DNA of 64,000 nt from a virus. The position numbers and the translations under genes are program-made. The stretch covers positions 66,973 to 130,972 of IMG/VR virus record IMGVR_UViG_3300027708_000030; one strand, 5' to 3'. Shown here piece by piece: positions 1 to 64,000 of this stretch; position 1 is the stretch's first letter, and every line of letters begins with the position of its first letter. A model generated the notes under the pieces. It ran no database searches. It saw only the letters and a list, made by a program, of their open reading frames with translations, and was not told where the DNA came from.

Positions 1-1
1 A

Positions 2-2764
2 CTAAAAGCCAATATGAAAGTTATTGGTTTTGGTCTTCCAGATGGAACAACAATCGTTAGTATTAATAATGGAACTCAGATTACAATTAGTAATTCTGTT
101 GTTAATTATGCAGAAAATATTATTACATTCCAAGCAGCACCGACTAACTTAGAAGCAGTAAACAAAAGTAAAAATGCGAATGTGCTGACAGATAGTTCTG
201 GTAATCCAGTTACTACTGGATTTGGTGGAGTAGTTACTACAACTCCAGACGCATCACCAAGTGTTGGTGCCACTCCATCATCGAGTGTGACTAATAATGC
301 AATTCCAACAATACCACCAGCCAAGTCTGTAACAAATACAGCAAAAGCCACAGAAGGTATTAAAGCACTTATTGCTGCATGTGATAAAGTTGGACTTACT
401 ACCAAAGAACAGAAGTGTGCTTTGCTTGGTATTGCTGGTGGCGAAACAGGATGGATTCCTCAGTTAGAATCGTATAACTATACTCCTTCTCGTATGAAGG
501 CAATCTATTCATTTGCCACAGAAGATGATATTTCAAAGTATTCAAACGCATCAAAGCGTGGTCTATCCAGAGCAGAGTTTTTCTCATGGGCATATGGACC
601 AACAAAACGTGGTAAAGGTTTTCTTGGTAATCTAACAGATGACGATGGTGGAAAGTATTTTGGTCGTGGATTTATTCAGCTGACTGGTAAAGGTAACTAT
701 CAGAAATATCAAACTCTTGCAAATAACATGGGTTTGAATATTGATATTGTAAATAATCCAGATTCTCTTGATGACGACATTAATGTATCAGCATTGGTTG
801 CTGCACTTTACATTAAAGATAGAGTATCGGCTAAAGTTAATGCTAATTCACACCCTGGATACTTCCAAGCAGCAAAGGCTGCAGTTGGAGTAAATTCACC
901 AGATATTGCTGCACGTAAATTATCTTACTATGAATATTTCTATGGCGCAGTTGGTAATAGTGGTTCAGATAAAGATGCTGCAGCACCAATTCCAGAGCCA
1001 CCAGCAGATGGTTCTAAACCAACTCCTGGACCATCTGAGGATAGTAAAGCAACTGGTTCTGATGCAATTGGGTTTAGAGATCCAAACAATAAGTATCCAC
1101 TAAAAGAATATATCAACGAACCAGACACTAATCGTTTGGCACGAGGAATTATTCAAGGAACTGTTGTCAAGAAAAAAGATGCCGTAAGAAGATTAGATGT
1201 TCCTAAAGCCATTGATAATGGTTCATGGGATCAACCAGAGCCACCATACGGAGCAAAGTATCCGTACAATAAAGTATTTGAAACTGAATCTGGACATATC
1301 CAAGAATTTGATGATACTCCAGGACAAGAACGTATCCATATGTACCATCGTGCAGGGACATTCAGTGAAATTGATGCGAACGGCACACAGGTAAATTACA
1401 TTGTTGGTGATAACTTTACTATCATGGAACGTAATGGATGTATTCATGTTGCTGGTGAGTGTAACATTACTGTTGACGGTAATACAAATATCTATGCACG
1501 AACAGATGCTAATATTCAAGTAGAACAAAATGCCACTATTAAAGTTGGTAACAATTTAGATATTGGTGTTGCCAACGATACAACTATGGCTATTGGTGGT
1601 GACTTTAAAGTTAAAGTTGCTGGTGATTATAGTATTGAGGCAGCAAATATCTATGAGAAGTCAGATGCAGTTTATAAAGTCGATGCAGCGTCTGATCTAT
1701 CACTTAAAGCAGGTGCAGATTATTCTGCCGATGTTGGTGGTAGTCTTTCTATGCAATCTGCTGGTGGTTTAGATGTTCTCGGCAATACAGTAAATATTGA
1801 ATCTACTGGAAGTATGAATATACTTGCTGGTGGAACTCTATCTGCAGATTATACTCAAGGACAGTTTGGTAATGGCGCAAGTGGTTCTTCCACTAATGCA
1901 GTTAGTGCGCTTGCTGCAGTTGAACTTACTCCACCTGTTGCTGGTAAACCACTCAATCCTATTGTTCCTTACTTTATTCCACCAGAACGTGCATTTGAAG
2001 AAAGAACTACTGCTGAAACTCCAGATGATTGGGATACACCAGAAGGTCGTGCAATCTCAAATAAAGAATCACGTGAGAATGGTGTTGCTGTTCCAGTAGT
2101 TCCAGTTGCTGAAGACTCCGCTGCACCAAGTGGTGGTGCTGCAGCTGCTGCACCTGTTGATTGTAAAGTAATTTACAATACAACAAACTTTACCAATGAC
2201 TACAGACTATCCACCAACTTTACATTGGGTATGTTAATTGATGGTGGTGTGAATGGTAAACATAAACTTGTAGACCAGATGCTTCAGGATACTGCAAAGG
2301 GTCAACTAAGACAATATACTGTTCAAGAAGTTGTATGTAATCTTGCCATGGTTGCTCAGAATATTCTTGAACCATTACTTGAAATCCTTCCAGGAGGCAT
2401 TGGTGGCTATAAAAAGACATGGAAGATTAACTCTGGCTATCGTCTAAAAGGTGTTGTTCCACAAGAATCTGCCACGTCAGACCATTGCAAAGGACAGGCT
2501 GTTGATATCGGTTTAGTGAATAGCACATACGATAAACTCTATAACTTTGTGGTCTCTGCAGAGAAGATTCTTCCATATGATCAGATTATTTTAGAGTATC
2601 GTTACCCTTCTTCACATTGGATGCATGTAAGTTATAAGATGGATGCTAGAAGAAAGATGGCATTTACGATGTTGAATGATAAGACTTATAAGAGAAACAC
2701 AGCTGGTGTTCCACAAGGATTCTATCTTTTAGATACAATTCCACAACCAACTAGGACTGCATAA
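2..2764 (+). CDS. gp5: Baseplate hub / cell-puncturing spike (gp5-like), 5'-partial, with GH19-like lysozyme domain and C-terminal M15-like peptidase
   Basis: Frame is open from the window edge (first ATG at 14). Contains gp5 motifs FRDPNNKYP, YPYNKVFETESGHIQEFDDTPGQERIHMYHRAGTF and V-x-G beta-helix repeats. Also GH19 motif GGKYFGRGFIQLTGKGNY and M15-like INSGYR..SDH..GQAVD..WMHVSY. Followed by PAAR and gp25. Confidence 0.9.
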   Translation, partial: LKANMKVIGFGLPDGTTIVSINNGTQITISNSVVNYAENIITFQAAPTNLEAVNKSKNANVLTDSSGNPVTTGFGGVVTTTPDASPSVGATPSSSVTNNAIPTIPPAKSVTNTAKATEGIKALIAACDKVGLTTKEQKCALLGIAGGETGWIPQLESYNYTPSRMKAIYSFATEDDISKYSNASKRGLSRAEFFSWAYGPTKRGKGFLGNLTDDDGGKYFGRGFIQLTGKGNYQKYQTLANNMGLNIDIVNNPDSLDDDINVSALVAALYIKDRVSAKVNANSHPGYFQAAKAAVGVNSPDIAARKLSYYEYFYGAVGNSGSDKDAAAPIPEPPADGSKPTPGPSEDSKATGSDAIGFRDPNNKYPLKEYINEPDTNRLARGIIQGTVVKKKDAVRRLDVPKAIDNGSWDQPEPPYGAKYPYNKVFETESGHIQEFDDTPGQERIHMYHRAGTFSEIDANGTQVNYIVGDNFTIMERNGCIHVAGECNITVDGNTNIYARTDANIQVEQNATIKVGNNLDIGVANDTTMAIGGDFKVKVAGDYSIEAANIYEKSDAVYKVDAASDLSLKAGADYSADVGGSLSMQSAGGLDVLGNTVNIESTGSMNILAGGTLSADYTQGQFGNGASGSSTNAVSALAAVELTPPVAGKPLNPIVPYFIPPERAFEERTTAETPDDWDTPEGRAISNKESRENGVAVPVVPVAEDSAAPSGGAAAAAPVDCKVIYNTTNFTNDYRLSTNFTLGMLIDGGVNGKHKLVDQMLQDTAKGQLRQYTVQEVVCNLAMVAQNILEPLLEILPGGIGGYKKTWKINSGYRLKGVVPQESATSDHCKGQAVDIGLVNSTYDKLYNFVVSAEKILPYDQIILEYRYPSSHWMHVSYKMDARRKMAFTMLNDKTYKRNTAGVPQGFYLLDTIPQPTRTA

Positions 2765-3060
2765 TGGGTGGATTTGCTAAAGAGGGAGATTTGTCGCAAG
2801 GTATAGATGGACCAGCAACTGCTCTAACTTTTAGAAATCAAGCAGTTAAAACCTTTGTTCAGGGGATGAGAATAGCACTCGTGGGAGACCAGTATCAACC
2901 TCATACTGTTGGTAGAACGACTCATACTGGTGCTCAACGAGAAATTATAACTGGATCTGCTAAAACTTTCTTTGAGGGAAGAGCAGTTGCAAGATATGGA
3001 GATCAAATAGCAGATGGAGATCTAGTGGGTGGGAATGGCTTCAACACTTTTATAGAATAA
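2764..3060 (+). CDS. PAAR-repeat spike tip protein (gp5.4-like)
   Basis: Repeats GMRIALVGD and GRAVARYGD; 98 aa; TAATG overlap with gp5. Confidence 0.85.
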   Translation: MGGFAKEGDLSQGIDGPATALTFRNQAVKTFVQGMRIALVGDQYQPHTVGRTTHTGAQREIITGSAKTFFEGRAVARYGDQIADGDLVGGNGFNTFIE

Positions 3061-3074
3061 CCTAAATAAAGAAT

Positions 3075-3467
3075 ATGGCAAGAAATACAAGAATTTTCTC
3101 AGATTTAGATTTGAATTTCACTGCTCACCCAGTGACTAAGGACATTTCACGTAGATACGATGAAAATGCAATTAAAACTTCCCTTAAAAATCTAATTCTA
3201 ACCAGAAATTTTGAGCGACCATTCCATAGTGAAATCGGCTCGCCAATCAACGCATTATTATTCGAACCACCATCACCGATGTTAAACATCACTCTCCAGA
3301 GAGCCATTGTTGATGTGGTCAATAACTTTGAACCAAGAGTAGACTTACTGGATGTTAGCGTTCTTAGCAGTCCAGATGAAAATTCATTGTATGTTACTAT
3401 TACCTTTAAGATAGTAAATACACAACAACCTCTAACTCTAGATTTAACCTTAGAGAGAACTCGATAA
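3075..3467 (+). CDS. gp25: Baseplate wedge subunit gp25
   Basis: FSDLDLNF..HPVT, NLILT...ERPF...IGS and NFEPRV motifs; synteny. Confidence 0.93.
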   Translation: MARNTRIFSDLDLNFTAHPVTKDISRRYDENAIKTSLKNLILTRNFERPFHSEIGSPINALLFEPPSPMLNITLQRAIVDVVNNFEPRVDLLDVSVLSSPDENSLYVTITFKIVNTQQPLTLDLTLERTR

Positions 3468-5297
3468 ATGGAAAATAAAAAAATAAGCGTCTCTGAATTA
3501 GATTTTGACCAGATCAAATCTAATCTAAAGACATTTTTACAGGGACAAAATGAGTTTTCGGACTACGATTTTGAAGGTTCAGGTATGTCCGTGTTGTTGG
3601 ATGTTCTGGCTTACAATACTCACTATCATTCTCTTTATACAAACCTTGCTGTAAACGAAATGTTCTTGGACTCTGCTCGTAAGAGATCCAGCGTAGTTTC
3701 TTTGGCCAAGATGCTTGGTTATCTTCCAAGATCTTCTCGTGCACCAACAGCCACAGTAAACATCACAGTATCTGCTCCAACTGGTAGTCCATCTTCTTTA
3801 ACATTAGCTGCAAATAGTGCATTTTCTTCTATTGTTGATGGTGTGACATATACATTTTATAATACCCAAGCAACTACAATTATTCCAAATACTTCTGGTG
3901 CTTATATCTTTCAAAATGTTTCTTTGGTTCAAGGGACTCCATTAACATATAATTATACAGTTGCTACTGGAAGTCGTTTTATTATTCCAAACGCAGATGT
4001 AGATATTTCTACACTTACAGTTCGTGTTCAAGAAACCTCAGGATCTACTGCATATACATCTTATGTGTTTGCCAATAATATCACTGAAGTTGGTCCAACC
4101 ACTCGTGCTTTCTTTTTGAAAGAAATTGACGACCAGTTATTTGAAGTATACTTTGGTGATGGGATTGTAGGGTATAAACCTGCGACTGGTAATATTGTAT
4201 TGTTTAATTACTTTGTCACAGATAAAACTTTAGCCAATGGCGCACGTGTCTTTACTTTTGATGGAACAGGTATCGGTGGTGGCACTGTTTCAGTCAACAC
4301 AGTTACTGCTGCACAGGGTGGACAAGACATTGAAGATATCGATTCTATTCGTTTCAATGCTCCAAGAAATTACTCTGCTCAGAATCGTGCTGTTACAGCC
4401 GAAGATTATAAAGTTATTCTTCCACAACTATTTGCAAACATCGACTCAATTAATGTCTGGGGTGGTGAGGATAATAATCCTCCAGTTTATGGTAAAGCAT
4501 TCATTGCTATCAAACCACTCTCAGGTGAAACTCTTTCTAATGCTACCAAAGAACAAATTACAACTACGATTCTTAAAGGTAGAAATGTAGTATCAATTAT
4601 TCCAGAAGTCGTTGATGCTCAATATCTTTATATTATTCCAACTACAACTTTATACTATAATCCTCAACAAACAAATAGATCTGAAGAACAACTTAAAACA
4701 TTAGTTCGTGATACTATTGTAAATTACAATCAAACAGATCTTAATCGCTTTGATGGAATGTTTAGATTCTCAAAACTATCTCGTTTGATTGATGCTTCTG
4801 AAGAATCTATTTTAAGTAACATTACTACACTCGTTCTAAAAAGATCATTCACTCCAACTTTTAATACTAGAACTTCTTATGTTATCACTATTGATAATCC
4901 AATTTATACAGAAGGTGTTCCAGAAGGTGCTGTGACATCTGATGCCTTTACTATTGAAGGATCAAGTGAAACATTCTATTTTGAAGATGATGGTGTTGGT
5001 GCTATTCGTTTGTATTACTTTGTTGGTGCAGGTACTAAGAGATACATAAACGCTAACTTAGGAACAGTAAACTATACTACTGGTGCAATAACACTAAACG
5101 ATATTAATATTACATCTGCAACAAATAATGAAATTACCATTACGATTAAACCATCGTCAAACGATGTTGTTTCAGTTAGAAGTCAGTTGGCTTTAATTGC
5201 TGAAGAACAAATTGTTGTAAATGCTGTTGTTGATAAAGTTGCCTCAGGTGAGACCTCTGGCGGATCAAATTATATCTTCACCTCAAGTCGTAGCTAA
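3468..5297 (+). CDS. gp6: Baseplate wedge subunit gp6
   Basis: ELDFDQIKSNLK..F.DYDFEGSG..LLDVLAYNTHY; QNRAVTAEDY; VWGGED. Confidence 0.95.
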   Translation: MENKKISVSELDFDQIKSNLKTFLQGQNEFSDYDFEGSGMSVLLDVLAYNTHYHSLYTNLAVNEMFLDSARKRSSVVSLAKMLGYLPRSSRAPTATVNITVSAPTGSPSSLTLAANSAFSSIVDGVTYTFYNTQATTIIPNTSGAYIFQNVSLVQGTPLTYNYTVATGSRFIIPNADVDISTLTVRVQETSGSTAYTSYVFANNITEVGPTTRAFFLKEIDDQLFEVYFGDGIVGYKPATGNIVLFNYFVTDKTLANGARVFTFDGTGIGGGTVSVNTVTAAQGGQDIEDIDSIRFNAPRNYSAQNRAVTAEDYKVILPQLFANIDSINVWGGEDNNPPVYGKAFIAIKPLSGETLSNATKEQITTTILKGRNVVSIIPEVVDAQYLYIIPTTTLYYNPQQTNRSEEQLKTLVRDTIVNYNQTDLNRFDGMFRFSKLSRLIDASEESILSNITTLVLKRSFTPTFNTRTSYVITIDNPIYTEGVPEGAVTSDAFTIEGSSETFYFEDDGVGAIRLYYFVGAGTKRYINANLGTVNYTTGAITLNDINITSATNNEITITIKPSSNDVVSVRSQLALIAEEQIVVNAVVDKVASGETSGGSNYIFTSSRS

Positions 5298-5299
5298 TA

Positions 5300-7705
5300 A
5301 TGGCACTCGTAAAAACAAAAGTATCATCAGTCGTATCTAGACAAGTCCCCGAATTTATTCGTGAGGATAATGCACAGTTCATTTCATTCTTAGAAGCATA
5401 CTATGAGTTTCTAGAACAAACTGAGAAACGAGATCTCGGAAGTACTCGAGATATTGATGATACTGTTGATAGTTTTATTCAGTATTTTAGAAATGAAGTA
5501 TTGTTGCATGTTCCTATTTCTGTACTATCAGATAAACGCTATCTTGCCAAACAGATACATGAAGTTTATCGTTCCAAGGGTACAATAAAGTCTTACGAAT
5601 TCTTATTCAGAATTTTATTCAATGAAACTCCACAGCTATATTTCCCTAAAGTTGACATGCTCCGTTTGTCAGATGGTAAATGGGATCAGGCTGTTGTTAT
5701 TCGTTGTACTGAAACTACTGGAAACTCTTTCAATCTTATTGGTCAGACTATTAGTCAGGGTATAACTCGTGGTAGTGTAGAATCAGTTATTAAATTTCAA
5801 ATCGGTTCTGATACTATTGCTGAATTGACACTCAATGAAAAGAGTATTGTTGGAACATTTAATACAACAGATTCAATTACAGGATTAGACAATACTACTA
5901 ATACCAGTATCACACTAGATGTTTTATCAGTAATTACAAATTTTGAAATTAATAGAAATGGTTCATACTACAGAGTTGGCGATCCAATTGATTTAATTTC
6001 TGGATCTGGAACTGATGCTCAGATTGAAGTGACCAACATTGGTTACGGATCGATTGACAATATCATTATTGATTCTCCAGGATCTGGATATACCATTGGA
6101 ACAGAATTAACATTTAATAATACCGATGCAGGAGATTCAGGTGATTCTCTTATAACGGCAAAAGCAATTATTACTGACATTGACGTAGATTCCATTCTTA
6201 TGGAAAACGGATCTAAATTATTAAGTGAGCAAAGAGATCAATTTGACTTAGAAAATGTTACCACAGGTGGTATTAAAGCAGTTTCGCTTTTAACTGGTGG
6301 ATTCTATTATAGAAAACTTCCTATTGTTTCTGCCACTGGTGGTACTGGTGCTAAACTAATTGCAACTGGTAATGGTATTGGTAGAGTTACCAGAGTTGGT
6401 ATTACAAATCCAGGAGCACGATATGAGACTGCTCCAATTGCACTGTTTCCATATAATATCGTTGTCAAAGACATAACTGGCTCATTTACAGTTGGTGATT
6501 CTATTTCGGTTCTACCACAAACAATGTCTTTAGATACAGATGTTGATAGTGAGTTGCTTCTTGAGACTGGCGATAAAATTGTTTTAGAGAGCCAGCAAAA
6601 CCCGAGCGGAACTATTTACTCGTATGATACTGATAGAAACTTAATAACATTATATCCCACTTCAGATAGAATCGTAACTAGATTAGAAAATGATACAGGT
6701 TATTTACTATCAGAAGATGGAAAAACATTTGTAAATGAATCTTCTGGTCAATTCGAAACATATCAGACAATAACAAATTCTGCTGGAGCGACAGCCAAAA
6801 TTATTTCTGGATCTGGAAACCATGCTGAAGCCACAGGTGTTATCGGTGCTCTTAGCCGAACTCTTGGTAAGTTTATTAACGCTGATGGTAAAGTTTCTGA
6901 GTCTTCAAAGAAAATTCAAGACTCACTATTCTATCAAGAGTATTCTTATGTTATTAAAGTTGGTCAGTCTATTGACAAGTATCGTGACGCTGTTAAGAAA
7001 CTACTACATCCAATTGGTCTTGCTCTATTCGGTGAGGTTACAGTTCAATCATTAGTTAGTTCTCCATCGAATATAACTCTACAAGTATCTGAACTGCTAA
7101 AAACTATTCGTCTATTCTTGGATATGAAGATGCGAGCAGTTGGTAATTACAGAAGAATGGGGTATGAAGATAATTCTGCCTTAGACAAAGAACAGATAAC
7201 TCTGGTCATCACGGACTTTATTGCAAGCGTTCTTAGCCTTAAGACTACCACCTCTGAGTTCTTGCCAACGCTGGTATTCCCAAATCTTTCTCCTGCAGAA
7301 ATTCATTTATTGGATCTTCGTGCAGAAGTCGGAGAGTCTTACAAAGTTATCTACCACAAGACATTTGGTCAAACGATACCGACTTATATTAGTTCGTTTG
7401 CCAATTTAGAATTAAGATCTAGTCCATGGGCTGGATCGACACAACTTGGACCAACTTTTGGATGGTTAGAAAGATGGAAATTTACAGTTCCACCATATGT
7501 GGCTGGAACTAAAGAATCTATAGGTGTTTATAGAGACGCATGGAGCCAGAACTATACTGGAACTGATAATTCTGGTTACTGGGATACATACGCAAACACT
7601 CAGATAAAAGACTTTGCTGATGTTATCATCTCGGATGTTATAAATAATCCTAATAGAAGAACAAACTATAACAAAGAAGCGTATATTAACATAATTAAAA
7701 CTTGA
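5300..7705 (+). CDS. gp7: Baseplate wedge initiator (gp7-like)
   Basis: PEFIRED..F..FLEAYYEFLE, YRSKGT..SYEFLFRILF, IQDS.FYQEYSYVIK..KLLHPIG; lies between gp6 and gp8. Confidence 0.8.
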   Translation: MALVKTKVSSVVSRQVPEFIREDNAQFISFLEAYYEFLEQTEKRDLGSTRDIDDTVDSFIQYFRNEVLLHVPISVLSDKRYLAKQIHEVYRSKGTIKSYEFLFRILFNETPQLYFPKVDMLRLSDGKWDQAVVIRCTETTGNSFNLIGQTISQGITRGSVESVIKFQIGSDTIAELTLNEKSIVGTFNTTDSITGLDNTTNTSITLDVLSVITNFEINRNGSYYRVGDPIDLISGSGTDAQIEVTNIGYGSIDNIIIDSPGSGYTIGTELTFNNTDAGDSGDSLITAKAIITDIDVDSILMENGSKLLSEQRDQFDLENVTTGGIKAVSLLTGGFYYRKLPIVSATGGTGAKLIATGNGIGRVTRVGITNPGARYETAPIALFPYNIVVKDITGSFTVGDSISVLPQTMSLDTDVDSELLLETGDKIVLESQQNPSGTIYSYDTDRNLITLYPTSDRIVTRLENDTGYLLSEDGKTFVNESSGQFETYQTITNSAGATAKIISGSGNHAEATGVIGALSRTLGKFINADGKVSESSKKIQDSLFYQEYSYVIKVGQSIDKYRDAVKKLLHPIGLALFGEVTVQSLVSSPSNITLQVSELLKTIRLFLDMKMRAVGNYRRMGYEDNSALDKEQITLVITDFIASVLSLKTTTSEFLPTLVFPNLSPAEIHLLDLRAEVGESYKVIYHKTFGQTIPTYISSFANLELRSSPWAGSTQLGPTFGWLERWKFTVPPYVAGTKESIGVYRDAWSQNYTGTDNSGYWDTYANTQIKDFADVIISDVINNPNRRTNYNKEAYINIIKT

Positions 7706-7784
7706 TCAATCAAGTCATAAATAACAAAGAATTCTAATGGTAGTTACTGAACTACCTTGTATTAATCTATAAAAGGAAAATAAA

Positions 7785-9176
7785 ATGGCTGCAATTATAA
7801 CTTCAAAATTCCGCATCCACAATGCGCAATCTTTCAAAGAAGGTTTCTCAGAAGCTGCTGCAACTAACATGTATCTTGGTATCGGACGTCCACAATCTTG
7901 GACAAGCGATAACTCTCCAGATACTCCAAAGGACACAGTTGCTGATGAATATTACTATTGGCAAGATATGCTCGCTGTCAAGCGTGTTCAATCATCAGAC
8001 GTAGCACATGCTATCCCACGTCGTGACTGGACTTCTGGTCAATATTACGACATCTATCGTCATGACTACAATGGCACTACTGCTGGTGTAAACATCTCTT
8101 CTGGTGGTGGTACAACTCCAGCAAATCTATACGCTGCAAATTTCTTCGTTGTTACTGACGAATATAATGTCTACAAATGTTTAGACAATAGAAATACAGC
8201 AAATACAGTTATTGCTTCTACAACTAAGCCAACTGGTACTTCTACTTCAGCTATTACTACTGCTGATGGTTATGTCTGGAAATACATGTATACAATTTCT
8301 CCAGCTGATGTTATCAAGTTTGTTTCTACAGACTTTATTCCAGTTAAGACTTTGGCATCTAATCCAGGATCCACAGATTCTTATTACAATCAGTGGTTAG
8401 TTCAAGCAGCTGCAGTTGATGGTTCTATTAACAGTGTTTTAGTGACAGCTGCAGGTACTGGTTACCTATCAACTCCAACTGTTACTATCAATGGTGACGG
8501 TACTGGTGCGACTGCCACAGCAGTTAGAGATGCAGGTAGCAATACTATTACTGCAATTAACATTACCAATGCAGGTACAGGTTACACATACGCAACTGTT
8601 GCTATTTCTGGTGGTAGCGGTTCTTCTGCTACTGCAACTGCTTTCATTACACCAAAAGGTGGTCATGGTTACGACCCAGTTGAAGAACTCGGTGGCTACT
8701 ATGTAATGATGAACGTGCGTTTAGAGTATGATGACGGATCTGGTGACTTCCCAATTGATAACGATTATCGTCGTATCATGTTAATTCGTGACCCATACAA
8801 CTACGGAACAACAACTGTTTCTACTTCTACTACTTTGAAAGCAACTAAAGAGTTGACTTTCTCTAGCGGTACTGGTACATTCCAACAAGACGAAACTATC
8901 ACTGGTGGAACATCTGGTGCAGTTGGTCGTATTGTTTCTGTCAGTGGCACAACAATTCGTTACATCCAACTACGCACTGATAATGCTACTGGTGCAACAT
9001 TCTCGACTAGCGAAACTATTACAGGTGGGACATCTTCTGCGACAGGTACTGTTGCAACTAAGACTAATCCTGAAGTTCAACCATACAGCGGTGATGTGAT
9101 CTACGTTGAAAATCGTCGCCCAATTAATCGTGCAAGCGACCAGATTGAAGATATTAAAATCATCGTAGAGATGTAA
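7785..9176 (+). CDS. gp8: Baseplate wedge subunit gp8
   Basis: MAAIIT..FRI.NA, YNVYKCLDN, DGYVWKYMYTI, GGHG.DPVEELG and terminal EDIKIIVEM. Confidence 0.92.
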   Translation: MAAIITSKFRIHNAQSFKEGFSEAAATNMYLGIGRPQSWTSDNSPDTPKDTVADEYYYWQDMLAVKRVQSSDVAHAIPRRDWTSGQYYDIYRHDYNGTTAGVNISSGGGTTPANLYAANFFVVTDEYNVYKCLDNRNTANTVIASTTKPTGTSTSAITTADGYVWKYMYTISPADVIKFVSTDFIPVKTLASNPGSTDSYYNQWLVQAAAVDGSINSVLVTAAGTGYLSTPTVTINGDGTGATATAVRDAGSNTITAINITNAGTGYTYATVAISGGSGSSATATAFITPKGGHGYDPVEELGGYYVMMNVRLEYDDGSGDFPIDNDYRRIMLIRDPYNYGTTTVSTSTTLKATKELTFSSGTGTFQQDETITGGTSGAVGRIVSVSGTTIRYIQLRTDNATGATFSTSETITGGTSSATGTVATKTNPEVQPYSGDVIYVENRRPINRASDQIEDIKIIVEM

Positions 9177-9211
9177 ATAAATAATAAGTAAAGTTTAATA
9201 GAGAAACTATA

Positions 9212-12200
9212 ATGACCATTAATTTTAATGTATCGCCATATTATGACGACTACTCTGAGGAAGATAAATACCTCAGAGTATTGTTTCGTCCAGGATATCC
9301 AGTACAAGCGAGAGAATTAACACAACTGCAGACCATTCTGCAGAATCAAACTTCACGCTTTGGTGACCACATCTTTAAACAAGGTGCAATGGTTCTTCCA
9401 GGACAAATTTCATATGATGATACTTTTAATTATGTTAAACTTCAACCAACTTATAATGGTGTTTCTGTTGACACTTATATTGAAGAGATTGTCGGTTATA
9501 TTCTAGTTGGTAATACAACTGGTGTTAAAGGTAAGGTTGTTTATGCTGCACCTTCAACAACAACTGACTCTCCAACAATTTACATTAAATACATTGAGTC
9601 TGGTACAAATAATGTAACTAAGACCTTTGCTGCAAATGAAATTTTAACTACTGAAGACGCACCAACTGCTCGTGCATTTACAAGCGTGTTATCTGATGCT
9701 ACTGGTGTCGGTTCTGGTGCTTCCATTGAACGTGGTGTTTACTACATCAATGGTTTCTTCATGTTAGTTACTCCACAAACTATTTTACTTGACAAATACG
9801 ATAATGTTCCATCATATCGTGTTGGTCTAGAAATAACTGAAAGTATTGTTACACCTGAAGAAAATTCTGCGCTACAAGATAATGCACAGGGAACTTCTAA
9901 CTTTGCAGCTCCAGGTGCGCATCGTTATCAAACAACTTTAACACTTGCAACAAGAACGATTGAGACTACTGAAGATAAAGACTTCATTGAGTTACTCCGT
10001 GTTGTTGATGGTAGTATTCAATATAAAGTTCGTACAACTGACTATTCTATTTTAGAACAAACTCTTGCTCGTCGTACTTACGATGAGTCTGGTAATTATG
10101 TTGTTCGTAACTTCACTATGGATGTTCGTGAACATAGAAATAATAATCGTGGTGCGTGGAAAGAAAATACATCTTATCTAATTGGTGATGTTGCATATTA
10201 TAAAATTGGTGGAACCACTAACTATTATACTGCAACTACTGATGGTTCTTCTGGTTCTCAACCACCTATTCATTCTTCTGGTACAGCAACCGATGGTGTC
10301 GGTGGTGTTACATGGAGATATACTGCTGTAACAGATTTGCTTTATAATCGTGGTATTTTTGATCCAGCCACACAAGATGGCGATGCCACTAAATTGGCAC
10401 TTGGTATGGAACCAGGAAAAGCATATGTTCAAGGATATGAAATCGAGAAAATCGGTACTCAATATCTAACTATTGACAAAGCACGTGACTTTACTCGTGT
10501 TGCTGATACTCAAATTCAAACTACTGTTGGTAATTATATTCTTGTTACCAATATTAATAGTGTTCCACGTTTTGATGTTTTCCAACAAGTTGATCTATAC
10601 AGTCAAGTAACAGCATCTGCTGGTACTGCTGCAGGTTCTAAAATTGGAACTGCACGTATTCGTGGTATTGAACTCCATAGTCTTGGAGCGTCACGTGCTG
10701 CAGACGTATACAAATTACAACTATCCAGCGTATCATTGAATAGTGGTGTAAATTTCAATCGTCAAGTTAAACAGATTTACTACAATGCTGGTTCATCTAC
10801 CACTAACTTTACTGCTGACATCTCTCCGATTCAAACAGTATTGACTGGTTCTGTGACTGCGTCATCTTCAACTACACTTACAGGTGCTGGTACTAGATTC
10901 ACCACAGAACTACAAGTTGGTGATTACATTTATATCGGTTCTTCTTCTACTGTTCGTCGTGTTACTGCTATTTCAACTGATTTATCTTTAACAGTTAATG
11001 CCAATGTGACTGCAACTGCTGCTGCAATTTATCGTCTATCAACTGTATTATCTGAACCACAAAATTCTCCTTTAGTTTACCAACTACCATATTATGCTGT
11101 TCGTAAATTAAGAAGCGTGGATGATACTACTATTGGTACTTCTTATACTGTGATGCAGCGTTTTGTTCAAACATCTTCTACTTCATCTGGTGGAACTTGT
11201 ACTCTTACAATTAACGCTGTTGGTTCTGCAGACACATTCGGCTCTGCAGCTGAGAATACTAACTACCTGTTGGTTAATAATGCCACTGGTGGTGTTGTTA
11301 TTCCTAACTCAATTAACGTAGTTACTCCTTCACTTCGTCAAGTTATTTTTACCCTTGATGCTTCTGTTGCTTCAACTCAGTTTATTGTACATGCTGCAGT
11401 TCGTAAGACTTCTATTGATGCTAAAGAAAAAGCAAAAACTCTAACTTCTGCTGTAAAAACTATTACAGTAAAAACAACTGGTACTACACCAATTATTAAA
11501 TTGGGTAAAGCGGATGGATATCGTGTAACCAGTGTTAAGATGGATACTGGAACATGGGGATCACCAACTGGTACTTACTCGATTGAAATTGGTAATCAAT
11601 TTGATTTTGATGACGGACAACGTGACGACTACTATGATGTGGCATCTATTAGTTTGCGTCAAGGATATCCAGCACCAACTGCACCAATTCAAATCACTTT
11701 CCAATATTTTGAACATGGTACTGGTGACTACTTCTCAGTAGATTCATATACTGGTTCTGGTATTCGTTATGAAGATATTCCAATTTATTCTGGTACTGCT
11801 TTAAGAGATGCACTAGATTTCCGTCCACGTATTGATGATACTGGTGTAGATTTTAGTTCAGCTGGTTCTTCACCAACACAACTACCAAAACGTGGTGTGA
11901 ACGTAGAAACAGATATGTCATACTATCTTGCTCGTAAAGATAAAATTGCAATTGACTTCAATGGTAATTTCTTCCAAGTTAAAGGTGTGCCAGCTGTTAA
12001 TCCAGCAGAACCAGAAGATCCAGTTAATGGAATGGTTCTATACAAACTTTCTCTTGAGCCATACACATTTGGCACATCAACTAATAACGTAAGTGTAAGA
12101 TCTATTGATAACAAACGCTACACAATGCGTGATATTGGTTCTCTTGAAAAGCGTATTGATACACTTGAATATTACACTTCTTTATCTTTACTAGAACAAG

Positions 12201-15200
12201 AAACTGTAAGTTTAACTATTCCAGACGACCAAGGATTAGATCGTTTCAAGAATGGTTTTATTGTTGACTCGTTCTCTGGATCTGGTGTTGGTGATGCTTC
12301 CAATACAGATTACAGCTGTGCTATTGACATGGAGAATAAAGAACTCCGTCCATTCTATCGTATGGACAATGTCAATTTAATCGAAAAGAATTCTACATCT
12401 GCTCAGCGTACTGCAAGTAACTACGCTTTGACTGGTGATGTTATCACATTGCCATACACCAATATTTCTTTTATTAAACAGAATGTTGCATCCCGTGTTG
12501 AGAACATTAATCCATTTGCGATCTTTACATTTATCGGTAACATTAATCTAAACCCATCTTCTGATGAGTGGTTTGAAGTTGAACGTCGTCCAGATATCGT
12601 GAATAACGTAGAAGGTAACTTCAATGCTGTTTACAGTGCACTAGAAAAGTCTGGTGTTCTTGGTACAGTTTGGAATGCATGGCAAACTCAATGGACTGGT
12701 GCTGCAAGAATTTCAACACGTACATATGTCGGTGACAAACGTGGCGCAGGTGTTGCTGGTGCTGAGTTTGGTGGCGACCAGATGAATGCCTTGTTTGGTA
12801 ATGTTGAATCAGGATCTGGTTGGGCACATCGTGTTGTTACAACTCAAACTACTGCACGTGAAGTTGGTCTTGCAAGAACTGGTCTTAAAACTAGCGTTGT
12901 TGCTCAAATTGATAGACAACTGGTTGAAGATAAAGTTCTTTCAACTGCAGTTATCCCATTTATTCGTTCACGTGGTGTATTGATTCAAGCCAAAGGTTTT
13001 AAACCAAAGACTAAACTATATTCTTTCTTTGACAGCATTGGTGTTAATTCTTATATCCAACCAGCCACTAGAATTCCATTCGATGCGATTTCTGGTTTTG
13101 GTTCTGAATTTGATAGATACTCAAACGTGGGTTCTAACTCAACTGAAACTGCTCGTCGTATTTCTGGTGATCCGACTAAAGATACACAACCAGCATTAAA
13201 TCGTGGTGATGTTATTACTGGTTTAACTTCTGGTGCTACTGCAGTTTGTGTTGGATACGAAATTACTTCTACTGGAACTAAAGCGATTTATGTTCTAAAC
13301 ATCAAGGGAACATTCCAGTCTGGTGAAATTATGACTGGTTCTATCTCTGGTGCTCGTGGAACAATCAATTCTTCTGTAACTGTTAAAGTACAAGGTGATG
13401 ATGTAATCTCTAACTTTAATGGTGACGTATATGGATTATTCACTATTCCAAATACAGATGCATTAAGATTCCGTACAGGTATCAAAGAACTCCGTATCAC
13501 TGATAGTTCTGCAAATGCTGGTGATTACACTTCAGCTGGTAGCGTTCAGTATCGTGCACAGGGTATTCTTGAAACGAAACAGGCGACATTTAATGCTGTT
13601 CGTAATGCAACGATTGCACAAGAAGTTGTTAATGCAACTACCACTATCACAGAAACATCAGAGCGTGTTGTTGGTGATACTGGTTGGTATGACCCATTGG
13701 CACAAACATTCTTGGTACAACAAAAGGGTGGAGCATTCTTAACAGGTATTGATATTTTCTTTGCTACTAAAGATGATAATATTCCTGTGAATATTGAGAT
13801 CCGTGAAGTTGTCAACGGCTATCCAGGTAAAAAAGTTCTTCCATTCTCTAAGATGGCTTTGAACCCAGATAAAGTTTATCTGTCAGACAATAGCGTTACT
13901 GTTGAGGGTGCAACTTATCGTGCTCCAGATACACCTACTCGTTTCACATTCCCATCTCCAGTTTTTGTCAATGATGCGACTGAATATTGTATCGTATTGT
14001 CTTCTGATTCTAACAACTATCGTTGCTGGATTTCTCAGTTGGGCGATAAACAAGCAGGCACAGATCGCTTTATTTCTGAGCAACCATACGCTGGTGTATT
14101 CTTCAAGTCACAAAACGCTTCTACTTGGACTGCGGATCAAACACAAGACTTGATGTTTACGATTTACCGTGCACAGTTCTCAACTAATGTTATCGGTCAA
14201 GTAGATTTCGTTAATGATAGTTTGCCAAATAATGTACTGCAGAACGATCCATTCCAAGTAACTTCTGGTTCAAACAAAGTTCGTGTTTATCATCCTGACC
14301 ATGATATGTTCCCTGGATCTAAGGTTCGTATTCAAAATGTTGCAACTGGAACATACAATAATATTCCAAGCAGCCAGTTAAACGGCACACAAACCATTTC
14401 TGATATTGATTTAGATTCTTACACATTCACTGTTACCAATAATGCGAATGCTACTGGTTTCGTTGGTGGTGTTGGAGTTGAAGCGACTGATAACGTGCAG
14501 TTTGATGTTGTTCAACCAATCGTTCAAGTTCAATCATTCTCACAGACTAATGTTGATTATAGCATTAAGTCTACAACTGGTCGTTCTGTTGATGGTATTG
14601 AAGTACCATATATCAAACAGACTTCTGGGGATGCAGTAATGATTAATCAATCAAATGTATATGATTCTCCAAGAGTTATTGGTTCTGACGTAAATGAATC
14701 AAATTTCTTAAGTGGTGATAAATCTTTAACATTCTCTGCACAGATCTCCACTACAAATGATTCAGTATCTCCTGTGATTGATACTCACAGAACTTCATTG
14801 ATCTGTATCCATAACAAAATTAATAATGCGACTCAGACAAATACTAATATTTCTCCAATAGATAATAGAACAGCGACTTCTGCAAAGACTACCATTGCCT
14901 TTACGACAACTGGTATCTCCACAGCAGATGCCACTACTAAGTTAGACTTACTAACTATCGGTGTTGGTCGTTACGTGACTATCTCTGGTGCTGCAGATGC
15001 TGGTAATAATGGAACATTCCTTGTAACTGGAACATCTGTTGATGGAGCCACTGTCACATTGAATAGTACATTTACTGCTCGTGCAGCTGGTTCTGGAACA
15101 GCAGGTACAATTACAGTGGTTTCACTGGATAAATTCTTTGATGAAATCGCACCTGTAAATGGTTCACAACATAGCAAATATGTAACACGTAGAATTAACC

Positions 15201-15508
15201 TTGCAAACCCATCTTCTTATCTAAAGATTCGTTTTGCGATTAATCTTCCTACAAATGCTTCTGTGGATGTTTACTACAAGTTAAACAATGTTGGTTCTAA
15301 TATTGACTTCAATACAGTACCATATACATTGATTAGCCCAGATGCCGTGATTCCTAAGACTACCTTCCCAGAGTCATTCTATGATGTTCAGTATTCTGCG
15401 AAAAATCTGACTCAGTTTGATGCAATTACGGTGAAGATCGTATTCAGATCCACAGTTTCTGCTGAAGTGCCGAGACTTAAAGATCTCCGTGTAATCGCCT
15501 GTGCATAA
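9212..15508 (+). CDS. Large virion structural protein, VrlC/DUF4815-like
   Basis: N-terminal NVSPYYDDY..VLFRPGYPVQARELTQLQTILQNQ, APGAHR, LARRTYDESG, DPLAQTF, FKSQNASTW and terminal PRLKDLRVIA. Typical position after gp8 in cyanophage-like T4 relatives. Confidence 0.85.
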   Translation: MTINFNVSPYYDDYSEEDKYLRVLFRPGYPVQARELTQLQTILQNQTSRFGDHIFKQGAMVLPGQISYDDTFNYVKLQPTYNGVSVDTYIEEIVGYILVGNTTGVKGKVVYAAPSTTTDSPTIYIKYIESGTNNVTKTFAANEILTTEDAPTARAFTSVLSDATGVGSGASIERGVYYINGFFMLVTPQTILLDKYDNVPSYRVGLEITESIVTPEENSALQDNAQGTSNFAAPGAHRYQTTLTLATRTIETTEDKDFIELLRVVDGSIQYKVRTTDYSILEQTLARRTYDESGNYVVRNFTMDVREHRNNNRGAWKENTSYLIGDVAYYKIGGTTNYYTATTDGSSGSQPPIHSSGTATDGVGGVTWRYTAVTDLLYNRGIFDPATQDGDATKLALGMEPGKAYVQGYEIEKIGTQYLTIDKARDFTRVADTQIQTTVGNYILVTNINSVPRFDVFQQVDLYSQVTASAGTAAGSKIGTARIRGIELHSLGASRAADVYKLQLSSVSLNSGVNFNRQVKQIYYNAGSSTTNFTADISPIQTVLTGSVTASSSTTLTGAGTRFTTELQVGDYIYIGSSSTVRRVTAISTDLSLTVNANVTATAAAIYRLSTVLSEPQNSPLVYQLPYYAVRKLRSVDDTTIGTSYTVMQRFVQTSSTSSGGTCTLTINAVGSADTFGSAAENTNYLLVNNATGGVVIPNSINVVTPSLRQVIFTLDASVASTQFIVHAAVRKTSIDAKEKAKTLTSAVKTITVKTTGTTPIIKLGKADGYRVTSVKMDTGTWGSPTGTYSIEIGNQFDFDDGQRDDYYDVASISLRQGYPAPTAPIQITFQYFEHGTGDYFSVDSYTGSGIRYEDIPIYSGTALRDALDFRPRIDDTGVDFSSAGSSPTQLPKRGVNVETDMSYYLARKDKIAIDFNGNFFQVKGVPAVNPAEPEDPVNGMVLYKLSLEPYTFGTSTNNVSVRSIDNKRYTMRDIGSLEKRIDTLEYYTSLSLLEQETVSLTIPDDQGLDRFKNGFIVDSFSGSGVGDASNTDYSCAIDMENKELRPFYRMDNVNLIEKNSTSAQRTASNYALTGDVITLPYTNISFIKQNVASRVENINPFAIFTFIGNINLNPSSDEWFEVERRPDIVNNVEGNFNAVYSALEKSGVLGTVWNAWQTQWTGAARISTRTYVGDKRGAGVAGAEFGGDQMNALFGNVESGSGWAHRVVTTQTTAREVGLARTGLKTSVVAQIDRQLVEDKVLSTAVIPFIRSRGVLIQAKGFKPKTKLYSFFDSIGVNSYIQPATRIPFDAISGFGSEFDRYSNVGSNSTETARRISGDPTKDTQPALNRGDVITGLTSGATAVCVGYEITSTGTKAIYVLNIKGTFQSGEIMTGSISGARGTINSSVTVKVQGDDVISNFNGDVYGLFTIPNTDALRFRTGIKELRITDSSANAGDYTSAGSVQYRAQGILETKQATFNAVRNATIAQEVVNATTTITETSERVVGDTGWYDPLAQTFLVQQKGGAFLTGIDIFFATKDDNIPVNIEIREVVNGYPGKKVLPFSKMALNPDKVYLSDNSVTVEGATYRAPDTPTRFTFPSPVFVNDATEYCIVLSSDSNNYRCWISQLGDKQAGTDRFISEQPYAGVFFKSQNASTWTADQTQDLMFTIYRAQFSTNVIGQVDFVNDSLPNNVLQNDPFQVTSGSNKVRVYHPDHDMFPGSKVRIQNVATGTYNNIPSSQLNGTQTISDIDLDSYTFTVTNNANATGFVGGVGVEATDNVQFDVVQPIVQVQSFSQTNVDYSIKSTTGRSVDGIEVPYIKQTSGDAVMINQSNVYDSPRVIGSDVNESNFLSGDKSLTFSAQISTTNDSVSPVIDTHRTSLICIHNKINNATQTNTNISPIDNRTATSAKTTIAFTTTGISTADATTKLDLLTIGVGRYVTISGAADAGNNGTFLVTGTSVDGATVTLNSTFTARAAGSGTAGTITVVSLDKFFDEIAPVNGSQHSKYVTRRINLANPSSYLKIRFAINLPTNASVDVYYKLNNVGSNIDFNTVPYTLISPDAVIPKTTFPESFYDVQYSAKNLTQFDAITVKIVFRSTVSAEVPRLKDLRVIACA

Positions 15509-15509
15509 C

Positions 15510-15734
15510 ATGGAATTTTTAAAGGTAAAGGGGATGGATGGTTTATTTCGAGATACATCAAACCAAGCTATCCTAAATAATAATAGTAAAGAATATGGGG
15601 CTTATGTTGCTCGAAGAGATGCAGCTAGGGTTCAAAAACAAGAACTAGAGAGACAAGGTAAAGAATTACAGGATGTTAAGTCTGAGATTTCTGAGATTAA
15701 ACACATGCTTCAAATTCTTATAAATAAACAATAA
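15510..15734 (+). CDS. Small conserved coiled-coil hypothetical protein
   Basis: ATG at 15510 preferred over the GTG at 15501. L.RD..S.AI.N motif and a C-terminal coiled coil; usual position after the VrlC-like gene. Confidence 0.75.
   Translation: MEFLKVKGMDGLFRDTSNQAILNNNSKEYGAYVARRDAARVQKQELERQGKELQDVKSEISEIKHMLQILINKQ
15719..15726 (+). promoter_or_regulatory. T4-type late promoter TATAAATA
   Basis: Exact consensus at the start of the fibre array; gp55 is encoded in the window. Confidence 0.7.
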
Positions 15735-15943
15735 TGGCACTCCAAACTCCAGTTACTACCGTACCGCAAACTGACTCCTTTGACCAGTGGCGAGTTAAGA
15801 CCAATTCGGTTATTACACAATCTAACCAGAATGTGGTGAATGTTGGCGATCTAGCCACGTTGGCTGGTGGAGAAACAACTATTGTGGACGCTGTAAATGG
15901 CGGACGAAACTTTTCAATTGCAATTTCAATCGCATTAGGATAA
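15734..15943 (+). CDS. Small fibre-attachment protein (TDSFDQWRVKTN N-terminus, SIALG C-terminus)
   Basis: Preceded by late promoter TATAAATA. C-terminal AISIALG is shared with 41157..41552. Confidence 0.7.
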   Translation: MALQTPVTTVPQTDSFDQWRVKTNSVITQSNQNVVNVGDLATLAGGETTIVDAVNGGRNFSIAISIALG

Positions 15944-15948
15944 AAAAC

Positions 15949-16272
15949 ATGGCGAACACTTTTAAGAATGCACTAGCACGAAACGTCGGAACTTCCGCTG
16001 TTACTGTGTATACTGCACCATCTAGTAAAAACTCAATCTGCATCGAACTAGACGTTTGTAATACCACAAACGCTGGTGTTACTGTTGATGCTTATATTAC
16101 TTCTAGTTCAGCAAACTACTACATCGTTAAGGGTGCTCCAGTTCCTGTTGGTGGTTCACTACAGATTATTGCTGGACAGAAAATCGTTCTGTCAAATACA
16201 GATGCTCTTAAAGTTGTTTCATCAACGGCTTCGTCATTAGACATTATAGCCAGCATTTTGGAAGATGTCTGA
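15949..16272 (+). CDS. Small beta-rich virion adaptor protein (MANTFK type), paralog 1
   Basis: AGGA RBS; paralog of 22086..22412 (YTAP..., PVP.G.S/TL, L...D.L/I). Confidence 0.75.
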   Translation: MANTFKNALARNVGTSAVTVYTAPSSKNSICIELDVCNTTNAGVTVDAYITSSSANYYIVKGAPVPVGGSLQIIAGQKIVLSNTDALKVVSSTASSLDIIASILEDV

Positions 16273-16274
16273 TC

Positions 16275-17477
16275 ATGCCGATTCAAAAAGGACCAGCTAA
16301 TCTAGGTACAGGAAGTGTTGATAGCACTGAGTTATCCAACACACTAGATCTTTCTGCCAAAACAGTAACATACAGAACAATCGTTGCTGGTGATATTGCT
16401 TCTAATGCAATCACTCCAGCCAAGATGGCTAATAGTGGTGCCGAGTTTGGTATGCGTAACCGCATCATCAATGGTGCGATGGTGATTGACCAGCGTAATG
16501 CGGGGGCTAGTGTAACTCCAGTTAACGCACAAACCACATTAGATAGATGGCAAGGGGGATTAAGTCAAACAGGAAAATACACCATTCAACAATCTACAAC
16601 CGCACCTACAGGTTTTAGAAATTCATTATTAATAACTTCAACTTCTGCGTATAGTTTGTTGGCGGGAGATAATTTTCAATTAAGTCAACCGATTGAAGGA
16701 TACAATATCGCAGATTTCAACTGGGGTACTGCTTCTGCTTCTTCAGTTACTTTATCATTTTGGGTTCGTTGCAGTTTGACTGGCACATTTGGGGGTGCTA
16801 TATACAATGGTTCGGCAAATAGATTTTATCCATTTAGTTATACCATTTCATCTGCTAACACATTTGAATACAAAACAATAACTATTACTGGAGATACTTC
16901 TGGAACATGGTCAACTGATAATTCTACTGGCATAAGAGTTATGTTTTGCTCTGCTGGTGCTGGTTCAACTTATTTAGGAACTGCTGGCGCATGGACAAGT
17001 AGTGTTATTTTGGGGGTTACTGGGCAAACAAACCTTGTGGCAACTAATGGCGCTACTTGGTATGTAACAGGCGTACAACTAGAAAAAGGCAGTACCGCAA
17101 CATCGTTTGATTACAGACCTTTTGGGACTGAGTTGGATTTGTGTCAAAGATATTTTACAAAAAGTCAAAGTTGGGCAGCTGCCGTTACTGCTGGTGAAGG
17201 ACAAGGTTTAATTGCGTGGAACGCAGTTACTACATCTGTAATAGCGGGGTGGGCTTCACATAAAGTATCAATGAGAACACAACCAACTATTACCATCTAT
17301 AGACAAGACGGCACAATTAATGCAACTAATAGATTTACTGATGGCGTTAATACTACTGGAACAGCTACTTGTCCAGAACCAGGAATAGAAGGATTTAGAT
17401 ATGTGTCAAATGCATCTAGTGGATTTACTGCTGGAACATATTATCAATTTTACTATACAGCATCTGCGGAGTTATAA
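16275..17477 (+). CDS. Putative fibre/receptor-binding protein, RNRIINGAM family copy 1
   Basis: Core RNRIINGAMVIDQRNAG...TGVQLEKG...LCQRY, variable C-terminus ending AEL; five paralogs in the window. Confidence 0.75.
   Translation: MPIQKGPANLGTGSVDSTELSNTLDLSAKTVTYRTIVAGDIASNAITPAKMANSGAEFGMRNRIINGAMVIDQRNAGASVTPVNAQTTLDRWQGGLSQTGKYTIQQSTTAPTGFRNSLLITSTSAYSLLAGDNFQLSQPIEGYNIADFNWGTASASSVTLSFWVRCSLTGTFGGAIYNGSANRFYPFSYTISSANTFEYKTITITGDTSGTWSTDNSTGIRVMFCSAGAGSTYLGTAGAWTSSVILGVTGQTNLVATNGATWYVTGVQLEKGSTATSFDYRPFGTELDLCQRYFTKSQSWAAAVTAGEGQGLIAWNAVTTSVIAGWASHKVSMRTQPTITIYRQDGTINATNRFTDGVNTTGTATCPEPGIEGFRYVSNASSGFTAGTYYQFYYTASAEL
16458..16513 (+). repeat. 56-nt dispersed direct repeat A (copies at 22485-22540 and 29835-29890)
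   Basis: AACCGCATCATCAATGGTGCGATGGTGATTGACCAGCGTAATGCGGGGGCTAGTGT; each other copy differs from this one at one position. Confidence 0.9.
17076..17135 (+). repeat. 60-nt dispersed direct repeat B (copy at 23112-23171; partial copy at 30473-30520)
   Basis: CAACTAGAAAAAGGCAGTACCGCAACATCGTTTGATTACAGACCTTTTGGGACTGAGTTG; 59/60 identical to 23112-23171. Confidence 0.9.
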
Positions 17478-17633
17478 ATGTATAAATTATTAAAATCAAT
17501 AAGAGGTGATGTAACGGCAGTTTTTCGTTTATCTGATGGTGCATCTATTCCTTTTAATCCAGACAACACAGACTACCAAGAATACTTAAAGTGGCTTGCT
17601 GAAGGTAATACTCCAGAACCTGCTGACGAATAA
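17478..17633 (+). CDS. 51-aa putative fibre chaperone (IP..DN.DYQEYL.W...GNTP family) copy 1
   Basis: Translated by hand: [58 protein letters not shown] lies in the upstream gene end. Below the ORF-track size cutoff. Confidence 0.85.
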
Positions 17634-17659
17634 ATAAAGAATAACAGAAGAGTAAATCA

Positions 17660-19582
17660 ATGGCATATATCGGATCACCACCAGCATATCAAGCATCTGG
17701 AGTTCGCCCACGTGATGAGTTCACGGCAGACGGCACACAGATTTGCTACCCATTATCACAATCTGTTCCAGGTTCTTTTGAATCAGGTGTAACGATTGTT
17801 CTTGATAACGTGCCACAACAACCAGTTGAAGCATTTACTGTTGTTGATACTACAACACTAACTTTTACTGCTGTTACTGGCACATTTACAAAGAACGAAA
17901 CAGTTACTGGTGGAACCAGTTCTGCAACTGGTACTGTCTTAAAAGTCAATCTTGGAAGCATCGTTGTTCGTGGACTTACTGGTACATTTGCTAGTGGTGA
18001 GACGATTACTGGTGGTTCTTCTTCTGCAAGTGGAACTTCTGCTGTTGTTAGCACAAATACAGGTTCTGGCATTTTATTCTCAGAAATCCCAGCATCTGGT
18101 GCATTCCTTTATGTTGTGCATGAAGGTAATGCAACTTATAATCTAGTTCCAGCTGCAGCATCAGTTTCAGCTACTCAGTTGGCAGACAATCTAAGAAACT
18201 TTACTGTTGATACATTTACTGGTGATGGTTCTACAACTGCATTTAATCTTTCAGCAATTCCTGCATCTGGAAATGCGATTCTAGTTTCTGTTGATGGTAT
18301 TTTCCAAACAGTTACTACAAACTATACACTGTCTTCAAATACAGTAACATTTACTGCTGCTCCAGATTCTGGCTCAGCAATTACAATTATTCATCTTGGA
18401 TTTAGCACTGCATCTAGAACTGGTCTAGTTGATGGTTCAGTTACTCCAGCCAAGTTAAGTTCTGGTGCTCCACTATGGAATACTTCGAGCAATCTAGGTG
18501 TTGGTGTTACTCCAGTGACATTTAAAGGTACACTACAAGTTGGTACTATTGGTTATACTGATACTGGTATCCTTGCTGGATTTGCTTCAAGTGTTGCTGG
18601 ATATAATCAGATTATTTTACAGAATACTAACTCTGGTTCTACATCATCCACAAACTTCAATGTGTCAAATAACAATGGCACAACAACTACTAACTATGGT
18701 GAGTTTGGTATTAACTCATCTGGATTTACTGGCACTGGCTCATTTAGTCAGGCTGGATATACTTACTTGGCATCAGCATCAACTGATCTAGCCATCGGTA
18801 CTTACGGTTCAAATGCTATTCACTTTGTTGTAAATAGTGGTGCAACTGATGCAGCAATTATTGATACTGCTGGTCAAATTGGTATTGGTGCAACTCCAGC
18901 TACATGGGGTACGAGTAAAGCACTTCAAATTGGTTTAGCTGGTGCTTTTAGTGGTCAAACAGGTGCTAAAACTGCAGAAGTTACATCCAACGCTTACTTA
19001 AATAGTGGTTGGAAATATCTTACTAGTGGCGATAAGGCAACTTTATATTATCAATATGCTGGTGCTCATACTTTCAATGCTTCAGCAGCAACAGGTTCTG
19101 CTGGTAATGGTATTACATGGGATGCTGGTACAACAATAAATCCTTATGGTGTCGGTGTTGGTGGTGCAACACCATCTAGTGGTATCGGTATCGCATTCCC
19201 TGCAACTCAAGTCGCTTCTACTGATCCAAACACGCTAGATGATTATGAAGAAGGTACTTTTACAATGACATATAATGCAGGAACAATTTCTAGTCAAAGT
19301 GGTCAATACACAAAAGTTGGTAGATTAGTAACTGCTACTTTTCAAATTAATTGGACTGCCTCTGGAACATCTTTAGGGCAAATTGGTGGACTTCCATTTA
19401 ATGTATCTACAATTAACTACGGTGGAACTCATTCAAGAGAATGGTATAATACTGGAAATTCCGTACAATGTGTAATGAGTACTGGTGCAGCAACTATGGA
19501 TTTATTCTTTTACAATGGTGGTAGAGGAGTATCAAATGGATCTATATACGGTGTATCAGGAACAGTTGTTTATAATACGTAA
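17660..19582 (+). CDS. Fibre protein with MAYIG N-terminus, FTGDG-type beta domains and DDYEEG tip domain
   Basis: G/S/T-rich; two FTxDG..F.L..V.DG..Q..F..AP domains; TLDDYEEGT...YTKVGRLVT tip shared with 32184..32945. Confidence 0.75.
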   Translation: MAYIGSPPAYQASGVRPRDEFTADGTQICYPLSQSVPGSFESGVTIVLDNVPQQPVEAFTVVDTTTLTFTAVTGTFTKNETVTGGTSSATGTVLKVNLGSIVVRGLTGTFASGETITGGSSSASGTSAVVSTNTGSGILFSEIPASGAFLYVVHEGNATYNLVPAAASVSATQLADNLRNFTVDTFTGDGSTTAFNLSAIPASGNAILVSVDGIFQTVTTNYTLSSNTVTFTAAPDSGSAITIIHLGFSTASRTGLVDGSVTPAKLSSGAPLWNTSSNLGVGVTPVTFKGTLQVGTIGYTDTGILAGFASSVAGYNQIILQNTNSGSTSSTNFNVSNNNGTTTTNYGEFGINSSGFTGTGSFSQAGYTYLASASTDLAIGTYGSNAIHFVVNSGATDAAIIDTAGQIGIGATPATWGTSKALQIGLAGAFSGQTGAKTAEVTSNAYLNSGWKYLTSGDKATLYYQYAGAHTFNASAATGSAGNGITWDAGTTINPYGVGVGGATPSSGIGIAFPATQVASTDPNTLDDYEEGTFTMTYNAGTISSQSGQYTKVGRLVTATFQINWTASGTSLGQIGGLPFNVSTINYGGTHSREWYNTGNSVQCVMSTGAATMDLFFYNGGRGVSNGSIYGVSGTVVYNT

Positions 19583-19641
19583 TTTAAATTAACTAACCCA
19601 TATTAGGTTAGTCGGACTTTTTAACAACAGGAGAAATCAAA

Positions 19642-19899
19642 ATGGCTTTAACAAAAGAACAAGTAATCGACAAAGTAGAAGTAGTGGAAAACGGTACTCT
19701 ACAAGTTCGTGAAGTAACAAGAATTATGGAAGATGGTAAGCAATTATCTTCTTCTTATCATCGTTGGAGTTTTGCACCGAACAGTGATGTTTCTGCAATG
19801 CCTGCGAATGTACAAGCAATTGCTGCAGCTGCATGGACTGCTGAAGTTATCGCTGCATACGAAGCACAAGTAGCTGCAAATGCTACACCAAGCGTATAA
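19642..19899 (+). CDS. Small putative chaperone of the DDYEEG-type tip
   Basis: AGGAG RBS; 85 aa; directly follows the DDYEEG fibre. Confidence 0.7.
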   Translation: MALTKEQVIDKVEVVENGTLQVREVTRIMEDGKQLSSSYHRWSFAPNSDVSAMPANVQAIAAAAWTAEVIAAYEAQVAANATPSV

Positions 19900-19902
19900 A
19901 TA
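19895..19902 (+). promoter_or_regulatory. T4-type late promoter TATAAATA
   Basis: Exact consensus 30 nt upstream of the 19932 gene. Confidence 0.75.
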
Positions 19903-19931
19903 GTTAGAACTAGAAACCACAGAGACCAAAG

Positions 19932-21419
19932 ATGGCAATATCAAGAATAAATTCAAGAGCAATCCTAGACGGAAGCGTTGTTGCTGCTGAGGTAGCTGAT
20001 GGTGCTATTACACCTGCTAAACTGCAGACTGGTGTTGATTTTACTGTCAATACGGTAAGAGTTGGTCTTGGTGCTGGTGCAGTTTCAAGTAATACTACAT
20101 TAGGTGCATCTGCTCTAGATACAAACTCTAGCGGTGCTCAAAACGTAGCCATCGGATATACAGCACTACAGAAAAATACAACTGCCAGTGAAAATACTGC
20201 AGTTGGTCATGGTTCTTTAACAAATAATACAACTGGTGCAGAATCGGTTGCAATTGGTAGATTAGCATTATATACAAATACAACTGGTGGGCAAAATACT
20301 GCAGTTGGTAAACAAGCACTTGCTGGAAACACCACAGCATCTAATAACACAGCAGTGGGTTATCAAGCTGGTTACTCAAATACAACTGCTTCTGGAATTA
20401 CTGCTGTTGGAAATCAAGCTGGTTATAGTGTTGCAGGCAGAGATAATACATTTATTGGCGTAAGTTCAGGTTTGTGGCAAACATCAGGGCTTGAAAATAC
20501 TGCTGTTGGTAAAAATTCTTTTGTAGGAACCAACGGAAGCGCAACTGGTGGTGGTAATAGTGCATTTGGTGTAGGAACTTTAAGTGCTAATACTAGCGGT
20601 AGTTATGATGTTGCGCTAGGTAACTATTCTTTAACATCAAACACAAGCGGTGGATACAATACAGCAGTTGGTTATCAATCTTTACAAGCCAACACCACAG
20701 CCTCTCAAAACACAGCAGTAGGTTATCAAGCGGGGTATACAAGCGTACTTGGAACAAATAACACCTTTATTGGTTATGGTGCTGGTTATACATCTAATGC
20801 TGCTACAACTACTGGTTATAACACTGCTGTTGGTGCTTATGCAGGATACAGTTTAACCACAGGAACACGCAATACCTTTATTGGTTCATTTCAATCTGGC
20901 GGTACTGCTGGCTCTGGTTCTGCTGTAACTACTGGAGGTGCCAACACTATTATTGGTGCTTACACAGGAAATGGTAGTGGCTTAGATATTCGCACATCAA
21001 GTAACCGCATTGTAATATCAGATGGTGACGGCAGCCCAAGGCTCTATTATGACAACAACGGTGCTATTCAATCTACAAGTGCAGTAGGTAATGGTACTTT
21101 ATATCCAGCTTATTTCTGTCGTGCTTGGGTAAACTTTACTGGATCAAGTGGTTCAATTAACGGAAGTGGAAACGTAAGTTCTGTTACTAGGAATGCAACA
21201 GGTGATTACACAATTAATTTAACAACAGCTATGCCAGATGCAACATACGCAATCACTGGCTGCTTAAAGCCAACAACAGGACAAGCTGGAAATAATGCTA
21301 GAGATGTTCACGTAAAATATGATGCTACTCCAACTACTTCTTCATTCAGAGTTAATACAGCTACCGCTAGTGCTGGATATGAAGACCCAGACAATGTTTA
21401 TTTAGCAATTTTTAGATAA
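19932..21419 (+). CDS. Fibre/adhesin with ~14-residue NTAVG repeats (YadA-head-like beta-roll) and RAWVNF tip domain
   Basis: About 20 N-T-A-V/I-G-x-x-A/S repeats; C-terminal CRAWVNFTG..NVSSVT...GDYTIN. Confidence 0.75.
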   Translation: MAISRINSRAILDGSVVAAEVADGAITPAKLQTGVDFTVNTVRVGLGAGAVSSNTTLGASALDTNSSGAQNVAIGYTALQKNTTASENTAVGHGSLTNNTTGAESVAIGRLALYTNTTGGQNTAVGKQALAGNTTASNNTAVGYQAGYSNTTASGITAVGNQAGYSVAGRDNTFIGVSSGLWQTSGLENTAVGKNSFVGTNGSATGGGNSAFGVGTLSANTSGSYDVALGNYSLTSNTSGGYNTAVGYQSLQANTTASQNTAVGYQAGYTSVLGTNNTFIGYGAGYTSNAATTTGYNTAVGAYAGYSLTTGTRNTFIGSFQSGGTAGSGSAVTTGGANTIIGAYTGNGSGLDIRTSSNRIVISDGDGSPRLYYDNNGAIQSTSAVGNGTLYPAYFCRAWVNFTGSSGSINGSGNVSSVTRNATGDYTINLTTAMPDATYAITGCLKPTTGQAGNNARDVHVKYDATPTTSSFRVNTATASAGYEDPDNVYLAIFR

Positions 21420-21428
21420 GAGACAGAC

Positions 21429-21848
21429 ATGGAAAAAGTAATTATTTATACAAACGAAAACGGAAATGTAAGCATAACTTTTCCTGCGCCAGAATTTTTA
21501 GAAACCCACATAATTGAAGATGTGTTGGCTAAAGACTGTCCTGATCATGCTATTATCGTTGATGATTCTACACTACCAACAGATCATGATTTTTTTAATG
21601 CTTGGAGACTAGTTGATGGTGTAGTTTCTGTTAATTTAGATGCTGCTAAAGAAATTAAAAAAGAAGAATTAAGATTTGCAAGAACTCCACTATTACAAAT
21701 ACAAGATGTAGCGTTCCAAAGAGCACTTGAGACTGGTGCTGATACTTCTTCAATCGTTGCTGAGAAACAAAGACTTAGAGATATTACAAAATTCGCAGAT
21801 GCAGCTACTACACTAGAACAATTAAGAGCAATCTCCATAGACGAATAA
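21429..21848 (+). CDS. Putative tail fibre assembly chaperone
   Basis: LP.D..F.NAW and R..R..LL...D...EKQRLRDIT pattern resembling Tfa-type chaperones; follows a fibre gene. Confidence 0.7.
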   Translation: MEKVIIYTNENGNVSITFPAPEFLETHIIEDVLAKDCPDHAIIVDDSTLPTDHDFFNAWRLVDGVVSVNLDAAKEIKKEELRFARTPLLQIQDVAFQRALETGADTSSIVAEKQRLRDITKFADAATTLEQLRAISIDE

Positions 21849-21867
21849 ATAAACAAAGAGGTTAAAC

Positions 21868-22071
21868 ATGGCACTCACAAGAATAGAAACTGATGGCATT
21901 AAAGACTTGGCAGTCACTACACCAAAGATTGCCAATGATGCCATCACAACAGCAAAAATTGCAACTGGTGCAGTTACCAGTTCAGACATTCTAGACGGCA
22001 CAGTAGATTCAGTAGATGTAACCAGCAACGTGCTTGATGGTTCACTTGCTTACTCTCTAGTGTTCTCTTAA
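21868..22071 (+). CDS. Small fibre-linker protein (MALTRI, AVTTAKI repeats)
   Basis: GAGG RBS and late promoter upstream; 10-residue I.DGAVT.AK repeats; hydrophobic C-terminus before adaptor paralog 2. Confidence 0.7.
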   Translation: MALTRIETDGIKDLAVTTPKIANDAITTAKIATGAVTSSDILDGTVDSVDVTSNVLDGSLAYSLVFS

Positions 22072-22085
22072 TCAAGGAAAATTAA

Positions 22086-22412
22086 ATGGCATCCGCATTC
22101 AAATCAGCTGCAACTACTCTGTCAACTACTAGTAGAACAGATCTTTATACTGCACCAGCGTCAACTACAAGTGTGGTGCACAATCTTACTATCGCCAATA
22201 TCGATGGAACAAACAGCGCAACTATTACTATTGAAGTGTACAAAAGTGCTGCAACTACATACTACAAACTGGCATACCTAGTTCCAGTGCCAGCAGGTTC
22301 AACATTGATTTTTGATAAGCCAATCAATCTAGAAACTGGCGACAAGATCAGTTTGACTGCATCTGCGTCAAATGCTCTTTCTGGTTTTGTTTCAGTAATG
22401 CAGATCACTTAA
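22086..22412 (+). CDS. Small beta-rich virion adaptor protein (MANTFK type), paralog 2
   Basis: AAGGA RBS; similar to 15949..16272. Confidence 0.75.
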   Translation: MASAFKSAATTLSTTSRTDLYTAPASTTSVVHNLTIANIDGTNSATITIEVYKSAATTYYKLAYLVPVPAGSTLIFDKPINLETGDKISLTASASNALSGFVSVMQIT

Positions 22413-22421
22413 GGATAAGAC

Positions 22422-23501
22422 ATGGCTCTTACTCAAGTTCAGAGTGGAATTTTAGCAGATAGTACCCAGACATACGGTATGAAAAACCGCATCATTAATG
22501 GTGCGATGGTGATTGACCAGCGTAATGCGGGGGCTAGTGTTACTCCAGCTTCTAATCCAACTTATACATTGGATAGATGGGTTTACACATATTCACAAAA
22601 TTCTAAATTTAGCGTTCAACAAAACGCTGGTTCTGTAACTCCACCCGCAGGATTTACAAACTATATTGGGTTTACTTCTTTAGCGGCAACATCATTAGGC
22701 TCAACTGACTATTTTATTTTGCGTCAAATGGTGGAAGGCTTTAATACGGCAGACCTCGCTTTTGGAACAGCATCAGCCAAAACCATCACCCTCAGTTTTT
22801 GGGTGCGTAGTTCTTTAACTGGTACTTTTGGTGGTGCAATTTCCAATTCGGGTGAAAGCAGAAATTACCCTTTTACTTACACAATTTCTTCTGCAAACAC
22901 TTGGGAACAAAAGTCAGTAACCATTGCTGGTGATACATCAGGAACTTGGTTGACTACCAATGGTATTGGCATTGAATTAAGCATAGGTCTTGGTGTTGGT
23001 TCTACTTATAGTGGAACTGCTGGTGCGTGGACAAGTTCGCTTTTTGTTTGTGCTACAGGTGCTACTAATGTGGCTGGCACAAACGGAGCAACCTTCTACA
23101 TTACTGGTGTGCAACTAGAAAAAGGCAGTACCGCAACATCGTTTGATTACAGACCTTATGGGACTGAGTTGCAGTTATGTCAGAGGTATTTTGCTAAATT
23201 GAGTGCTGCTGGTGCAGCATATACAGCATTTGGTGTTGCTAGAGGAAACGGTGCATCAAGTGTTTATGCTTATCTTAAATACCCAACAACAATGCGTTCA
23301 GCCCCTACAACCGTGCAATCTAATACAGGAGTTAATTTTCCTAGTCAAGCCTCAATAACTGCGATAACTGCAACGTATGACGGTCTTGATTCGTCTGGGG
23401 TTGAAATGTCAACATCAGCAACTATTGGTGCTGGTATTTGTGCGTTATGGAATGCGAATAATAATGGTGCTGCATTTGTTACTTTAAGCGCAGAACTTTA
23501 G
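22422..23501 (+). CDS. RNRIINGAM-family fibre/receptor-binding protein copy 2
   Basis: Paralogous core; ends LSAEL. Confidence 0.75.
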   Translation: MALTQVQSGILADSTQTYGMKNRIINGAMVIDQRNAGASVTPASNPTYTLDRWVYTYSQNSKFSVQQNAGSVTPPAGFTNYIGFTSLAATSLGSTDYFILRQMVEGFNTADLAFGTASAKTITLSFWVRSSLTGTFGGAISNSGESRNYPFTYTISSANTWEQKSVTIAGDTSGTWLTTNGIGIELSIGLGVGSTYSGTAGAWTSSLFVCATGATNVAGTNGATFYITGVQLEKGSTATSFDYRPYGTELQLCQRYFAKLSAAGAAYTAFGVARGNGASSVYAYLKYPTTMRSAPTTVQSNTGVNFPSQASITAITATYDGLDSSGVEMSTSATIGAGICALWNANNNGAAFVTLSAEL

Positions 23502-23510
23502 GAGACATGA

Positions 23511-23672
23511 ATGTATAAACAATCTAAATCTTTTATGGAAAATATGAAGATAGTATCAGTAATTCGTTTGTCTGATGGCGCATCTATTCCTTTTGACCCT
23601 AACAACACAGACTACCAAGAATACCTAAAGTGGGTTGCAGAAGGTAATACACCACTCCCAGCAGAGGAATAA
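23511..23672 (+). CDS. 53-aa putative fibre chaperone copy 2
   Basis: [53 protein letters not shown]; AGGAG RBS. Confidence 0.85.
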
Positions 23673-23680
23673 ATAAGTAT

Positions 23681-24721
23681 ATGTACTTAGGCAATCAACC
23701 ACTCTCAGCGTCTTACCTAACTGATTACTTCAGTGGTAACAACACGACTGTAGCATTCACTCTTTCAAGAGCACCAGTATCTGCTTCTTCTGTTATCATC
23801 ACTATTTCTGGTGTTAAACAGGCAGCATCCACATACGGTGTTTCTGGAACAACTCTAACATTCTCTGCTGCACCTCCAACTGGCACAAACAATATTGAAG
23901 TGTTACATCTTGGTGTTCAGCCAGATACAGTTGTTCAACCATCATACAGAACAATCACAGAATTTACAGCGACTGCAGGACAGACTACTTTCTCTCCTGC
24001 TAGTTACACTGCTGGATACATTGATGTGTATCGCAATGGTGTTAAGTTAGGATCTGCAGACTTCACAGCAACAAATGGTACTAGCGTAGTATTGGCAAAT
24101 GCCTGTGCAGCTGGTGACTATGTTCGCTTTGAAGGATTCTTGATCACAACATTTAATAATGCGATTGCCAATACCAATGGTGCTGTTGGTGATAGTTTAA
24201 TTGCTTCAGTTTCTGCAAGTAAGTTGACAGGAACACAAACCATACCAAGAGGCACATTGCCTACGGGGTCTGTGTTGCAGGTGGTGCAAACTGTTAAAAC
24301 AGATACTTTTTCAACAACATCAGGCTCTTTAACTGATATAACTGGAATGTCTGTAAGTATTACTCCCACAAGTGCAACAAGTAAAATTTTAGTGCAGTAT
24401 TTTATTGGAGAAATTGGTCCTGGAAATGATGAAGCACTTGGTATTGCATTATTAAGAGGCTCTACTGTTATTGGTGCTGGAGCAACTGCGGGAAGCCGTA
24501 CTTTAACTTCTACCGCTGCAGTTTATGCAAATGATAGAGGTGCTCCTCAAGCATTTTGTTTTTTAGATTCACCAGCAACTACATCTTCAACAACTTATAA
24601 ATTACAAATTTATGTAAATGGCGGAAACACAGTTCATGTTAATAGGTCTTCAACAGACACAGACAGCACAACATATGCAAGAACAGCATCAACAATTACA
24701 GCTATGGAGATTGCGGCATGA
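23681..24721 (+). CDS. Fibre protein with MYLG N-terminus, two beta domains and GSVLQVV...EIA tip
   Basis: Tip SITPTSATSKILV..DSPATTS..TYK..MEIAA is shared with 26231..27052. Confidence 0.75.
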   Translation: MYLGNQPLSASYLTDYFSGNNTTVAFTLSRAPVSASSVIITISGVKQAASTYGVSGTTLTFSAAPPTGTNNIEVLHLGVQPDTVVQPSYRTITEFTATAGQTTFSPASYTAGYIDVYRNGVKLGSADFTATNGTSVVLANACAAGDYVRFEGFLITTFNNAIANTNGAVGDSLIASVSASKLTGTQTIPRGTLPTGSVLQVVQTVKTDTFSTTSGSLTDITGMSVSITPTSATSKILVQYFIGEIGPGNDEALGIALLRGSTVIGAGATAGSRTLTSTAAVYANDRGAPQAFCFLDSPATTSSTTYKLQIYVNGGNTVHVNRSSTDTDSTTYARTASTITAMEIAA

Positions 24722-24990
24722 ACCACAAAGCAATTTATGCTCTTTACACAAATGTTGTCACTATTGATGACGGCACTGGCGCTTTTGATAAAGACGGCAA
24801 CAAAGTAACTATTGATATGTTGGCAGTTAACGCATGGGTTGACCCCAAAGCATATGTAGCCAAGCGTGCGTCAGAATATCCTACCATCGGTGATCAATTA
24901 GATGCACTATGGAAAGGTGGCGATGCAGCTGCCGAAATGCTTGCAAAAGTACAAGCAGTAAAGAACAAGTATCCTAAGGGAACAGAATAA
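24718..24990 (+). CDS. Putative chaperone of the GSVLQVV-type tip, copy 1
   Basis: ATGA overlap; Y..KRASEYP.I.DQLD.LW..VK.KYPK, paralog of 27049..27357. Confidence 0.75.
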   Translation: MNHKAIYALYTNVVTIDDGTGAFDKDGNKVTIDMLAVNAWVDPKAYVAKRASEYPTIGDQLDALWKGGDAAAEMLAKVQAVKNKYPKGTE

Positions 24991-26075
24991 TGACACAAGC
25001 AGTCACATTAGCGCAAATAGGTTCTAATAATGGAACCTTCCGCAATAAGATTATTAATGGTGCAATGGTTATCGATCAGCGCAATGCTGGTGGAAGTGTC
25101 ACACCATCTGGTGACCAATATACTGTAGACAGATGGCAAATTGCAATCGGTAGTTCTGGTGCATGGGTATCTGTACAACAAAATTCTGGTAATGCTCCAG
25201 TCAACCAAGGTTTTGCTCAATGTCTAAAACTAACTTCTACTGGTGCCAATACACCTTCTAGTGGCTCAATTCATGTGTTACAACAAAGAATAGAAGGTAA
25301 CAATATTGCAGATTTATGTTTTGGTACTGCCAATGCAAAAACAATTACATTATCATTCTGGGTTAATCAAAGCGTGACTGGTACATATGGTGGTGTTGTG
25401 ACTAATAATGGTATAACTAGAGCGTATGGTTTTACTTATACTATCAATTCAGCAAATACTTGGGAATATAAAACAGCAACAATTCCTGGAGATACAACTG
25501 GCACTTGGGTAATTGATAATGGTATTGGAATGAGAGTTATATTTAACACAGGTAGTGGATCTGGACAATGCATTACAGCTGGAAGTTGGCAAACTGGTAC
25601 TGGTGGTATATATGGTGTTTCTGGTGTACAAACGCTTTCTTCAACATCTGGTGCTACTATGTATCTTACTGGTGTCCAGTTAGAAGCTGGTACTGTACCA
25701 ACATCATTTGAACTTCGTTCTTATAGTAAAGAACTATTGATGTGCCAAAGATACTACGAACTAACTGGTTTTGGTAATATTGCTATTTTTGAATCTGGTT
25801 CAACATATGTTATGAACTTAGTTTATAAAGTCACTAAACGAGCGCAACCATCAATTGGTCTGTATTGGACTTCAAATATTCGTGTTAGACAATTTGGTAC
25901 TTCCGACAGAGATGCTTCATCTCCAGGTGTGGGTAGTACAGCAGGTAGCTCAAATGGTGGATATATTAAAATAAATGGATTTGGCTCGGTTGGGGCAACT
26001 AGTTCGGTAGCAGGTATTGGGTTTACTACTTCGTCAGAAAATGGCGATTTATTTTCCATTAGTGCGGAGTTATAA
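24990..26075 (+). CDS. RNRIINGAM-family fibre/receptor-binding protein copy 3
   Basis: FRNKIINGAMVIDQRNAG core; ends ISAEL. Confidence 0.75.
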   Translation: MTQAVTLAQIGSNNGTFRNKIINGAMVIDQRNAGGSVTPSGDQYTVDRWQIAIGSSGAWVSVQQNSGNAPVNQGFAQCLKLTSTGANTPSSGSIHVLQQRIEGNNIADLCFGTANAKTITLSFWVNQSVTGTYGGVVTNNGITRAYGFTYTINSANTWEYKTATIPGDTTGTWVIDNGIGMRVIFNTGSGSGQCITAGSWQTGTGGIYGVSGVQTLSSTSGATMYLTGVQLEAGTVPTSFELRSYSKELLMCQRYYELTGFGNIAIFESGSTYVMNLVYKVTKRAQPSIGLYWTSNIRVRQFGTSDRDASSPGVGSTAGSSNGGYIKINGFGSVGATSSVAGIGFTTSSENGDLFSISAEL

Positions 26076-26077
26076 AA

Positions 26078-26227
26078 ATGTATAAATTAACTAAAGAAAA
26101 CGATTCTGTTGTAAAAGATAATATATTGAGTATTCCATTTGCTGAAGATAATACAGACTATCAAGAATATCTAAAATGGGTTGCTGAAGGTAACACTCCA
26201 CAACCAGCAGACGAACCACAGGAATAA
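26078..26227 (+). CDS. 49-aa putative fibre chaperone copy 3
   Basis: [49 protein letters not shown]. Confidence 0.85.
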   Translation: MYKLTKENDSVVKDNILSIPFAEDNTDYQEYLKWVAEGNTPQPADEPQE

Positions 26228-26230
26228 CAA

Positions 26231-27052
26231 ATGGCTTACTTAGGTCGTGTAAAACCAACTGAAACTACATCCAGTGTATTAAGATCTACATACACTGGTA
26301 ATGGTTCAACCACAACATATGCTCTTCCTGGTCCAGTTGCCAATGAGACATCAATTATCGCAACTATCAATGGTGTGACTCAGCAAGACGCTGCATACTC
26401 TACTGATGGTTCAAATATTATCTTTGTTGCTGCACCTGCACTTGGTGATAGCATCGAAATCCGTACACTCTCTGCAGTTGCCATGAGTTATGCTCCAAGT
26501 GCTGGCTCTGTTGTTACTGGTATTATTGCTGATGGTGCAGTTACTACTGCAAAGATTAATGACGCTTCTGTGACTGGTGCAAAACTAGCCACTGGTGCAG
26601 CTGTTGCAAATATTGGTGCTAGAGCCATTACTGTTGGTCAAGTTCCTGCTGGATCTGTGATTCAAGTAGTTTCATCTCAGCCTATCAATCTTTCATCTAC
26701 AACTGCAAACGCTGTTTTAACATCTTTAAGTATAACACCATCAAGTGCTTCATCAAGAATACTTCTTTTTGGTAGCGTTGAAGGTGAAAGAAATGGTGGT
26801 TCTGCTGGCAATTATATTTTTGGACAATTAAGAAAAAATACAACAAATATACGAGGATTTATGAACGCTGCTGGTTATCAACAAACAACAGGTGCTAGAA
26901 ATTATAATTCATTTGCATATATCGATTCTCCTTCAACAACATCGGCTATAACATATGATTTATGGGTTGACCACACAACTTCAGGTGCAGCATCTGGCAT
27001 AACTTGGGGTTGGTACTCAGCATCAATTCATGCATTGGAGATTGCATCGTGA
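26231..27052 (+). CDS. Fibre protein with MAYLG N-terminus, one beta domain and GSVIQVV...EIA tip
   Basis: YTGNGSTTTYAL..INGVTQ..IIF.AAP domain; tip paralogous to 23681..24721. Confidence 0.75.
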   Translation: MAYLGRVKPTETTSSVLRSTYTGNGSTTTYALPGPVANETSIIATINGVTQQDAAYSTDGSNIIFVAAPALGDSIEIRTLSAVAMSYAPSAGSVVTGIIADGAVTTAKINDASVTGAKLATGAAVANIGARAITVGQVPAGSVIQVVSSQPINLSSTTANAVLTSLSITPSSASSRILLFGSVEGERNGGSAGNYIFGQLRKNTTNIRGFMNAAGYQQTTGARNYNSFAYIDSPSTTSAITYDLWVDHTTSGAASGITWGWYSASIHALEIAS

Positions 27053-27357
27053 AATCACAAATTAGAGGACATTTAATCGCTGAAGCAATAAGTTCTTTGC
27101 GCCCACTATCTTTGTATACGGTAGGTTCAGATGAAAGTATTAATTGGATTGATACAGTTCAAACTCAACCAACACAAGCAGAAATTGAAGCAGAAATTAT
27201 CCGTCTTCAAGCTGAGTATAATACTAAACAATATCAAAGACTTCGTGCTGCAGAATACCCATCCTACGCAGACCAGTTTGATACAATTTTCCATGAAGGT
27301 ATTGATGCATGGAAAGCACAGATTCAAGCAGTTAAAGACAAATATCCTAAGGTCTAA
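27049..27357 (+). CDS. Putative chaperone of the GSVLQVV-type tip, copy 2
   Basis: GTG start in a GTGA overlap with GGAG upstream; YQRLRAAEYPS..DQFD..VKDKYPK. Confidence 0.75.
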   Translation: MKSQIRGHLIAEAISSLRPLSLYTVGSDESINWIDTVQTQPTQAEIEAEIIRLQAEYNTKQYQRLRAAEYPSYADQFDTIFHEGIDAWKAQIQAVKDKYPKV

Positions 27358-27360
27358 GAA

Positions 27361-28407
27361 ATGCCATTAACACAAATTACTACCAGTAATATCGACACAA
27401 CAAATTCGTTGTTCTTCCGCAATCGTATCATTAATGGTGCGATGATGATTGACCAAAGAAATGCTGGAGGTAGTGTTACAGTAGCTAGTTCTTCTGTATA
27501 TACATTAGACAGATGGGCTACATTAAATGTGGCAAGTTCTAAATTTTCTGTGCAACAGAATGCTGGTTCTGTTACTCCACCACCTGGCTTTACTAATTAT
27601 CTTGGTTTAACTTCATTAGCAGCTACAAGTCTTGCAGCTGGTGATTATTATCAAGTATTACAGACAATCGAAGGAACTAATATTTCTGATTTAGATTGGG
27701 GTAAATCCACTGCTAAATCAATTACTGTATCATTTTGGGTACGCTCAAGTCTTATAGGAAATCATGGAGGAGCACTTTTAAATGATGGTAATGCTCGTTC
27801 ATATCCATTCTCATATACTATTAATTCTGCAAATACTTGGGAATATAAAACAATTACTATTGCTGGTGACACATCAGGTACTTGGTTAACAACTAATGGT
27901 ATTGGTTTACAATTGCGTTTTTCTTTGGGTATTGGTTCTACATATACTACTACTGCGGGTGCATGGGTTTCTGGAGTTTATGGTGCTCCAACAGGATCAG
28001 TAAATATTGCTGGAACAAACGGAGCAACTTTCTATATTACTGGTGTACAGTTAGAAGTTGGTACTGCTGCGACTGCATTTGAGCGTCGTCCATATGGTAC
28101 TGAGTTAGAATTGTGTCAGAGATATTATGGATATTACCCATCAGTAACATTCACAAACCCATCTACAGCTTTATACAATGGATTTATTTTACATTATAAA
28201 GTTACAATGAGAGGAACTCCTACGGTTGTGTGTTATAGTACAGCTACAGGAGCAGCAAATAAATTACGATATCAAGATGGTGCAGCTGATATCACCACTT
28301 ATCAAGGTGGAACCAATGCTAATACAGTTTCAATAGCTGCAAATAATTCAAGCACTAATGGTGGGTCAAATATGTTCGTTACTGTTACATGCGATGCGGA
28401 GTTATAA
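27361..28407 (+). CDS. RNRIINGAM-family fibre/receptor-binding protein copy 4
   Basis: Paralogous core; ends CDAEL. Confidence 0.75.
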   Translation: MPLTQITTSNIDTTNSLFFRNRIINGAMMIDQRNAGGSVTVASSSVYTLDRWATLNVASSKFSVQQNAGSVTPPPGFTNYLGLTSLAATSLAAGDYYQVLQTIEGTNISDLDWGKSTAKSITVSFWVRSSLIGNHGGALLNDGNARSYPFSYTINSANTWEYKTITIAGDTSGTWLTTNGIGLQLRFSLGIGSTYTTTAGAWVSGVYGAPTGSVNIAGTNGATFYITGVQLEVGTAATAFERRPYGTELELCQRYYGYYPSVTFTNPSTALYNGFILHYKVTMRGTPTVVCYSTATGAANKLRYQDGAADITTYQGGTNANTVSIAANNSSTNGGSNMFVTVTCDAEL

Positions 28408-28409
28408 AA

Positions 28410-28565
28410 ATGTATAAACAAGTAAAATCACCTGCTGGAATTATCTTAGATTATGTTATCAGAGAAACTGGTGGATGGATTCCATTCGATCCAGATAATA
28501 GAGACTACCAAGAATATCTAAAATGGTTAGAAGCAGGTAATACTCCGCTTCCTGCAGACGAATAA
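28410..28565 (+). CDS. 51-aa putative fibre chaperone copy 4
   Basis: [51 protein letters not shown]. Confidence 0.85.
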   Translation: MYKQVKSPAGIILDYVIRETGGWIPFDPDNRDYQEYLKWLEAGNTPLPADE

Positions 28566-28594
28566 ATAACAGAGAACATCACAGAGAATAACCT

Positions 28595-29446
28595 ATGTAT
28601 ATTGGAAGAGATCCCATCTATGGCGCCTACGAGTTACAAACGCTAACTCCAGACAGTAGCACAACTACATTCACTCTGACTTATGCCGTTGGTGCAGCTC
28701 CAGCCATCATGGTATTTTACGGTGGTGTATATCAAACTCCAGGTGTGGCATATGCTTTATCAGGTGGTGGTACAAGCATTGTTTTCTCTGAAGCACCAGT
28801 AACTGGCACAACATTAATCATTGTCTATCTCGGTCGTCAATTAACAGTTGCTCGTACTGCTGGACAAGAAACAACTACACAATCGTTTACTGGTGACGGA
28901 ACAACTACCAGTTTTACACTAACAGATGCACCAGTTGTTTCTTCAGGTGTTCTAGTATTCATTGATGGTATTCAACAGAAACTTACAACACACTTTTCTG
29001 TTTCTGGCTCTAACATTATTTTCAACACTGCTCCTGATGCCAGTGCTGAAATTGATGTTTATACACTGGTCAAGGAAAAAGTTTCTATTGACACAGTTGG
29101 TGATGGTGTGCTTACTCGTGCAAAATTAGCGTCTTCAATTAATCGTAGCACAGTTGGTGTTTACTCGATTATCACTGGTGCAACAACTGCTACTGCTGGT
29201 TCTTATTACTTTGTAGATACTACCTCAGCTGCGATTACTCTAACATTACCAACAACTGCAGTATTAGGTGATACCATTCGTATTATAGATATGGCAGGAA
29301 CATTTGCTACAAACAATTTAACAGTGTCTAGAAATGGTCACAAAATTCAAAGAATCGCAGACAACTTAACAGTTAACCTTGCTGGTTCTTCTTTTGATTT
29401 AATTTACTCGAACAGCACAAACGGCTGGCTCGTATTCTCACTGTAA
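28595..29446 (+). CDS. Fibre adaptor with MYIG N-terminus, two FTGDG beta domains and a C-terminal YFVDT..TLTLP..GD.I.I.D domain
   Basis: C-terminal domain resembles the N-terminal repeats of T4-type proximal tail fibres. Confidence 0.7.
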   Translation: MYIGRDPIYGAYELQTLTPDSSTTTFTLTYAVGAAPAIMVFYGGVYQTPGVAYALSGGGTSIVFSEAPVTGTTLIIVYLGRQLTVARTAGQETTTQSFTGDGTTTSFTLTDAPVVSSGVLVFIDGIQQKLTTHFSVSGSNIIFNTAPDASAEIDVYTLVKEKVSIDTVGDGVLTRAKLASSINRSTVGVYSIITGATTATAGSYYFVDTTSAAITLTLPTTAVLGDTIRIIDMAGTFATNNLTVSRNGHKIQRIADNLTVNLAGSSFDLIYSNSTNGWLVFSL

Positions 29447-29454
29447 GGTAAAAA

Positions 29455-29658
29455 ATGGCGACAATATACAGCGCAATTAAGAACTATGGTGGAGCTGCAG
29501 GTGGTGGCTCTGACAAGGTATTCGTTGAGAATGATAAAACAATGAACAGTAGTTATACTATTACTACTGGTAAAAATGCCGAAGCAGTTGGTCCAATTAC
29601 CGTTGCTTCAGGTGCAACTCTAACAGTTCCAAGCGGACAAAGATTGGTGATACTATGA
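29455..29658 (+). CDS. Small fibre-associated protein (GPITVASG motif)
   Basis: AAGG RBS; ATGA overlap with the next gene. Confidence 0.7.
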   Translation: MATIYSAIKNYGGAAGGGSDKVFVENDKTMNSSYTITTGKNAEAVGPITVASGATLTVPSGQRLVIL

Positions 29659-30884
29659 GTGCGGTAGTTATTTCTGGCGATACAAGTGGTTCAGTAACCC
29701 TACAAGCACCTACGATTTCTGGTGCAACAACACTAACATTACCTGCAGTTTCTGGTACAGTACTACAATCTGGTACTACAGTTACTGAAGCACAAGGTGG
29801 TACTGGTACAACTACTGGTTACTACGGATTTAAGAACCGCATCATCAATGGTGCGATGGTAATTGACCAGCGTAATGCGGGGGCTAGTGTTACTGCCAAC
29901 ACAGGAAACCCTTTTACAGTCGATAGATGGGCGATTATTTCTTCTGTAAATAGTAAATTTACAGCACAGCAAAATGCTGGCTCTGTCACACCACCAGCAG
30001 GATTCACTAACTACTTAGGTATAACATCTTCTTCTGCTTATACAGTGGGGGCTTCTGAACAATACCTGATTAGGCAACAAATTGAAGCATATAACGTAAA
30101 TGATTTGGCTTGGGGAACAGCCAATGCCAAAGCAGTAACTTTGTCGTTTAAAGTTTATTCTTCATTAACAGGCACTTTTGGCGGGACTCTTTTTAATTAC
30201 AACGGTTCACGCAACTACCCTTTTTCATACACAATTTCATCTGCAAATACATGGACATCAATTAGTGTAACTATTGCTGGCGATACATCAGGAACTTGGG
30301 CTGGAACTAATGGCGCTGGAATTGGTGTCCAGTTTGGACTTGGTGTTGGTTCAACATTAAGTGGAACTGCTGGTTCTTGGTCAGGGACTTATTATGGTTC
30401 ATGCACAGGTGCAACATCCGTAGTAGGAACAAACGGTGCAACCTTCTATGTGACTGGTGTGCAATTAGAGGTAGGCAGTACCGCAACATCGTTTGATTAC
30501 AGACCTTATGGTACTGAGTTAGCACTATGTCAAAGATATTTTGTTAAAACATTTAACTCTTCTGTCGCCCCTGCTCAAACTATACCAGATCAAGTTGGTG
30601 CAATTTGTGGATCTGTTCGTGCATTCGGTGGAGCATCTGGAAGCAGTTGGGAACCTCAAGGTCAATGGTGTTACCCTGTTGAACTTAGAGCATCGCCTAC
30701 AGTTACTTTATATGGAACATACGCTGGAAGCGGTCAATGGTCAAACAGCGGAAACACAACTTCATCAAATGCTCGTGTTCAAAATGCTGGAACTAGAAAT
30801 GCAACAATTGACAATACTGGTAACACAGTTGCTTTTGGTTCTAACTCTCCTTTTATTCACGCTACTGCTTCAGCGGAGTTATAA
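29655..30884 (+). CDS. RNRIINGAM-family fibre/receptor-binding protein copy 5
   Basis: Paralogous core; ends ASAEL. Confidence 0.75.
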   Translation: MSAVVISGDTSGSVTLQAPTISGATTLTLPAVSGTVLQSGTTVTEAQGGTGTTTGYYGFKNRIINGAMVIDQRNAGASVTANTGNPFTVDRWAIISSVNSKFTAQQNAGSVTPPAGFTNYLGITSSSAYTVGASEQYLIRQQIEAYNVNDLAWGTANAKAVTLSFKVYSSLTGTFGGTLFNYNGSRNYPFSYTISSANTWTSISVTIAGDTSGTWAGTNGAGIGVQFGLGVGSTLSGTAGSWSGTYYGSCTGATSVVGTNGATFYVTGVQLEVGSTATSFDYRPYGTELALCQRYFVKTFNSSVAPAQTIPDQVGAICGSVRAFGGASGSSWEPQGQWCYPVELRASPTVTLYGTYAGSGQWSNSGNTTSSNARVQNAGTRNATIDNTGNTVAFGSNSPFIHATASAEL

Positions 30885-30887
30885 CCT

Positions 30888-31037
30888 ATGTATAAATTAG
30901 TTAAAGATGTAAAATTTGTTCAGCGTTTATCAGATGGCGCTTTTATTCCAATGAGTCATGATAACTCAGACTATAAAGCATACCTAGAATGGCTCGCTGA
31001 AGGTAACACTCCAGAACCAGCAGAAGGAACAGAATAA
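30888..31037 (+). CDS. 49-aa putative fibre chaperone copy 5
   Basis: [49 protein letters not shown]; TAATG overlap with the next gene. Confidence 0.85.
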
Positions 31038-32182
31038 TGGCTAGTATAATTTCGGCTGGCACGGCTACCAATACTGCAGTAAGCATTACTGGTGACACTA
31101 CTGGTGCACTTGCTCTTGCCACAAACAATGGTACTACTGCGTTAACGATTGATACCGCACAGAATGTGGGTATTGGTACTACTAGTCCTGCGGCAAGATT
31201 AGATGTTAGAACAACATCTTCAACGCAAGCCACCTTCACCAGAACAGGTCAATCTGCTGTTTGTTCAATTTTTCAAAGCACAGCAGACACGTATTTGTCG
31301 GCAACAAACTCAGGCGCATCTTTAATTCTTGCAACTCAAGACACAGAAAGAATGCGTATCACCTCTGCTGGATATGTTGGTATTGATCAGACAGCCCCAA
31401 CCACCGTTTTTTGTGTAGGGGGTGGTATGGCTGGCGGTAGCGGTAATTGGGCTCACTTTAGAAATAATGTGGGTACATCAGCAAATCCCCCTGCTTCCGA
31501 TCCATATGGTGTATATTTGGGATGCAATTATTCAGGCGGTAACAACGAAGGTAACATTGCATATAGAGGATCTTTAACATTTGGTGCATGGGATGGATCT
31601 TCATATAGACCTCACGCTCAATTTGTTAACGCAGCAAGTCTTGGGGCTTCGTCTGGCGGACAATTACAAATTAATAGAACTACCAATTCATATCAAGAAT
31701 CCCTTAGCATAGGCACAAACAATACACAAGGTATTCATATAAATGAAACGAGCAATTCAAGCTCGATAAATCTTGTTTATTTCACAAGACAAGTTTCAGG
31801 TACACAAACAGAATCAGGAAGAATTTATTGGGGTGGTTCATCAATAGCCTACCTGACTTCTTCAGACTACAGATTGAAGAAAGATGTGTCACCAATGACG
31901 ACTGGTCTTTCGACAGTTATGCAGTTGAATCCAGTAAATTTTGTATGGAAGCATAATAATAAGCCTGCCAATGGATTTTTGGCTCACGAGTTGCAAGAAC
32001 ATTGTCCAGACGCAGTATCTGGTGAGAAAGATGCTCTAAATGAGGATGGTTCTATTAAGGTTCAATCTGTGGACACATCATTCCTCGTAGCCACACTAAC
32101 TGCTGCAATCCAAGAACTCAAAACTATAGTTGACGCACAAGCAGTAGAAATCGCTGCACTCAAAGCAAAGGTAGGAGCATAA
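31037..32182 (+). CDS. Tail fibre with C-terminal intramolecular chaperone (peptidase S74-type) domain
   Basis: NVGIGTTSP repeats; SDYRLKKD..L.PV.F.W..GFLAHELQE..coiled coil. Confidence 0.85.
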   Translation: MASIISAGTATNTAVSITGDTTGALALATNNGTTALTIDTAQNVGIGTTSPAARLDVRTTSSTQATFTRTGQSAVCSIFQSTADTYLSATNSGASLILATQDTERMRITSAGYVGIDQTAPTTVFCVGGGMAGGSGNWAHFRNNVGTSANPPASDPYGVYLGCNYSGGNNEGNIAYRGSLTFGAWDGSSYRPHAQFVNAASLGASSGGQLQINRTTNSYQESLSIGTNNTQGIHINETSNSSSINLVYFTRQVSGTQTESGRIYWGGSSIAYLTSSDYRLKKDVSPMTTGLSTVMQLNPVNFVWKHNNKPANGFLAHELQEHCPDAVSGEKDALNEDGSIKVQSVDTSFLVATLTAAIQELKTIVDAQAVEIAALKAKVGA

Positions 32183-32183
32183 G

Positions 32184-32945
32184 ATGGCGATTATTTTAGA
32201 CGGAACTCTTGGCATTACAACTCCAGGTGGTGATACATCTGCAGTATCCTACACAACTCCTATTGTTAAGAGTCCATCATCATTAACACTACAGACTAAT
32301 GGTACAACTACTGCAGTAACGATTGATACTTCACAGAATGTGGGTATTGGTACTGCCAGCCCTGGAATTAAAGTAGATGTCAATGGTGGTATGAGAGTTC
32401 AGTCTTTGAGTAATCCATCATCTGGTGCAGGTATGGAACTTGGATATGATGGTACACAAGGTGTTATCCAGATTTATAGCAATAGAGCAACACAAACTGG
32501 TGTTCCTTTATTAATTGGTACTGGACAGATTAAATTCCCTGCTACTCAATCTGCTTCATCTGATGCAAATACGCTAGACGATTATGAAGAAGGTGCATGG
32601 ACACCTACTTTTTCATCGGTTTCGGGTTCACTAACTTCATATACATCTGGTGGTTATTATATAAAAATAGGCGGTCTTGTAACAATTTATGGATGGGTGA
32701 GAATTACAACGGCTGGAACTGCATCTGGTGGTGGAAGAATACTTAATCTACCATTTTCTGCATCTAATATTACTGGTTATTATAGAAATCAAGGCGCATG
32801 TCAAGAAAGTCAAAATACTGGACTTGCTTATCAATTTTTTCCTGTTGATTCAGGTACTATTTACATATTATCGCCTACAAACGGAGCAATTACTTGGACA
32901 GCAGGATATACATATCCGTTCCAATTAACATACCAATCAACTTAA
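32184..32945 (+). CDS. Short fibre with DDYEEG tip domain
   Basis: NVGIGT stem; TLDDYEEGAWTP...YIKIG.LVT. Confidence 0.75.
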   Translation: MAIILDGTLGITTPGGDTSAVSYTTPIVKSPSSLTLQTNGTTTAVTIDTSQNVGIGTASPGIKVDVNGGMRVQSLSNPSSGAGMELGYDGTQGVIQIYSNRATQTGVPLLIGTGQIKFPATQSASSDANTLDDYEEGAWTPTFSSVSGSLTSYTSGGYYIKIGGLVTIYGWVRITTAGTASGGGRILNLPFSASNITGYYRNQGACQESQNTGLAYQFFPVDSGTIYILSPTNGAITWTAGYTYPFQLTYQST

Positions 32946-32985
32946 TCGCCAACAATAAATAGTCCAATAACAAAAGAGTAAATAA

Positions 32986-34230
32986 ATGGCAATCAGAAAA
33001 ATAAATTCTAGAAGCATCGAAGATAGCGCAATCGCAGCAGCAGACGTTGCTGCTGGTTCAATCACTACTGCTAAAATTGCATCTAGTGTTACGTTGACAA
33101 CTCCAACAATTGACACTATCACATCTGCTGCAGCCACTGCTCTAACTTTAAAGTCTGCTGGCACTACTGCGATTACTGTTAGCACAGGTCAATTAGTTGG
33201 TGTCGGTACTGCTTCTCCAACAAATACTCTACAAGTAGCTGGTGGTATTTCTGCCACTAGTTCTGCTCCAGCATTCCAAGCATCTGCTGCAATTATGGAT
33301 GTTAGTGCTGGTGTTGCTCGTTTTAATGCTACTGGTGCAGACTCCTCTACTTATGGAGTGATGACTTTTAATAGAGGTTCATCTAATGCTGGTTTGTTTC
33401 AAGAAAGTATGCGTATTTCCGCTGCTGGTAATGTAGGTATTGCAACTACTAGCCCTACGTCATCACTTGAAATTTACAGGGCTAATTCTTCAACTGGTTC
33501 ATTAACTGATACATCGTTATTACTTTCAACAAGTGCCACTACTGGTCGTAAAGTAAATATTGGTTTTGGTTTGGGTGGTGGAGTTGCTAATACTTGTGCT
33601 GCAGTAATTGGATATGATGTTATAAGTGGAACAGGAGCAGGATACGGAGACATTTTCTTCTCTACCAGAAGTACCACTGCAGATAGTGTTCCATCAGAGC
33701 GTATGCGTGTAACCAATGATGGAACTATTAGAATTGGTATGCAAAACTTTGCAGCTGCCGTTTCTTCATCTAACTTTGGTATGTCTCTTAATAATACTAA
33801 TGCTGGTTCTTACTCTTATGCATATAGTACGACTACTAATACTCATTGGGGTTTTGGTAATGGTAATGGTGGAACAGGTTCTATTCAAACGAATGGTTCA
33901 ACAACATCATTCAATACAACTTCTGACCACAGATTAAAACAAAATGTTGTTCCAATGACTGGTGGTCTTGCAAGAGTTCAAGCACTAAAACCTGTCACAT
34001 ACAAGTGGAAAGTTGATGGTGCAGATGGAGAAGGTTTTATCGCCCATGAATTACAAGAAGTTTGTTCTCATGCAGTAACAGGCGAAAAAGATGCAGTAGA
34101 TGAAAATGGGGATCCAGTCTATCAACAAGTAGACACATCATTCTTAGTTGCTACTCTAACTGCTGCAATCCAAGAACTCAAAGTCGAGAATGATGCCCTC
34201 AAAGCCAGACTCGATGCAGCAGGACTTTAA
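32986..34230 (+). CDS. Tail fibre with C-terminal intramolecular chaperone (peptidase S74-type) domain
   Basis: SDHRLKQN..LKPV.YKW..GFIAHELQE; N-terminus similar to 19932..21419. Confidence 0.85.
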   Translation: MAIRKINSRSIEDSAIAAADVAAGSITTAKIASSVTLTTPTIDTITSAAATALTLKSAGTTAITVSTGQLVGVGTASPTNTLQVAGGISATSSAPAFQASAAIMDVSAGVARFNATGADSSTYGVMTFNRGSSNAGLFQESMRISAAGNVGIATTSPTSSLEIYRANSSTGSLTDTSLLLSTSATTGRKVNIGFGLGGGVANTCAAVIGYDVISGTGAGYGDIFFSTRSTTADSVPSERMRVTNDGTIRIGMQNFAAAVSSSNFGMSLNNTNAGSYSYAYSTTTNTHWGFGNGNGGTGSIQTNGSTTSFNTTSDHRLKQNVVPMTGGLARVQALKPVTYKWKVDGADGEGFIAHELQEVCSHAVTGEKDAVDENGDPVYQQVDTSFLVATLTAAIQELKVENDALKARLDAAGL

Positions 34231-34244
34231 TCACTAGAGTCTCC

Positions 34245-34279
34245 AAAAGAGTCCCTCTTCCCGAGGGATTTTTAGTTTT
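34245..34279 (+). terminator. Rho-independent terminator
   Basis: Stem AGTCCCTC/GAGGGATT with TTCCC loop, followed by a T-rich tract. Confidence 0.8.
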
Positions 34280-34325
34280 ACAAGATTACAAAACGAATAA
34301 ATAAGAAGTAAATTGGAGGATTTCA

Positions 34326-34661
34326 GTGGCGACTATTAGCAATCTTTTTGTGGATGCTGGAAGCGACTACAGTAACATAATTACTGTTAGCGCAACTAAC
34401 GGACAAGCACTAAATTTAAGTGGATACACTGTGGCTTCTCAAATGAGAAAGTCCTACAGTTCTTCCACGGCATATGCTTTTACTTCATCGATCTATGATG
34501 CAACTACTGGCAAAGTAAGACTCCAACTATCCGCTGCAGCTTCTTCAGCTATTCCCGCAGGGCGATGGCTTTATGACGTAGAAATAACTTCGGGGGCTGG
34601 AATAAAAACTAGAGTTGTAGAAGGAATTGTAACTATAACTCAACAAATTACACAAATATAA
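34326..34661 (+). CDS. Ig-like virion protein (BppU N-terminal-like fibre attachment domain)
   Basis: GGAGG RBS, GTG start; LNLSGYT..SQMRK..G.V.L.L..GR..YDVEI..RVVEG pattern. Confidence 0.7.
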   Translation: MATISNLFVDAGSDYSNIITVSATNGQALNLSGYTVASQMRKSYSSSTAYAFTSSIYDATTGKVRLQLSAAASSAIPAGRWLYDVEITSGAGIKTRVVEGIVTITQQITQI

Positions 34662-34912
34662 TGGTAGATACAGTAGCAGTTGTTACCCCAGATCAAGCGT
34701 TATCGGTAGCAGTTTCCGAAGGTGTTCTTACACTTTCATCCACGAATTTAGCTGCACCTGCTGTTGTTGATTCAGTTTCTAATATCGCCGATGTCGATAT
34801 TATCACAAATGGTAAAGTAAACGGGTCTATACTGGTTTATAAAACATCAACAAATAAATGGACATCTTCCACTGTTCTTGACGGACAGAATATGGAAGGT
34901 GGAGAATTTTAA
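34661..34912 (+). CDS. Small virion protein ending in a DGG/EGG-F motif
   Basis: TAATG overlap; GS.LVY...KW motif. Confidence 0.7.
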   Translation: MVDTVAVVTPDQALSVAVSEGVLTLSSTNLAAPAVVDSVSNIADVDIITNGKVNGSILVYKTSTNKWTSSTVLDGQNMEGGEF

Positions 34913-34926
34913 TCGGAGAATAAAAA

Positions 34927-37779
34927 ATGGCATCAATAATTAGAATAAAGCGTTCGTCCACAGCAGGTAATCCTACCACTCTTGCAGCTGGTGAATTAGC
35001 CTACTCAGCATATGCAGGCTCAGGTGGTAATCGTTTATACATAGGTATAGGCGCAGAAACAAGTGGTAATGCTGCTAACCACTATGTAATCGGTGGTACT
35101 TACTACACTGGTTTAGTTGACGCATCAACTGCTGGTACTCTTACTACTAACGCATCGTCAATTCCAGTTCTTTCCTCAACTGGTACAATTGACAAGTGGT
35201 TAGTTGGTAATACTCAATTACTTGGTAATACACTAAGCACTACTGATACAAATGGTAACTTAGTACTTAATCCAAATGGCACTGGCATGGTGCAAATTGC
35301 TGGTACTTGGACACTACCAAGATCAGCTGGCACTAATGGATATATCCTTACTACAAACGGTAGTAATACTGCTACTTGGTCTGCTCCAGCATCTTCTAGT
35401 CTTTCACTTGCTGCTGGATCTGGTTCTGGCACTGTTTCTACTGGTGGCACATTAACTATTTCTGGTGGTAATGGTATTACCACATCAGTTAGTGGTTCAA
35501 CATTTACAATTTCTTCTATCGGTGCTGGTGGTTATACTTCTACTGCAACTGGTGGAACAACTACTACTTTAACATCTTCTAGTTCTGCGAACCAATTTTT
35601 TACTGGCTCAACTACTCAAACTGTTAAATTACCAGATACATCTACTCTAACTATTGGTCAAGAGTATTATATCACTAACCAAAGTACTGGTGCTTTAACT
35701 ATTCAAACATCAGCTGCTGGTGCAATTACTACTGTTCCTGCAGGTGCTGGTGCTGTATTTACCGTTGCTTCAACTAGTGCTCAAACTTGGGTAACTGAAT
35801 TTAATGGTGCCACTACCGTAACTGGTTCTGGTTCATTAGTTCTTTCTACTGGTGCAACACTTAACCAACCATCGTTTGTTGGTCCAAGTTTTTCTTCTAT
35901 CTCTAATAGTGGTGTACTAACATTACCTAGTAGTGGTAATGATACTATTGTTGCTAGAACTACTACTGATACACTAACCAACAAGTCGATTAGTTTTGGT
36001 TCTAACACCATTACCATGACTTCTGCGCAGTTAGCCACTGCGGTTTCTGATGAGACTGGTACTGGTGTACTAGTATTCGGTACTAGCCCAACACTATCTG
36101 CTCCAATCTTTTCTACTATTGTAAATACTGGTACATTAACTTTACCAACTTCTACAGATACTTTAGTTGGTCGTGCAACAACTGATACATTTACGAACAA
36201 GACTTTTGATACTGCTGCAACAGGCAACGTATTTAAAATCAATGGCACTACGCTTACAGCTGTAACTGGTACTGGTGCAGTTGTTCTTGCCACTAGTCCA
36301 ACTCTAACAACACCTACTCTTGGTGTTGCAACTGCTACTAGTATTAATAAAGTTGCATTTACTACTCCTGCAACTAGTGCAACACTGGCACTTGCTGATG
36401 GTAGTACTCTTGCTACTGCTGGTGCTTATAGTATAACTCTAACTGCCACAGGAACTACTGGTGTTACTTTACCAACAAGTGGCACATTAGCAACTCTTGC
36501 TGGTTCTGAAACACTAACTAATAAAACTCTATCTACTGGTGTAACTTATAATGGTAACACTATTGGTGTTGCTTATGGTGGTACTGGAACATCTAATGGT
36601 TCTATAACTGGTACTGGTGCGCTATCGTTCACTGCTGGTGGTACAAATACTAATATTAACTTGGTACCAGTTGGAACTGGTACTGTTGATGTGGCAAATG
36701 CTCGTATTACTTCAGTTGCAACTCCAACTCAAGCAACTGATGCAGCAACTAAAGGTTATGTTGATGCTGTTAAACAAGCACTGGATATCAAAGATTCAGT
36801 TCGTGTTGCCACTACTGCTAACTTAACTGCAACTGCTTCTGGAACTGGTGCTGGTAAAACACTTACTAACTCTGGAACACAAGCTGCACTAACTATTGAC
36901 AGTATTGTTTTAGTTGTTGGTAATCGTGTTTTAGTTAAGGATCAAACTACTCAATCAGATAATGGTATCTATACTGTTACCGCTGTTGGTTCTGCTTCTG
37001 TAAACTGGGTATTGACTCGTGCAACTGATGCTGATAACTCTCCAACTGGTGAAGTTACTCCAGGAATGTTTACTTTCGTTGAAGAAGGTACTGTTGGCGC
37101 AGACAATGGTTATGTTCTTACAACAGACGGCACTGTAACAATTGATACAACTGCTTTAACATTCGTTCAGTTCTCTGGTGCTGGTTCTGTTATCGCTGGT
37201 GATGGTTTAACTAAATCTGGTAATACTCTAAACGTAGTTGGAACTACAAACAGAATTTTAGTTAATGCTGACTCTATTGATATTTCTTCAAGTTATGTTG
37301 GTCAGTCTTCAATTACAACTCTTGGTACTATTACTACTGGTACTTGGAATGGTTCTGTAATTGGTGCTACTTATGGTGGTACTGGTATTAATAATGGCAG
37401 TTATACTATTACTCTTGGTGGTAATATTTCTACTGCTGGTTCATTAACTACTGCTGGTGCTTACGCTACAACATTAACTACAACTGGTAATACTTCTGTT
37501 ACTCTGCCAACTGCTGGTACTCTTGCTACTTTGGCAGGAACTGAATCACTAAGCAATAAAACAATTACTGCTTCTAGTTTCTCTGGCACTACTCTTGCAG
37601 CTTCTGGTTTAGTAACACTTACTAATACTACTGATGCTTCTGCTCTTGGTACTGCTGGTGTTGTTACTTCTGGTGGTTTGTCAGTTGCAAAAACAATTTA
37701 TGTTGGTTTAAATATTACTGGTGCTGGTGCAGCTACTTCAACTTTGGATGGTTTCCAAATTGATGGCGGTACATACTAA
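34927..37779 (+). CDS. Long tail-fibre-like protein
   Basis: IRIKRS..P..L..GELAY N-terminus, TLTNKT repeats, DAATKGYVD..SVRVATT..RVLVKDQ..NGIY..WVLTRATD domain, terminal IDGGTY. Confidence 0.8.
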   Translation: MASIIRIKRSSTAGNPTTLAAGELAYSAYAGSGGNRLYIGIGAETSGNAANHYVIGGTYYTGLVDASTAGTLTTNASSIPVLSSTGTIDKWLVGNTQLLGNTLSTTDTNGNLVLNPNGTGMVQIAGTWTLPRSAGTNGYILTTNGSNTATWSAPASSSLSLAAGSGSGTVSTGGTLTISGGNGITTSVSGSTFTISSIGAGGYTSTATGGTTTTLTSSSSANQFFTGSTTQTVKLPDTSTLTIGQEYYITNQSTGALTIQTSAAGAITTVPAGAGAVFTVASTSAQTWVTEFNGATTVTGSGSLVLSTGATLNQPSFVGPSFSSISNSGVLTLPSSGNDTIVARTTTDTLTNKSISFGSNTITMTSAQLATAVSDETGTGVLVFGTSPTLSAPIFSTIVNTGTLTLPTSTDTLVGRATTDTFTNKTFDTAATGNVFKINGTTLTAVTGTGAVVLATSPTLTTPTLGVATATSINKVAFTTPATSATLALADGSTLATAGAYSITLTATGTTGVTLPTSGTLATLAGSETLTNKTLSTGVTYNGNTIGVAYGGTGTSNGSITGTGALSFTAGGTNTNINLVPVGTGTVDVANARITSVATPTQATDAATKGYVDAVKQALDIKDSVRVATTANLTATASGTGAGKTLTNSGTQAALTIDSIVLVVGNRVLVKDQTTQSDNGIYTVTAVGSASVNWVLTRATDADNSPTGEVTPGMFTFVEEGTVGADNGYVLTTDGTVTIDTTALTFVQFSGAGSVIAGDGLTKSGNTLNVVGTTNRILVNADSIDISSSYVGQSSITTLGTITTGTWNGSVIGATYGGTGINNGSYTITLGGNISTAGSLTTAGAYATTLTTTGNTSVTLPTAGTLATLAGTESLSNKTITASSFSGTTLAASGLVTLTNTTDASALGTAGVVTSGGLSVAKTIYVGLNITGAGAATSTLDGFQIDGGTY

Positions 37780-37837
37780 CTAAATACATTATAATATTGG
37801 GGATTTTTATCTCCAATTAACCTTTTTAGGAATATGA

Positions 37838-38398
37838 ATGAGTAATAAAGTCTTACTCAAGAAGTCGTCTGTAGTGGGCAAAGTCCCAGCAACGTCTGAC
37901 TTGGATTACGGAGAAATAGCATTAAATTATGCTGACGGATTACTGTATTATAAAACTGCAAATAATTTAATCCAATCTTTTGCGTCTAGTAATTCTAATG
38001 TAACATTAACTGGTTCGCAGACCTTAACAAATAAGACTTTAACTAGTCCTACAATTAATGGTGCGACTGAAAATAATGTTACATTAACTGGAACAGTTAC
38101 TGCTGGTGGTGTTACTGGTACTTCTGGTTATGTTTTAACTTCTACTGGATCTGGTGTTCAGTGGTCTGCTGCGGGATCTTCGTACAGTTTACCAACTGCA
38201 AGCACTACAACGCTTGGTGGTGTTAAAGTTGACGGCACCACTATTACAATTGATGGCAGTGGTGTTATTAGTTCTGCGGGTGGATCTGGTGGTTTTATTG
38301 CTGTAATAACAAGACTTAGTGGTAATATTTCTCTAAATATTTCAGGTATTTTATCTGTTTACGCTAGAAATAATAATATTGTTCAGGTGGTAGCTTAA
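37838..38398 (+). CDS. Short fibre-associated protein
   Basis: LKKSSV.GKVP...L.YGEIALNYADG.LYYK N-terminus; LPTASTTTLGGVKVDG motif. Confidence 0.75.
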   Translation: MSNKVLLKKSSVVGKVPATSDLDYGEIALNYADGLLYYKTANNLIQSFASSNSNVTLTGSQTLTNKTLTSPTINGATENNVTLTGTVTAGGVTGTSGYVLTSTGSGVQWSAAGSSYSLPTASTTTLGGVKVDGTTITIDGSGVISSAGGSGGFIAVITRLSGNISLNISGILSVYARNNNIVQVVA

Positions 38399-38400
38399 TT

Positions 38401-39351
38401 ATGGTCGCTTCAGTAAATCGTTTTCCGTTAGTAGTCGATTCAACTACTAAAAAAATTGAAGAATTACCGAATGGTGATAATTTAGATTTAACTGGTAGTG
38501 GTATCTCTGCAGTTAGAGATATTATATCAGAAACTAATAACACATATTCTTTAGGTAGTTCTAGTTATCAGTGGCAAAATTTATGGCTTGGTAGTTCTAT
38601 TAGTTCTAATAGTTCATCGGTCAATTTATTAAATACCACAGTAACTACTTTAAATATTGGTGGTGCTGCAACTACAGTAGGTATTGGTGCCAACTCTGGA
38701 ACAACAACTGTTAATAATGATTTAACAGTTCAAGGAAATTTAGATGTTAAGGGAACTGTCTCTTTCATCGAATCTACTACCACTCAGGTATTAGATAAGA
38801 ATTTAGAATTAGGTAAAGTTGCTAGTCCCACAGATACTACTGCTGATGGCGGTGGTATCAGTTTATTGGGAACTACTACTAAGACATTTAATTGGTATCA
38901 AAATACCAGTGCATGGACCAGCAGTGAGAAACTTTCCCATCAAGGTTTAGTTCCAACTACAGGAACTGAAATTGATCAGATTAAGAGTATAACAAAGTCT
39001 TTGACTTTAACGACTGATTGGCAAGATACTGGAATTGGTTATGCAGATTTAGCAACAGGTACGTATTTAATACAGTTGTTTGCTAATGATACTGGTGCAG
39101 GTGGTACAAGTACGAATGAGTATTATTCAGGAACCCTTAGTTGGTATGCTGGAACTACGAATTCTTCAGTAGCATTACCAACTGATGAAATACCACTACA
39201 CAGAGCAGGTGCTTCTTCTGAGGGTGGTTTGTATTTAAGAACGTATAGATCTACTTCTGGATCAGGAACTAATTTAAAATTGCAAATTTATGCAAATTTA
39301 GCAAACTCATCTGCATCAAATTACGTGTTTAAATTCAGAAGAATGATGTAA
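38401..39351 (+). CDS. Fibre protein
   Basis: NRFPLVV..IEELP.GDNLDL N-terminus; DKNLELG..PTDTTADGGGI block shared with 39383..41098. Confidence 0.75.
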   Translation: MVASVNRFPLVVDSTTKKIEELPNGDNLDLTGSGISAVRDIISETNNTYSLGSSSYQWQNLWLGSSISSNSSSVNLLNTTVTTLNIGGAATTVGIGANSGTTTVNNDLTVQGNLDVKGTVSFIESTTTQVLDKNLELGKVASPTDTTADGGGISLLGTTTKTFNWYQNTSAWTSSEKLSHQGLVPTTGTEIDQIKSITKSLTLTTDWQDTGIGYADLATGTYLIQLFANDTGAGGTSTNEYYSGTLSWYAGTTNSSVALPTDEIPLHRAGASSEGGLYLRTYRSTSGSGTNLKLQIYANLANSSASNYVFKFRRMM

Positions 39352-39382
39352 CATAAATAAAAGAAACTAGAGGAGTTTTCAA

Positions 39383-41098
39383 ATGGCATTTAAGATAAAA
39401 GACGGTCTGCGAATTGGTACAGTAGATGTATTCAATAACGCTGGAGCATTGCTGGTTAGCGCAGGAACATCCAGTAAAGCAACTAATTTAGCTGGTGGTA
39501 ATGGTACAACATTATTAGGTTCTTTACCATATCAAAGTGGTACAGATACAACTAGTCTGTTAAGTCCAAATACAACATCATCAATTAGAGTTCTTACACA
39601 AACTGGTGATGGTACTAATGGTGCTGCTCCAGTATGGACTGCTTCAACTGGTACTGGCTCTGTTGTTTTTGCAACTAGCCCTTCGCTTACAACTCCTACT
39701 CTTGGTGTTGCTTCTGCCACTAGCATCAACAAAGTAGCATTTACTACTCCAGCCACTGGTTCTACTTTAACCATTGCCGATGGTAAAACTCTTACTGCTT
39801 CAAATACATTAACATTCACTGGTACTGACTCCTCTTCTGTCGCTTTTGGTACTGGTGGTACTGTTGCTTATACTTCAAACAAACTTTCTGTATTTGCTGC
39901 AACTACTTCAGCAGAACTTGCTGGTGTTATCTCCGATGAAACTGGTACTGGTGTACTAGTATTCGGAACTGCTCCAACTTTCACTACTAGTATCGATGGT
40001 GGTGCAACTTTTGGTGCATTTGCTTCTTCTACAGCATTAACACTTGGTTATACTGGCACTGCTGCTAATACTACTAATATTGCTACTGGTGCTACTGCCA
40101 GCGCAACTACCAAAACTATTAACATTGGTACTGGCGGTGCAGCTGGTTCCACAACTAACGTAAACTTAGGTTCTGCTTCTGGTGGTACTGTTACTGTTAA
40201 TAATGATATAACAGTTACTGGTAATTTAACTGTAAATGGTACAACAACTACTGTAAATTCAACAACAGTTACTGTTGATGATATTAATATTGAATTAGGT
40301 TCTATTGCTTCTCCTACAGACAGTACTGCCAATGGTGGTGGTATTACTCTTAAGGGTACTACTGATAAAACTATCACTTATGATAATACAAATACTCAGT
40401 GGACATCTAACCAAGACTGGAACATTGCTTCTGGTAAAGCATTTAAGATTAACAACACTTCAGTACTTAATGCTACAACATTAGGTTCTGGTGTTACTGG
40501 TTCTTCTCTTACTTCTGTTGGTACTATCGGTACTGGTGTTTGGCAAGGTACTGTTGTTGGTCCAACTTACGGTGGTACTGGTGTTAATAATGGATCTAAC
40601 ACATTAACTCTGGCAGGTAACGTATCTCACGCTGGCTCATTTACTCAGACATTTACTGCTACTGGTAATACTTCGGTAACTCTACCAACTACTGGTACTC
40701 TTGCTACTTTAGCTGGAACTGAAACACTAACTAATAAGTCTTTCAATAGTGCTATTAACTATCAAGCGTCTGCAGTTACTGTTGCCAATGATAACGTCGT
40801 ACAAGCAACTGTTGCTACTACTTCAGCAACTACTGTTGATTCATGGGCTAAAGCAACTTATCGCTCTGCCAAATATTTGGTACAAGTTACTCAAGGTTCT
40901 AACTATCAAGTTAGCGAAATCATGGTTATCCAAGACGGCACTAATACATACATGACTGAATTTGCAGTCATTGAAACAAATGGTGTATTGTGCACGTTTA
41001 CAAGCAGTATTGTTAGTGCTAACGCTGTGTTAACAGTAACAATGGCATCGGCAACTTCAGCAACTATTAATATCCAGCGTACTCTGTTGGTTGTTTAA
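39383..41098 (+). CDS. Fibre protein
   Basis: FKIKDGL N-terminus; segments shared with 34927..37779; C-terminal YRSAKYLVQ..SEI.V..DG domain. Confidence 0.75.
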   Translation: MAFKIKDGLRIGTVDVFNNAGALLVSAGTSSKATNLAGGNGTTLLGSLPYQSGTDTTSLLSPNTTSSIRVLTQTGDGTNGAAPVWTASTGTGSVVFATSPSLTTPTLGVASATSINKVAFTTPATGSTLTIADGKTLTASNTLTFTGTDSSSVAFGTGGTVAYTSNKLSVFAATTSAELAGVISDETGTGVLVFGTAPTFTTSIDGGATFGAFASSTALTLGYTGTAANTTNIATGATASATTKTINIGTGGAAGSTTNVNLGSASGGTVTVNNDITVTGNLTVNGTTTTVNSTTVTVDDINIELGSIASPTDSTANGGGITLKGTTDKTITYDNTNTQWTSNQDWNIASGKAFKINNTSVLNATTLGSGVTGSSLTSVGTIGTGVWQGTVVGPTYGGTGVNNGSNTLTLAGNVSHAGSFTQTFTATGNTSVTLPTTGTLATLAGTETLTNKSFNSAINYQASAVTVANDNVVQATVATTSATTVDSWAKATYRSAKYLVQVTQGSNYQVSEIMVIQDGTNTYMTEFAVIETNGVLCTFTSSIVSANAVLTVTMASATSATINIQRTLLVV

Positions 41099-41156
41099 TG
41101 TTGTTTTAATATGGGGACTGCTTAAGCAGTCTTCATTTCGTGGAAAATGAAACGAA

Positions 41157-41552
41157 ATGGCAAACGAATTTAAAGTCAAAAATGGTCTGATATTATCATC
41201 AGGCTCTCTTACTCTTCCTGGAACACTGGTTGTCGGTGGTACTGCAGGAACATCAGGTCAATATCTCCAATCAACAGCTACAGGTTTACAGTGGGCTTCT
41301 ATCACTGGTGGAACATCTATTTCCCAAGCCAATAGTTCTATTGCTGTGGTAGATAGTGGGGTTGGAACAATTACAACTACGGTAGATGGAACAGTTGTTC
41401 AAACTGATTCTGTTTCTGGTTCTGCGTTTTCTGGTGTTCCAACTGCACCAACTGCAGCTGCAGGAACTTCTACAACGCAAATTGCCACTACATCATTTGC
41501 AGCTACTGAGGCTCTTAACAAAGCAGTGGCAATGTCAATCGCACTAGGATAA
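41157..41552 (+). CDS. Short fibre/linker protein (FKVKNGL N-terminus, AMSIALG C-terminus)
   Basis: G.PTAPTAAAGT.TTQIATT fibre motif. Confidence 0.7.
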   Translation: MANEFKVKNGLILSSGSLTLPGTLVVGGTAGTSGQYLQSTATGLQWASITGGTSISQANSSIAVVDSGVGTITTTVDGTVVQTDSVSGSAFSGVPTAPTAAAGTSTTQIATTSFAATEALNKAVAMSIALG

Positions 41553-41556
41553 TTAT

Positions 41557-42513
41557 ATGGCAGTCACTTCAAGAGATGGATTAAAACAATATGCTCTAAG
41601 AGCATTGGGTGCACCTGTGCTTGAGATTAACGTAGATGATGATCAGGTCGAAGATCGTATTGATGAAGCATTAGATTATTGGAGACTATACCACTACGAA
41701 GGTATAGAACAAATCTATCTAAAACAACAAATTCGTGCATCAGAAATTACATTATCTACATCAGTTGCGGGTACATTTGTTCTTGCTGAAAAAATAACTG
41801 GTGCAACTTCTGGTGCTATTGCAGAAGTATGTAGAGAATCCACTAGAACTTCTACTGGTACTTTGTTATTAGTTCGAAATGTTACTGGTACATTTATAGC
41901 TGGAGAGGCTATTGCAGGTTCTTCTGGTCATGTAGCCACATTAAGTTCAATCACTTTACGTGAATATGATAATCGTTATGTTGAAATTCCAGATTATGTC
42001 TGGGGTGTCACAAAGATTCTATCTGTGGGTCAAGCATCTTCTTCAAAGAATATCTTTGATTTACAGTATCAGTTACGTCTAAATGACTTGTATGATCTAA
42101 CATCAACTTCTTTAATCTATTACAAAACTGTAATGAGTCATTTGGCTCTATTAGATTTTGAGTTAAATGGTCATCAAGGATTCCGCTTTAATCGTATGTC
42201 AAATCGTCTTTATCTAGACGCTAACTGGCAAACAGATTTTATTCTTGGCGATTACATTATCGTTCAAAGTTATCGTGCAATGGATCCAACAACATGGTCT
42301 AAAGTCTATAACGAGCCATGGTTAAAACATTATGTTACTGCTTTAATTAAAAAACAATGGGGCACTAATCTTAAAAAGTTTAGTGGTCTACAACTTCCAG
42401 GTGGAGTTACACTTGATGGTGATAAACTATACGCTGAAGCAACAGAAGAAATAAAAGAATATGAAGACGAATTAATGAACAAGTCTGCACCCTTAGATTT
42501 TTTCATGGGATAA
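41557..42513 (+). CDS. gp13: Neck protein gp13
   Basis: YALRALGAPVLEINVDDDQVEDRIDEAL; K.QWG.NL.KF.G.QLPGGVTL.G. Confidence 0.93.
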   Translation: MAVTSRDGLKQYALRALGAPVLEINVDDDQVEDRIDEALDYWRLYHYEGIEQIYLKQQIRASEITLSTSVAGTFVLAEKITGATSGAIAEVCRESTRTSTGTLLLVRNVTGTFIAGEAIAGSSGHVATLSSITLREYDNRYVEIPDYVWGVTKILSVGQASSSKNIFDLQYQLRLNDLYDLTSTSLIYYKTVMSHLALLDFELNGHQGFRFNRMSNRLYLDANWQTDFILGDYIIVQSYRAMDPTTWSKVYNEPWLKHYVTALIKKQWGTNLKKFSGLQLPGGVTLDGDKLYAEATEEIKEYEDELMNKSAPLDFFMG

Positions 42514-42516
42514 TTA

Positions 42517-43440
42517 ATGTCTCGTAATGTATACTTTACTAATGGAACTGGGTCTGAACAATTATTAATTGAAGACCTCATCATAGAATCTTTAAAGATC
42601 TATGGTCAGGATTTCTTTTATATTCCAAGAACACTAGTTTCCAAAGATGAAATTCTTGGCGAGGATCGTCTTTCTCAATTTAAGTCTTCATTTCCAATTG
42701 AAATGTATTTTGAGAATGTAGATTCGCTTGATGGTCAAGGTGCATTTATTCAAAAGTTTGGTCTTATGATGGAACAGTCAGCTACATTGGTAGTTGCAAA
42801 AAGACGTTGGGATCAACTTGTTGGTCGTTATGGTGTTACACAAATTTCATCTCGTCCAAATGAAGGTGATCTACTTTACTTCCCTCTAACAAAAGGTATG
42901 TTTGAAATTAAGTTTGTCAAACATCAAGATCCATTTTATCAACTTGGTAAACTTTATGTTTACAAATTACAAGTTGAATTGTTCCAGTACTCTTCAGAAA
43001 GAATTGATACTGGTATCTCTGAAATTGATGCCTTTGAAACTCTCAAAACATTCAGCACCAATACTACAAGAAACAACACTGGTTATGTAACTCATATTAA
43101 TGTAACAAATCAGGGATCTGGATATTCCACTGCTCCAGCAGTTACATTCTCATCAGGTAAAGCAACTGCTACTGCTAATCTTGGTTCTGGAACAACTGCT
43201 GGCAAAGTTATTTCTATTACTGTTACTGATGGTGGAACAGGTTATGCATCTGCTCCAGTGATTACAATTGCAGCACCACCAAGTGGAATAACTGCCATAG
43301 CAACTGCATTTATTGATATTGATATTGATAAAACAGAATCTTACGGTGACAATAATAAATTTAAAACTCAAGGCGCAGATGTTTTGTTTAGCGTCGCCAA
43401 TCCATTTGGTGAAGTAGATATCACAAAGAATACTGAATAA
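42517..43440 (+). CDS. gp14: Neck protein gp14
   Basis: EQ.LIEDLIIESLKIYG..YIPR; RPNEGDL.YFP; PFYQLGK; NPFGE. Confidence 0.93.
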   Translation: MSRNVYFTNGTGSEQLLIEDLIIESLKIYGQDFFYIPRTLVSKDEILGEDRLSQFKSSFPIEMYFENVDSLDGQGAFIQKFGLMMEQSATLVVAKRRWDQLVGRYGVTQISSRPNEGDLLYFPLTKGMFEIKFVKHQDPFYQLGKLYVYKLQVELFQYSSERIDTGISEIDAFETLKTFSTNTTRNNTGYVTHINVTNQGSGYSTAPAVTFSSGKATATANLGSGTTAGKVISITVTDGGTGYASAPVITIAAPPSGITAIATAFIDIDIDKTESYGDNNKFKTQGADVLFSVANPFGEVDITKNTE

Positions 43441-44186
43441 TGTTAAACAATAATGTATATTATCACGGAATAATTCGTAAGTGCATCGTAGGATTCGGCA
43501 CTCTATTCAGCGACATCTATATCGATCGTCGTGAAGGCGATTCTGTAACTGGTAATGTTATTCAACGATTACAAGTACCACTTGCATATGCTCCAAAAGA
43601 AAAATGGGTAGTTCGTTTAGATCAAGATCCAACATTAGAAAACCACACTTACGTTTCACTACCAAGAATGTCATTTGAAATTATTGGTTACAACTACGAT
43701 CCATCACGCAAAGTAAATCGTATGCAACAATTGAAGTGTGGTGACGGCACTGGTTCAGTATCAACCATGTATACTCCTGTTCCGTATAACTTGGACTTAT
43801 CACTATACATTCTGACTAAAACTCAAGAAGATGGTCTACAAATTCTTGAACAAATCCTTCCAACATTTACACCTGAATATACATTATCAATTAATGTAGT
43901 TCCAGACATGAATGTTAAGATTGATGTGCCTATTATTTTAAATAGTGTATCAGTTCAAGACGACTATGATGGTGACTTTCAAACTCGCAGATTTGTAACA
44001 CATAGTCTTAGTTTTCAAATGAAGGTAAACTTATTTGGACCAATCGCAGGACAAAATGTTATACAAACTGTCAATGCAAATATTGGTGAGAATGAAAACT
44101 TTAATAATCCAAACAGAGTTTACGCTGCAACAGGTGATGTTACTACTGCAACTGTTAATACGGAGAGTTGGCTGGACGGATTTTAA
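43440..44186 (+). CDS. gp15: Tail sheath stabiliser / completion protein gp15
   Basis: FGTLFSDI, VPLAYAPKEK, LPRMSFE, QILEQILP.F.P. Confidence 0.93.
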   Translation: MLNNNVYYHGIIRKCIVGFGTLFSDIYIDRREGDSVTGNVIQRLQVPLAYAPKEKWVVRLDQDPTLENHTYVSLPRMSFEIIGYNYDPSRKVNRMQQLKCGDGTGSVSTMYTPVPYNLDLSLYILTKTQEDGLQILEQILPTFTPEYTLSINVVPDMNVKIDVPIILNSVSVQDDYDGDFQTRRFVTHSLSFQMKVNLFGPIAGQNVIQTVNANIGENENFNNPNRVYAATGDVTTATVNTESWLDGF

Positions 44187-44188
44187 TT

Positions 44189-45766
44189 ATGGCTGAAATT
44201 TATAATTCAAACTCCAACCTTAAAGCAGCTGGAGTTACTGTTGACTTTACACCTGAAGATGTAAAAGAGTACATGAAGTGTGCGGCAGATCCGCTATACT
44301 TTATTGAAACTTACTGTTACATTGTTACACTAGATCATGGTCTACAGTTGTTTAAATTGTATGACTGCCAGAAAAACAAATTAAATATTATACATAATAA
44401 TCGTCGTGTGATTCTTATGGAAGGTCGTCAGCAAGGTAAGACAACTACCTCTGCAGCCTACATTCTTTGGTATACGATTTTTCAAGCCAACAAAACTGTG
44501 GCTATCCTTGCGAACAAAGCAACTGCTGCACGTGAGGTTTTAGATCGTTATCAAATAATGTACGAGTTGCTACCAAAGTGGATGCAACAAGGTGTTACTA
44601 CTTGGAACAAAGGTGACATTGAACTAGAGAATGGTTCAAAGGTATTCACTGCTGCAACAGGTAAGTCTGGTATTCGTGGTAAATCTGTAAACATGTTGTA
44701 TGTTGACGAAGCAGCGATTATTCCAAACAACGTGGCAGAAGAATTCTTTACTTCAGTTTATCCTACGATTTCCGCTGGTCAGACTACTAAAATTCTACTG
44801 TCATCAACTCCACTTGGTTATAACCACTTCTGGAAGTTTTGGACAGACGCTGAAAAAGGTAGAAATGGATTCGTTAATCTATTCATACCATATTGGGAAA
44901 TTCCAGGTCGTGATGAAGCATGGGCTGCAGAACAAAAAGCCCAGCTCGGTGAACTTAAATTTACTCAAGAGGTTCTTTGTAACTTCTTGGGTTCTTCTCT
45001 CACTCTAGTTCGTGCAGATACAATTTCTAGAATGAGTCCAGATACTATCGTCCACCAGAAAGATGGGTTGGATGTATATGTAAACCCACAGGCTGGTCAT
45101 ACTTATTGTATGGTCTGTGACGTGGCAAAAGGTGTTGGTGGGGATTATTCAGCATTCCAAGTTATTGATATCACAGAGGTTCCATACAGAATCGTTGCAA
45201 AGTATCGTAATAATGAAATTAGTCCGTTACTCTATCCAAACGTAATTTACAAAATTGGAAAAGAGTATAACCAAGCATGGGTATTATTGGAAATTAACAT
45301 CTCGGAACAGGTTGCTCACATCCTATATTCTGAGATGGAATACGAAAATATATTGATGGTTACAAGACACGCTATGGGGCAAACAGTCTCTGGTGGTTTT
45401 GGTGGTGGTAAAACACAGTTGGGTGTCAATACCGATAAAAAGATTAAAAGGATTGGGTGTCATAACTTTAAAGCACTCGTTGAGGAAAACAAACTTATTA
45501 TTAATGATGCGGATACGATTTCAGAAATCTCTACTTTTATTGAGAAAAAAGGATCTTATGAAGCAGATGAAGGGTATCACGACGATTTGGTAATGCCATT
45601 AGTTCTATTTGGATGGCTCACTACTAACTCTTATTTCAAAGACCTAAATAATGTTAATCTACGAAATATCATGTACGCTAAGCAAATGCTGGCGATCGAA
45701 GAAGAATTAACACCTTTTGGGTTCTATGACGATGGGCAACCTGAGAAGGCTCCATTGAACTTCTAG
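44189..45766 (+). CDS. gp17: Terminase large subunit gp17
   Basis: Walker A GRQQGKTT, ILANK, LYVDE Walker B, STPLG, nuclease DVAKGVGGDYS and HDDLVM; ATG at 44189. Confidence 0.96.
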   Translation: MAEIYNSNSNLKAAGVTVDFTPEDVKEYMKCAADPLYFIETYCYIVTLDHGLQLFKLYDCQKNKLNIIHNNRRVILMEGRQQGKTTTSAAYILWYTIFQANKTVAILANKATAAREVLDRYQIMYELLPKWMQQGVTTWNKGDIELENGSKVFTAATGKSGIRGKSVNMLYVDEAAIIPNNVAEEFFTSVYPTISAGQTTKILLSSTPLGYNHFWKFWTDAEKGRNGFVNLFIPYWEIPGRDEAWAAEQKAQLGELKFTQEVLCNFLGSSLTLVRADTISRMSPDTIVHQKDGLDVYVNPQAGHTYCMVCDVAKGVGGDYSAFQVIDITEVPYRIVAKYRNNEISPLLYPNVIYKIGKEYNQAWVLLEINISEQVAHILYSEMEYENILMVTRHAMGQTVSGGFGGGKTQLGVNTDKKIKRIGCHNFKALVEENKLIINDADTISEISTFIEKKGSYEADEGYHDDLVMPLVLFGWLTTNSYFKDLNNVNLRNIMYAKQMLAIEEELTPFGFYDDGQPEKAPLNF

Positions 45767-45779
45767 AAATCGTGTAAAA

Positions 45780-45787
45780 ACTAAATA
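45780..45787 (+). promoter_or_regulatory. Late promoter (ACTAAATA) for gp18
   Basis: NNTAAATA in the intergenic gap before the sheath gene. Confidence 0.65.
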
Positions 45788-45839
45788 AAAGGTAGACATG
45801 AATTTTGTCTAGGTAAACTTATTAACAAGGAGAATTACA

Positions 45840-47816
45840 ATGCCGTTTCAATTATCTCCAGGCGTTGCAGTCGTAGAAAAAGATTTCACATCAATCGTTC
45901 CAGCCGTTGCCACTTCTATTGGTGCATTTGCAGGTTCGTTTGGCTGGGGTCCAGTAATGGAACCAACTACAGTTAGCTCTGAGAACGAATTAGTTCGTCG
46001 CTTCGGAAAACCTACTGATAGTAACGCAGATTCTTTCTTTACAGCAGCAAACTTCCTATCATATACAAACAACTTATTACTAGTTCGTGCAGACGCAACT
46101 GGTCTTAAGAATGCAGTTGCTTCTGGAACTGCTCTTAAAATTAAAAACACCGAGACATATTTGGCTTCTTATGCTTCTGGTCAAGCATCAGTTGGTGAAT
46201 GGGCTGCAAAGTATCCAGGTACACTAGGAAATTCTTTACAAGTTTCTATGTGTGATGCGGATTCATTTAGCACTTGGGCATTCAAAGACTACTTTGATGG
46301 CACTCCAGGAACTTCTACATACGCTACTTCAAATAACTTTACTATCGGTAATGATGAACTACACATTATTGTTATTGACCAAGATGGTCTTTTAACTGGT
46401 ACTGTTGGTACAGTTCTAGAAAAATTTGCATTCGTTTCAAAGGCATCTGATGCTAAGAAATCTGATGGTACAAATAACTACTACAAAGATGTAGTAAATT
46501 CTCGTTCACAGTATATCTACTGGATGGATCCAACTACTACAGTTGCAACTGGCGGTAGTGCATGGGGAACAAGTTTTGCTTCTTTAAATCCTAGCGCAAC
46601 AGTTACTGGTGTTGCTATTAGTAGCACTTCTGGTGCATTTACTTGTAGTGCTGCCACTTTGGCTGTTGGTGATAAGATCACTATCACTGGTACATTAGGT
46701 GGTACTGGAACTATTACTGGTTATACAACTGGTACTGTTTATAAAGTTTCTGCTGTTACTGGTACTTCACCAAGCGTGACTGCATTCACATTAACTACTG
46801 TTTCTGGTTCTGCTATCGTTACTACTACTGGTACTCCAACAGGATTAACATATACAAATACACCATACTTCAAGTCAATGTCTGCTGCAGTTACATCATC
46901 ACTAACTGGTGGTGTTGACGATTTTGCTCCAACTGATTCTGATAAACAAAACGCTTTTGCTTTATTTGCAAATGCTGAATTGTATGATGTCAGCCTAGTT
47001 ATGTTGGGTAAAGCATCTGCTGCAACTGCAACTTATGTTATCAATAACATCGCTGAAGTTCGTTTAGATTGCGTAGCGTTTATCTCTCCACAAGATACAT
47101 CTTCTGGTGATGTAATTATCGGTAGCGACTCAACTGCTTCTACTGCTATCACTACTTACCGTGATGCTCTTCCATCTAGCTCTTATGCTGTTATGGATAC
47201 TGGTTACAAGTATCAATACGATCGCTACAATGACAAGTATCGTTATATCCCATTGAATGGTGATGTTGCTGGTCTATGTGCTCGTACTGACTACACGAAT
47301 GACCCATGGTTCTCTCCAGGTGGTTTAAATCGTGGTCAAATCAAGAATGTTGTTAAGTTGGCATTCAATCCAAACAAAACACTTCGTGATACTCTTTACA
47401 AGAAGGGTGTTAACCCAGTTGTTACATTCCCAGGAGAAGGTACTGTTCTGTTCGGTGACAAGACTCTATTGGCTAAGCCAAGTGCATTTGATCGTATCAA
47501 TGTGCGTCGTCTATTCATCGTTATGGAAAAGGCGATTGCAACTGCTGCTAAATTCCAGTTGTTCGAATTCAACGATGGATTTACTCGTGCACAGTTCAAG
47601 AACTTAGTTGAACCATTCCTACGTGACGTACAGGGTCGTCGTGGTATTACTGATTTCGTTGTTAAGTGCGATGAGTCTAACAACACAGGTGAAGTTATCG
47701 ATCGTAACGAATTCGTTGCTGATATCTTCGTTAAGCCAAATCGTTCTATCAACTTTATCACTCTCAATTTCGTTGCTGCTCGTTCTGCGATTAACTTCTC
47801 AGAAATCGGTGCGTAA
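45840..47816 (+). CDS. gp18: Tail sheath protein gp18
   Basis: QLSPGVAVVEKD, PWFSPGG.NRG, FDRINVRRLF. Confidence 0.96.
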   Translation: MPFQLSPGVAVVEKDFTSIVPAVATSIGAFAGSFGWGPVMEPTTVSSENELVRRFGKPTDSNADSFFTAANFLSYTNNLLLVRADATGLKNAVASGTALKIKNTETYLASYASGQASVGEWAAKYPGTLGNSLQVSMCDADSFSTWAFKDYFDGTPGTSTYATSNNFTIGNDELHIIVIDQDGLLTGTVGTVLEKFAFVSKASDAKKSDGTNNYYKDVVNSRSQYIYWMDPTTTVATGGSAWGTSFASLNPSATVTGVAISSTSGAFTCSAATLAVGDKITITGTLGGTGTITGYTTGTVYKVSAVTGTSPSVTAFTLTTVSGSAIVTTTGTPTGLTYTNTPYFKSMSAAVTSSLTGGVDDFAPTDSDKQNAFALFANAELYDVSLVMLGKASAATATYVINNIAEVRLDCVAFISPQDTSSGDVIIGSDSTASTAITTYRDALPSSSYAVMDTGYKYQYDRYNDKYRYIPLNGDVAGLCARTDYTNDPWFSPGGLNRGQIKNVVKLAFNPNKTLRDTLYKKGVNPVVTFPGEGTVLFGDKTLLAKPSAFDRINVRRLFIVMEKAIATAAKFQLFEFNDGFTRAQFKNLVEPFLRDVQGRRGITDFVVKCDESNNTGEVIDRNEFVADIFVKPNRSINFITLNFVAARSAINFSEIGA

Positions 47817-47821
47817 TTCAA

Positions 47822-47829
47822 GATAAATA
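47822..47829 (+). promoter_or_regulatory. Late promoter (GATAAATA) for gp19
   Basis: Intergenic, upstream of the AAGGAG RBS. Confidence 0.65.
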
Positions 47830-47852
47830 AAGAAAAGAACAAGGAGAATTAA

Positions 47853-48440
47853 ATGGCAAATATTGCTGATTTCAAAGCGCAGATGATTGGTGGCGGTGCT
47901 CGCCCTAATCAATTCCGTGTTGAACTTTCATTCCCATCTTATGTTACATTGGGGGTAGTTGCTGGTGCTCGTGCACAGTTTTTGTGTAAGGCTGCTCAAC
48001 TACCTGCTTCCACTATCGAAACTTTACCAGTTCTTTATCGTGGTCGTCCAGTTAACTTTGCTGGTGAAAGAACTTTCCAACCATGGACTGTGACAGTTTA
48101 CAACGATACCACTTTTGGTATCCGTAATGCACTAGAGCAATGGCAATCTGGTATTCAGAACTATAACACTACTAATGGTCGTGTTAATCCTACTGACTAT
48201 CAAGTTGACTTGAACGTGCACCAATTAGATCGTAATGGTGCAATTATTAAGAGTTACAAATTCGTTGATGCTTTCCCAACTACAATTTCTGCAATTGGTT
48301 TAGATTACGAACAACAAAATGCAATTGAACAGTTTGATGTAGAGTTCCAATACAACTTCTTTACATCTGCTACTGGTGCAGCTTCTGGCTTTGGTGTTAG
48401 TGTTGGTATTGACACTCCAGTTGGTAGTTTCCCGCTTTAA
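47853..48440 (+). CDS. gp19: Tail tube protein gp19
   Basis: GGARPNQF, CKAAQLP, AGERTF.PWT.TVYND. Confidence 0.94.
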   Translation: MANIADFKAQMIGGGARPNQFRVELSFPSYVTLGVVAGARAQFLCKAAQLPASTIETLPVLYRGRPVNFAGERTFQPWTVTVYNDTTFGIRNALEQWQSGIQNYNTTNGRVNPTDYQVDLNVHQLDRNGAIIKSYKFVDAFPTTISAIGLDYEQQNAIEQFDVEFQYNFFTSATGAASGFGVSVGIDTPVGSFPL

Positions 48441-48463
48441 TAATTAACTGAGGTTTTTACATA

Positions 48464-50167
48464 ATGCAGATATTTGGGTTTGAAATAAAACGCAAGCAGG
48501 ACGAGACACTACCTAGTGTAGTGCCTCCTTCAGCACAAGAAACAGGCGCAACCGTAGTAAACACTGGTGTAAATGCTGGTGGCTACTACGGTATGGTCAT
48601 GGATCTTGAAGGTGTCATTAAAAACGAAAACGACTTAATCCGTCGTTATCGTGAAGTTGCTCAATATAGTGATTGTGATAATGCAATTGAAGATATCATT
48701 AATGAAGCAATTGTAGCTAATGAAGAAAGAACATCAGTTGAAATTATTTTAGATGATGTTAAAGTTTCTTCTAGTATCAAAACTAAGATAAGAGAAGAAT
48801 TTAATAATATTCTTCGCATTCTTAAGTTTAACGAAAGAGCGCATGAAATCTTCCGTAGCTGGTATGTTGATGGAAGATTATATTATCAAATTCTTATTGA
48901 CGAATCAAATATTAAACAGGGTATTGTAGAATTACGTTACATTGACCCTCGTAAAGTTCGTCGTATTAAAAATATTAAGAAAGCAAGAACACCACAAGGT
49001 GTTGAAGTTGTACAAGAAGTAGAAGAATACTATCTTTACAATGACAAGGGTATCACTGAGCAAACAACGCATGGTGTTAAACTTGGATTAGATTCAGTAG
49101 TCTATGCACCTTCAGGTTATGTAGACTCAAATACTGGAATGGCAATGTCTTATCTACATAAGGCGATCAAACCAGTAAATCAATTAAAGATGATTGAAGA
49201 TTCTTTAGTCATCTATCGTATTAGCCGTGCACCTGAACGCAGGATTTTCTATATCGATGTGGGTAATTTACCTAAGTTGAAAGCAGAACAGTATGTAAAT
49301 GATATCATGAACAAGTTCCGTAACAAGATTGTTTATGATGCAACTACTGGTGAAACACGTGACGATCGTCGTCATCTTTCAATGATGGAAGATTTCTGGA
49401 TGCCACGTCGTGAGGGTGGTAAGGGTACTGAGATTACTACACTTCCAGGTGGTCAGAATTTAGGTGAGATTCAAGATATTGAATACTTCCAGAATAAACT
49501 TTATCATGCATTGAATGTTCCAATTAGCCGTATGCAACAGCAACAAGGTTTTAGTATTGGTCGTTCAACAGAGATTTCTCGTGATGAAGTTAAGTTTAAT
49601 AAATTTATTGTCAGACTACGTAAGAAATTTAGTATATTGTTCTCGCATGCGTTGAGAGTTCAGTTAATCTCTAAAGGTGTTATCCGTCCAGATGAGTGGG
49701 ATGATATTCAGTTCAATATTAAATATGATTATCTTGAAGACAATCATTATAGCGAACTAAAAGATTCTGAGATTCTACAACAAAGAATGGGATTGTTACA
49801 GTTAATGGATCCATACATTGGTAAATATTACTCAATGGAATGGGCTCGTAAGAATGTTCTACACCTCGATGAAAAAGATATCAAAGAGATGGACAAACAG
49901 ATTGAGAACGAAAAAGATCAAATGCTTGCACAAGCAGATATGCAAGGACAGATGCAATTGGCTATGCAGCAACCGCAAATGGATGCGCAAGCACAGCAAC
50001 AACAGGCAATGCAACAGCAACAGGCTGCACAACCTCAGCAAGATCAGGGTGCTCCTGATCAACAAACAGCTGATGCTGAAGCAGAACAAGATGCTGGGCA
50101 AGATACAGATACGCAGCAAAGTAAAGGGAAAGTTACCAAATTAAAAACTGGTACTTGGCCAAATTAA
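48464..50167 (+). CDS. gp20: Portal vertex protein gp20
   Basis: WYVDGR, YRISRAPERRIFYIDVGNLP, EDFWMPRREGGKGTEITTLPGG. Confidence 0.96.
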   Translation: MQIFGFEIKRKQDETLPSVVPPSAQETGATVVNTGVNAGGYYGMVMDLEGVIKNENDLIRRYREVAQYSDCDNAIEDIINEAIVANEERTSVEIILDDVKVSSSIKTKIREEFNNILRILKFNERAHEIFRSWYVDGRLYYQILIDESNIKQGIVELRYIDPRKVRRIKNIKKARTPQGVEVVQEVEEYYLYNDKGITEQTTHGVKLGLDSVVYAPSGYVDSNTGMAMSYLHKAIKPVNQLKMIEDSLVIYRISRAPERRIFYIDVGNLPKLKAEQYVNDIMNKFRNKIVYDATTGETRDDRRHLSMMEDFWMPRREGGKGTEITTLPGGQNLGEIQDIEYFQNKLYHALNVPISRMQQQQGFSIGRSTEISRDEVKFNKFIVRLRKKFSILFSHALRVQLISKGVIRPDEWDDIQFNIKYDYLEDNHYSELKDSEILQQRMGLLQLMDPYIGKYYSMEWARKNVLHLDEKDIKEMDKQIENEKDQMLAQADMQGQMQLAMQQPQMDAQAQQQQAMQQQQAAQPQQDQGAPDQQTADAEAEQDAGQDTDTQQSKGKVTKLKTGTWPN

Positions 50168-50179
50168 TAGGAGAATATT

Positions 50180-50368
50180 ATGAGTGAAACAGTACAAAAT
50201 TTAGTCCAAGCAATTCAGGCTGGCGATGCACTTGAAACAGAAAATGCGTTTACAAATGCAATGGCAGAAAAGTTATCTGCTAGATTAGATACAATGCGCC
50301 AAGATGTTGCGCAGGGTATGTTTGCACAACAAGCAGAGCCAATCGCTGAACCTACTACGGAAGAATAA
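50180..50368 (+). CDS. Small acidic prohead core protein (gp67-like position)
   Basis: AGGAG RBS; 62 aa; immediately after the portal gene. Confidence 0.65.
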   Translation: MSETVQNLVQAIQAGDALETENAFTNAMAEKLSARLDTMRQDVAQGMFAQQAEPIAEPTTEE

Positions 50369-50378
50369 AGGGATAAAG

Positions 50379-50786
50379 ATGTCAGACTTAATCAATAAAA
50401 CTTTGCAGGTAATGGAGTCTAATGAGACCTCTAATATTTTCACTGAGGCTGCATCGAAACCATCACTTGGTAAATTAGCTGCAGATCATTATGAACATGG
50501 GGCTGCAGGTAATAAAACAAAATCACAAGCTACATTGTCTAAAATAGAACAGCATCATGGAAAAGAAACTGCAGCTGCAGTGGCGCAACATACAAATCAT
50601 GCATATTCAGTAGATAATACTTCTGGTGGAGCTAAAGTACCAAAACATTTTCATAGTGATTTTGTAAATAAACATTTGGGTGGTAAAGATTCAGCAGAAC
50701 ATACTGCATATAAAACCCAAAGCGCAAAACATTATAATGATGATGCTGGCCACGCAACAAATTCTAATTGGAACGAGCACGCATAA
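50379..50786 (+). CDS. His-rich hypothetical protein, possible internal head protein
   Basis: ATG at 50379 with AGGGA upstream; TAATG overlap with the next gene. Confidence 0.7.
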   Translation: MSDLINKTLQVMESNETSNIFTEAASKPSLGKLAADHYEHGAAGNKTKSQATLSKIEQHHGKETAAAVAQHTNHAYSVDNTSGGAKVPKHFHSDFVNKHLGGKDSAEHTAYKTQSAKHYNDDAGHATNSNWNEHA

Positions 50787-51334
50787 TGCGTTACTACGAA
50801 TTTACAAAATCTCTAAAACGATCTGATGTCGTTGAAAGCGTCAGATCCTATCTTCAGTTAATCGAAAGAACTGAAGATGGTAAGGTTTTGATAAATGGTA
50901 TTGAAACAGAATTTACGAGTTTAGAAGAAGCAAGACAATACATTAAACAAGACTATATTTCACATCAGTTAGAAGAACAAGTATCAAAAGACTTATACGA
51001 GGAACTATCAGAACATACTGTCGCAAATATTATTAAAGAATATCACGATATTAAAGTTACCGATACATTAATCGAAAATTATATAAAACTTGCTTCTTCT
51101 CACATGTTTAGTGTAGACCCAGTTGTTCAAGGTATTCGTTCTCTTAATAAACTGGACAGATTGGTTGAGGGTAAATTGCACTATGTTCTTAATGATGAGT
51201 CAATTGTAACTATTGACGAGCGTACCCAAGTGCGCCTAAATAACTTATTAGATAATCAAACAGAAATTATTGAGTATATGAGAGAGTCAAAAGAGAACTT
51301 CTTTCATGTGCTTACAAAATTAGAGGAACAATAA
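50786..51334 (+). CDS. Hypothetical protein in the prohead-core cluster
   Basis: ATG at 50786; acidic with many L/I-x-E motifs. Confidence 0.7.
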   Translation: MRYYEFTKSLKRSDVVESVRSYLQLIERTEDGKVLINGIETEFTSLEEARQYIKQDYISHQLEEQVSKDLYEELSEHTVANIIKEYHDIKVTDTLIENYIKLASSHMFSVDPVVQGIRSLNKLDRLVEGKLHYVLNDESIVTIDERTQVRLNNLLDNQTEIIEYMRESKENFFHVLTKLEEQ

Positions 51335-51335
51335 G

Positions 51336-51797
51336 ATGGCGATGACTATCACGACATTAAAGAATACCAATCAGGAAACTGTGATTCACTTCACATCTTC
51401 CTTAGCAGAGTCTGGCACTATTACTATTGCCAACTTAACTGCTACTACTCAAGCAAGAAATAGCGATACACCTGTAGTTAATATTGTTAAATACAGTATT
51501 GTTGGTGAACTGGCTTCAAAAGTTTCAATTCTTCGTAATAGTAAAATTGTGCTTGTATGCGCACCAGAGAATGCTCCTTATGCTGAATTCAATGCATGGG
51601 GTATTCCAGTAACAAATGACAATACTTATGACATCGTTATTACTAATGGTGCTGCAAAAGATGTTTCTGGTTTCCTAGTTCTCCGTAAAATTGCTGGCTG
51701 GTCTACTAAAGTTGAGAATGCTACTTACGGTGCTTATGACGATCCAACTCGTGTTGGTGCTTCTACCACATTAAGTGGTTCTCCAGATAAGGCATAA
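51336..51797 (+). CDS. Hypothetical beta-rich head-associated protein
   Basis: GAGGA RBS; directly upstream of gp21. Confidence 0.7.
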   Translation: MAMTITTLKNTNQETVIHFTSSLAESGTITIANLTATTQARNSDTPVVNIVKYSIVGELASKVSILRNSKIVLVCAPENAPYAEFNAWGIPVTNDNTYDIVITNGAAKDVSGFLVLRKIAGWSTKVENATYGAYDDPTRVGASTTLSGSPDKA

Positions 51798-51799
51798 TC

Positions 51800-52453
51800 A
51801 TGAGACTAATTAGAGAAGTTTTCGAACAAACAAATACCATTGTTGAGTCTAAACTTGGCAAAGGAAAAGAATATTTTATTGAAGGAATCTTTCTTCAATC
51901 TGAACTGAAAAATCGTAATGGTCGTATGTATCCAGAATCAATTATGGATAATGAAGTAGGTCGTTACATTAAAGAATCTGTCGAAAAGAATCGTGCCTAT
52001 GGCGAACTTGGTCATCCAGATACTCCTTCCATTAATTTGGATCGTGTATCTCACATGATTGTTAGTTTACGCAAAGAAGGTACTAACTACATCGGCAAGG
52101 CGAAGATTCTAGAAACCCCAATGGGTCAAATTGCACGTGGTCTTTTAGATGGCGGTGCAAACCTTGGAGTATCTAGCAGAGCACTAGGTTCCCTTCAAAC
52201 AAATAACGAAGGTGTTCAAATTGTTCAAGACGATTTTATGCTGTCCACTGCAGCTGACATCGTTGCCGATCCATCTGCTCCAGATGCGTTCGTTAGAGGT
52301 ATTATGGAGTCAAAAGAGTGGGTCTTTGTTGATGGAAAGTTTGTGGAACAACATATTGAGGAAGCGAAGCGTTCTATTCGCAAGGCTTCTTCACGAAATC
52401 TAGAGGAAGCCAAGATTTATGCTTTCCAAAAGTTTCTGAGTAAAATCAGATAA
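51800..52453 (+). CDS. gp21: Prohead protease gp21
   Basis: IEGIFLQ...NRNGRMY, GELGHP, GVSSRALGS, DIVADPSAPDAFV. Confidence 0.96.
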   Translation: MRLIREVFEQTNTIVESKLGKGKEYFIEGIFLQSELKNRNGRMYPESIMDNEVGRYIKESVEKNRAYGELGHPDTPSINLDRVSHMIVSLRKEGTNYIGKAKILETPMGQIARGLLDGGANLGVSSRALGSLQTNNEGVQIVQDDFMLSTAADIVADPSAPDAFVRGIMESKEWVFVDGKFVEQHIEEAKRSIRKASSRNLEEAKIYAFQKFLSKIR

Positions 52454-52463
52454 ATAATAAATA
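52449..52463 (+). promoter_or_regulatory. Tandem late promoter motifs for gp22-gp23
   Basis: GATAAATA and AATAAATA overlapping the gp21 stop codon. Confidence 0.65.
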
Positions 52464-52497
52464 ATCTAATAGAACTATCCAGTTACAGGAGAAAACG

Positions 52498-53523
52498 ATG
52501 TCAATCGAACAAAAAATCGCTGAAATTTTGGCTGAGTCTAAGAAACTAGACGAATTCAAAGTACACGGCACAGAAGGTGGTATGGACTCAGGTAAAGACG
52601 GAGCAAAGGCTGGTGATCAGTCTCCAATCCGTGATGCATCTAATAATGTACCAACTAGCAACCCAGCACAAAATGCAGACAATGATCGCAATGATGTAAA
52701 AGATCAAAACGATGCAGAGAATGCACCTGCTAAGAAATCTAACCCTGCTACTGCTAAAGCAGTTGCTGGCGACCAAGCAGTCATTCGCACAGGCACTAGC
52801 GTTAAAGAAGATGTTGATGCATTATTGAATGGTGAAGAACTATCTGAAGAGTTCCGTGCTAAAGCAGAAACTATTTTCGAAGCAGCTGTTATGACTCGTG
52901 TTAAGTCAGAAGTTGCTCGTATTGAAGAAGAATTCGAAGCAAAACTCCAAGAGAGCGTTGCACAGAATGTAGAGGGAATTGTTGAGCAAGTTGATGGATA
53001 CCTCGGTTATATTGCCGAGCAGTGGATGACACAGAATGAAATTGCCCTAGAGCGTGGTATGAAATCCGATATTCTTGAAGGTTTCATTGGCGGTTTGAAG
53101 AATTTATTTGAAGAGCACTATATCGATATTCCTGAAGAGAAATTCGATGTGCTTGGCGAAATGGAATCTAAAATCGATGAATTGGAAGCAAAACTTAACG
53201 AACAAGTTGCAGCTAATATTGAACTAAGCAAGACTCTTGCTGAAAGCAATCGTGCTGAAATCGTTAAGACTGTAAGCGAAGGCTTGACAGATACAGAAAC
53301 TGAAAAGTTTATGTCTCTTGTTGAAGAACTCTCTTATGAAGACCAAGCAAGTTTTGAAACAAAAGTAAAGACTATCCGTGAAAATTACTTCACAACTAAA
53401 GCAGCTACAGTTCAATCTGTAGTTACTGATGCTCCAGTAGAAGCGTTGACAGAAGAGAAAAAGGTAACACTTGATCCTGCTATGTCTGCTTATGCTGCAC
53501 AGCTCAACAAATTAAACAAATAA
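52498..53523 (+). CDS. gp22: Prohead core scaffold gp22
   Basis: LSEEF..KA.TIFEAAV, VDGYL.Y..EQWM..N, LKNLFEEHYI; lies between gp21 and gp23. Confidence 0.92.
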   Translation: MSIEQKIAEILAESKKLDEFKVHGTEGGMDSGKDGAKAGDQSPIRDASNNVPTSNPAQNADNDRNDVKDQNDAENAPAKKSNPATAKAVAGDQAVIRTGTSVKEDVDALLNGEELSEEFRAKAETIFEAAVMTRVKSEVARIEEEFEAKLQESVAQNVEGIVEQVDGYLGYIAEQWMTQNEIALERGMKSDILEGFIGGLKNLFEEHYIDIPEEKFDVLGEMESKIDELEAKLNEQVAANIELSKTLAESNRAEIVKTVSEGLTDTETEKFMSLVEELSYEDQASFETKVKTIRENYFTTKAATVQSVVTDAPVEALTEEKKVTLDPAMSAYAAQLNKLNK

Positions 53524-53534
53524 GGAAATCCAAA

Positions 53535-54833
53535 ATGACTACTCGTCAAGATTTAGTAAAAAAATGGGCTCCGATTCTTGAGCACGAAAGTGCTCCAAAG
53601 ATTCGTGACAACTATCGTAAAGAAGTAACTGCGGTTCTTCTAGAAAACCAAGAGCGTGAAATGGCTAAGCAACGTGAAGCGTTGTTCGAAGCTGCTCCAG
53701 CTAACGCTGTTGGCTCTTATGGCGACACTGGCGGTTTCGCTAAGTTTGATCCAGTAATGATCAGCTTGGTTCGTCGTGCAATGCCACAAATGATCGCTTA
53801 TGATGTTTGCGGTGTACAACCAATGACTCAACCAACTGGCTTGATCTTCGCAATGAAGTCACGCTACTCTACTCAAGGTGGTACTGAGGCTCTATTCAAC
53901 GAAGCTGATACAGACTTCGCTGGTACAGGTACTCACTCTGGTGCATATGACTTCGGTGGTTCTGAAACTACTGGTACTGGTCTAGCAACATCTGATGGCG
54001 AGCGTTTAGGTCAAGGTGGTGTTGGTGATGGTTCTTTCGGTGCTATGGCTTTCTCTATCGAAAAGACTTCTGTAACTGCAAAGACTCGTGCTTTGAAGGC
54101 AGAATACTCTATCGAATTAGCACAAGACATGAAGTCTGTTCATGGTCTTGACGCTGAAGGCGAATTAAGCAACATTCTCTCTACTGAGATCCTTGCTGAA
54201 ATCAACCGTGAAGTTATCCGTACAATTTACCAAACTGCTAAGCCAGGTGCTCAAGTTGGTGTAACTACTGCTGGTACATTCGACTTAGATACTGACTCTA
54301 ATGGTCGTTGGTCTGTTGAGAAGTTCAAAGGTCTAATGTTCCAAATCGAACGTGAAGCCAATGCTATCGGTCAACAAACTCGTCGTGGTCGTGGTAACGT
54401 GATCATCACTTCAGCTGATGTGGCTTCTGCCCTAGCAATGGCTGGTGTGTTAGATTATTCTTCTGGCTTGACTGGTAAGAATGATTTGACTGTTGATGAT
54501 ACATCCACTACTTTCGCTGGTGTATTGAATGGTAAGTACAAAGTGTATGTTGACCCATATACTTCAAACGTATCTTCTACTCAGTTCTTCGTTGTTGGTT
54601 ACAAAGGCGCATCTGCTTTTGACGCTGGTTTGTTCTATTGCCCATACGTTCCATTGCAAATGGTTCGTGCAGTTGATCCTAACAGCTTCCAACCAAAGAT
54701 TGGTTTCAAGACTCGTTACGGTTTAGTTGCTAACCCATTCGTTAACTTGGATGACGGCACTTCTGGTCAAGACAACTTGACAGCTGACGTGAACTACTAC
54801 TACCGTCGTGTTAAGGTTACTAACCTAATGTAA
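53535..54833 (+). CDS. gp23: Major capsid protein gp23
   Basis: KWAPILEH, CGVQPM..PTGLIFAM, RALKAEYS.ELAQD, FYCPYVPLQM, FQPKIGFKTRYG. Confidence 0.98.
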   Translation: MTTRQDLVKKWAPILEHESAPKIRDNYRKEVTAVLLENQEREMAKQREALFEAAPANAVGSYGDTGGFAKFDPVMISLVRRAMPQMIAYDVCGVQPMTQPTGLIFAMKSRYSTQGGTEALFNEADTDFAGTGTHSGAYDFGGSETTGTGLATSDGERLGQGGVGDGSFGAMAFSIEKTSVTAKTRALKAEYSIELAQDMKSVHGLDAEGELSNILSTEILAEINREVIRTIYQTAKPGAQVGVTTAGTFDLDTDSNGRWSVEKFKGLMFQIEREANAIGQQTRRGRGNVIITSADVASALAMAGVLDYSSGLTGKNDLTVDDTSTTFAGVLNGKYKVYVDPYTSNVSSTQFFVVGYKGASAFDAGLFYCPYVPLQMVRAVDPNSFQPKIGFKTRYGLVANPFVNLDDGTSGQDNLTADVNYYYRRVKVTNLM

Positions 54834-54884
54834 TCTAGGTTCGGCTTGGTTATGAATTAAGCCGACATTAAGAAGCGGTACTTT

Positions 54885-54912
54885 AAGAGGGATCTTCGGA
54901 TCCCTCTTTTTT
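54885..54912 (+). terminator. Rho-independent terminator after gp23 (cUUCGg tetraloop)
   Basis: AAGAGGGATC-TTCG-GATCCCTCTT followed by a T run; T4-type. Confidence 0.92.
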
Positions 54913-54917
54913 ATTTG

Positions 54918-54925
54918 GATAAATA
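54918..54925 (+). promoter_or_regulatory. Late promoter (GATAAATA) for gp3
   Basis: Immediately after the gp23 terminator. Confidence 0.6.
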
Positions 54926-54930
54926 AACTT

Positions 54931-55464
54931 ATGGCTACTACAACTATTTCCTGTCCACTACCAGATAACATTACTCCATTATCACCTAATGGATTTATGT
55001 TTAACATTACCAAATTACCTAATCTGTCATTCTTTTGTCAGCAGGTAAATATTCCAGGTATCACTCTTGGTGCTCCAGAATTTGGTAACCCATTTAATGT
55101 GCAACCAATTCCAGGTGAAACATTAACATACGATCAACTAACTGTTCAGTTCTTAGTTGATTCTGATATGGCAAACTACAAAGCAATCTATAACTGGATT
55201 ATCGCTTTAGGTTTCCCACAATCATATCAACAGTATATAAATTTTAATGCTAATGATACTTTGAATTATTCTGAGTTAGCAAAGAACTACTCTGATGCTA
55301 CTTTGCAAATTTTAGCTGGCAACAATTCAGTGTCCCAAACAATTCAGTTTAGCGATATGTTTCCAATTACGATTGACTCGCTAATGTTTGCATCTACCAA
55401 TACAGATGTGCAATACCTAGTAGGGAATGCAACATTCCGCTACGGATACTATAAATTCTTGTAA
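54931..55464 (+). CDS. gp3: Tail completion / tube terminator gp3
   Basis: LSP.GF.F..KLP...FFCQ.VNIPGI.LG; L.V.FLVD.DM.NY..IYNW; SDATL.IL; follows gp23 as in cyanophage-like T4 relatives. Confidence 0.85.
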   Translation: MATTTISCPLPDNITPLSPNGFMFNITKLPNLSFFCQQVNIPGITLGAPEFGNPFNVQPIPGETLTYDQLTVQFLVDSDMANYKAIYNWIIALGFPQSYQQYINFNANDTLNYSELAKNYSDATLQILAGNNSVSQTIQFSDMFPITIDSLMFASTNTDVQYLVGNATFRYGYYKFL

Positions 55465-55471
55465 GACAAAC

Positions 55472-55500
55472 TTGATTTTTTTGTAATACTGCGGTATAAT
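55472..55500 (+). promoter_or_regulatory. Sigma70-type promoter upstream of uvsY
   Basis: TTGATT-17 nt-TATAAT. Confidence 0.7.
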
Positions 55501-55525
55501 GGCAGTATATAAATGTGAGGATATT

Positions 55526-55963
55526 ATGAATATTGAACAATTGCAAGAAGCGTGGGAAATTGATTGCCAGATAGATGACAACTATCTCGGTGAAACAACC
55601 ACAGCTACTCCCAAGTTACATTCCAAGTATTTAAAACTACTTGTCAATGTCAAACTAAAACACACCAAACTCCAATCAGATTACAACTTGTTACGCAAGA
55701 ATAAGTTTCGCTTATATCGTGGTGAACTATCTCGTGATGAATTAATCGCTCTTGGTTGGGAACAATGGCAAGGTGTTAAACCATTAAAGAATGAGATGGA
55801 TGAATTCCTCTCAGGTGATATCGAACTAAATACTTTAAGAGTCAAGATTGATTATCTTGAAACAATGATTTATTTTCTTGAATCCGTTCTTGGTCAAATC
55901 AAAGCCAGAGATTGGCAGATTAAGACTGCAGTAGAATGGAAGAAATTCCTAGCTGGTATGTAA
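55526..55963 (+). CDS. uvsY: Recombination mediator UvsY
   Basis: W..D..ID, PKLHSKYL, I..R.WQIK.A.EW.KF.AG; ATG at 55526 with GAGG RBS. Confidence 0.9.
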   Translation: MNIEQLQEAWEIDCQIDDNYLGETTTATPKLHSKYLKLLVNVKLKHTKLQSDYNLLRKNKFRLYRGELSRDELIALGWEQWQGVKPLKNEMDEFLSGDIELNTLRVKIDYLETMIYFLESVLGQIKARDWQIKTAVEWKKFLAGM

Positions 55964-57444
55964 TGATAAAAATTGAGAAGTTAGACGAAGTTTATGTTAG
56001 AGTTTTTAGCGATGGTTCTATTGAACAAGAACTCGCTGACTTCTTTACCTATGAATATCCAGGTGCAAGATTTACACCACAATTCAGAGCAAGACTCTGG
56101 GATGGAAAAGTTCGTCTATACGATCAAGTTAGAAAAACTCTTTATGTTGGTCTAGTATCATATGTTGAAGAGTTTGCCACTCGCAATGGGTATGGCATTG
56201 AATATGTAACTCCTGTATTCCATCAAAACAATATCACACATCAGATTGTAGAAGACTATGCCAAGTCACTCAATCCTCATGGTCGTGGTAAACCAATCGA
56301 AATCCGAGACTATCAAATTGAAGCAGTAAAGACTGCTCTCGATAAAGAGCGCACACTGCTATTATCTCCCACTGCGTCAGGAAAGTCATTTATAATTTAT
56401 ACCACGATGCGTTGGCATATTGCACACGATCGTAAATGTATTATTATAGTTCCAACGACTTCACTTGTTGAGCAGTTGTACACTGACTTTGAAGACTACT
56501 CCTCTGCCAATGGTTTTAATACTGCAGGTGCTTGTCAGAAACTTTATGCAGGATTCACTAAAGAATTTACTAAAGATGTATTGATTACAACTTGGCAGTC
56601 AGTATACCTACAACCTAAATCTTGGTTTGCTCAGTTCGATGTAATCTTCGGAGATGAAGCACATCAGTTCAAAGCAAAATCCCTAACAACAGTTATGGAA
56701 AAGATGGACAAGATTCGTTACAGAATCGGAACAACAGGAACACTTGATAATAAGAAAGTGCATCGTTTAGTTCTTGAAGGTATGTTTGGTCCAGTGCATA
56801 AAGTTACTACAACCAAAGCACTTATGGACTCAGGAAGACTGACTACCCTAAATATAATGTGTGTGATGTTGAAGTACAACGAAGAAATTCGTAAAACACA
56901 AAAGAATAAGACGTATCAAGAAGAGATGGACTTTCTTGTGAGTAATGAAAAACGAAATAAATTTATTCGTAATCTTGCAGTAAAGTGTGAGGGTAATACC
57001 TTAGTGCTTTTCCAGTTTGTTGAAAAGCATGGTAAGATTTTATATGAATTAATAAAAGATAAAGTACACGAAAATCGTAAAGTGTTCTTTGTTTACGGAG
57101 GAACTGATACAACAGATCGTGAAGCGATTCGTCACATTACAGAAGGTGAAAGCGACGCTATTATTATTGCTAGTTTTGGTACATTCTCCACTGGCATCAA
57201 TATACCTTCTCTTGAGAATGTCATTTTTGCATCACCATCAAAGAGCAAGATTCGTAACTTGCAAAGTATTGGTCGTGGATTGAGATTGAAAGATGGCAAG
57301 ACAAAATGTAATTTGTTTGATCTTGCCGATGATTTACATTGGAAGTCTTGGAAAAACCATACTCTAAATCATGCAGCTGAAAGATATAAAACTTACGCTG
57401 AAGAAGAATTTAAAGTTAAAATAATAGAGGTGGATCTATGTTAG
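55963..57444 (+). CDS. uvsW: DNA helicase UvsW
   Basis: SF2 motifs SPTASGKS, DEAH, GTTGT, QSIGRGLR; WDGK.RL; ATG at 55963 in a TAATG overlap. Confidence 0.95.
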   Translation: MIKIEKLDEVYVRVFSDGSIEQELADFFTYEYPGARFTPQFRARLWDGKVRLYDQVRKTLYVGLVSYVEEFATRNGYGIEYVTPVFHQNNITHQIVEDYAKSLNPHGRGKPIEIRDYQIEAVKTALDKERTLLLSPTASGKSFIIYTTMRWHIAHDRKCIIIVPTTSLVEQLYTDFEDYSSANGFNTAGACQKLYAGFTKEFTKDVLITTWQSVYLQPKSWFAQFDVIFGDEAHQFKAKSLTTVMEKMDKIRYRIGTTGTLDNKKVHRLVLEGMFGPVHKVTTTKALMDSGRLTTLNIMCVMLKYNEEIRKTQKNKTYQEEMDFLVSNEKRNKFIRNLAVKCEGNTLVLFQFVEKHGKILYELIKDKVHENRKVFFVYGGTDTTDREAIRHITEGESDAIIIASFGTFSTGINIPSLENVIFASPSKSKIRNLQSIGRGLRLKDGKTKCNLFDLADDLHWKSWKNHTLNHAAERYKTYAEEEFKVKIIEVDLC

Positions 57445-57917
57445 ACGAAAACGAATTCTATATTGTAATGAAACTCACTTCGGGAGAGCAGGTTATGGCT
57501 GTGCTCAAAGAAGAAGATGATGAACATGTTCTACTTGAATCTCCCATGTGTATAAAAACTATTCCGATAGTTGAACAAAGTCGTGAGCATGTAACTGCAC
57601 ATCCTCTTTGTCAATTCTCGGATGATCGTACATTTGTAATTGCTAAACGAGACATTATGTTCGTTAAGAAGTTGCATCATCTATTTGTTCCTCATTATCA
57701 ACGCATTGTTGCAGAGCATGAGAGAATTTCTTTTGTATCTAAAAACAAAGATGGTTCTGTTGATTCTATAGATGAATTAGAATATGAAGATGATCTTACG
57801 CAAGAAGAAACAGTAAGAAGAATCTCTATGCTAGAAGATTTAGCAAGAATACCTAAAGACGAGGAAGAAGAGAAGAGATACAGAGTCTTTGTTGAAGGAA
57901 ACGAAACAATCAACTAG
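57438..57917 (+). CDS. Conserved hypothetical protein (Sm-like KL.SGE N-terminus) between uvsW and gp55
   Basis: GAGGTGG RBS; conserved position in T4-like environmental phages. Confidence 0.75.
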   Translation: MLDENEFYIVMKLTSGEQVMAVLKEEDDEHVLLESPMCIKTIPIVEQSREHVTAHPLCQFSDDRTFVIAKRDIMFVKKLHHLFVPHYQRIVAEHERISFVSKNKDGSVDSIDELEYEDDLTQEETVRRISMLEDLARIPKDEEEEKRYRVFVEGNETIN

Positions 57918-58008
57918 AGGTAACGATCAACCCTAACATAGTGATTATGTCTCAAGTCAATTAAAAAAGCAAATTTATTTTATCTACAACTTTGCAATCC
58001 AATAAGAT

Positions 58009-58037
58009 TTGTCTTTTCGTCATGATTGATGTATACT
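58009..58037 (+). promoter_or_regulatory. Sigma70-type promoter upstream of gp55
   Basis: TTGTCT-17 nt-TATACT; same -35 hexamer as the promoter at 62928. Confidence 0.7.
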
Positions 58038-58073
58038 TATGAATAACTTGAATTAAATGAGGAACGAGTATGT

Positions 58074-58637
58074 ATGGCACAATATGTAAATAACGCTGAT
58101 TTTTTAGCAGCTATCGTTGAGATGCGAGCTAAGAAAAAAGAAGCTGAAGAAAAAGGTTTACCGAAACCTCAAGTAAGTAATTACATTGGTGAATGCATTC
58201 TTAAGATAGCAAACCATCTTTCTTATAAACCAAACTTTATCAATTACTCCTATCGTGAGGAGATGATATCTGATGGCGTTGAAAACTGTCTTCAGTATAT
58301 TGATAACTTTGATCCCACCAAATCCAATAATCCATTTGCATATTTTACGCAGATTATCTGGTATGCATTTCTGCGAAGGATTGCTAAGGAAAAGAAACAA
58401 AGTTATATTAAAGGTAAGTTGATTCAAGACATGCCCTTTGAAATGTTTGAGTTACAAGAACAAGATGACACAGGTGAATTTCATAATGCGTATTTAGACT
58501 TCATGCAGCAGAATCATACATTCGATGATTTCATTGGACGTAAGAAAGAAAAGGCTGCAAAGAAAAAGATGGAAAATACATTGAACAGTTTTTTGGATGA
58601 TGAAAATGACACAGGACATAAGACAGTGGATTCGTGA
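58074..58637 (+). CDS. gp55: Late-transcription sigma factor gp55
   Basis: YVNN..FL, YIGEC.LKIA.HLSYKPNFINY.YREEMISDG.ENC.QY..NFDP.KS.NPFAYFTQI. Confidence 0.96.
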   Translation: MAQYVNNADFLAAIVEMRAKKKEAEEKGLPKPQVSNYIGECILKIANHLSYKPNFINYSYREEMISDGVENCLQYIDNFDPTKSNNPFAYFTQIIWYAFLRRIAKEKKQSYIKGKLIQDMPFEMFELQEQDDTGEFHNAYLDFMQQNHTFDDFIGRKKEKAAKKKMENTLNSFLDDENDTGHKTVDS

Positions 58638-59796
58638 GTTAGCAGCAGGACATAAAACAGTGACGAGATCTTACCCTGCACTGGCAAGAAGTTTAAAAAG
58701 TAGACGAAAAAAACAAGGCAAAAAACTTCTTAGAAAATATGTATGGGATACATACGATAACCAATTTGATTTGAATGAGATTATGAGTAATAATGAAAAA
58801 ATATTTTTAGGTGTTTCTGATTTCGAAGACTTAGTCACAGTCGAAATTATGAAGCGTCGTGTTGATGCAAAACTATCAACTGTACAACGAGAAACAACTG
58901 TTCTCTGCGATCGTCAACGATGGTCCAAATGGGCAGAAGATCAATACAAAGATTGTTTGTTCGTGCAAAGTAATGCATCGACTGGATTTATTATTGAAGA
59001 AAATACTAACAACTTTATCAAGTTTGATGTTAACTCTAATTCAACCACTGTTCGTGCATTTGGTGATGTTGAATTTGCAGAAGACATGATTGAAATTGTT
59101 GAAGAAAACTTTGATGTGGTTTCTTCTTACATTGAATGGGTATATGGTGCTGATGGCAACTCCGTTAATGTTCCATTGAATCGTGACCGCATGCCTGTTG
59201 AAGAAATGTATCCATTCCTCAAAGGCGAATCCCTTGGCGATTATTACGATCGTTATATGGAATCTTCTGCTAACATTCTCCTACTAATTGGACCTCCAGG
59301 AACTGGTAAGACTACATTCATTCGTGGTCTGCTTGCTCATCGCAACTGCTCTGCAATCGTAACTTATGATGCTGGCATTCTTGAGAAAGATGGGTTCTTC
59401 GCAAAGTTCATCGAGGATGACGCAGAGATTATGGTTCTTGAAGACAGTGATGCATTCTTGAAATCTCGTAGCGATGGTAACACAATGATGCATCGTTTCT
59501 TGAATGTGGGTGATGGTCTTGTTACAACTAAAGGTAAGAAGATGATTTTCTCTACCAATCTTCCAAGTGTTCGTGATATTGACTCTGCTCTTATTCGTCC
59601 AGGAAGATGTTTTGACATCGTTGAATTTAAACCATTGTCTTTGTTCGATGCTAAAAAACTCGCAGAAAAACTAGGTGCAACAATACCAGAACGAAAAGGT
59701 GGTGATGTTGTAGAATTCTCTATTGCAGAATTGTTTAATCGACAATCTGAAGGCAGCAAACAATCACAAGTAAATAGAAAGGTAGGTTTCATTTGA
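58606..59796 (+). CDS. AAA+ ATPase (classic/BCS1-like clade); start uncertain (58597, 58606 or 58783)
   Basis: Walker A GPPGTGKT, Walker B MVLEDSD, sensor STN, second region of homology IDSALIRPGRCFD. Confidence 0.85.
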   Translation: MTQDIRQWIRELAAGHKTVTRSYPALARSLKSRRKKQGKKLLRKYVWDTYDNQFDLNEIMSNNEKIFLGVSDFEDLVTVEIMKRRVDAKLSTVQRETTVLCDRQRWSKWAEDQYKDCLFVQSNASTGFIIEENTNNFIKFDVNSNSTTVRAFGDVEFAEDMIEIVEENFDVVSSYIEWVYGADGNSVNVPLNRDRMPVEEMYPFLKGESLGDYYDRYMESSANILLLIGPPGTGKTTFIRGLLAHRNCSAIVTYDAGILEKDGFFAKFIEDDAEIMVLEDSDAFLKSRSDGNTMMHRFLNVGDGLVTTKGKKMIFSTNLPSVRDIDSALIRPGRCFDIVEFKPLSLFDAKKLAEKLGATIPERKGGDVVEFSIAELFNRQSEGSKQSQVNRKVGFI

Positions 59797-60848
59797 AGGT
59801 AGCCATTATTACAGATCAACACTTTGGTGCTCGTAATGATAGTATTGCTTTTTTAGACTTCTTCGAAAAATTCTATGACAATACTTTCTTTCCTGCTCTT
59901 GATGCAAATTCTATTGACACTGTTCTTGTTCTTGGCGATACTTTTGATAGAAGGAAGTATGTCAACTTCTACGCACTTGACAGAGCAAAGAAAATGTTCT
60001 TCGACAAGTTGGAAGAGCGTGGTATTAGAGTGCACATGCTGGCTGGTAATCACGACACTTATTATAAAAATACTAATGAGGTAAACTCTCCAGATTTACT
60101 TCTAGTTGAATACGGTAACATTGATGTTATCTCCAAACCAGAAACAATAGTTATTGATGGAACATCCATCTGTATGTTGCCATGGATTTGTCCAGAGAAC
60201 TATCAAGAATCTCTGGATCATATTAAAAACACTAAAGCCGAAATCTGCATGGGACATCTTGAGATCGCTGGCTTTGCAATGTATAGAGGAATGGAATCAC
60301 ACGATGGCTTGGCTAAAGAAACTTTTGAGAAGTTTGATTTGGTTTTTTCTGGGCACTATCACCATAGGAGTAGTGATCAGCATATTCATTATCTCGGAAA
60401 TCCGTACGAACTTACATGGCAGGACTATAACGATCCCAGAGGATTCCACCTGTTCGATCTTAGTACAAGAGAACTTGAATTCATTTGCAATCCTTATCGA
60501 ATGTTTGAACGAATCGAATACAACGACAAAGACCAAGAACCTGTCGACTTAGACACAATTGAACTTGAGCAGAAATATGTAAAGTTAGTAGTTGTAAACA
60601 AGAATGACTTTTATAAATTTGACAAATTCATTCAGAAGTTGTATAATAAGGGTTGTCATGAGATCAAGATTATTGAAGACATGTCAGAGTTTCAAGATGG
60701 TGAGATTGGTGAAGAACTTAATCTCGAAGATACGGTATCTGTTCTCACCCATTACATTGATAGTATTGAAACTGATGTTGACAAAGAACAAATCAAGACA
60801 TACATGAGAACACTTTACACTGAGGCAATCAACATCGAGGTAGTATGA
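59793..60848 (+). CDS. gp47: Recombination endonuclease subunit gp47 (Mre11-like)
   Basis: Metallophosphoesterase motifs DQHFG, LGD.FD, GNHD, SGHYH; TTG start in a TTGA overlap. Confidence 0.95.
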   Translation: MKVAIITDQHFGARNDSIAFLDFFEKFYDNTFFPALDANSIDTVLVLGDTFDRRKYVNFYALDRAKKMFFDKLEERGIRVHMLAGNHDTYYKNTNEVNSPDLLLVEYGNIDVISKPETIVIDGTSICMLPWICPENYQESLDHIKNTKAEICMGHLEIAGFAMYRGMESHDGLAKETFEKFDLVFSGHYHHRSSDQHIHYLGNPYELTWQDYNDPRGFHLFDLSTRELEFICNPYRMFERIEYNDKDQEPVDLDTIELEQKYVKLVVVNKNDFYKFDKFIQKLYNKGCHEIKIIEDMSEFQDGEIGEELNLEDTVSVLTHYIDSIETDVDKEQIKTYMRTLYTEAINIEVV

Positions 60849-61165
60849 TGCAACAACTTGAGATTGAGTATTTCTTTTCACTGACAGAACAGATTAATCT
60901 TGACTTAGATTTCACGCAAACCGAAAAGTATATTTTAGATAAGCGAGCCGAACAGTTAAAAAATTCTACTGTATTATCTGGTTCTTATTTGCTTAGTACT
61001 GGTGGTACTGGGACTGCTTGGACTACCATCTCTAATAATCTTGGTAATCCATCCTTTACTATTAATGTTGATGCAATGCCGATTACTATTATCTCTAAAA
61101 AGAAACCCAATTTTATATTGAAGTTTATGTATAAATCTATGGGTATGAAATGGAAGGCTGAATGA
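60845..61165 (+). CDS. Hypothetical protein between gp47 and gp46
   Basis: ATGA overlaps at both ends; GAGG RBS. Confidence 0.7.
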   Translation: MMQQLEIEYFFSLTEQINLDLDFTQTEKYILDKRAEQLKNSTVLSGSYLLSTGGTGTAWTTISNNLGNPSFTINVDAMPITIISKKKPNFILKFMYKSMGMKWKAE

Positions 61166-62880
61166 TCGTATTTAAAAGCGTACAGTGGAAGAACTTTTTA
61201 TCCACTGGCAACTCACCGAACAAAGTATTACTAAACAAGTCGCAGACTACTCTTATCATTGGTAAGAATGGTGAAGGTAAGAGCACAATCTTAGATGCAT
61301 TGTGCTTTTCGTTATTCGGTAAACCATTCCGTAATATCAACAAAGGACAGTTGGTCAACTCCATCAATGGTAAGGGTTGCTCTGTTGAAGTTGAGTTTGA
61401 CATCAATGGTAAAGAATATAAAATCATTCGTGGTATCAAACCCAATGTATTTGAAATCTGGCAAGATGGTGAGATGATTAACCAAGATGCTGCATCAAGA
61501 GACTATCAAAAGATTCTTGAACAGCAGATTCTTAAACTGAACTACAAGACATTCACGCAAGTTGTTATCCTTGGTTCTGCATCGTTTGTTCCATTCATGC
61601 AGTTACCAACAAGTCAACGAAGAGAAGTTATCGAAGACATTCTCGACATTCGTATTTTCTCTACAATGAATCAGTTATTGAAAGAGAAAGCACAGGAAAC
61701 TAAAGATGCTATTGCCAAAATTGAAAACGAAATATCGACTGCGAAGACAAAGGTTGATGCGCAGACACAACTCATCAAAACTATCAATGAAGCGAAGAGT
61801 AGTGCCATCGAAAGTATCGCCACAAAAATTACTGCAAACAATGCTGAGATTTTATCTGCTGAGGGCGAGATCGAATCTATCCTTTCGGAGATCAATACTC
61901 TTAAAGCAAGCATCAATGACAAGGAAACTGTTGCTGAAGATATCGACAAAGCCAAGTCAATCAAGTCCAAGTTACTCCAGAAAATCGAAACTTGTGAGCA
62001 CAACACAGAGTTCTTTAGTGAACATGATGTTTGCCCATCGTGCAACCAAGATATTGCAGAAGAATACAAAGAATCGATCGTCAAAGATCTTAATGATAAG
62101 TTGCTGGACAACAACACAAAGATCAGTGAACTCGAAGGAATCCTCTCCAATCTTAATGCGAAACTATCTCAGATTACTAAAATCCAATCAGAGATTACCA
62201 GCAAAAATATTGAACTATCTACACGAAACTCTACGATCACCTTACTCAATAAACAAGTTAAAGAGATGCAGGCTGAAATCGAAAGCGCAAAAACTGATAC
62301 AACAAATATCGATGAAGAGAAAGCCAAGTTAAAAGAACTTGCCACTGAAGCAATTGTTAAGATTCATACTAAGACAACTCTAAATGAACAGCGTAATCTT
62401 GAAGAAGTCGCCAATATCCTATTAAAAGATACTGGTATCAAGACAGCAATCATTCGTGAGTATCTACCTATCATGAATAAGTTGATCAACAAGTATCTCC
62501 AAGCAATGGATGCTTACATTCACTTTGAACTAGACGAAGCATTCAACGAATCAGTTAAGTCTAGATTCAGAGATGACTTTACCTATGCTTCATTTAGTGA
62601 GGGTGAAAAAATGAGGATAGATTTAGCAATCCTATTCACATGGAGACAGATTGCAAAAATGAAGAACTCCGTCAATACAAACCTACTGTTGTTGGATGAG
62701 ATCTTCGATTCATCTTTGGACACAGCAGGAACAGATTACTTCCTTAATCTAATGAATCAATTCGGAGAGAACACAAACATCTTTGTTATTTCCCACAAGG
62801 GTGATCAGTTGTTTGACAAGTTCAGATCCGTCATTAGGTTCGAAAAACGCAATGATTTTTCCATTATTGCAACTAAGTAA
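61162..62880 (+). CDS. gp46: Recombination endonuclease subunit gp46 (Rad50-like)
   Basis: WKNFLSTGN, GKNGEGKST, CPSC zinc hook, FSEGE signature, LLDEIFDSSLD, ISH. Confidence 0.96.
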   Translation: MIVFKSVQWKNFLSTGNSPNKVLLNKSQTTLIIGKNGEGKSTILDALCFSLFGKPFRNINKGQLVNSINGKGCSVEVEFDINGKEYKIIRGIKPNVFEIWQDGEMINQDAASRDYQKILEQQILKLNYKTFTQVVILGSASFVPFMQLPTSQRREVIEDILDIRIFSTMNQLLKEKAQETKDAIAKIENEISTAKTKVDAQTQLIKTINEAKSSAIESIATKITANNAEILSAEGEIESILSEINTLKASINDKETVAEDIDKAKSIKSKLLQKIETCEHNTEFFSEHDVCPSCNQDIAEEYKESIVKDLNDKLLDNNTKISELEGILSNLNAKLSQITKIQSEITSKNIELSTRNSTITLLNKQVKEMQAEIESAKTDTTNIDEEKAKLKELATEAIVKIHTKTTLNEQRNLEEVANILLKDTGIKTAIIREYLPIMNKLINKYLQAMDAYIHFELDEAFNESVKSRFRDDFTYASFSEGEKMRIDLAILFTWRQIAKMKNSVNTNLLLLDEIFDSSLDTAGTDYFLNLMNQFGENTNIFVISHKGDQLFDKFRSVIRFEKRNDFSIIATK

Positions 62881-62927
62881 GTAGTCACTTCTCTCCAAGC
62901 CCTGTAGATTCGGGGTAAAAATAAATG

Positions 62928-62956
62928 TTGTCTTTAATTAATGACTGGTGTATAAT
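62928..62956 (+). promoter_or_regulatory. Sigma70-type early promoter
   Basis: TTGTCT-17 nt-TATAAT with an A-rich UP-like element upstream. Confidence 0.8.
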
Positions 62957-62980
62957 AGTCGTTATATTATGGAGAAAACT

Positions 62981-63154
62981 ATGCAAAATCAATGGAGTGG
63001 TTTCGATGACTTTGAGTTGGCTTGTTTGTGCGCTGATTACGGATATGAAGATGTTCTTGACATTGTAGAAATACTTCCTGTAAAATTGGCGAATCGTGCA
63101 GAAATTGAAGCACTACTAACAAAACATGAATTTGAATTAGCATTTGGAGAATAA
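62981..63154 (+). CDS. Small acidic hypothetical (early) protein
   Basis: GGAG RBS then ATG at 62981, just downstream of the promoter; 57 aa. Confidence 0.7.
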   Translation: MQNQWSGFDDFELACLCADYGYEDVLDIVEILPVKLANRAEIEALLTKHEFELAFGE

Positions 63155-63157
63155 ATA

Positions 63158-64000
63158 ATGGAAATGAAAGCAACTGATCTCTCCGCAAAATTACTGGCAA
63201 CTGAAAATCTTTCAGTGATTCGTGCCAGAACTCGCACTGCATCTTTTGACATCAAGAGTCGTATCCTGACTCTGCCGATGTGGAAAGATATGACTCCCGA
63301 AATTGAAGATATGTTAGTTGGTCACGAAGTGGGTCATGCCCTTTACACTGATGGTACATATATTGAACCACTAAAACTATACCCTAAGTTACACTCATAC
63401 ATGAACGTCTTAGAAGATGTTCGTATCGAGAAACTTATCAAACGCAAGTATCCAGGATTGCGCAAACGCATGAACGAAGGATACAAGCAACTCAATGATC
63501 GTGACTTCTTTGGCACGAAACAAATTCAAGACTTTGACGAACTTTTACTCATTGACAAAATCAATCTTTACTTTAAGGCTGGTTTCCAGTGTGGTGTAAC
63601 ATTCACACCTGACGAAAAGACATTTGTGAATCGTGCTGAACGAACTGAGACAATCGATGAAATCATTGCATTGGCAAACGATATCTATGCATATTCTAAA
63701 CAAGTTGCCGAGGAACGCAAGCAACAACAACAATTTGAAGACGCTGAAGATAGTGACGATGAAGAAGACGAAGATCCATTTGATGGTGACTTTGATATCA
63801 ATGCTGATGATGATTTTGATGAACAAAATGATGATAACGACGATGATCTGAAACCATCTAAAAAGAATAAACAATCTACTTTACAAAATGACGACAAGTC
63901 AGAGTTAGGTGATGACCTAGAATCTAAAACAGAAAGAGCATTCCAAAACAAATTGGAAGACCTTGCTGATGATTCTACTGAATACAGATACTGGAAATTT
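63158..64000 (+). CDS. CobT-like / HEXXH metallopeptidase-like protein, 3'-partial
   Basis: Absent from the ORF track because it runs off the window. N-terminus translated by hand: MEMKATDLSAKLLATENLSV..TASFD.KSR.L.LP.W..LVGHEVGHALYT..NVLEDVRIEK..YPG, then an acidic linker; GGAG RBS. Confidence 0.85.
   Translation, partial: MEMKATDLSAKLLATENLSVIRARTRTASFDIKSRILTLPMWKDMTPEIEDMLVGHEVGHALYTDGTYIEPLKLYPKLHSYMNVLEDVRIEKLIKRKYPGLRKRMNEGYKQLNDRDFFGTKQIQDFDELLLIDKINLYFKAGFQCGVTFTPDEKTFVNRAERTETIDEIIALANDIYAYSKQVAEERKQQQQFEDAEDSDDEEDEDPFDGDFDINADDDFDEQNDDNDDDLKPSKKNKQSTLQNDDKSELGDDLESKTERAFQNKLEDLADDSTEYRYWKF

Follow-up and report, generated by a model that had tools for sequence, protein, structure and literature searches.

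What allows a phage to carry a dozen different fibre tips encoded in a row? In the window, i.e., the 64,000-nt stretch of IMG/VR record IMGVR_UViG_3300027708_000030 analysed here, this question is raised by a fibre block at 15734-34230 that consists of 27 genes in the same orientation (Table 1). A sequence-only reading had counted about 29; our count takes in two 49-aa partner ORFs (26078-26227 and 30888-31037), which fell below the 50-aa limit of the ORF listing. The block encodes 12 tips from five families, four proteins with seven T7-gp17-N-like (T7N) domains, two MANTFK proteins and 11 small chaperone-like ORFs, one of which follows most tips. Matching end-tags, found again in many other phages, suggest that these proteins clip into chained or branched fibres, and we consider it probable, with real room for doubt, that three types of joint connect them non-covalently, end to end.

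The block belongs to the host recognition cluster of an uncultured T4-like marine myovirus of the pelagimyophage/Melnitz kind and makes up its fibre-rich part. Upstream lie gp5-, gp6-, gp8- and VrlC-like genes, downstream gp13-, gp14- and gp15-like genes; gp6 shares 44.5% identity with its counterpart in Methylophilales phage Melnitz and 44.7% with the one in Pelagibacter phage HTVC008M. The cluster itself is already described at genome level: for pelagimyophages, PMC7029224 places a 'host recognition cluster' between VrlC and gp14. Fibre genes run on to 41552, past the limit of 34230 set by the sequence-only reading.

Table 1. Features of the fibre block and its flanks (positions in the window, all on the + strand; genes are named by start position in the text).
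Positions	Feature	Evidence and remarks
15501..15734	77-aa conserved virion protein, between VrlC-like giant gene and fibre block	phrog_473 'virion structural protein', E 1.9e-21; HTVC008M and relatives likewise have it behind the giant gene
15734..15943	Linker 1, 69-aa mini-fibre, J1 tail ..NFSIAISIALG	Start 85-93% conserved in 4 relatives
15949..16272	MANTFK protein 1, 107-aa eight-strand jelly roll, candidate fibre connector	AF2 pLDDT 96.8
16275..17477	AEL tip 1, start MPIQKG	42-51% identity to other four AEL tips; phrog_4492 (tail fibre C-terminus), E 1.2e-53
17478..17633	51-aa partner ORF of AEL tip 1	59-68% identity to 23511 and 28389; phrog_20370
17660..19582	Fibre, MAYIG start, two T7N domains, TLDDYEEG tip	PF03906, E 2.3e-6; tip resembles 32184
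19642..19899	85-aa small ORF after fibre 17660	phrog_6228, E 5e-19; chaperone-like by position; same place in L007 and L008, 88-92% conserved
19932..21419	Fibre, start MAISRI, 17-residue NT.A.G repeats, own tip	phrog_6002, phrog_4636, phrog_11355; 51-nt DNA repeats (family D5)
21429..21848	139-aa small ORF after fibre 19932	phrog_20196, E 3.7e-15
21868..22071	Linker 2, 67 aa, variant J1 tail ..AYSLVFS	Relatives: tail ..AYSIVFGG, then MASSFK
22086..22412	MANTFK protein 2, start MASAFK	Profile A1, E 2.4e-25
22422..23501	AEL tip 2, start MALTQV	AEL similarity; Atlas model pTM 0.88
23511..23672	53-aa partner ORF of AEL tip 2	
23681..24721	Fibre, MYLG start, two T7N domains, LME-1 phage orf22-like tip	Residues 100-344 match PDB 9efk_AE, E 1.3e-16
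24718..24990	90-aa small ORF after 23681 tip	phrog_9114, E 4.8e-13; kin of 27004 ORF
24990..26075	AEL tip 3, start MTQAV	AEL similarity
26078..26227	49-aa partner ORF of AEL tip 3	
26231..27052	Fibre, MAYLG start, one T7N domain, 23681-family tip	
27049..27357	~102-aa small ORF after 26231 tip	phrog_9114, E 2.2e-25
27361..28407	AEL tip 4, start MPLTQ	AEL similarity
28389..28565	Partner ORF of AEL tip 4	AEL-partner similarity
28595..29446	Tip-less adaptor, MYIG start, two T7N domains, C-terminal gp10-like XD domain	
29455..29658	67-aa converter, J2-type start MATIYSAIKNY, C-terminal GPITVASG..RLVIL module (putative J3 socket)	
29655..30884	AEL tip 5, J3-type start (MSAVVISGDTSG)	AEL similarity; J3 start test
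30888..31037	49-aa partner ORF of AEL tip 5	
31037..32182	Fibre, J3-type start MASIISAG, C-terminal S74 intramolecular chaperone	PF13884, E 2.8e-10
32184..32945	Tip, J3-type start MAIILDG, TLDDYEEG domain	
32986..34230	Fibre, start MAIRKI, C-terminal S74 chaperone	PF13884, E 1.1e-11
34326..41552	Rest of host recognition cluster, beyond the finding	111-aa and 83-aa ORFs first; then fibres of 950, 186, 316 and 571 aa; last a 131-aa protein (41157), tail ..AMSIALG, immediately 5' of the gp13-like gene

The translations confirm all five sequence features that had been listed, and the view of proteins assembled from a short list of parts is supported. That is, two linker-adaptor pairs are present (15734 ending AISIALG before 15949 MANTFK; 21868 ending AYSLVFS before 22086 MASAFK), as are the N-terminal classes MALT/MPLT/MAI.(K/R)I and MSAVVI/MASII/MAIIL. 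Identity comparison bears out twelve tips in five families: AEL (five, 42-52% identical among themselves), TLDDYEEG (17660 and 32184), the 23681/26231 tip (two), S74-chaperone fibres (two) and the single tip of 19932. For AEL tip 2, the nearest Pfam-carrying Atlas cluster has CBM_4_9 in 12% of its members, which is a lead only. The ~102-aa ORF behind the 26231 tip likely starts at the GTG at 27049, where a GTGA overlap joins it with the 26231 stop, while its listed TTG start is 27004.

The seven T7N domains are found by a domain HMM as 2+2+1+2 in 17660, 23681, 26231 and 28595, with none in the other 36 of the 40 proteins scanned. Three first domains were part of the training set; the second domains (E 1.5e-18, 9e-18 and 6e-4) and the first domain of 17660 are hits outside the training set; the latter is split by an insert into parts scoring 4e-12 and 0.0055 (residues 1-73 with 124-159, followed by the second domain at 180-252). 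Pfam assigns this type of domain to Phage_T7_tail. The end motifs are rare enough among the 159 window + strand ORFs of at least 40 aa to exceed chance: exactly these four proteins start with M..[YF][IL]G, and the J1 tail motif (see below) is present in four ORFs (15734, 21868, 41157 and one nested in 23681). Their T7N domains look like anchor domains; for the proposal that they act as sockets we found nothing.

Tags and tips differ strongly in conservation. In positional orthologues of the tip proteins (two to four relatives), identity is 58-100% over the first 20 residues and 25-39% over the last 120, while connectors are 87-91% identical overall. This comparison supports the view that the short termini behave like address tags, i.e., that their place in the gene order is kept and the tips behind them are swapped. 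Gene order in loci from many viral contigs likewise supports that each tag goes together with a specific neighbouring domain. Our survey covered 240 viral loci, using test motifs derived from the window itself, and yields three recurrent joints (J1, J2, J3); the surveyed loci are related contigs rather than independent samples, so all counts given below overstate independent support. Two features noted in the sequence-only reading, the pairing of linkers with MANTFK and the third N-terminal class behind the GPITVASG protein, prove to hold generally across viral loci.

In J1, the hydrophobic C-terminal tail (..AIALG) of one fibre piece would hold a separate MANTFK protein, which in turn would take the following piece by its M(A)Y(I/L)G start. 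Within 80 viral loci (81 distinct MANTFK sequences), the gene before MANTFK ends [IVLM][AV][LF][GS]G? in 109/109 cases (other ORFs: 8/776) and the gene after it starts M..[YF][IL]G in 78/94 (other ORFs: 44/788). The three-gene order is found in podophages and myophages alike, i.e., in the cultured phages HTVC019P, S-TIM5 and Melnitz (twice), also in RHph_TM30, YerA41 and HMO-2011, and as a looser variant in PhiW-14. Fusions occur both ways, as tail plus MANTFK (P0257, P0196; with Q at the seam, which could be read-through stops) and as MANTFK plus tip (P0198, P0222, P0241). MANTFK has relatives in 1224 clusters at E<=0.001 and is almost always a free-standing protein, with at most 127 aa in 138/150 listed representatives. 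The two MANTFK proteins of the block are homologues that share 30% identity over 108 aa (E 1e-13); the two linkers show no BLAST match to each other and are thus analogous rather than shown homologous.

Complex prediction was run for one MANTFK pair, three copies each of 22086 and of residues 1-90 of 23681 (MYLG start). It scores 0.42 (best control 0.02) with runs of 0.35, 0.42 and 0.52 that share at least 74% of contacts at a partner pLDDT of at least 78. In the calibration, the mark is reached by 58/80 solved complexes and 2/110 mismatched pairs, and scores up to 0.60 comprise only 7/80 solved complexes plus both passing mismatches, such that the predicted contact lends J1 weak support. Against the rule, in the window and in its four closest relatives the gene directly after MANTFK starts MPIQKG or MALTQV, not MAYIG. 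At other loci, what is conserved as the partner of MANTFK is a following fibre's M(A)YIG start, not an AEL tip like the one that adjoins it in the window.

Each fibre or tip might instead attach independently to baseplate or neck; the conserved termini would then serve as signals for folding or trimerisation, as anchors for recombination or as sequences for translational coupling, and MANTFK a terminal knob or assembly factor of the preceding piece. The whole record holds two MANTFK genes vs. four M(A)YIG proteins, which fits independent attachment. So does 41157, which ends in a J1 tail but has no MANTFK behind it, so the tail could be an element for folding or trimerisation. Jelly-roll knobs often serve as fibre heads, and the fold matches of MANTFK are generic (best Z 9.8), which is uninformative on function; the intergenic gaps of 0-15 nt plus ATGA/GTGA overlaps indicate translational coupling, and runs of similar DNA (family D9) lie at the domain borders of AEL genes. 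On the other hand, at 87-89% vs. 25-39%, MANTFK is much better conserved than the tips, which is unlike a receptor-binding head, and its tie to the next gene's start spans both phage types. Independent attachment also leaves 28595 and 29455 unaccounted for, which are tip-less and sensible only as adaptors, and PMC6872550 describes docking of other fibres as the role of the gp10-like domain family found in 28595. We regard this reading as unlikely, if still to be reckoned with.

The earlier statement that no gp9-12 is recognisable fails in one case: in 28595, residues 190-281 form a T4 gp10-like XD domain, matched by phmmer to the CBA120 tailspike chains 7rfv, 7rej and 7rfo (E 4.7e-7 to 1.9e-6) and to T4 gp10 (E 0.037), while Pfam PF07880 nowhere reaches E 1 over the whole record. 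The AF2 model of 28595 has three domains, and Foldseek matches it to TSP4-N (rmsd 1.3 A, 97 columns, E 6e-8), T4 gp10 (5iv5_AC) and T7 gp17 N (7boz_a). In J2, such a C-terminal domain would take a partner starting M-x-x-Y-x-x-(I)-K. The next gene starts M..(.)Y in 46/56 cases (other ORFs: 144/597), with K/R/Q three to five residues on in 43/56 (76/597); after internal XD domains, a J2 start is seen in 3/16. Only 29455 and an ORF at 47608 have it among the same 159 ORFs.

The third joint would start from 29455, the one ORF of the 159 with a J3 tail. Here, a ~50-aa C-terminal GPITV..VPSGxRWVIL module would accept between one and three small tips with the start M-(S/A)-x-(V/I)-(I/L)-x-x-G. The module lies at most 8 residues from the C-terminus in 80/80 proteins (exactly terminal in 75), and the bodies that carry it measure 69 to 821 aa. 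The start class is loose, i.e., the following gene has at least 5/12 identity to a window J3 N-terminus in 32/73 cases (other ORFs: 43/467). J1 and J3 occur in series in HMO-2011. Taken together, the J2 and J3 rules predict a three-level chain in the window, from 28595 (anchor plus gp10-like domain) via 29455 (converter) to 29655, 31037 and 32184. A single tree displaying all twelve adhesins at once does not follow, since the rules yield only this one chain; the earlier interpretation as a whole is thus partly supported. From the observed parts, folds, gene-order rules and tag conservation amid tip swapping, we infer that the tags bind where the joint rules say, and further the root sites on the baseplate, the copy numbers, and tips that would sit either several per socket at once or on different socket copies.

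A further reading takes the array as a store of host-range variants kept by recombination, with only some of the 12 tips on each particle and some genes being decaying copies. The region is a known hypervariable island of pelagimyophages according to PMC7029224, cassettes of relatives vary in number and kind at the same positions, and the five AEL cassettes are paralogues that contain repeated DNA (families D1, D3, D4, D7 and D9). Against this reading, 27/27 frames are open, co-oriented and tightly packed, each AEL tip retains its partner ORF (5/5), and conservation of the N-terminal tags position by position speaks for selection acting on every gene. Such a reservoir is compatible with real joints; as the explanation of the array we think it quite improbable. 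That the 69-, 67- and 107-aa proteins are an assembly or gene-calling artefact, namely frameshift-broken pieces of longer fibre genes, as matches of the 67-aa proteins to internal or C-terminal stretches of longer PHROG families and the direct J2 tag-AEL tip fusions in L007, L008 and L010 could indicate, is close to refuted and hardly credible, given that the short genes recur free-standing (571 MANTFK-related proteins of 58-188 aa; the 138/150 listed representatives of at most 127 aa; Atlas clusters of 98, 91 and 73 members for 67-72-aa relatives of 29455; the 67-aa-plus-tip arrangement, repeated identically in L077 and L078) and that cultured, finished genomes split likewise.

The sequence-only reading could not match the docking code of the block to any described system. 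This holds for J1 and J3, for which our literature searches found no description, but not for the gp10-like pair 28595/29455, as J2 is of a known kind, the anchor-branch principle. At the site where the window phage has 27 genes, HTVC008M has only two (626 and 78 aa). With its anchor and gp10-like branching domain, 28595 resembles the K1-5 gp37 adapter, G7C gp66 and CBA120 TSP4, and the N-terminus of 29455 belongs to the peptide class that follows gp10-like domains.

The record, of which the window covers bases 66973-130972, is 130,972 bases long and has a CheckV completeness of 81%. A megablast search of window positions 15000-35000 gave no match among GenBank phages. The closest comparisons for the gp6-like protein come from two Kyanoviridae: it is 44.5% identical to the counterpart in Methylophilales phage Melnitz and 44.7% to the one in Pelagibacter phage HTVC008M. 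Genes for gp5-, gp6-, wedge-, gp8- and VrlC-like proteins lie 5' of the fibre block (15734-34230), the last of which (2098 aa, phrog_358) matches the VrlC gene of HTVC008M; gp13-, gp14- and gp15-like genes follow on the 3' side, beyond further fibre genes. For pelagimyophages, the variable island between VrlC and gp14 is named 'host recognition cluster' in the cited section of PMC7029224. The fibre block occupies this position, and its content differs among relatives. In HTVC008M, the conserved 72-aa gene 3' of VrlC and the gene matching 34326 (112 aa) enclose 2 genes (626 and 78 aa); this phage has 27 there. The sequence-only reading had arrived at about 29 genes; our count of 27 results from adding two 49-aa partner ORFs to the 50-aa listing. 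The 111-aa protein of 34326 itself matches phrog_3304 'L-shaped tail fiber protein assembly' (E 1.1e-19) as well as phrog_1084, and it is kept ahead of a 950-aa fibre gene in HTVC008M and relatives.

All sequence features listed by the sequence-only reading are present in the translations, and its grouping of twelve tips into five families is reproduced by all-against-all BLASTP (see table). A domain HMM finds seven T7-gp17-N-like domains (the FTGDG domains, T7N in the following), all of them in the four M(A)Y(I/L)G proteins, whereas the remaining 36 scanned proteins have none; in Pfam terms the domain corresponds to PF03906 (E 2.3e-6 on 17660). Directly 3' of each AEL tip lies a partner ORF of 49-58 aa, all from one family. 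The small post-tip ORFs belong to phrog_20370, phrog_9114, phrog_6228 and phrog_20196, none of which carries an annotated function. Since fibre chaperone genes generally sit after their fibre gene, we consider these ORFs chaperone-like, by position only.

Parts of the fibre block and neighbouring features, with window positions (single numbers are gene starts)
Feature	Position	Observation
Linkers (2)	15734, 21868	
MANTFK proteins (2)	15949, 22086	BLASTP
AEL tips (5)	16275, 22422, 24990, 27361, 29655	42-52% identical (BLASTP)
TLDDYEEG tips (2)	17660, 32184	BLASTP
Common tip (2)	23681, 26231	matches orf22 of LME-1 phage tail, PDB 9efk, E 1.3e-16
S74-chaperone fibres (2)	31037, 32986	C-terminal PF13884: 40.8 and 45.3 bits (curated cut-off 22)
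Single tip of its own kind (1)	19932	
Short AEL partner ORFs (2)	26078-26227, 30888-31037	49 aa each, below the 50-aa listing limit
Tip-less adaptor	28595	
Converter	29455	67 aa
97-nt stretches at AEL domain start (family D9)	16458-16554, 22485-22581, 27421-27517, 29835-29931	72-80% identical, with long near-identical runs
GTF repeat of 17660	17837-18115	residues 60-152, inserted in first T7N domain
gp8-like protein with GTF repeat	7785-9176	44% identity over 99 aa
VrlC-like protein with GTF repeat	9212-15508	
gp13-like protein with GTF repeat	41557-42513	
Protein ahead of further fibre genes	34326-34661	111 aa
Protein 5' of gp13-like gene	41157-41552	131 aa
gp14- and gp15-like genes	42517, 43440	

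Searches for known relatives of these parts return little. Among solved structures there is no useful sequence match for the AEL tip, either as single sequence or as 15-row profile, nor for 17660. Pfam at E<=10 gives no match for the first linker and only sub-threshold matches for the second linker (DUF5907, 16.4 bits) and for 17478. Matches to long-tail-fibre PHROGs are weak, i.e., phrog_33119 ('long tail fiber distal subunit') on the S74 ends (E 2.6e-4 and 5e-5) and phrog_35830 (same label) on 37838 (E 2.6e-4). Protein 17660 carries a repeat of the form G-T-F-x-x-G-E-x-(V/I)-T-G-G-x-S-x-A-x-G, which it has in common with the gp8-, gp13- and VrlC-like proteins. In Rhizobium phage RHph_TM30 (locus L262, 3833-4885), the tail-fibre protein after the MANTFK relative starts with MSYIG and ends with ..ADAEL like the AEL tips, such that the AEL family may reach soil phages.

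We investigated the order of genes around three recurring junctions. In the first (J1), a product with a tail such as ..AIALG is followed by a MANTFK protein and then by a product starting with M(A)Y(I/L)G. MANTFK is modelled as an eight-strand jelly roll (pLDDT 96.8), whose structural neighbours are generic jelly rolls only (phage cement/turret proteins, Ena pilins, nucleoplasmin, TNF/C1q; best Z 9.8 using Foldseek and VIA-align). No sequence relative is found among solved structures with the single sequence or a 53-row profile (best E 0.26). With regard to PHROGs, the N-terminal part of phrog_1276 is matched (E 2.5e-10 and 1e-8), along with phrog_26609. Relatives form 1224 clusters (50% identity) at E<=0.001, and 138 of the 150 representatives listed are at most 127 aa long; in IMG/VR, 488 places hold a confirmed MANTFK relative.

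For the gene-order sample of J1, we used 80 IMG/VR loci with 109 MANTFK genes. The preceding product ends with a ..[IVLM][AV][LF][GS]G? tail, typically ..AIALG, for all 109 of them compared to 8/776 other ORFs. Counting following genes of at least 90 aa within 60 nt, 78 of 94 products start with M..[YF][IL]G (44/788 among other ORFs), while the 16 exceptions start with MAIVGV (4), MPIQKG/MAIQKG (4), MALTQV (3), MPISKI (3) or MSRWRI (2). The proteins 5' of MANTFK range from 47 to 723 aa and show several unrelated N-termini. Some of them are M(A)YIG proteins themselves; the rule can therefore be applied twice in a row, as for genes 173-175 of Melnitz. Finished genomes of cultured phages with the J1 order are HTVC019P (gp38/gp39/gp40), S-TIM5, Melnitz (twice), RHph_TM30, YerA41 and HMO-2011, while PhiW-14 has a looser variant. 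J1 thus spans podophages and myophages with marine, soil and fish-pathogen hosts, the cultured carriers being phages of SAR11, SAR116, OM43, Synechococcus, Rhizobium and Yersinia ruckeri. In HTVC019P, the GenBank labels (annotation only) are 'tail fiber protein' for the flanking genes and 'virion structural protein' for the MANTFK relative.

Fusions of MANTFK are seen in both directions. Those of tail and MANTFK in the representatives P0257 and P0196 carry a Q at the seam, which might be a read-through stop, so that we take them as Rosetta-stone support for J1 with this caveat. We also predicted the complex of (22086)3 with (23681 residues 1-90)3, given an alignment for each partner. It scored 0.42 (runs 0.35, 0.42, 0.52; best control 0.02) on a scale where the mark was reached by 58/80 solved complexes and 2/110 mismatched pairs, and where scores <=0.60 came from only 7 of those 80 plus both passing mismatches. 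Contacts agreed between runs to at least 74%, with a partner pLDDT of at least 78. The predicted complex lends weak support to a joint between 22086 and 23681.

Two facts count against J1, i.e., the four M(A)YIG proteins of this phage stand against no more than two MANTFK genes, and 41157 has an ..IALG tail without a MANTFK gene after it. The FTGDG domains were considered as sockets and rejected in this role: no tag is tied to them in the gene-order data, and the constant feature 3' of MANTFK genes is an M(A)YIG peptide, which in many loci precedes other repeats instead of a T7N domain.

Protein 41157 deserves a remark of its own. It ends with ..AVAMSIALG and lies immediately 5' of the gp13-like gene; in T4, the position ahead of gp13 is taken by wac (fibritin). 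Its counterparts in the loci L016 and L008 have the identical place but are longer (226 and 321 aa) and start with MANK.LLKKSS. The protein may be a neck whisker that uses a J1-type tail.

The second junction (J2) links a C-terminal gp10-like domain to a start of the form M..Y..K. While no gp9-12 had been recognised from the sequence alone, residues 190-281 of 28595 turn out to be a T4 gp10-like domain, the one found within the window. Using phmmer, 28595 matches the CBA120 tailspike chains 7rfv, 7rej and 7rfo (E 4.7e-7 to 1.9e-6) and T4 gp10 with E 0.037. Its AF2 model has three domains with the first nine residues disordered. According to Foldseek, the last domain superimposes on TSP4-N (7rej_B) with an rmsd of 1.3 A over 97 columns (25% identity, E 6.2e-8) and also aligns to T4 gp10 (5iv5_AC, E 9.2e-4) and gp9 (1qex). 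The first two domains align to the N-terminal domain of T7 gp17 (7boz_a, E 1.6e-2; 7ey9_b, E 1.1e-2) and to the equivalent domain of other podophage fibres. Among the 120 homologues of 28595 listed, PF03906 is present in 8 and PF07880 in 9; PF07880 has no match anywhere in the record at E<=1.

At least 576 relatives are found in IMG/VR with an alignment of 28595 that takes its search patterns from the gp10-like domain. From these we sampled 80 loci with 86 proteins carrying the domain, which is C-terminal (at most 5 residues from the end) in 67 of them. A next gene within 60 nt exists for 56 C-terminal domains. It starts with M..(.)Y in 46 cases, 43 of which show in addition K/R/Q 3-5 residues on (e.g., MATYSSKKY, MANYNAIKY, MSEYKGIKG). 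Among other ORFs of these loci the respective numbers are 144/597 and 76/597, many of them being same-class tips, and after internal gp10-like domains a J2 start is found in 3/16 cases. The start of 29455, MATIYSAIKNY, fits the pattern. In the anchor-branch principle, as set out in the cited part of PMC6872550, T4 gp10-like domains serve as docking sites for conserved peptides, 7 to 29 residues long, at the N-terminus of the partner. Judged by sequence, 28595/29455 is a member of this described principle with putative docking, and by analogy to K1-5 gp37, 28595, which lacks a tip, is a probable adapter. Besides, three loci from other marine viral contigs (L122, L134, L120) encode several paralogous 440-486-aa proteins in a row that start with MALTK../MAISKI.. 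and end with ..VIIRYKYQ. Their gp10-like domain is internal (about residues 30-170), which corresponds to many branch-capable fibres in series.

The third junction (J3) starts from the remainder of 29455 (..GPITVASGATLTVPSGQRLVIL), a module that occurs in 351 IMG/VR stretches. It is located at most 8 residues from the C-terminus in 80/80 proteins (67 distinct) and is exactly terminal in 75. The bodies that carry it are 69 to 821 aa long, with N-termini of many kinds. The genes after it, often 2-3 in a row, start with MSSVVISGDTSG, MASTINASTS, MSIILNGTTG, MPITLNGSG etc. Of 73 next genes, 32 agree with one of the three window starts in at least 5/12 positions, compared to 43/467 other ORFs. Since J3-type starts follow the module across loci, the third N-terminal class, noted in the sequence-only reading after the GPITVASG protein, extends to a general rule for loci with the module.

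One might read 29455 and 29655 as one frameshifted gene. We reject this because the 67-aa form recurs free-standing: forms of 67-72 aa make up Atlas clusters of 98, 91 and 73 members, and the 67-aa form is found with the identical ATGA overlap in the loci L077 and L078. As a separate gene, 29455 has no useful sequence match among solved structures, and Pfam at E<=10 (PF18454 Mtd_N included) matches neither this protein nor the N-terminal regions of 29655, 31037 and 32184. In an Atlas cluster with score 0.84, 11% of the members have Mtd_N, which is only a lead towards an Mtd_N beta-prism as the fold of the J3 joint.

J1 and J3 occur in series in the SAR116 podophage HMO-2011 (locus L264, 1661-5848). 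Here, a 593-aa side-fibre-like protein (..AMAIAL) is followed by a 108-aa MANTFK relative and a 149-aa MPYIG protein with a J3 end, after which come small products of 124, 161 and 133 aa labelled 'putative tail fiber'. HMO-2011 would be a good cultured test case for the combination of both junctions.

We also compared the block with its four closest relatives, which have a scaffold of identical layout with different bodies. The gene after the first MANTFK gene always starts with MPIQKG/MAIQKG; three phages have an AEL tip as the body behind this start, and the other two have two other tip types. When tip proteins are compared by position in eight sets, identity is 58-100% over the first 20 residues but 25-39% over the last 120. 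The linker, both MANTFK proteins and the gp10-like adaptor are conserved throughout.

At the DNA level, repeats reveal the paralogy of the AEL cassettes. The 97-nt stretches at the AEL domain start (NRIINGAMVIDQRNAG) mark the border between tag and tip as the best-conserved DNA of the AEL genes, and this border could serve as a recombination anchor. Between the fibre cassettes of relatives, often just 5' of the gp10-like adaptor, we further observe ORFs of 207-262 aa that are not at those places of the window (L008 9372-9995, L009 9351-10001, L011 4607-5395, L014 3132-3758, L019 14557-15192). They start with M(I/P)(S/I)(H/A)HLY(K/Q)IT.. or MFLDNKY and look like inserted mobile genes, e.g., homing endonucleases.

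The simplest account of these sequence patterns is that the termini are candidate docking tags and that the block would represent a kit in which anchors, connectors and converters are combined with exchangeable tips. The two ..IALG/..VFS linkers would carry the two MANTFK proteins, whose expected partners would be the M(A)YIG fibres 17660 and 23681. Adaptor 28595, with its own MYIG start needing a socket, would carry 29455 on its gp10-like domain, and 29455 would present the J3 socket to 29655, 31037 and 32184. We give slightly less than an even chance to the full claim, i.e., that J1 and J3 are physical joints of undescribed kinds, with MANTFK as a widespread, separately encoded connector coupling an ..AIALG end to an M(A)YIG start in short- and contractile-tailed phages and the GPITV..RWVIL socket holding up to three different small tips, and that, together with gp10-like domains, they form a grammar for deducing fibre architecture, here a branched apparatus of up to 12 tips, from nothing but gene order.

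Fibre islands determine host range in the most abundant phage-host pairs of the ocean, yet nearly all of their genes are still annotated as 'hypothetical protein'. Provided that all three joints exist, gene order and end-tags would tell which pieces hang on which, such that adaptors could be distinguished from exchangeable tips and the specificities per particle counted. The rule is not local, given that relatives of MANTFK, 28595 and 29455 are widespread in IMG/VR; fibre loci in metagenomes would become annotatable, and the cultured J1 carriers provide tractable test systems. We consider the finding of good interest because it offers a testable rule for deducing how fibres are built from the order of their genes, in phages that are very abundant and hard to culture.

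Among known systems, the T4 long tail fibre consists of gp34-gp35-gp36-gp37 with the small gp35 at the hinge and chaperone genes beside the tip genes. The likeness is one of working, in that a fibre is assembled from segments with genes of their own, joined by a small protein, with chaperone genes next to those of the tips; family searches found no sequence relation to gp34-gp37, only the weak PHROG matches on the S74 region and 37838. A keyword search of the open-access literature, in which motifs are not searchable, found no description of the ..IALG/MANTFK/MAYIG order or the GPITV..RWVIL socket. The pelagimyophage host recognition cluster is alike in its place from VrlC to the neck genes, its hypervariability and its wealth of fibre genes. 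The cited section describes it at the level of gene content (tail fibres, glycosyltransferases), without tags, connectors or assembly logic (PMC7029224); no glycosyltransferase is seen in 15734-34230.

The best structural match of the 28595 C-terminal domain is the branched tailspike complex TSP1-4 of CBA120 (Kuttervirus; PDB 7rej, 7rfo, 7rfv). CBA120 is likewise a myovirus with several receptor-binding proteins on gp10-like domains. As far as the cited text goes (PMC8825819), it has up to three such domains in the N-terminal part of large tailspikes with beta-helix spikes as tips, whereas this phage has a single domain, at the end of a small protein that lacks a tip, and small jelly-roll or fibre proteins serve as the tips. 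RaK2/phiK64-1 (Alcyoneusvirus; PMC6872550, PMC10253068) also build about a dozen receptor-binding proteins from standard units, with a single anchor and, in several versions each, conserved N-terminal peptides and branching domains. Five gp10-like domains are described for that system, compared to one found in the window, where the proposed joints are mostly J1/J3.

Closest to 28595 are the K1-5/K1E/SP6 gp37 adapter, G7C gp66 with gp63.1 and the KP32-type Klebsiella podophages, which, in the portions cited, share the T7-gp17-like anchor plus gp10-like domain without a tip (PMC6872550, PMC13352976). In these anchor-branch systems, as here, the next gene opens with a short conserved peptide and tips are swapped behind conserved N-termini. 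Differences are that those systems, as described there, are from podoviruses while this is a T4-like myovirus, that 28595 has a doubled anchor and the extra MYIG start, and that the gp10-like domain would have as partner, in place of a tip, the 67-aa converter, which would open a second kind of socket. The peptide consensus here, M-x-x-Y-x-x-I-K, is a marine-phage one and comes from gene order only. That receptor-binding complexes can be branched and modular and use conserved docking peptides is already established, and J2 is a further member of this kind.
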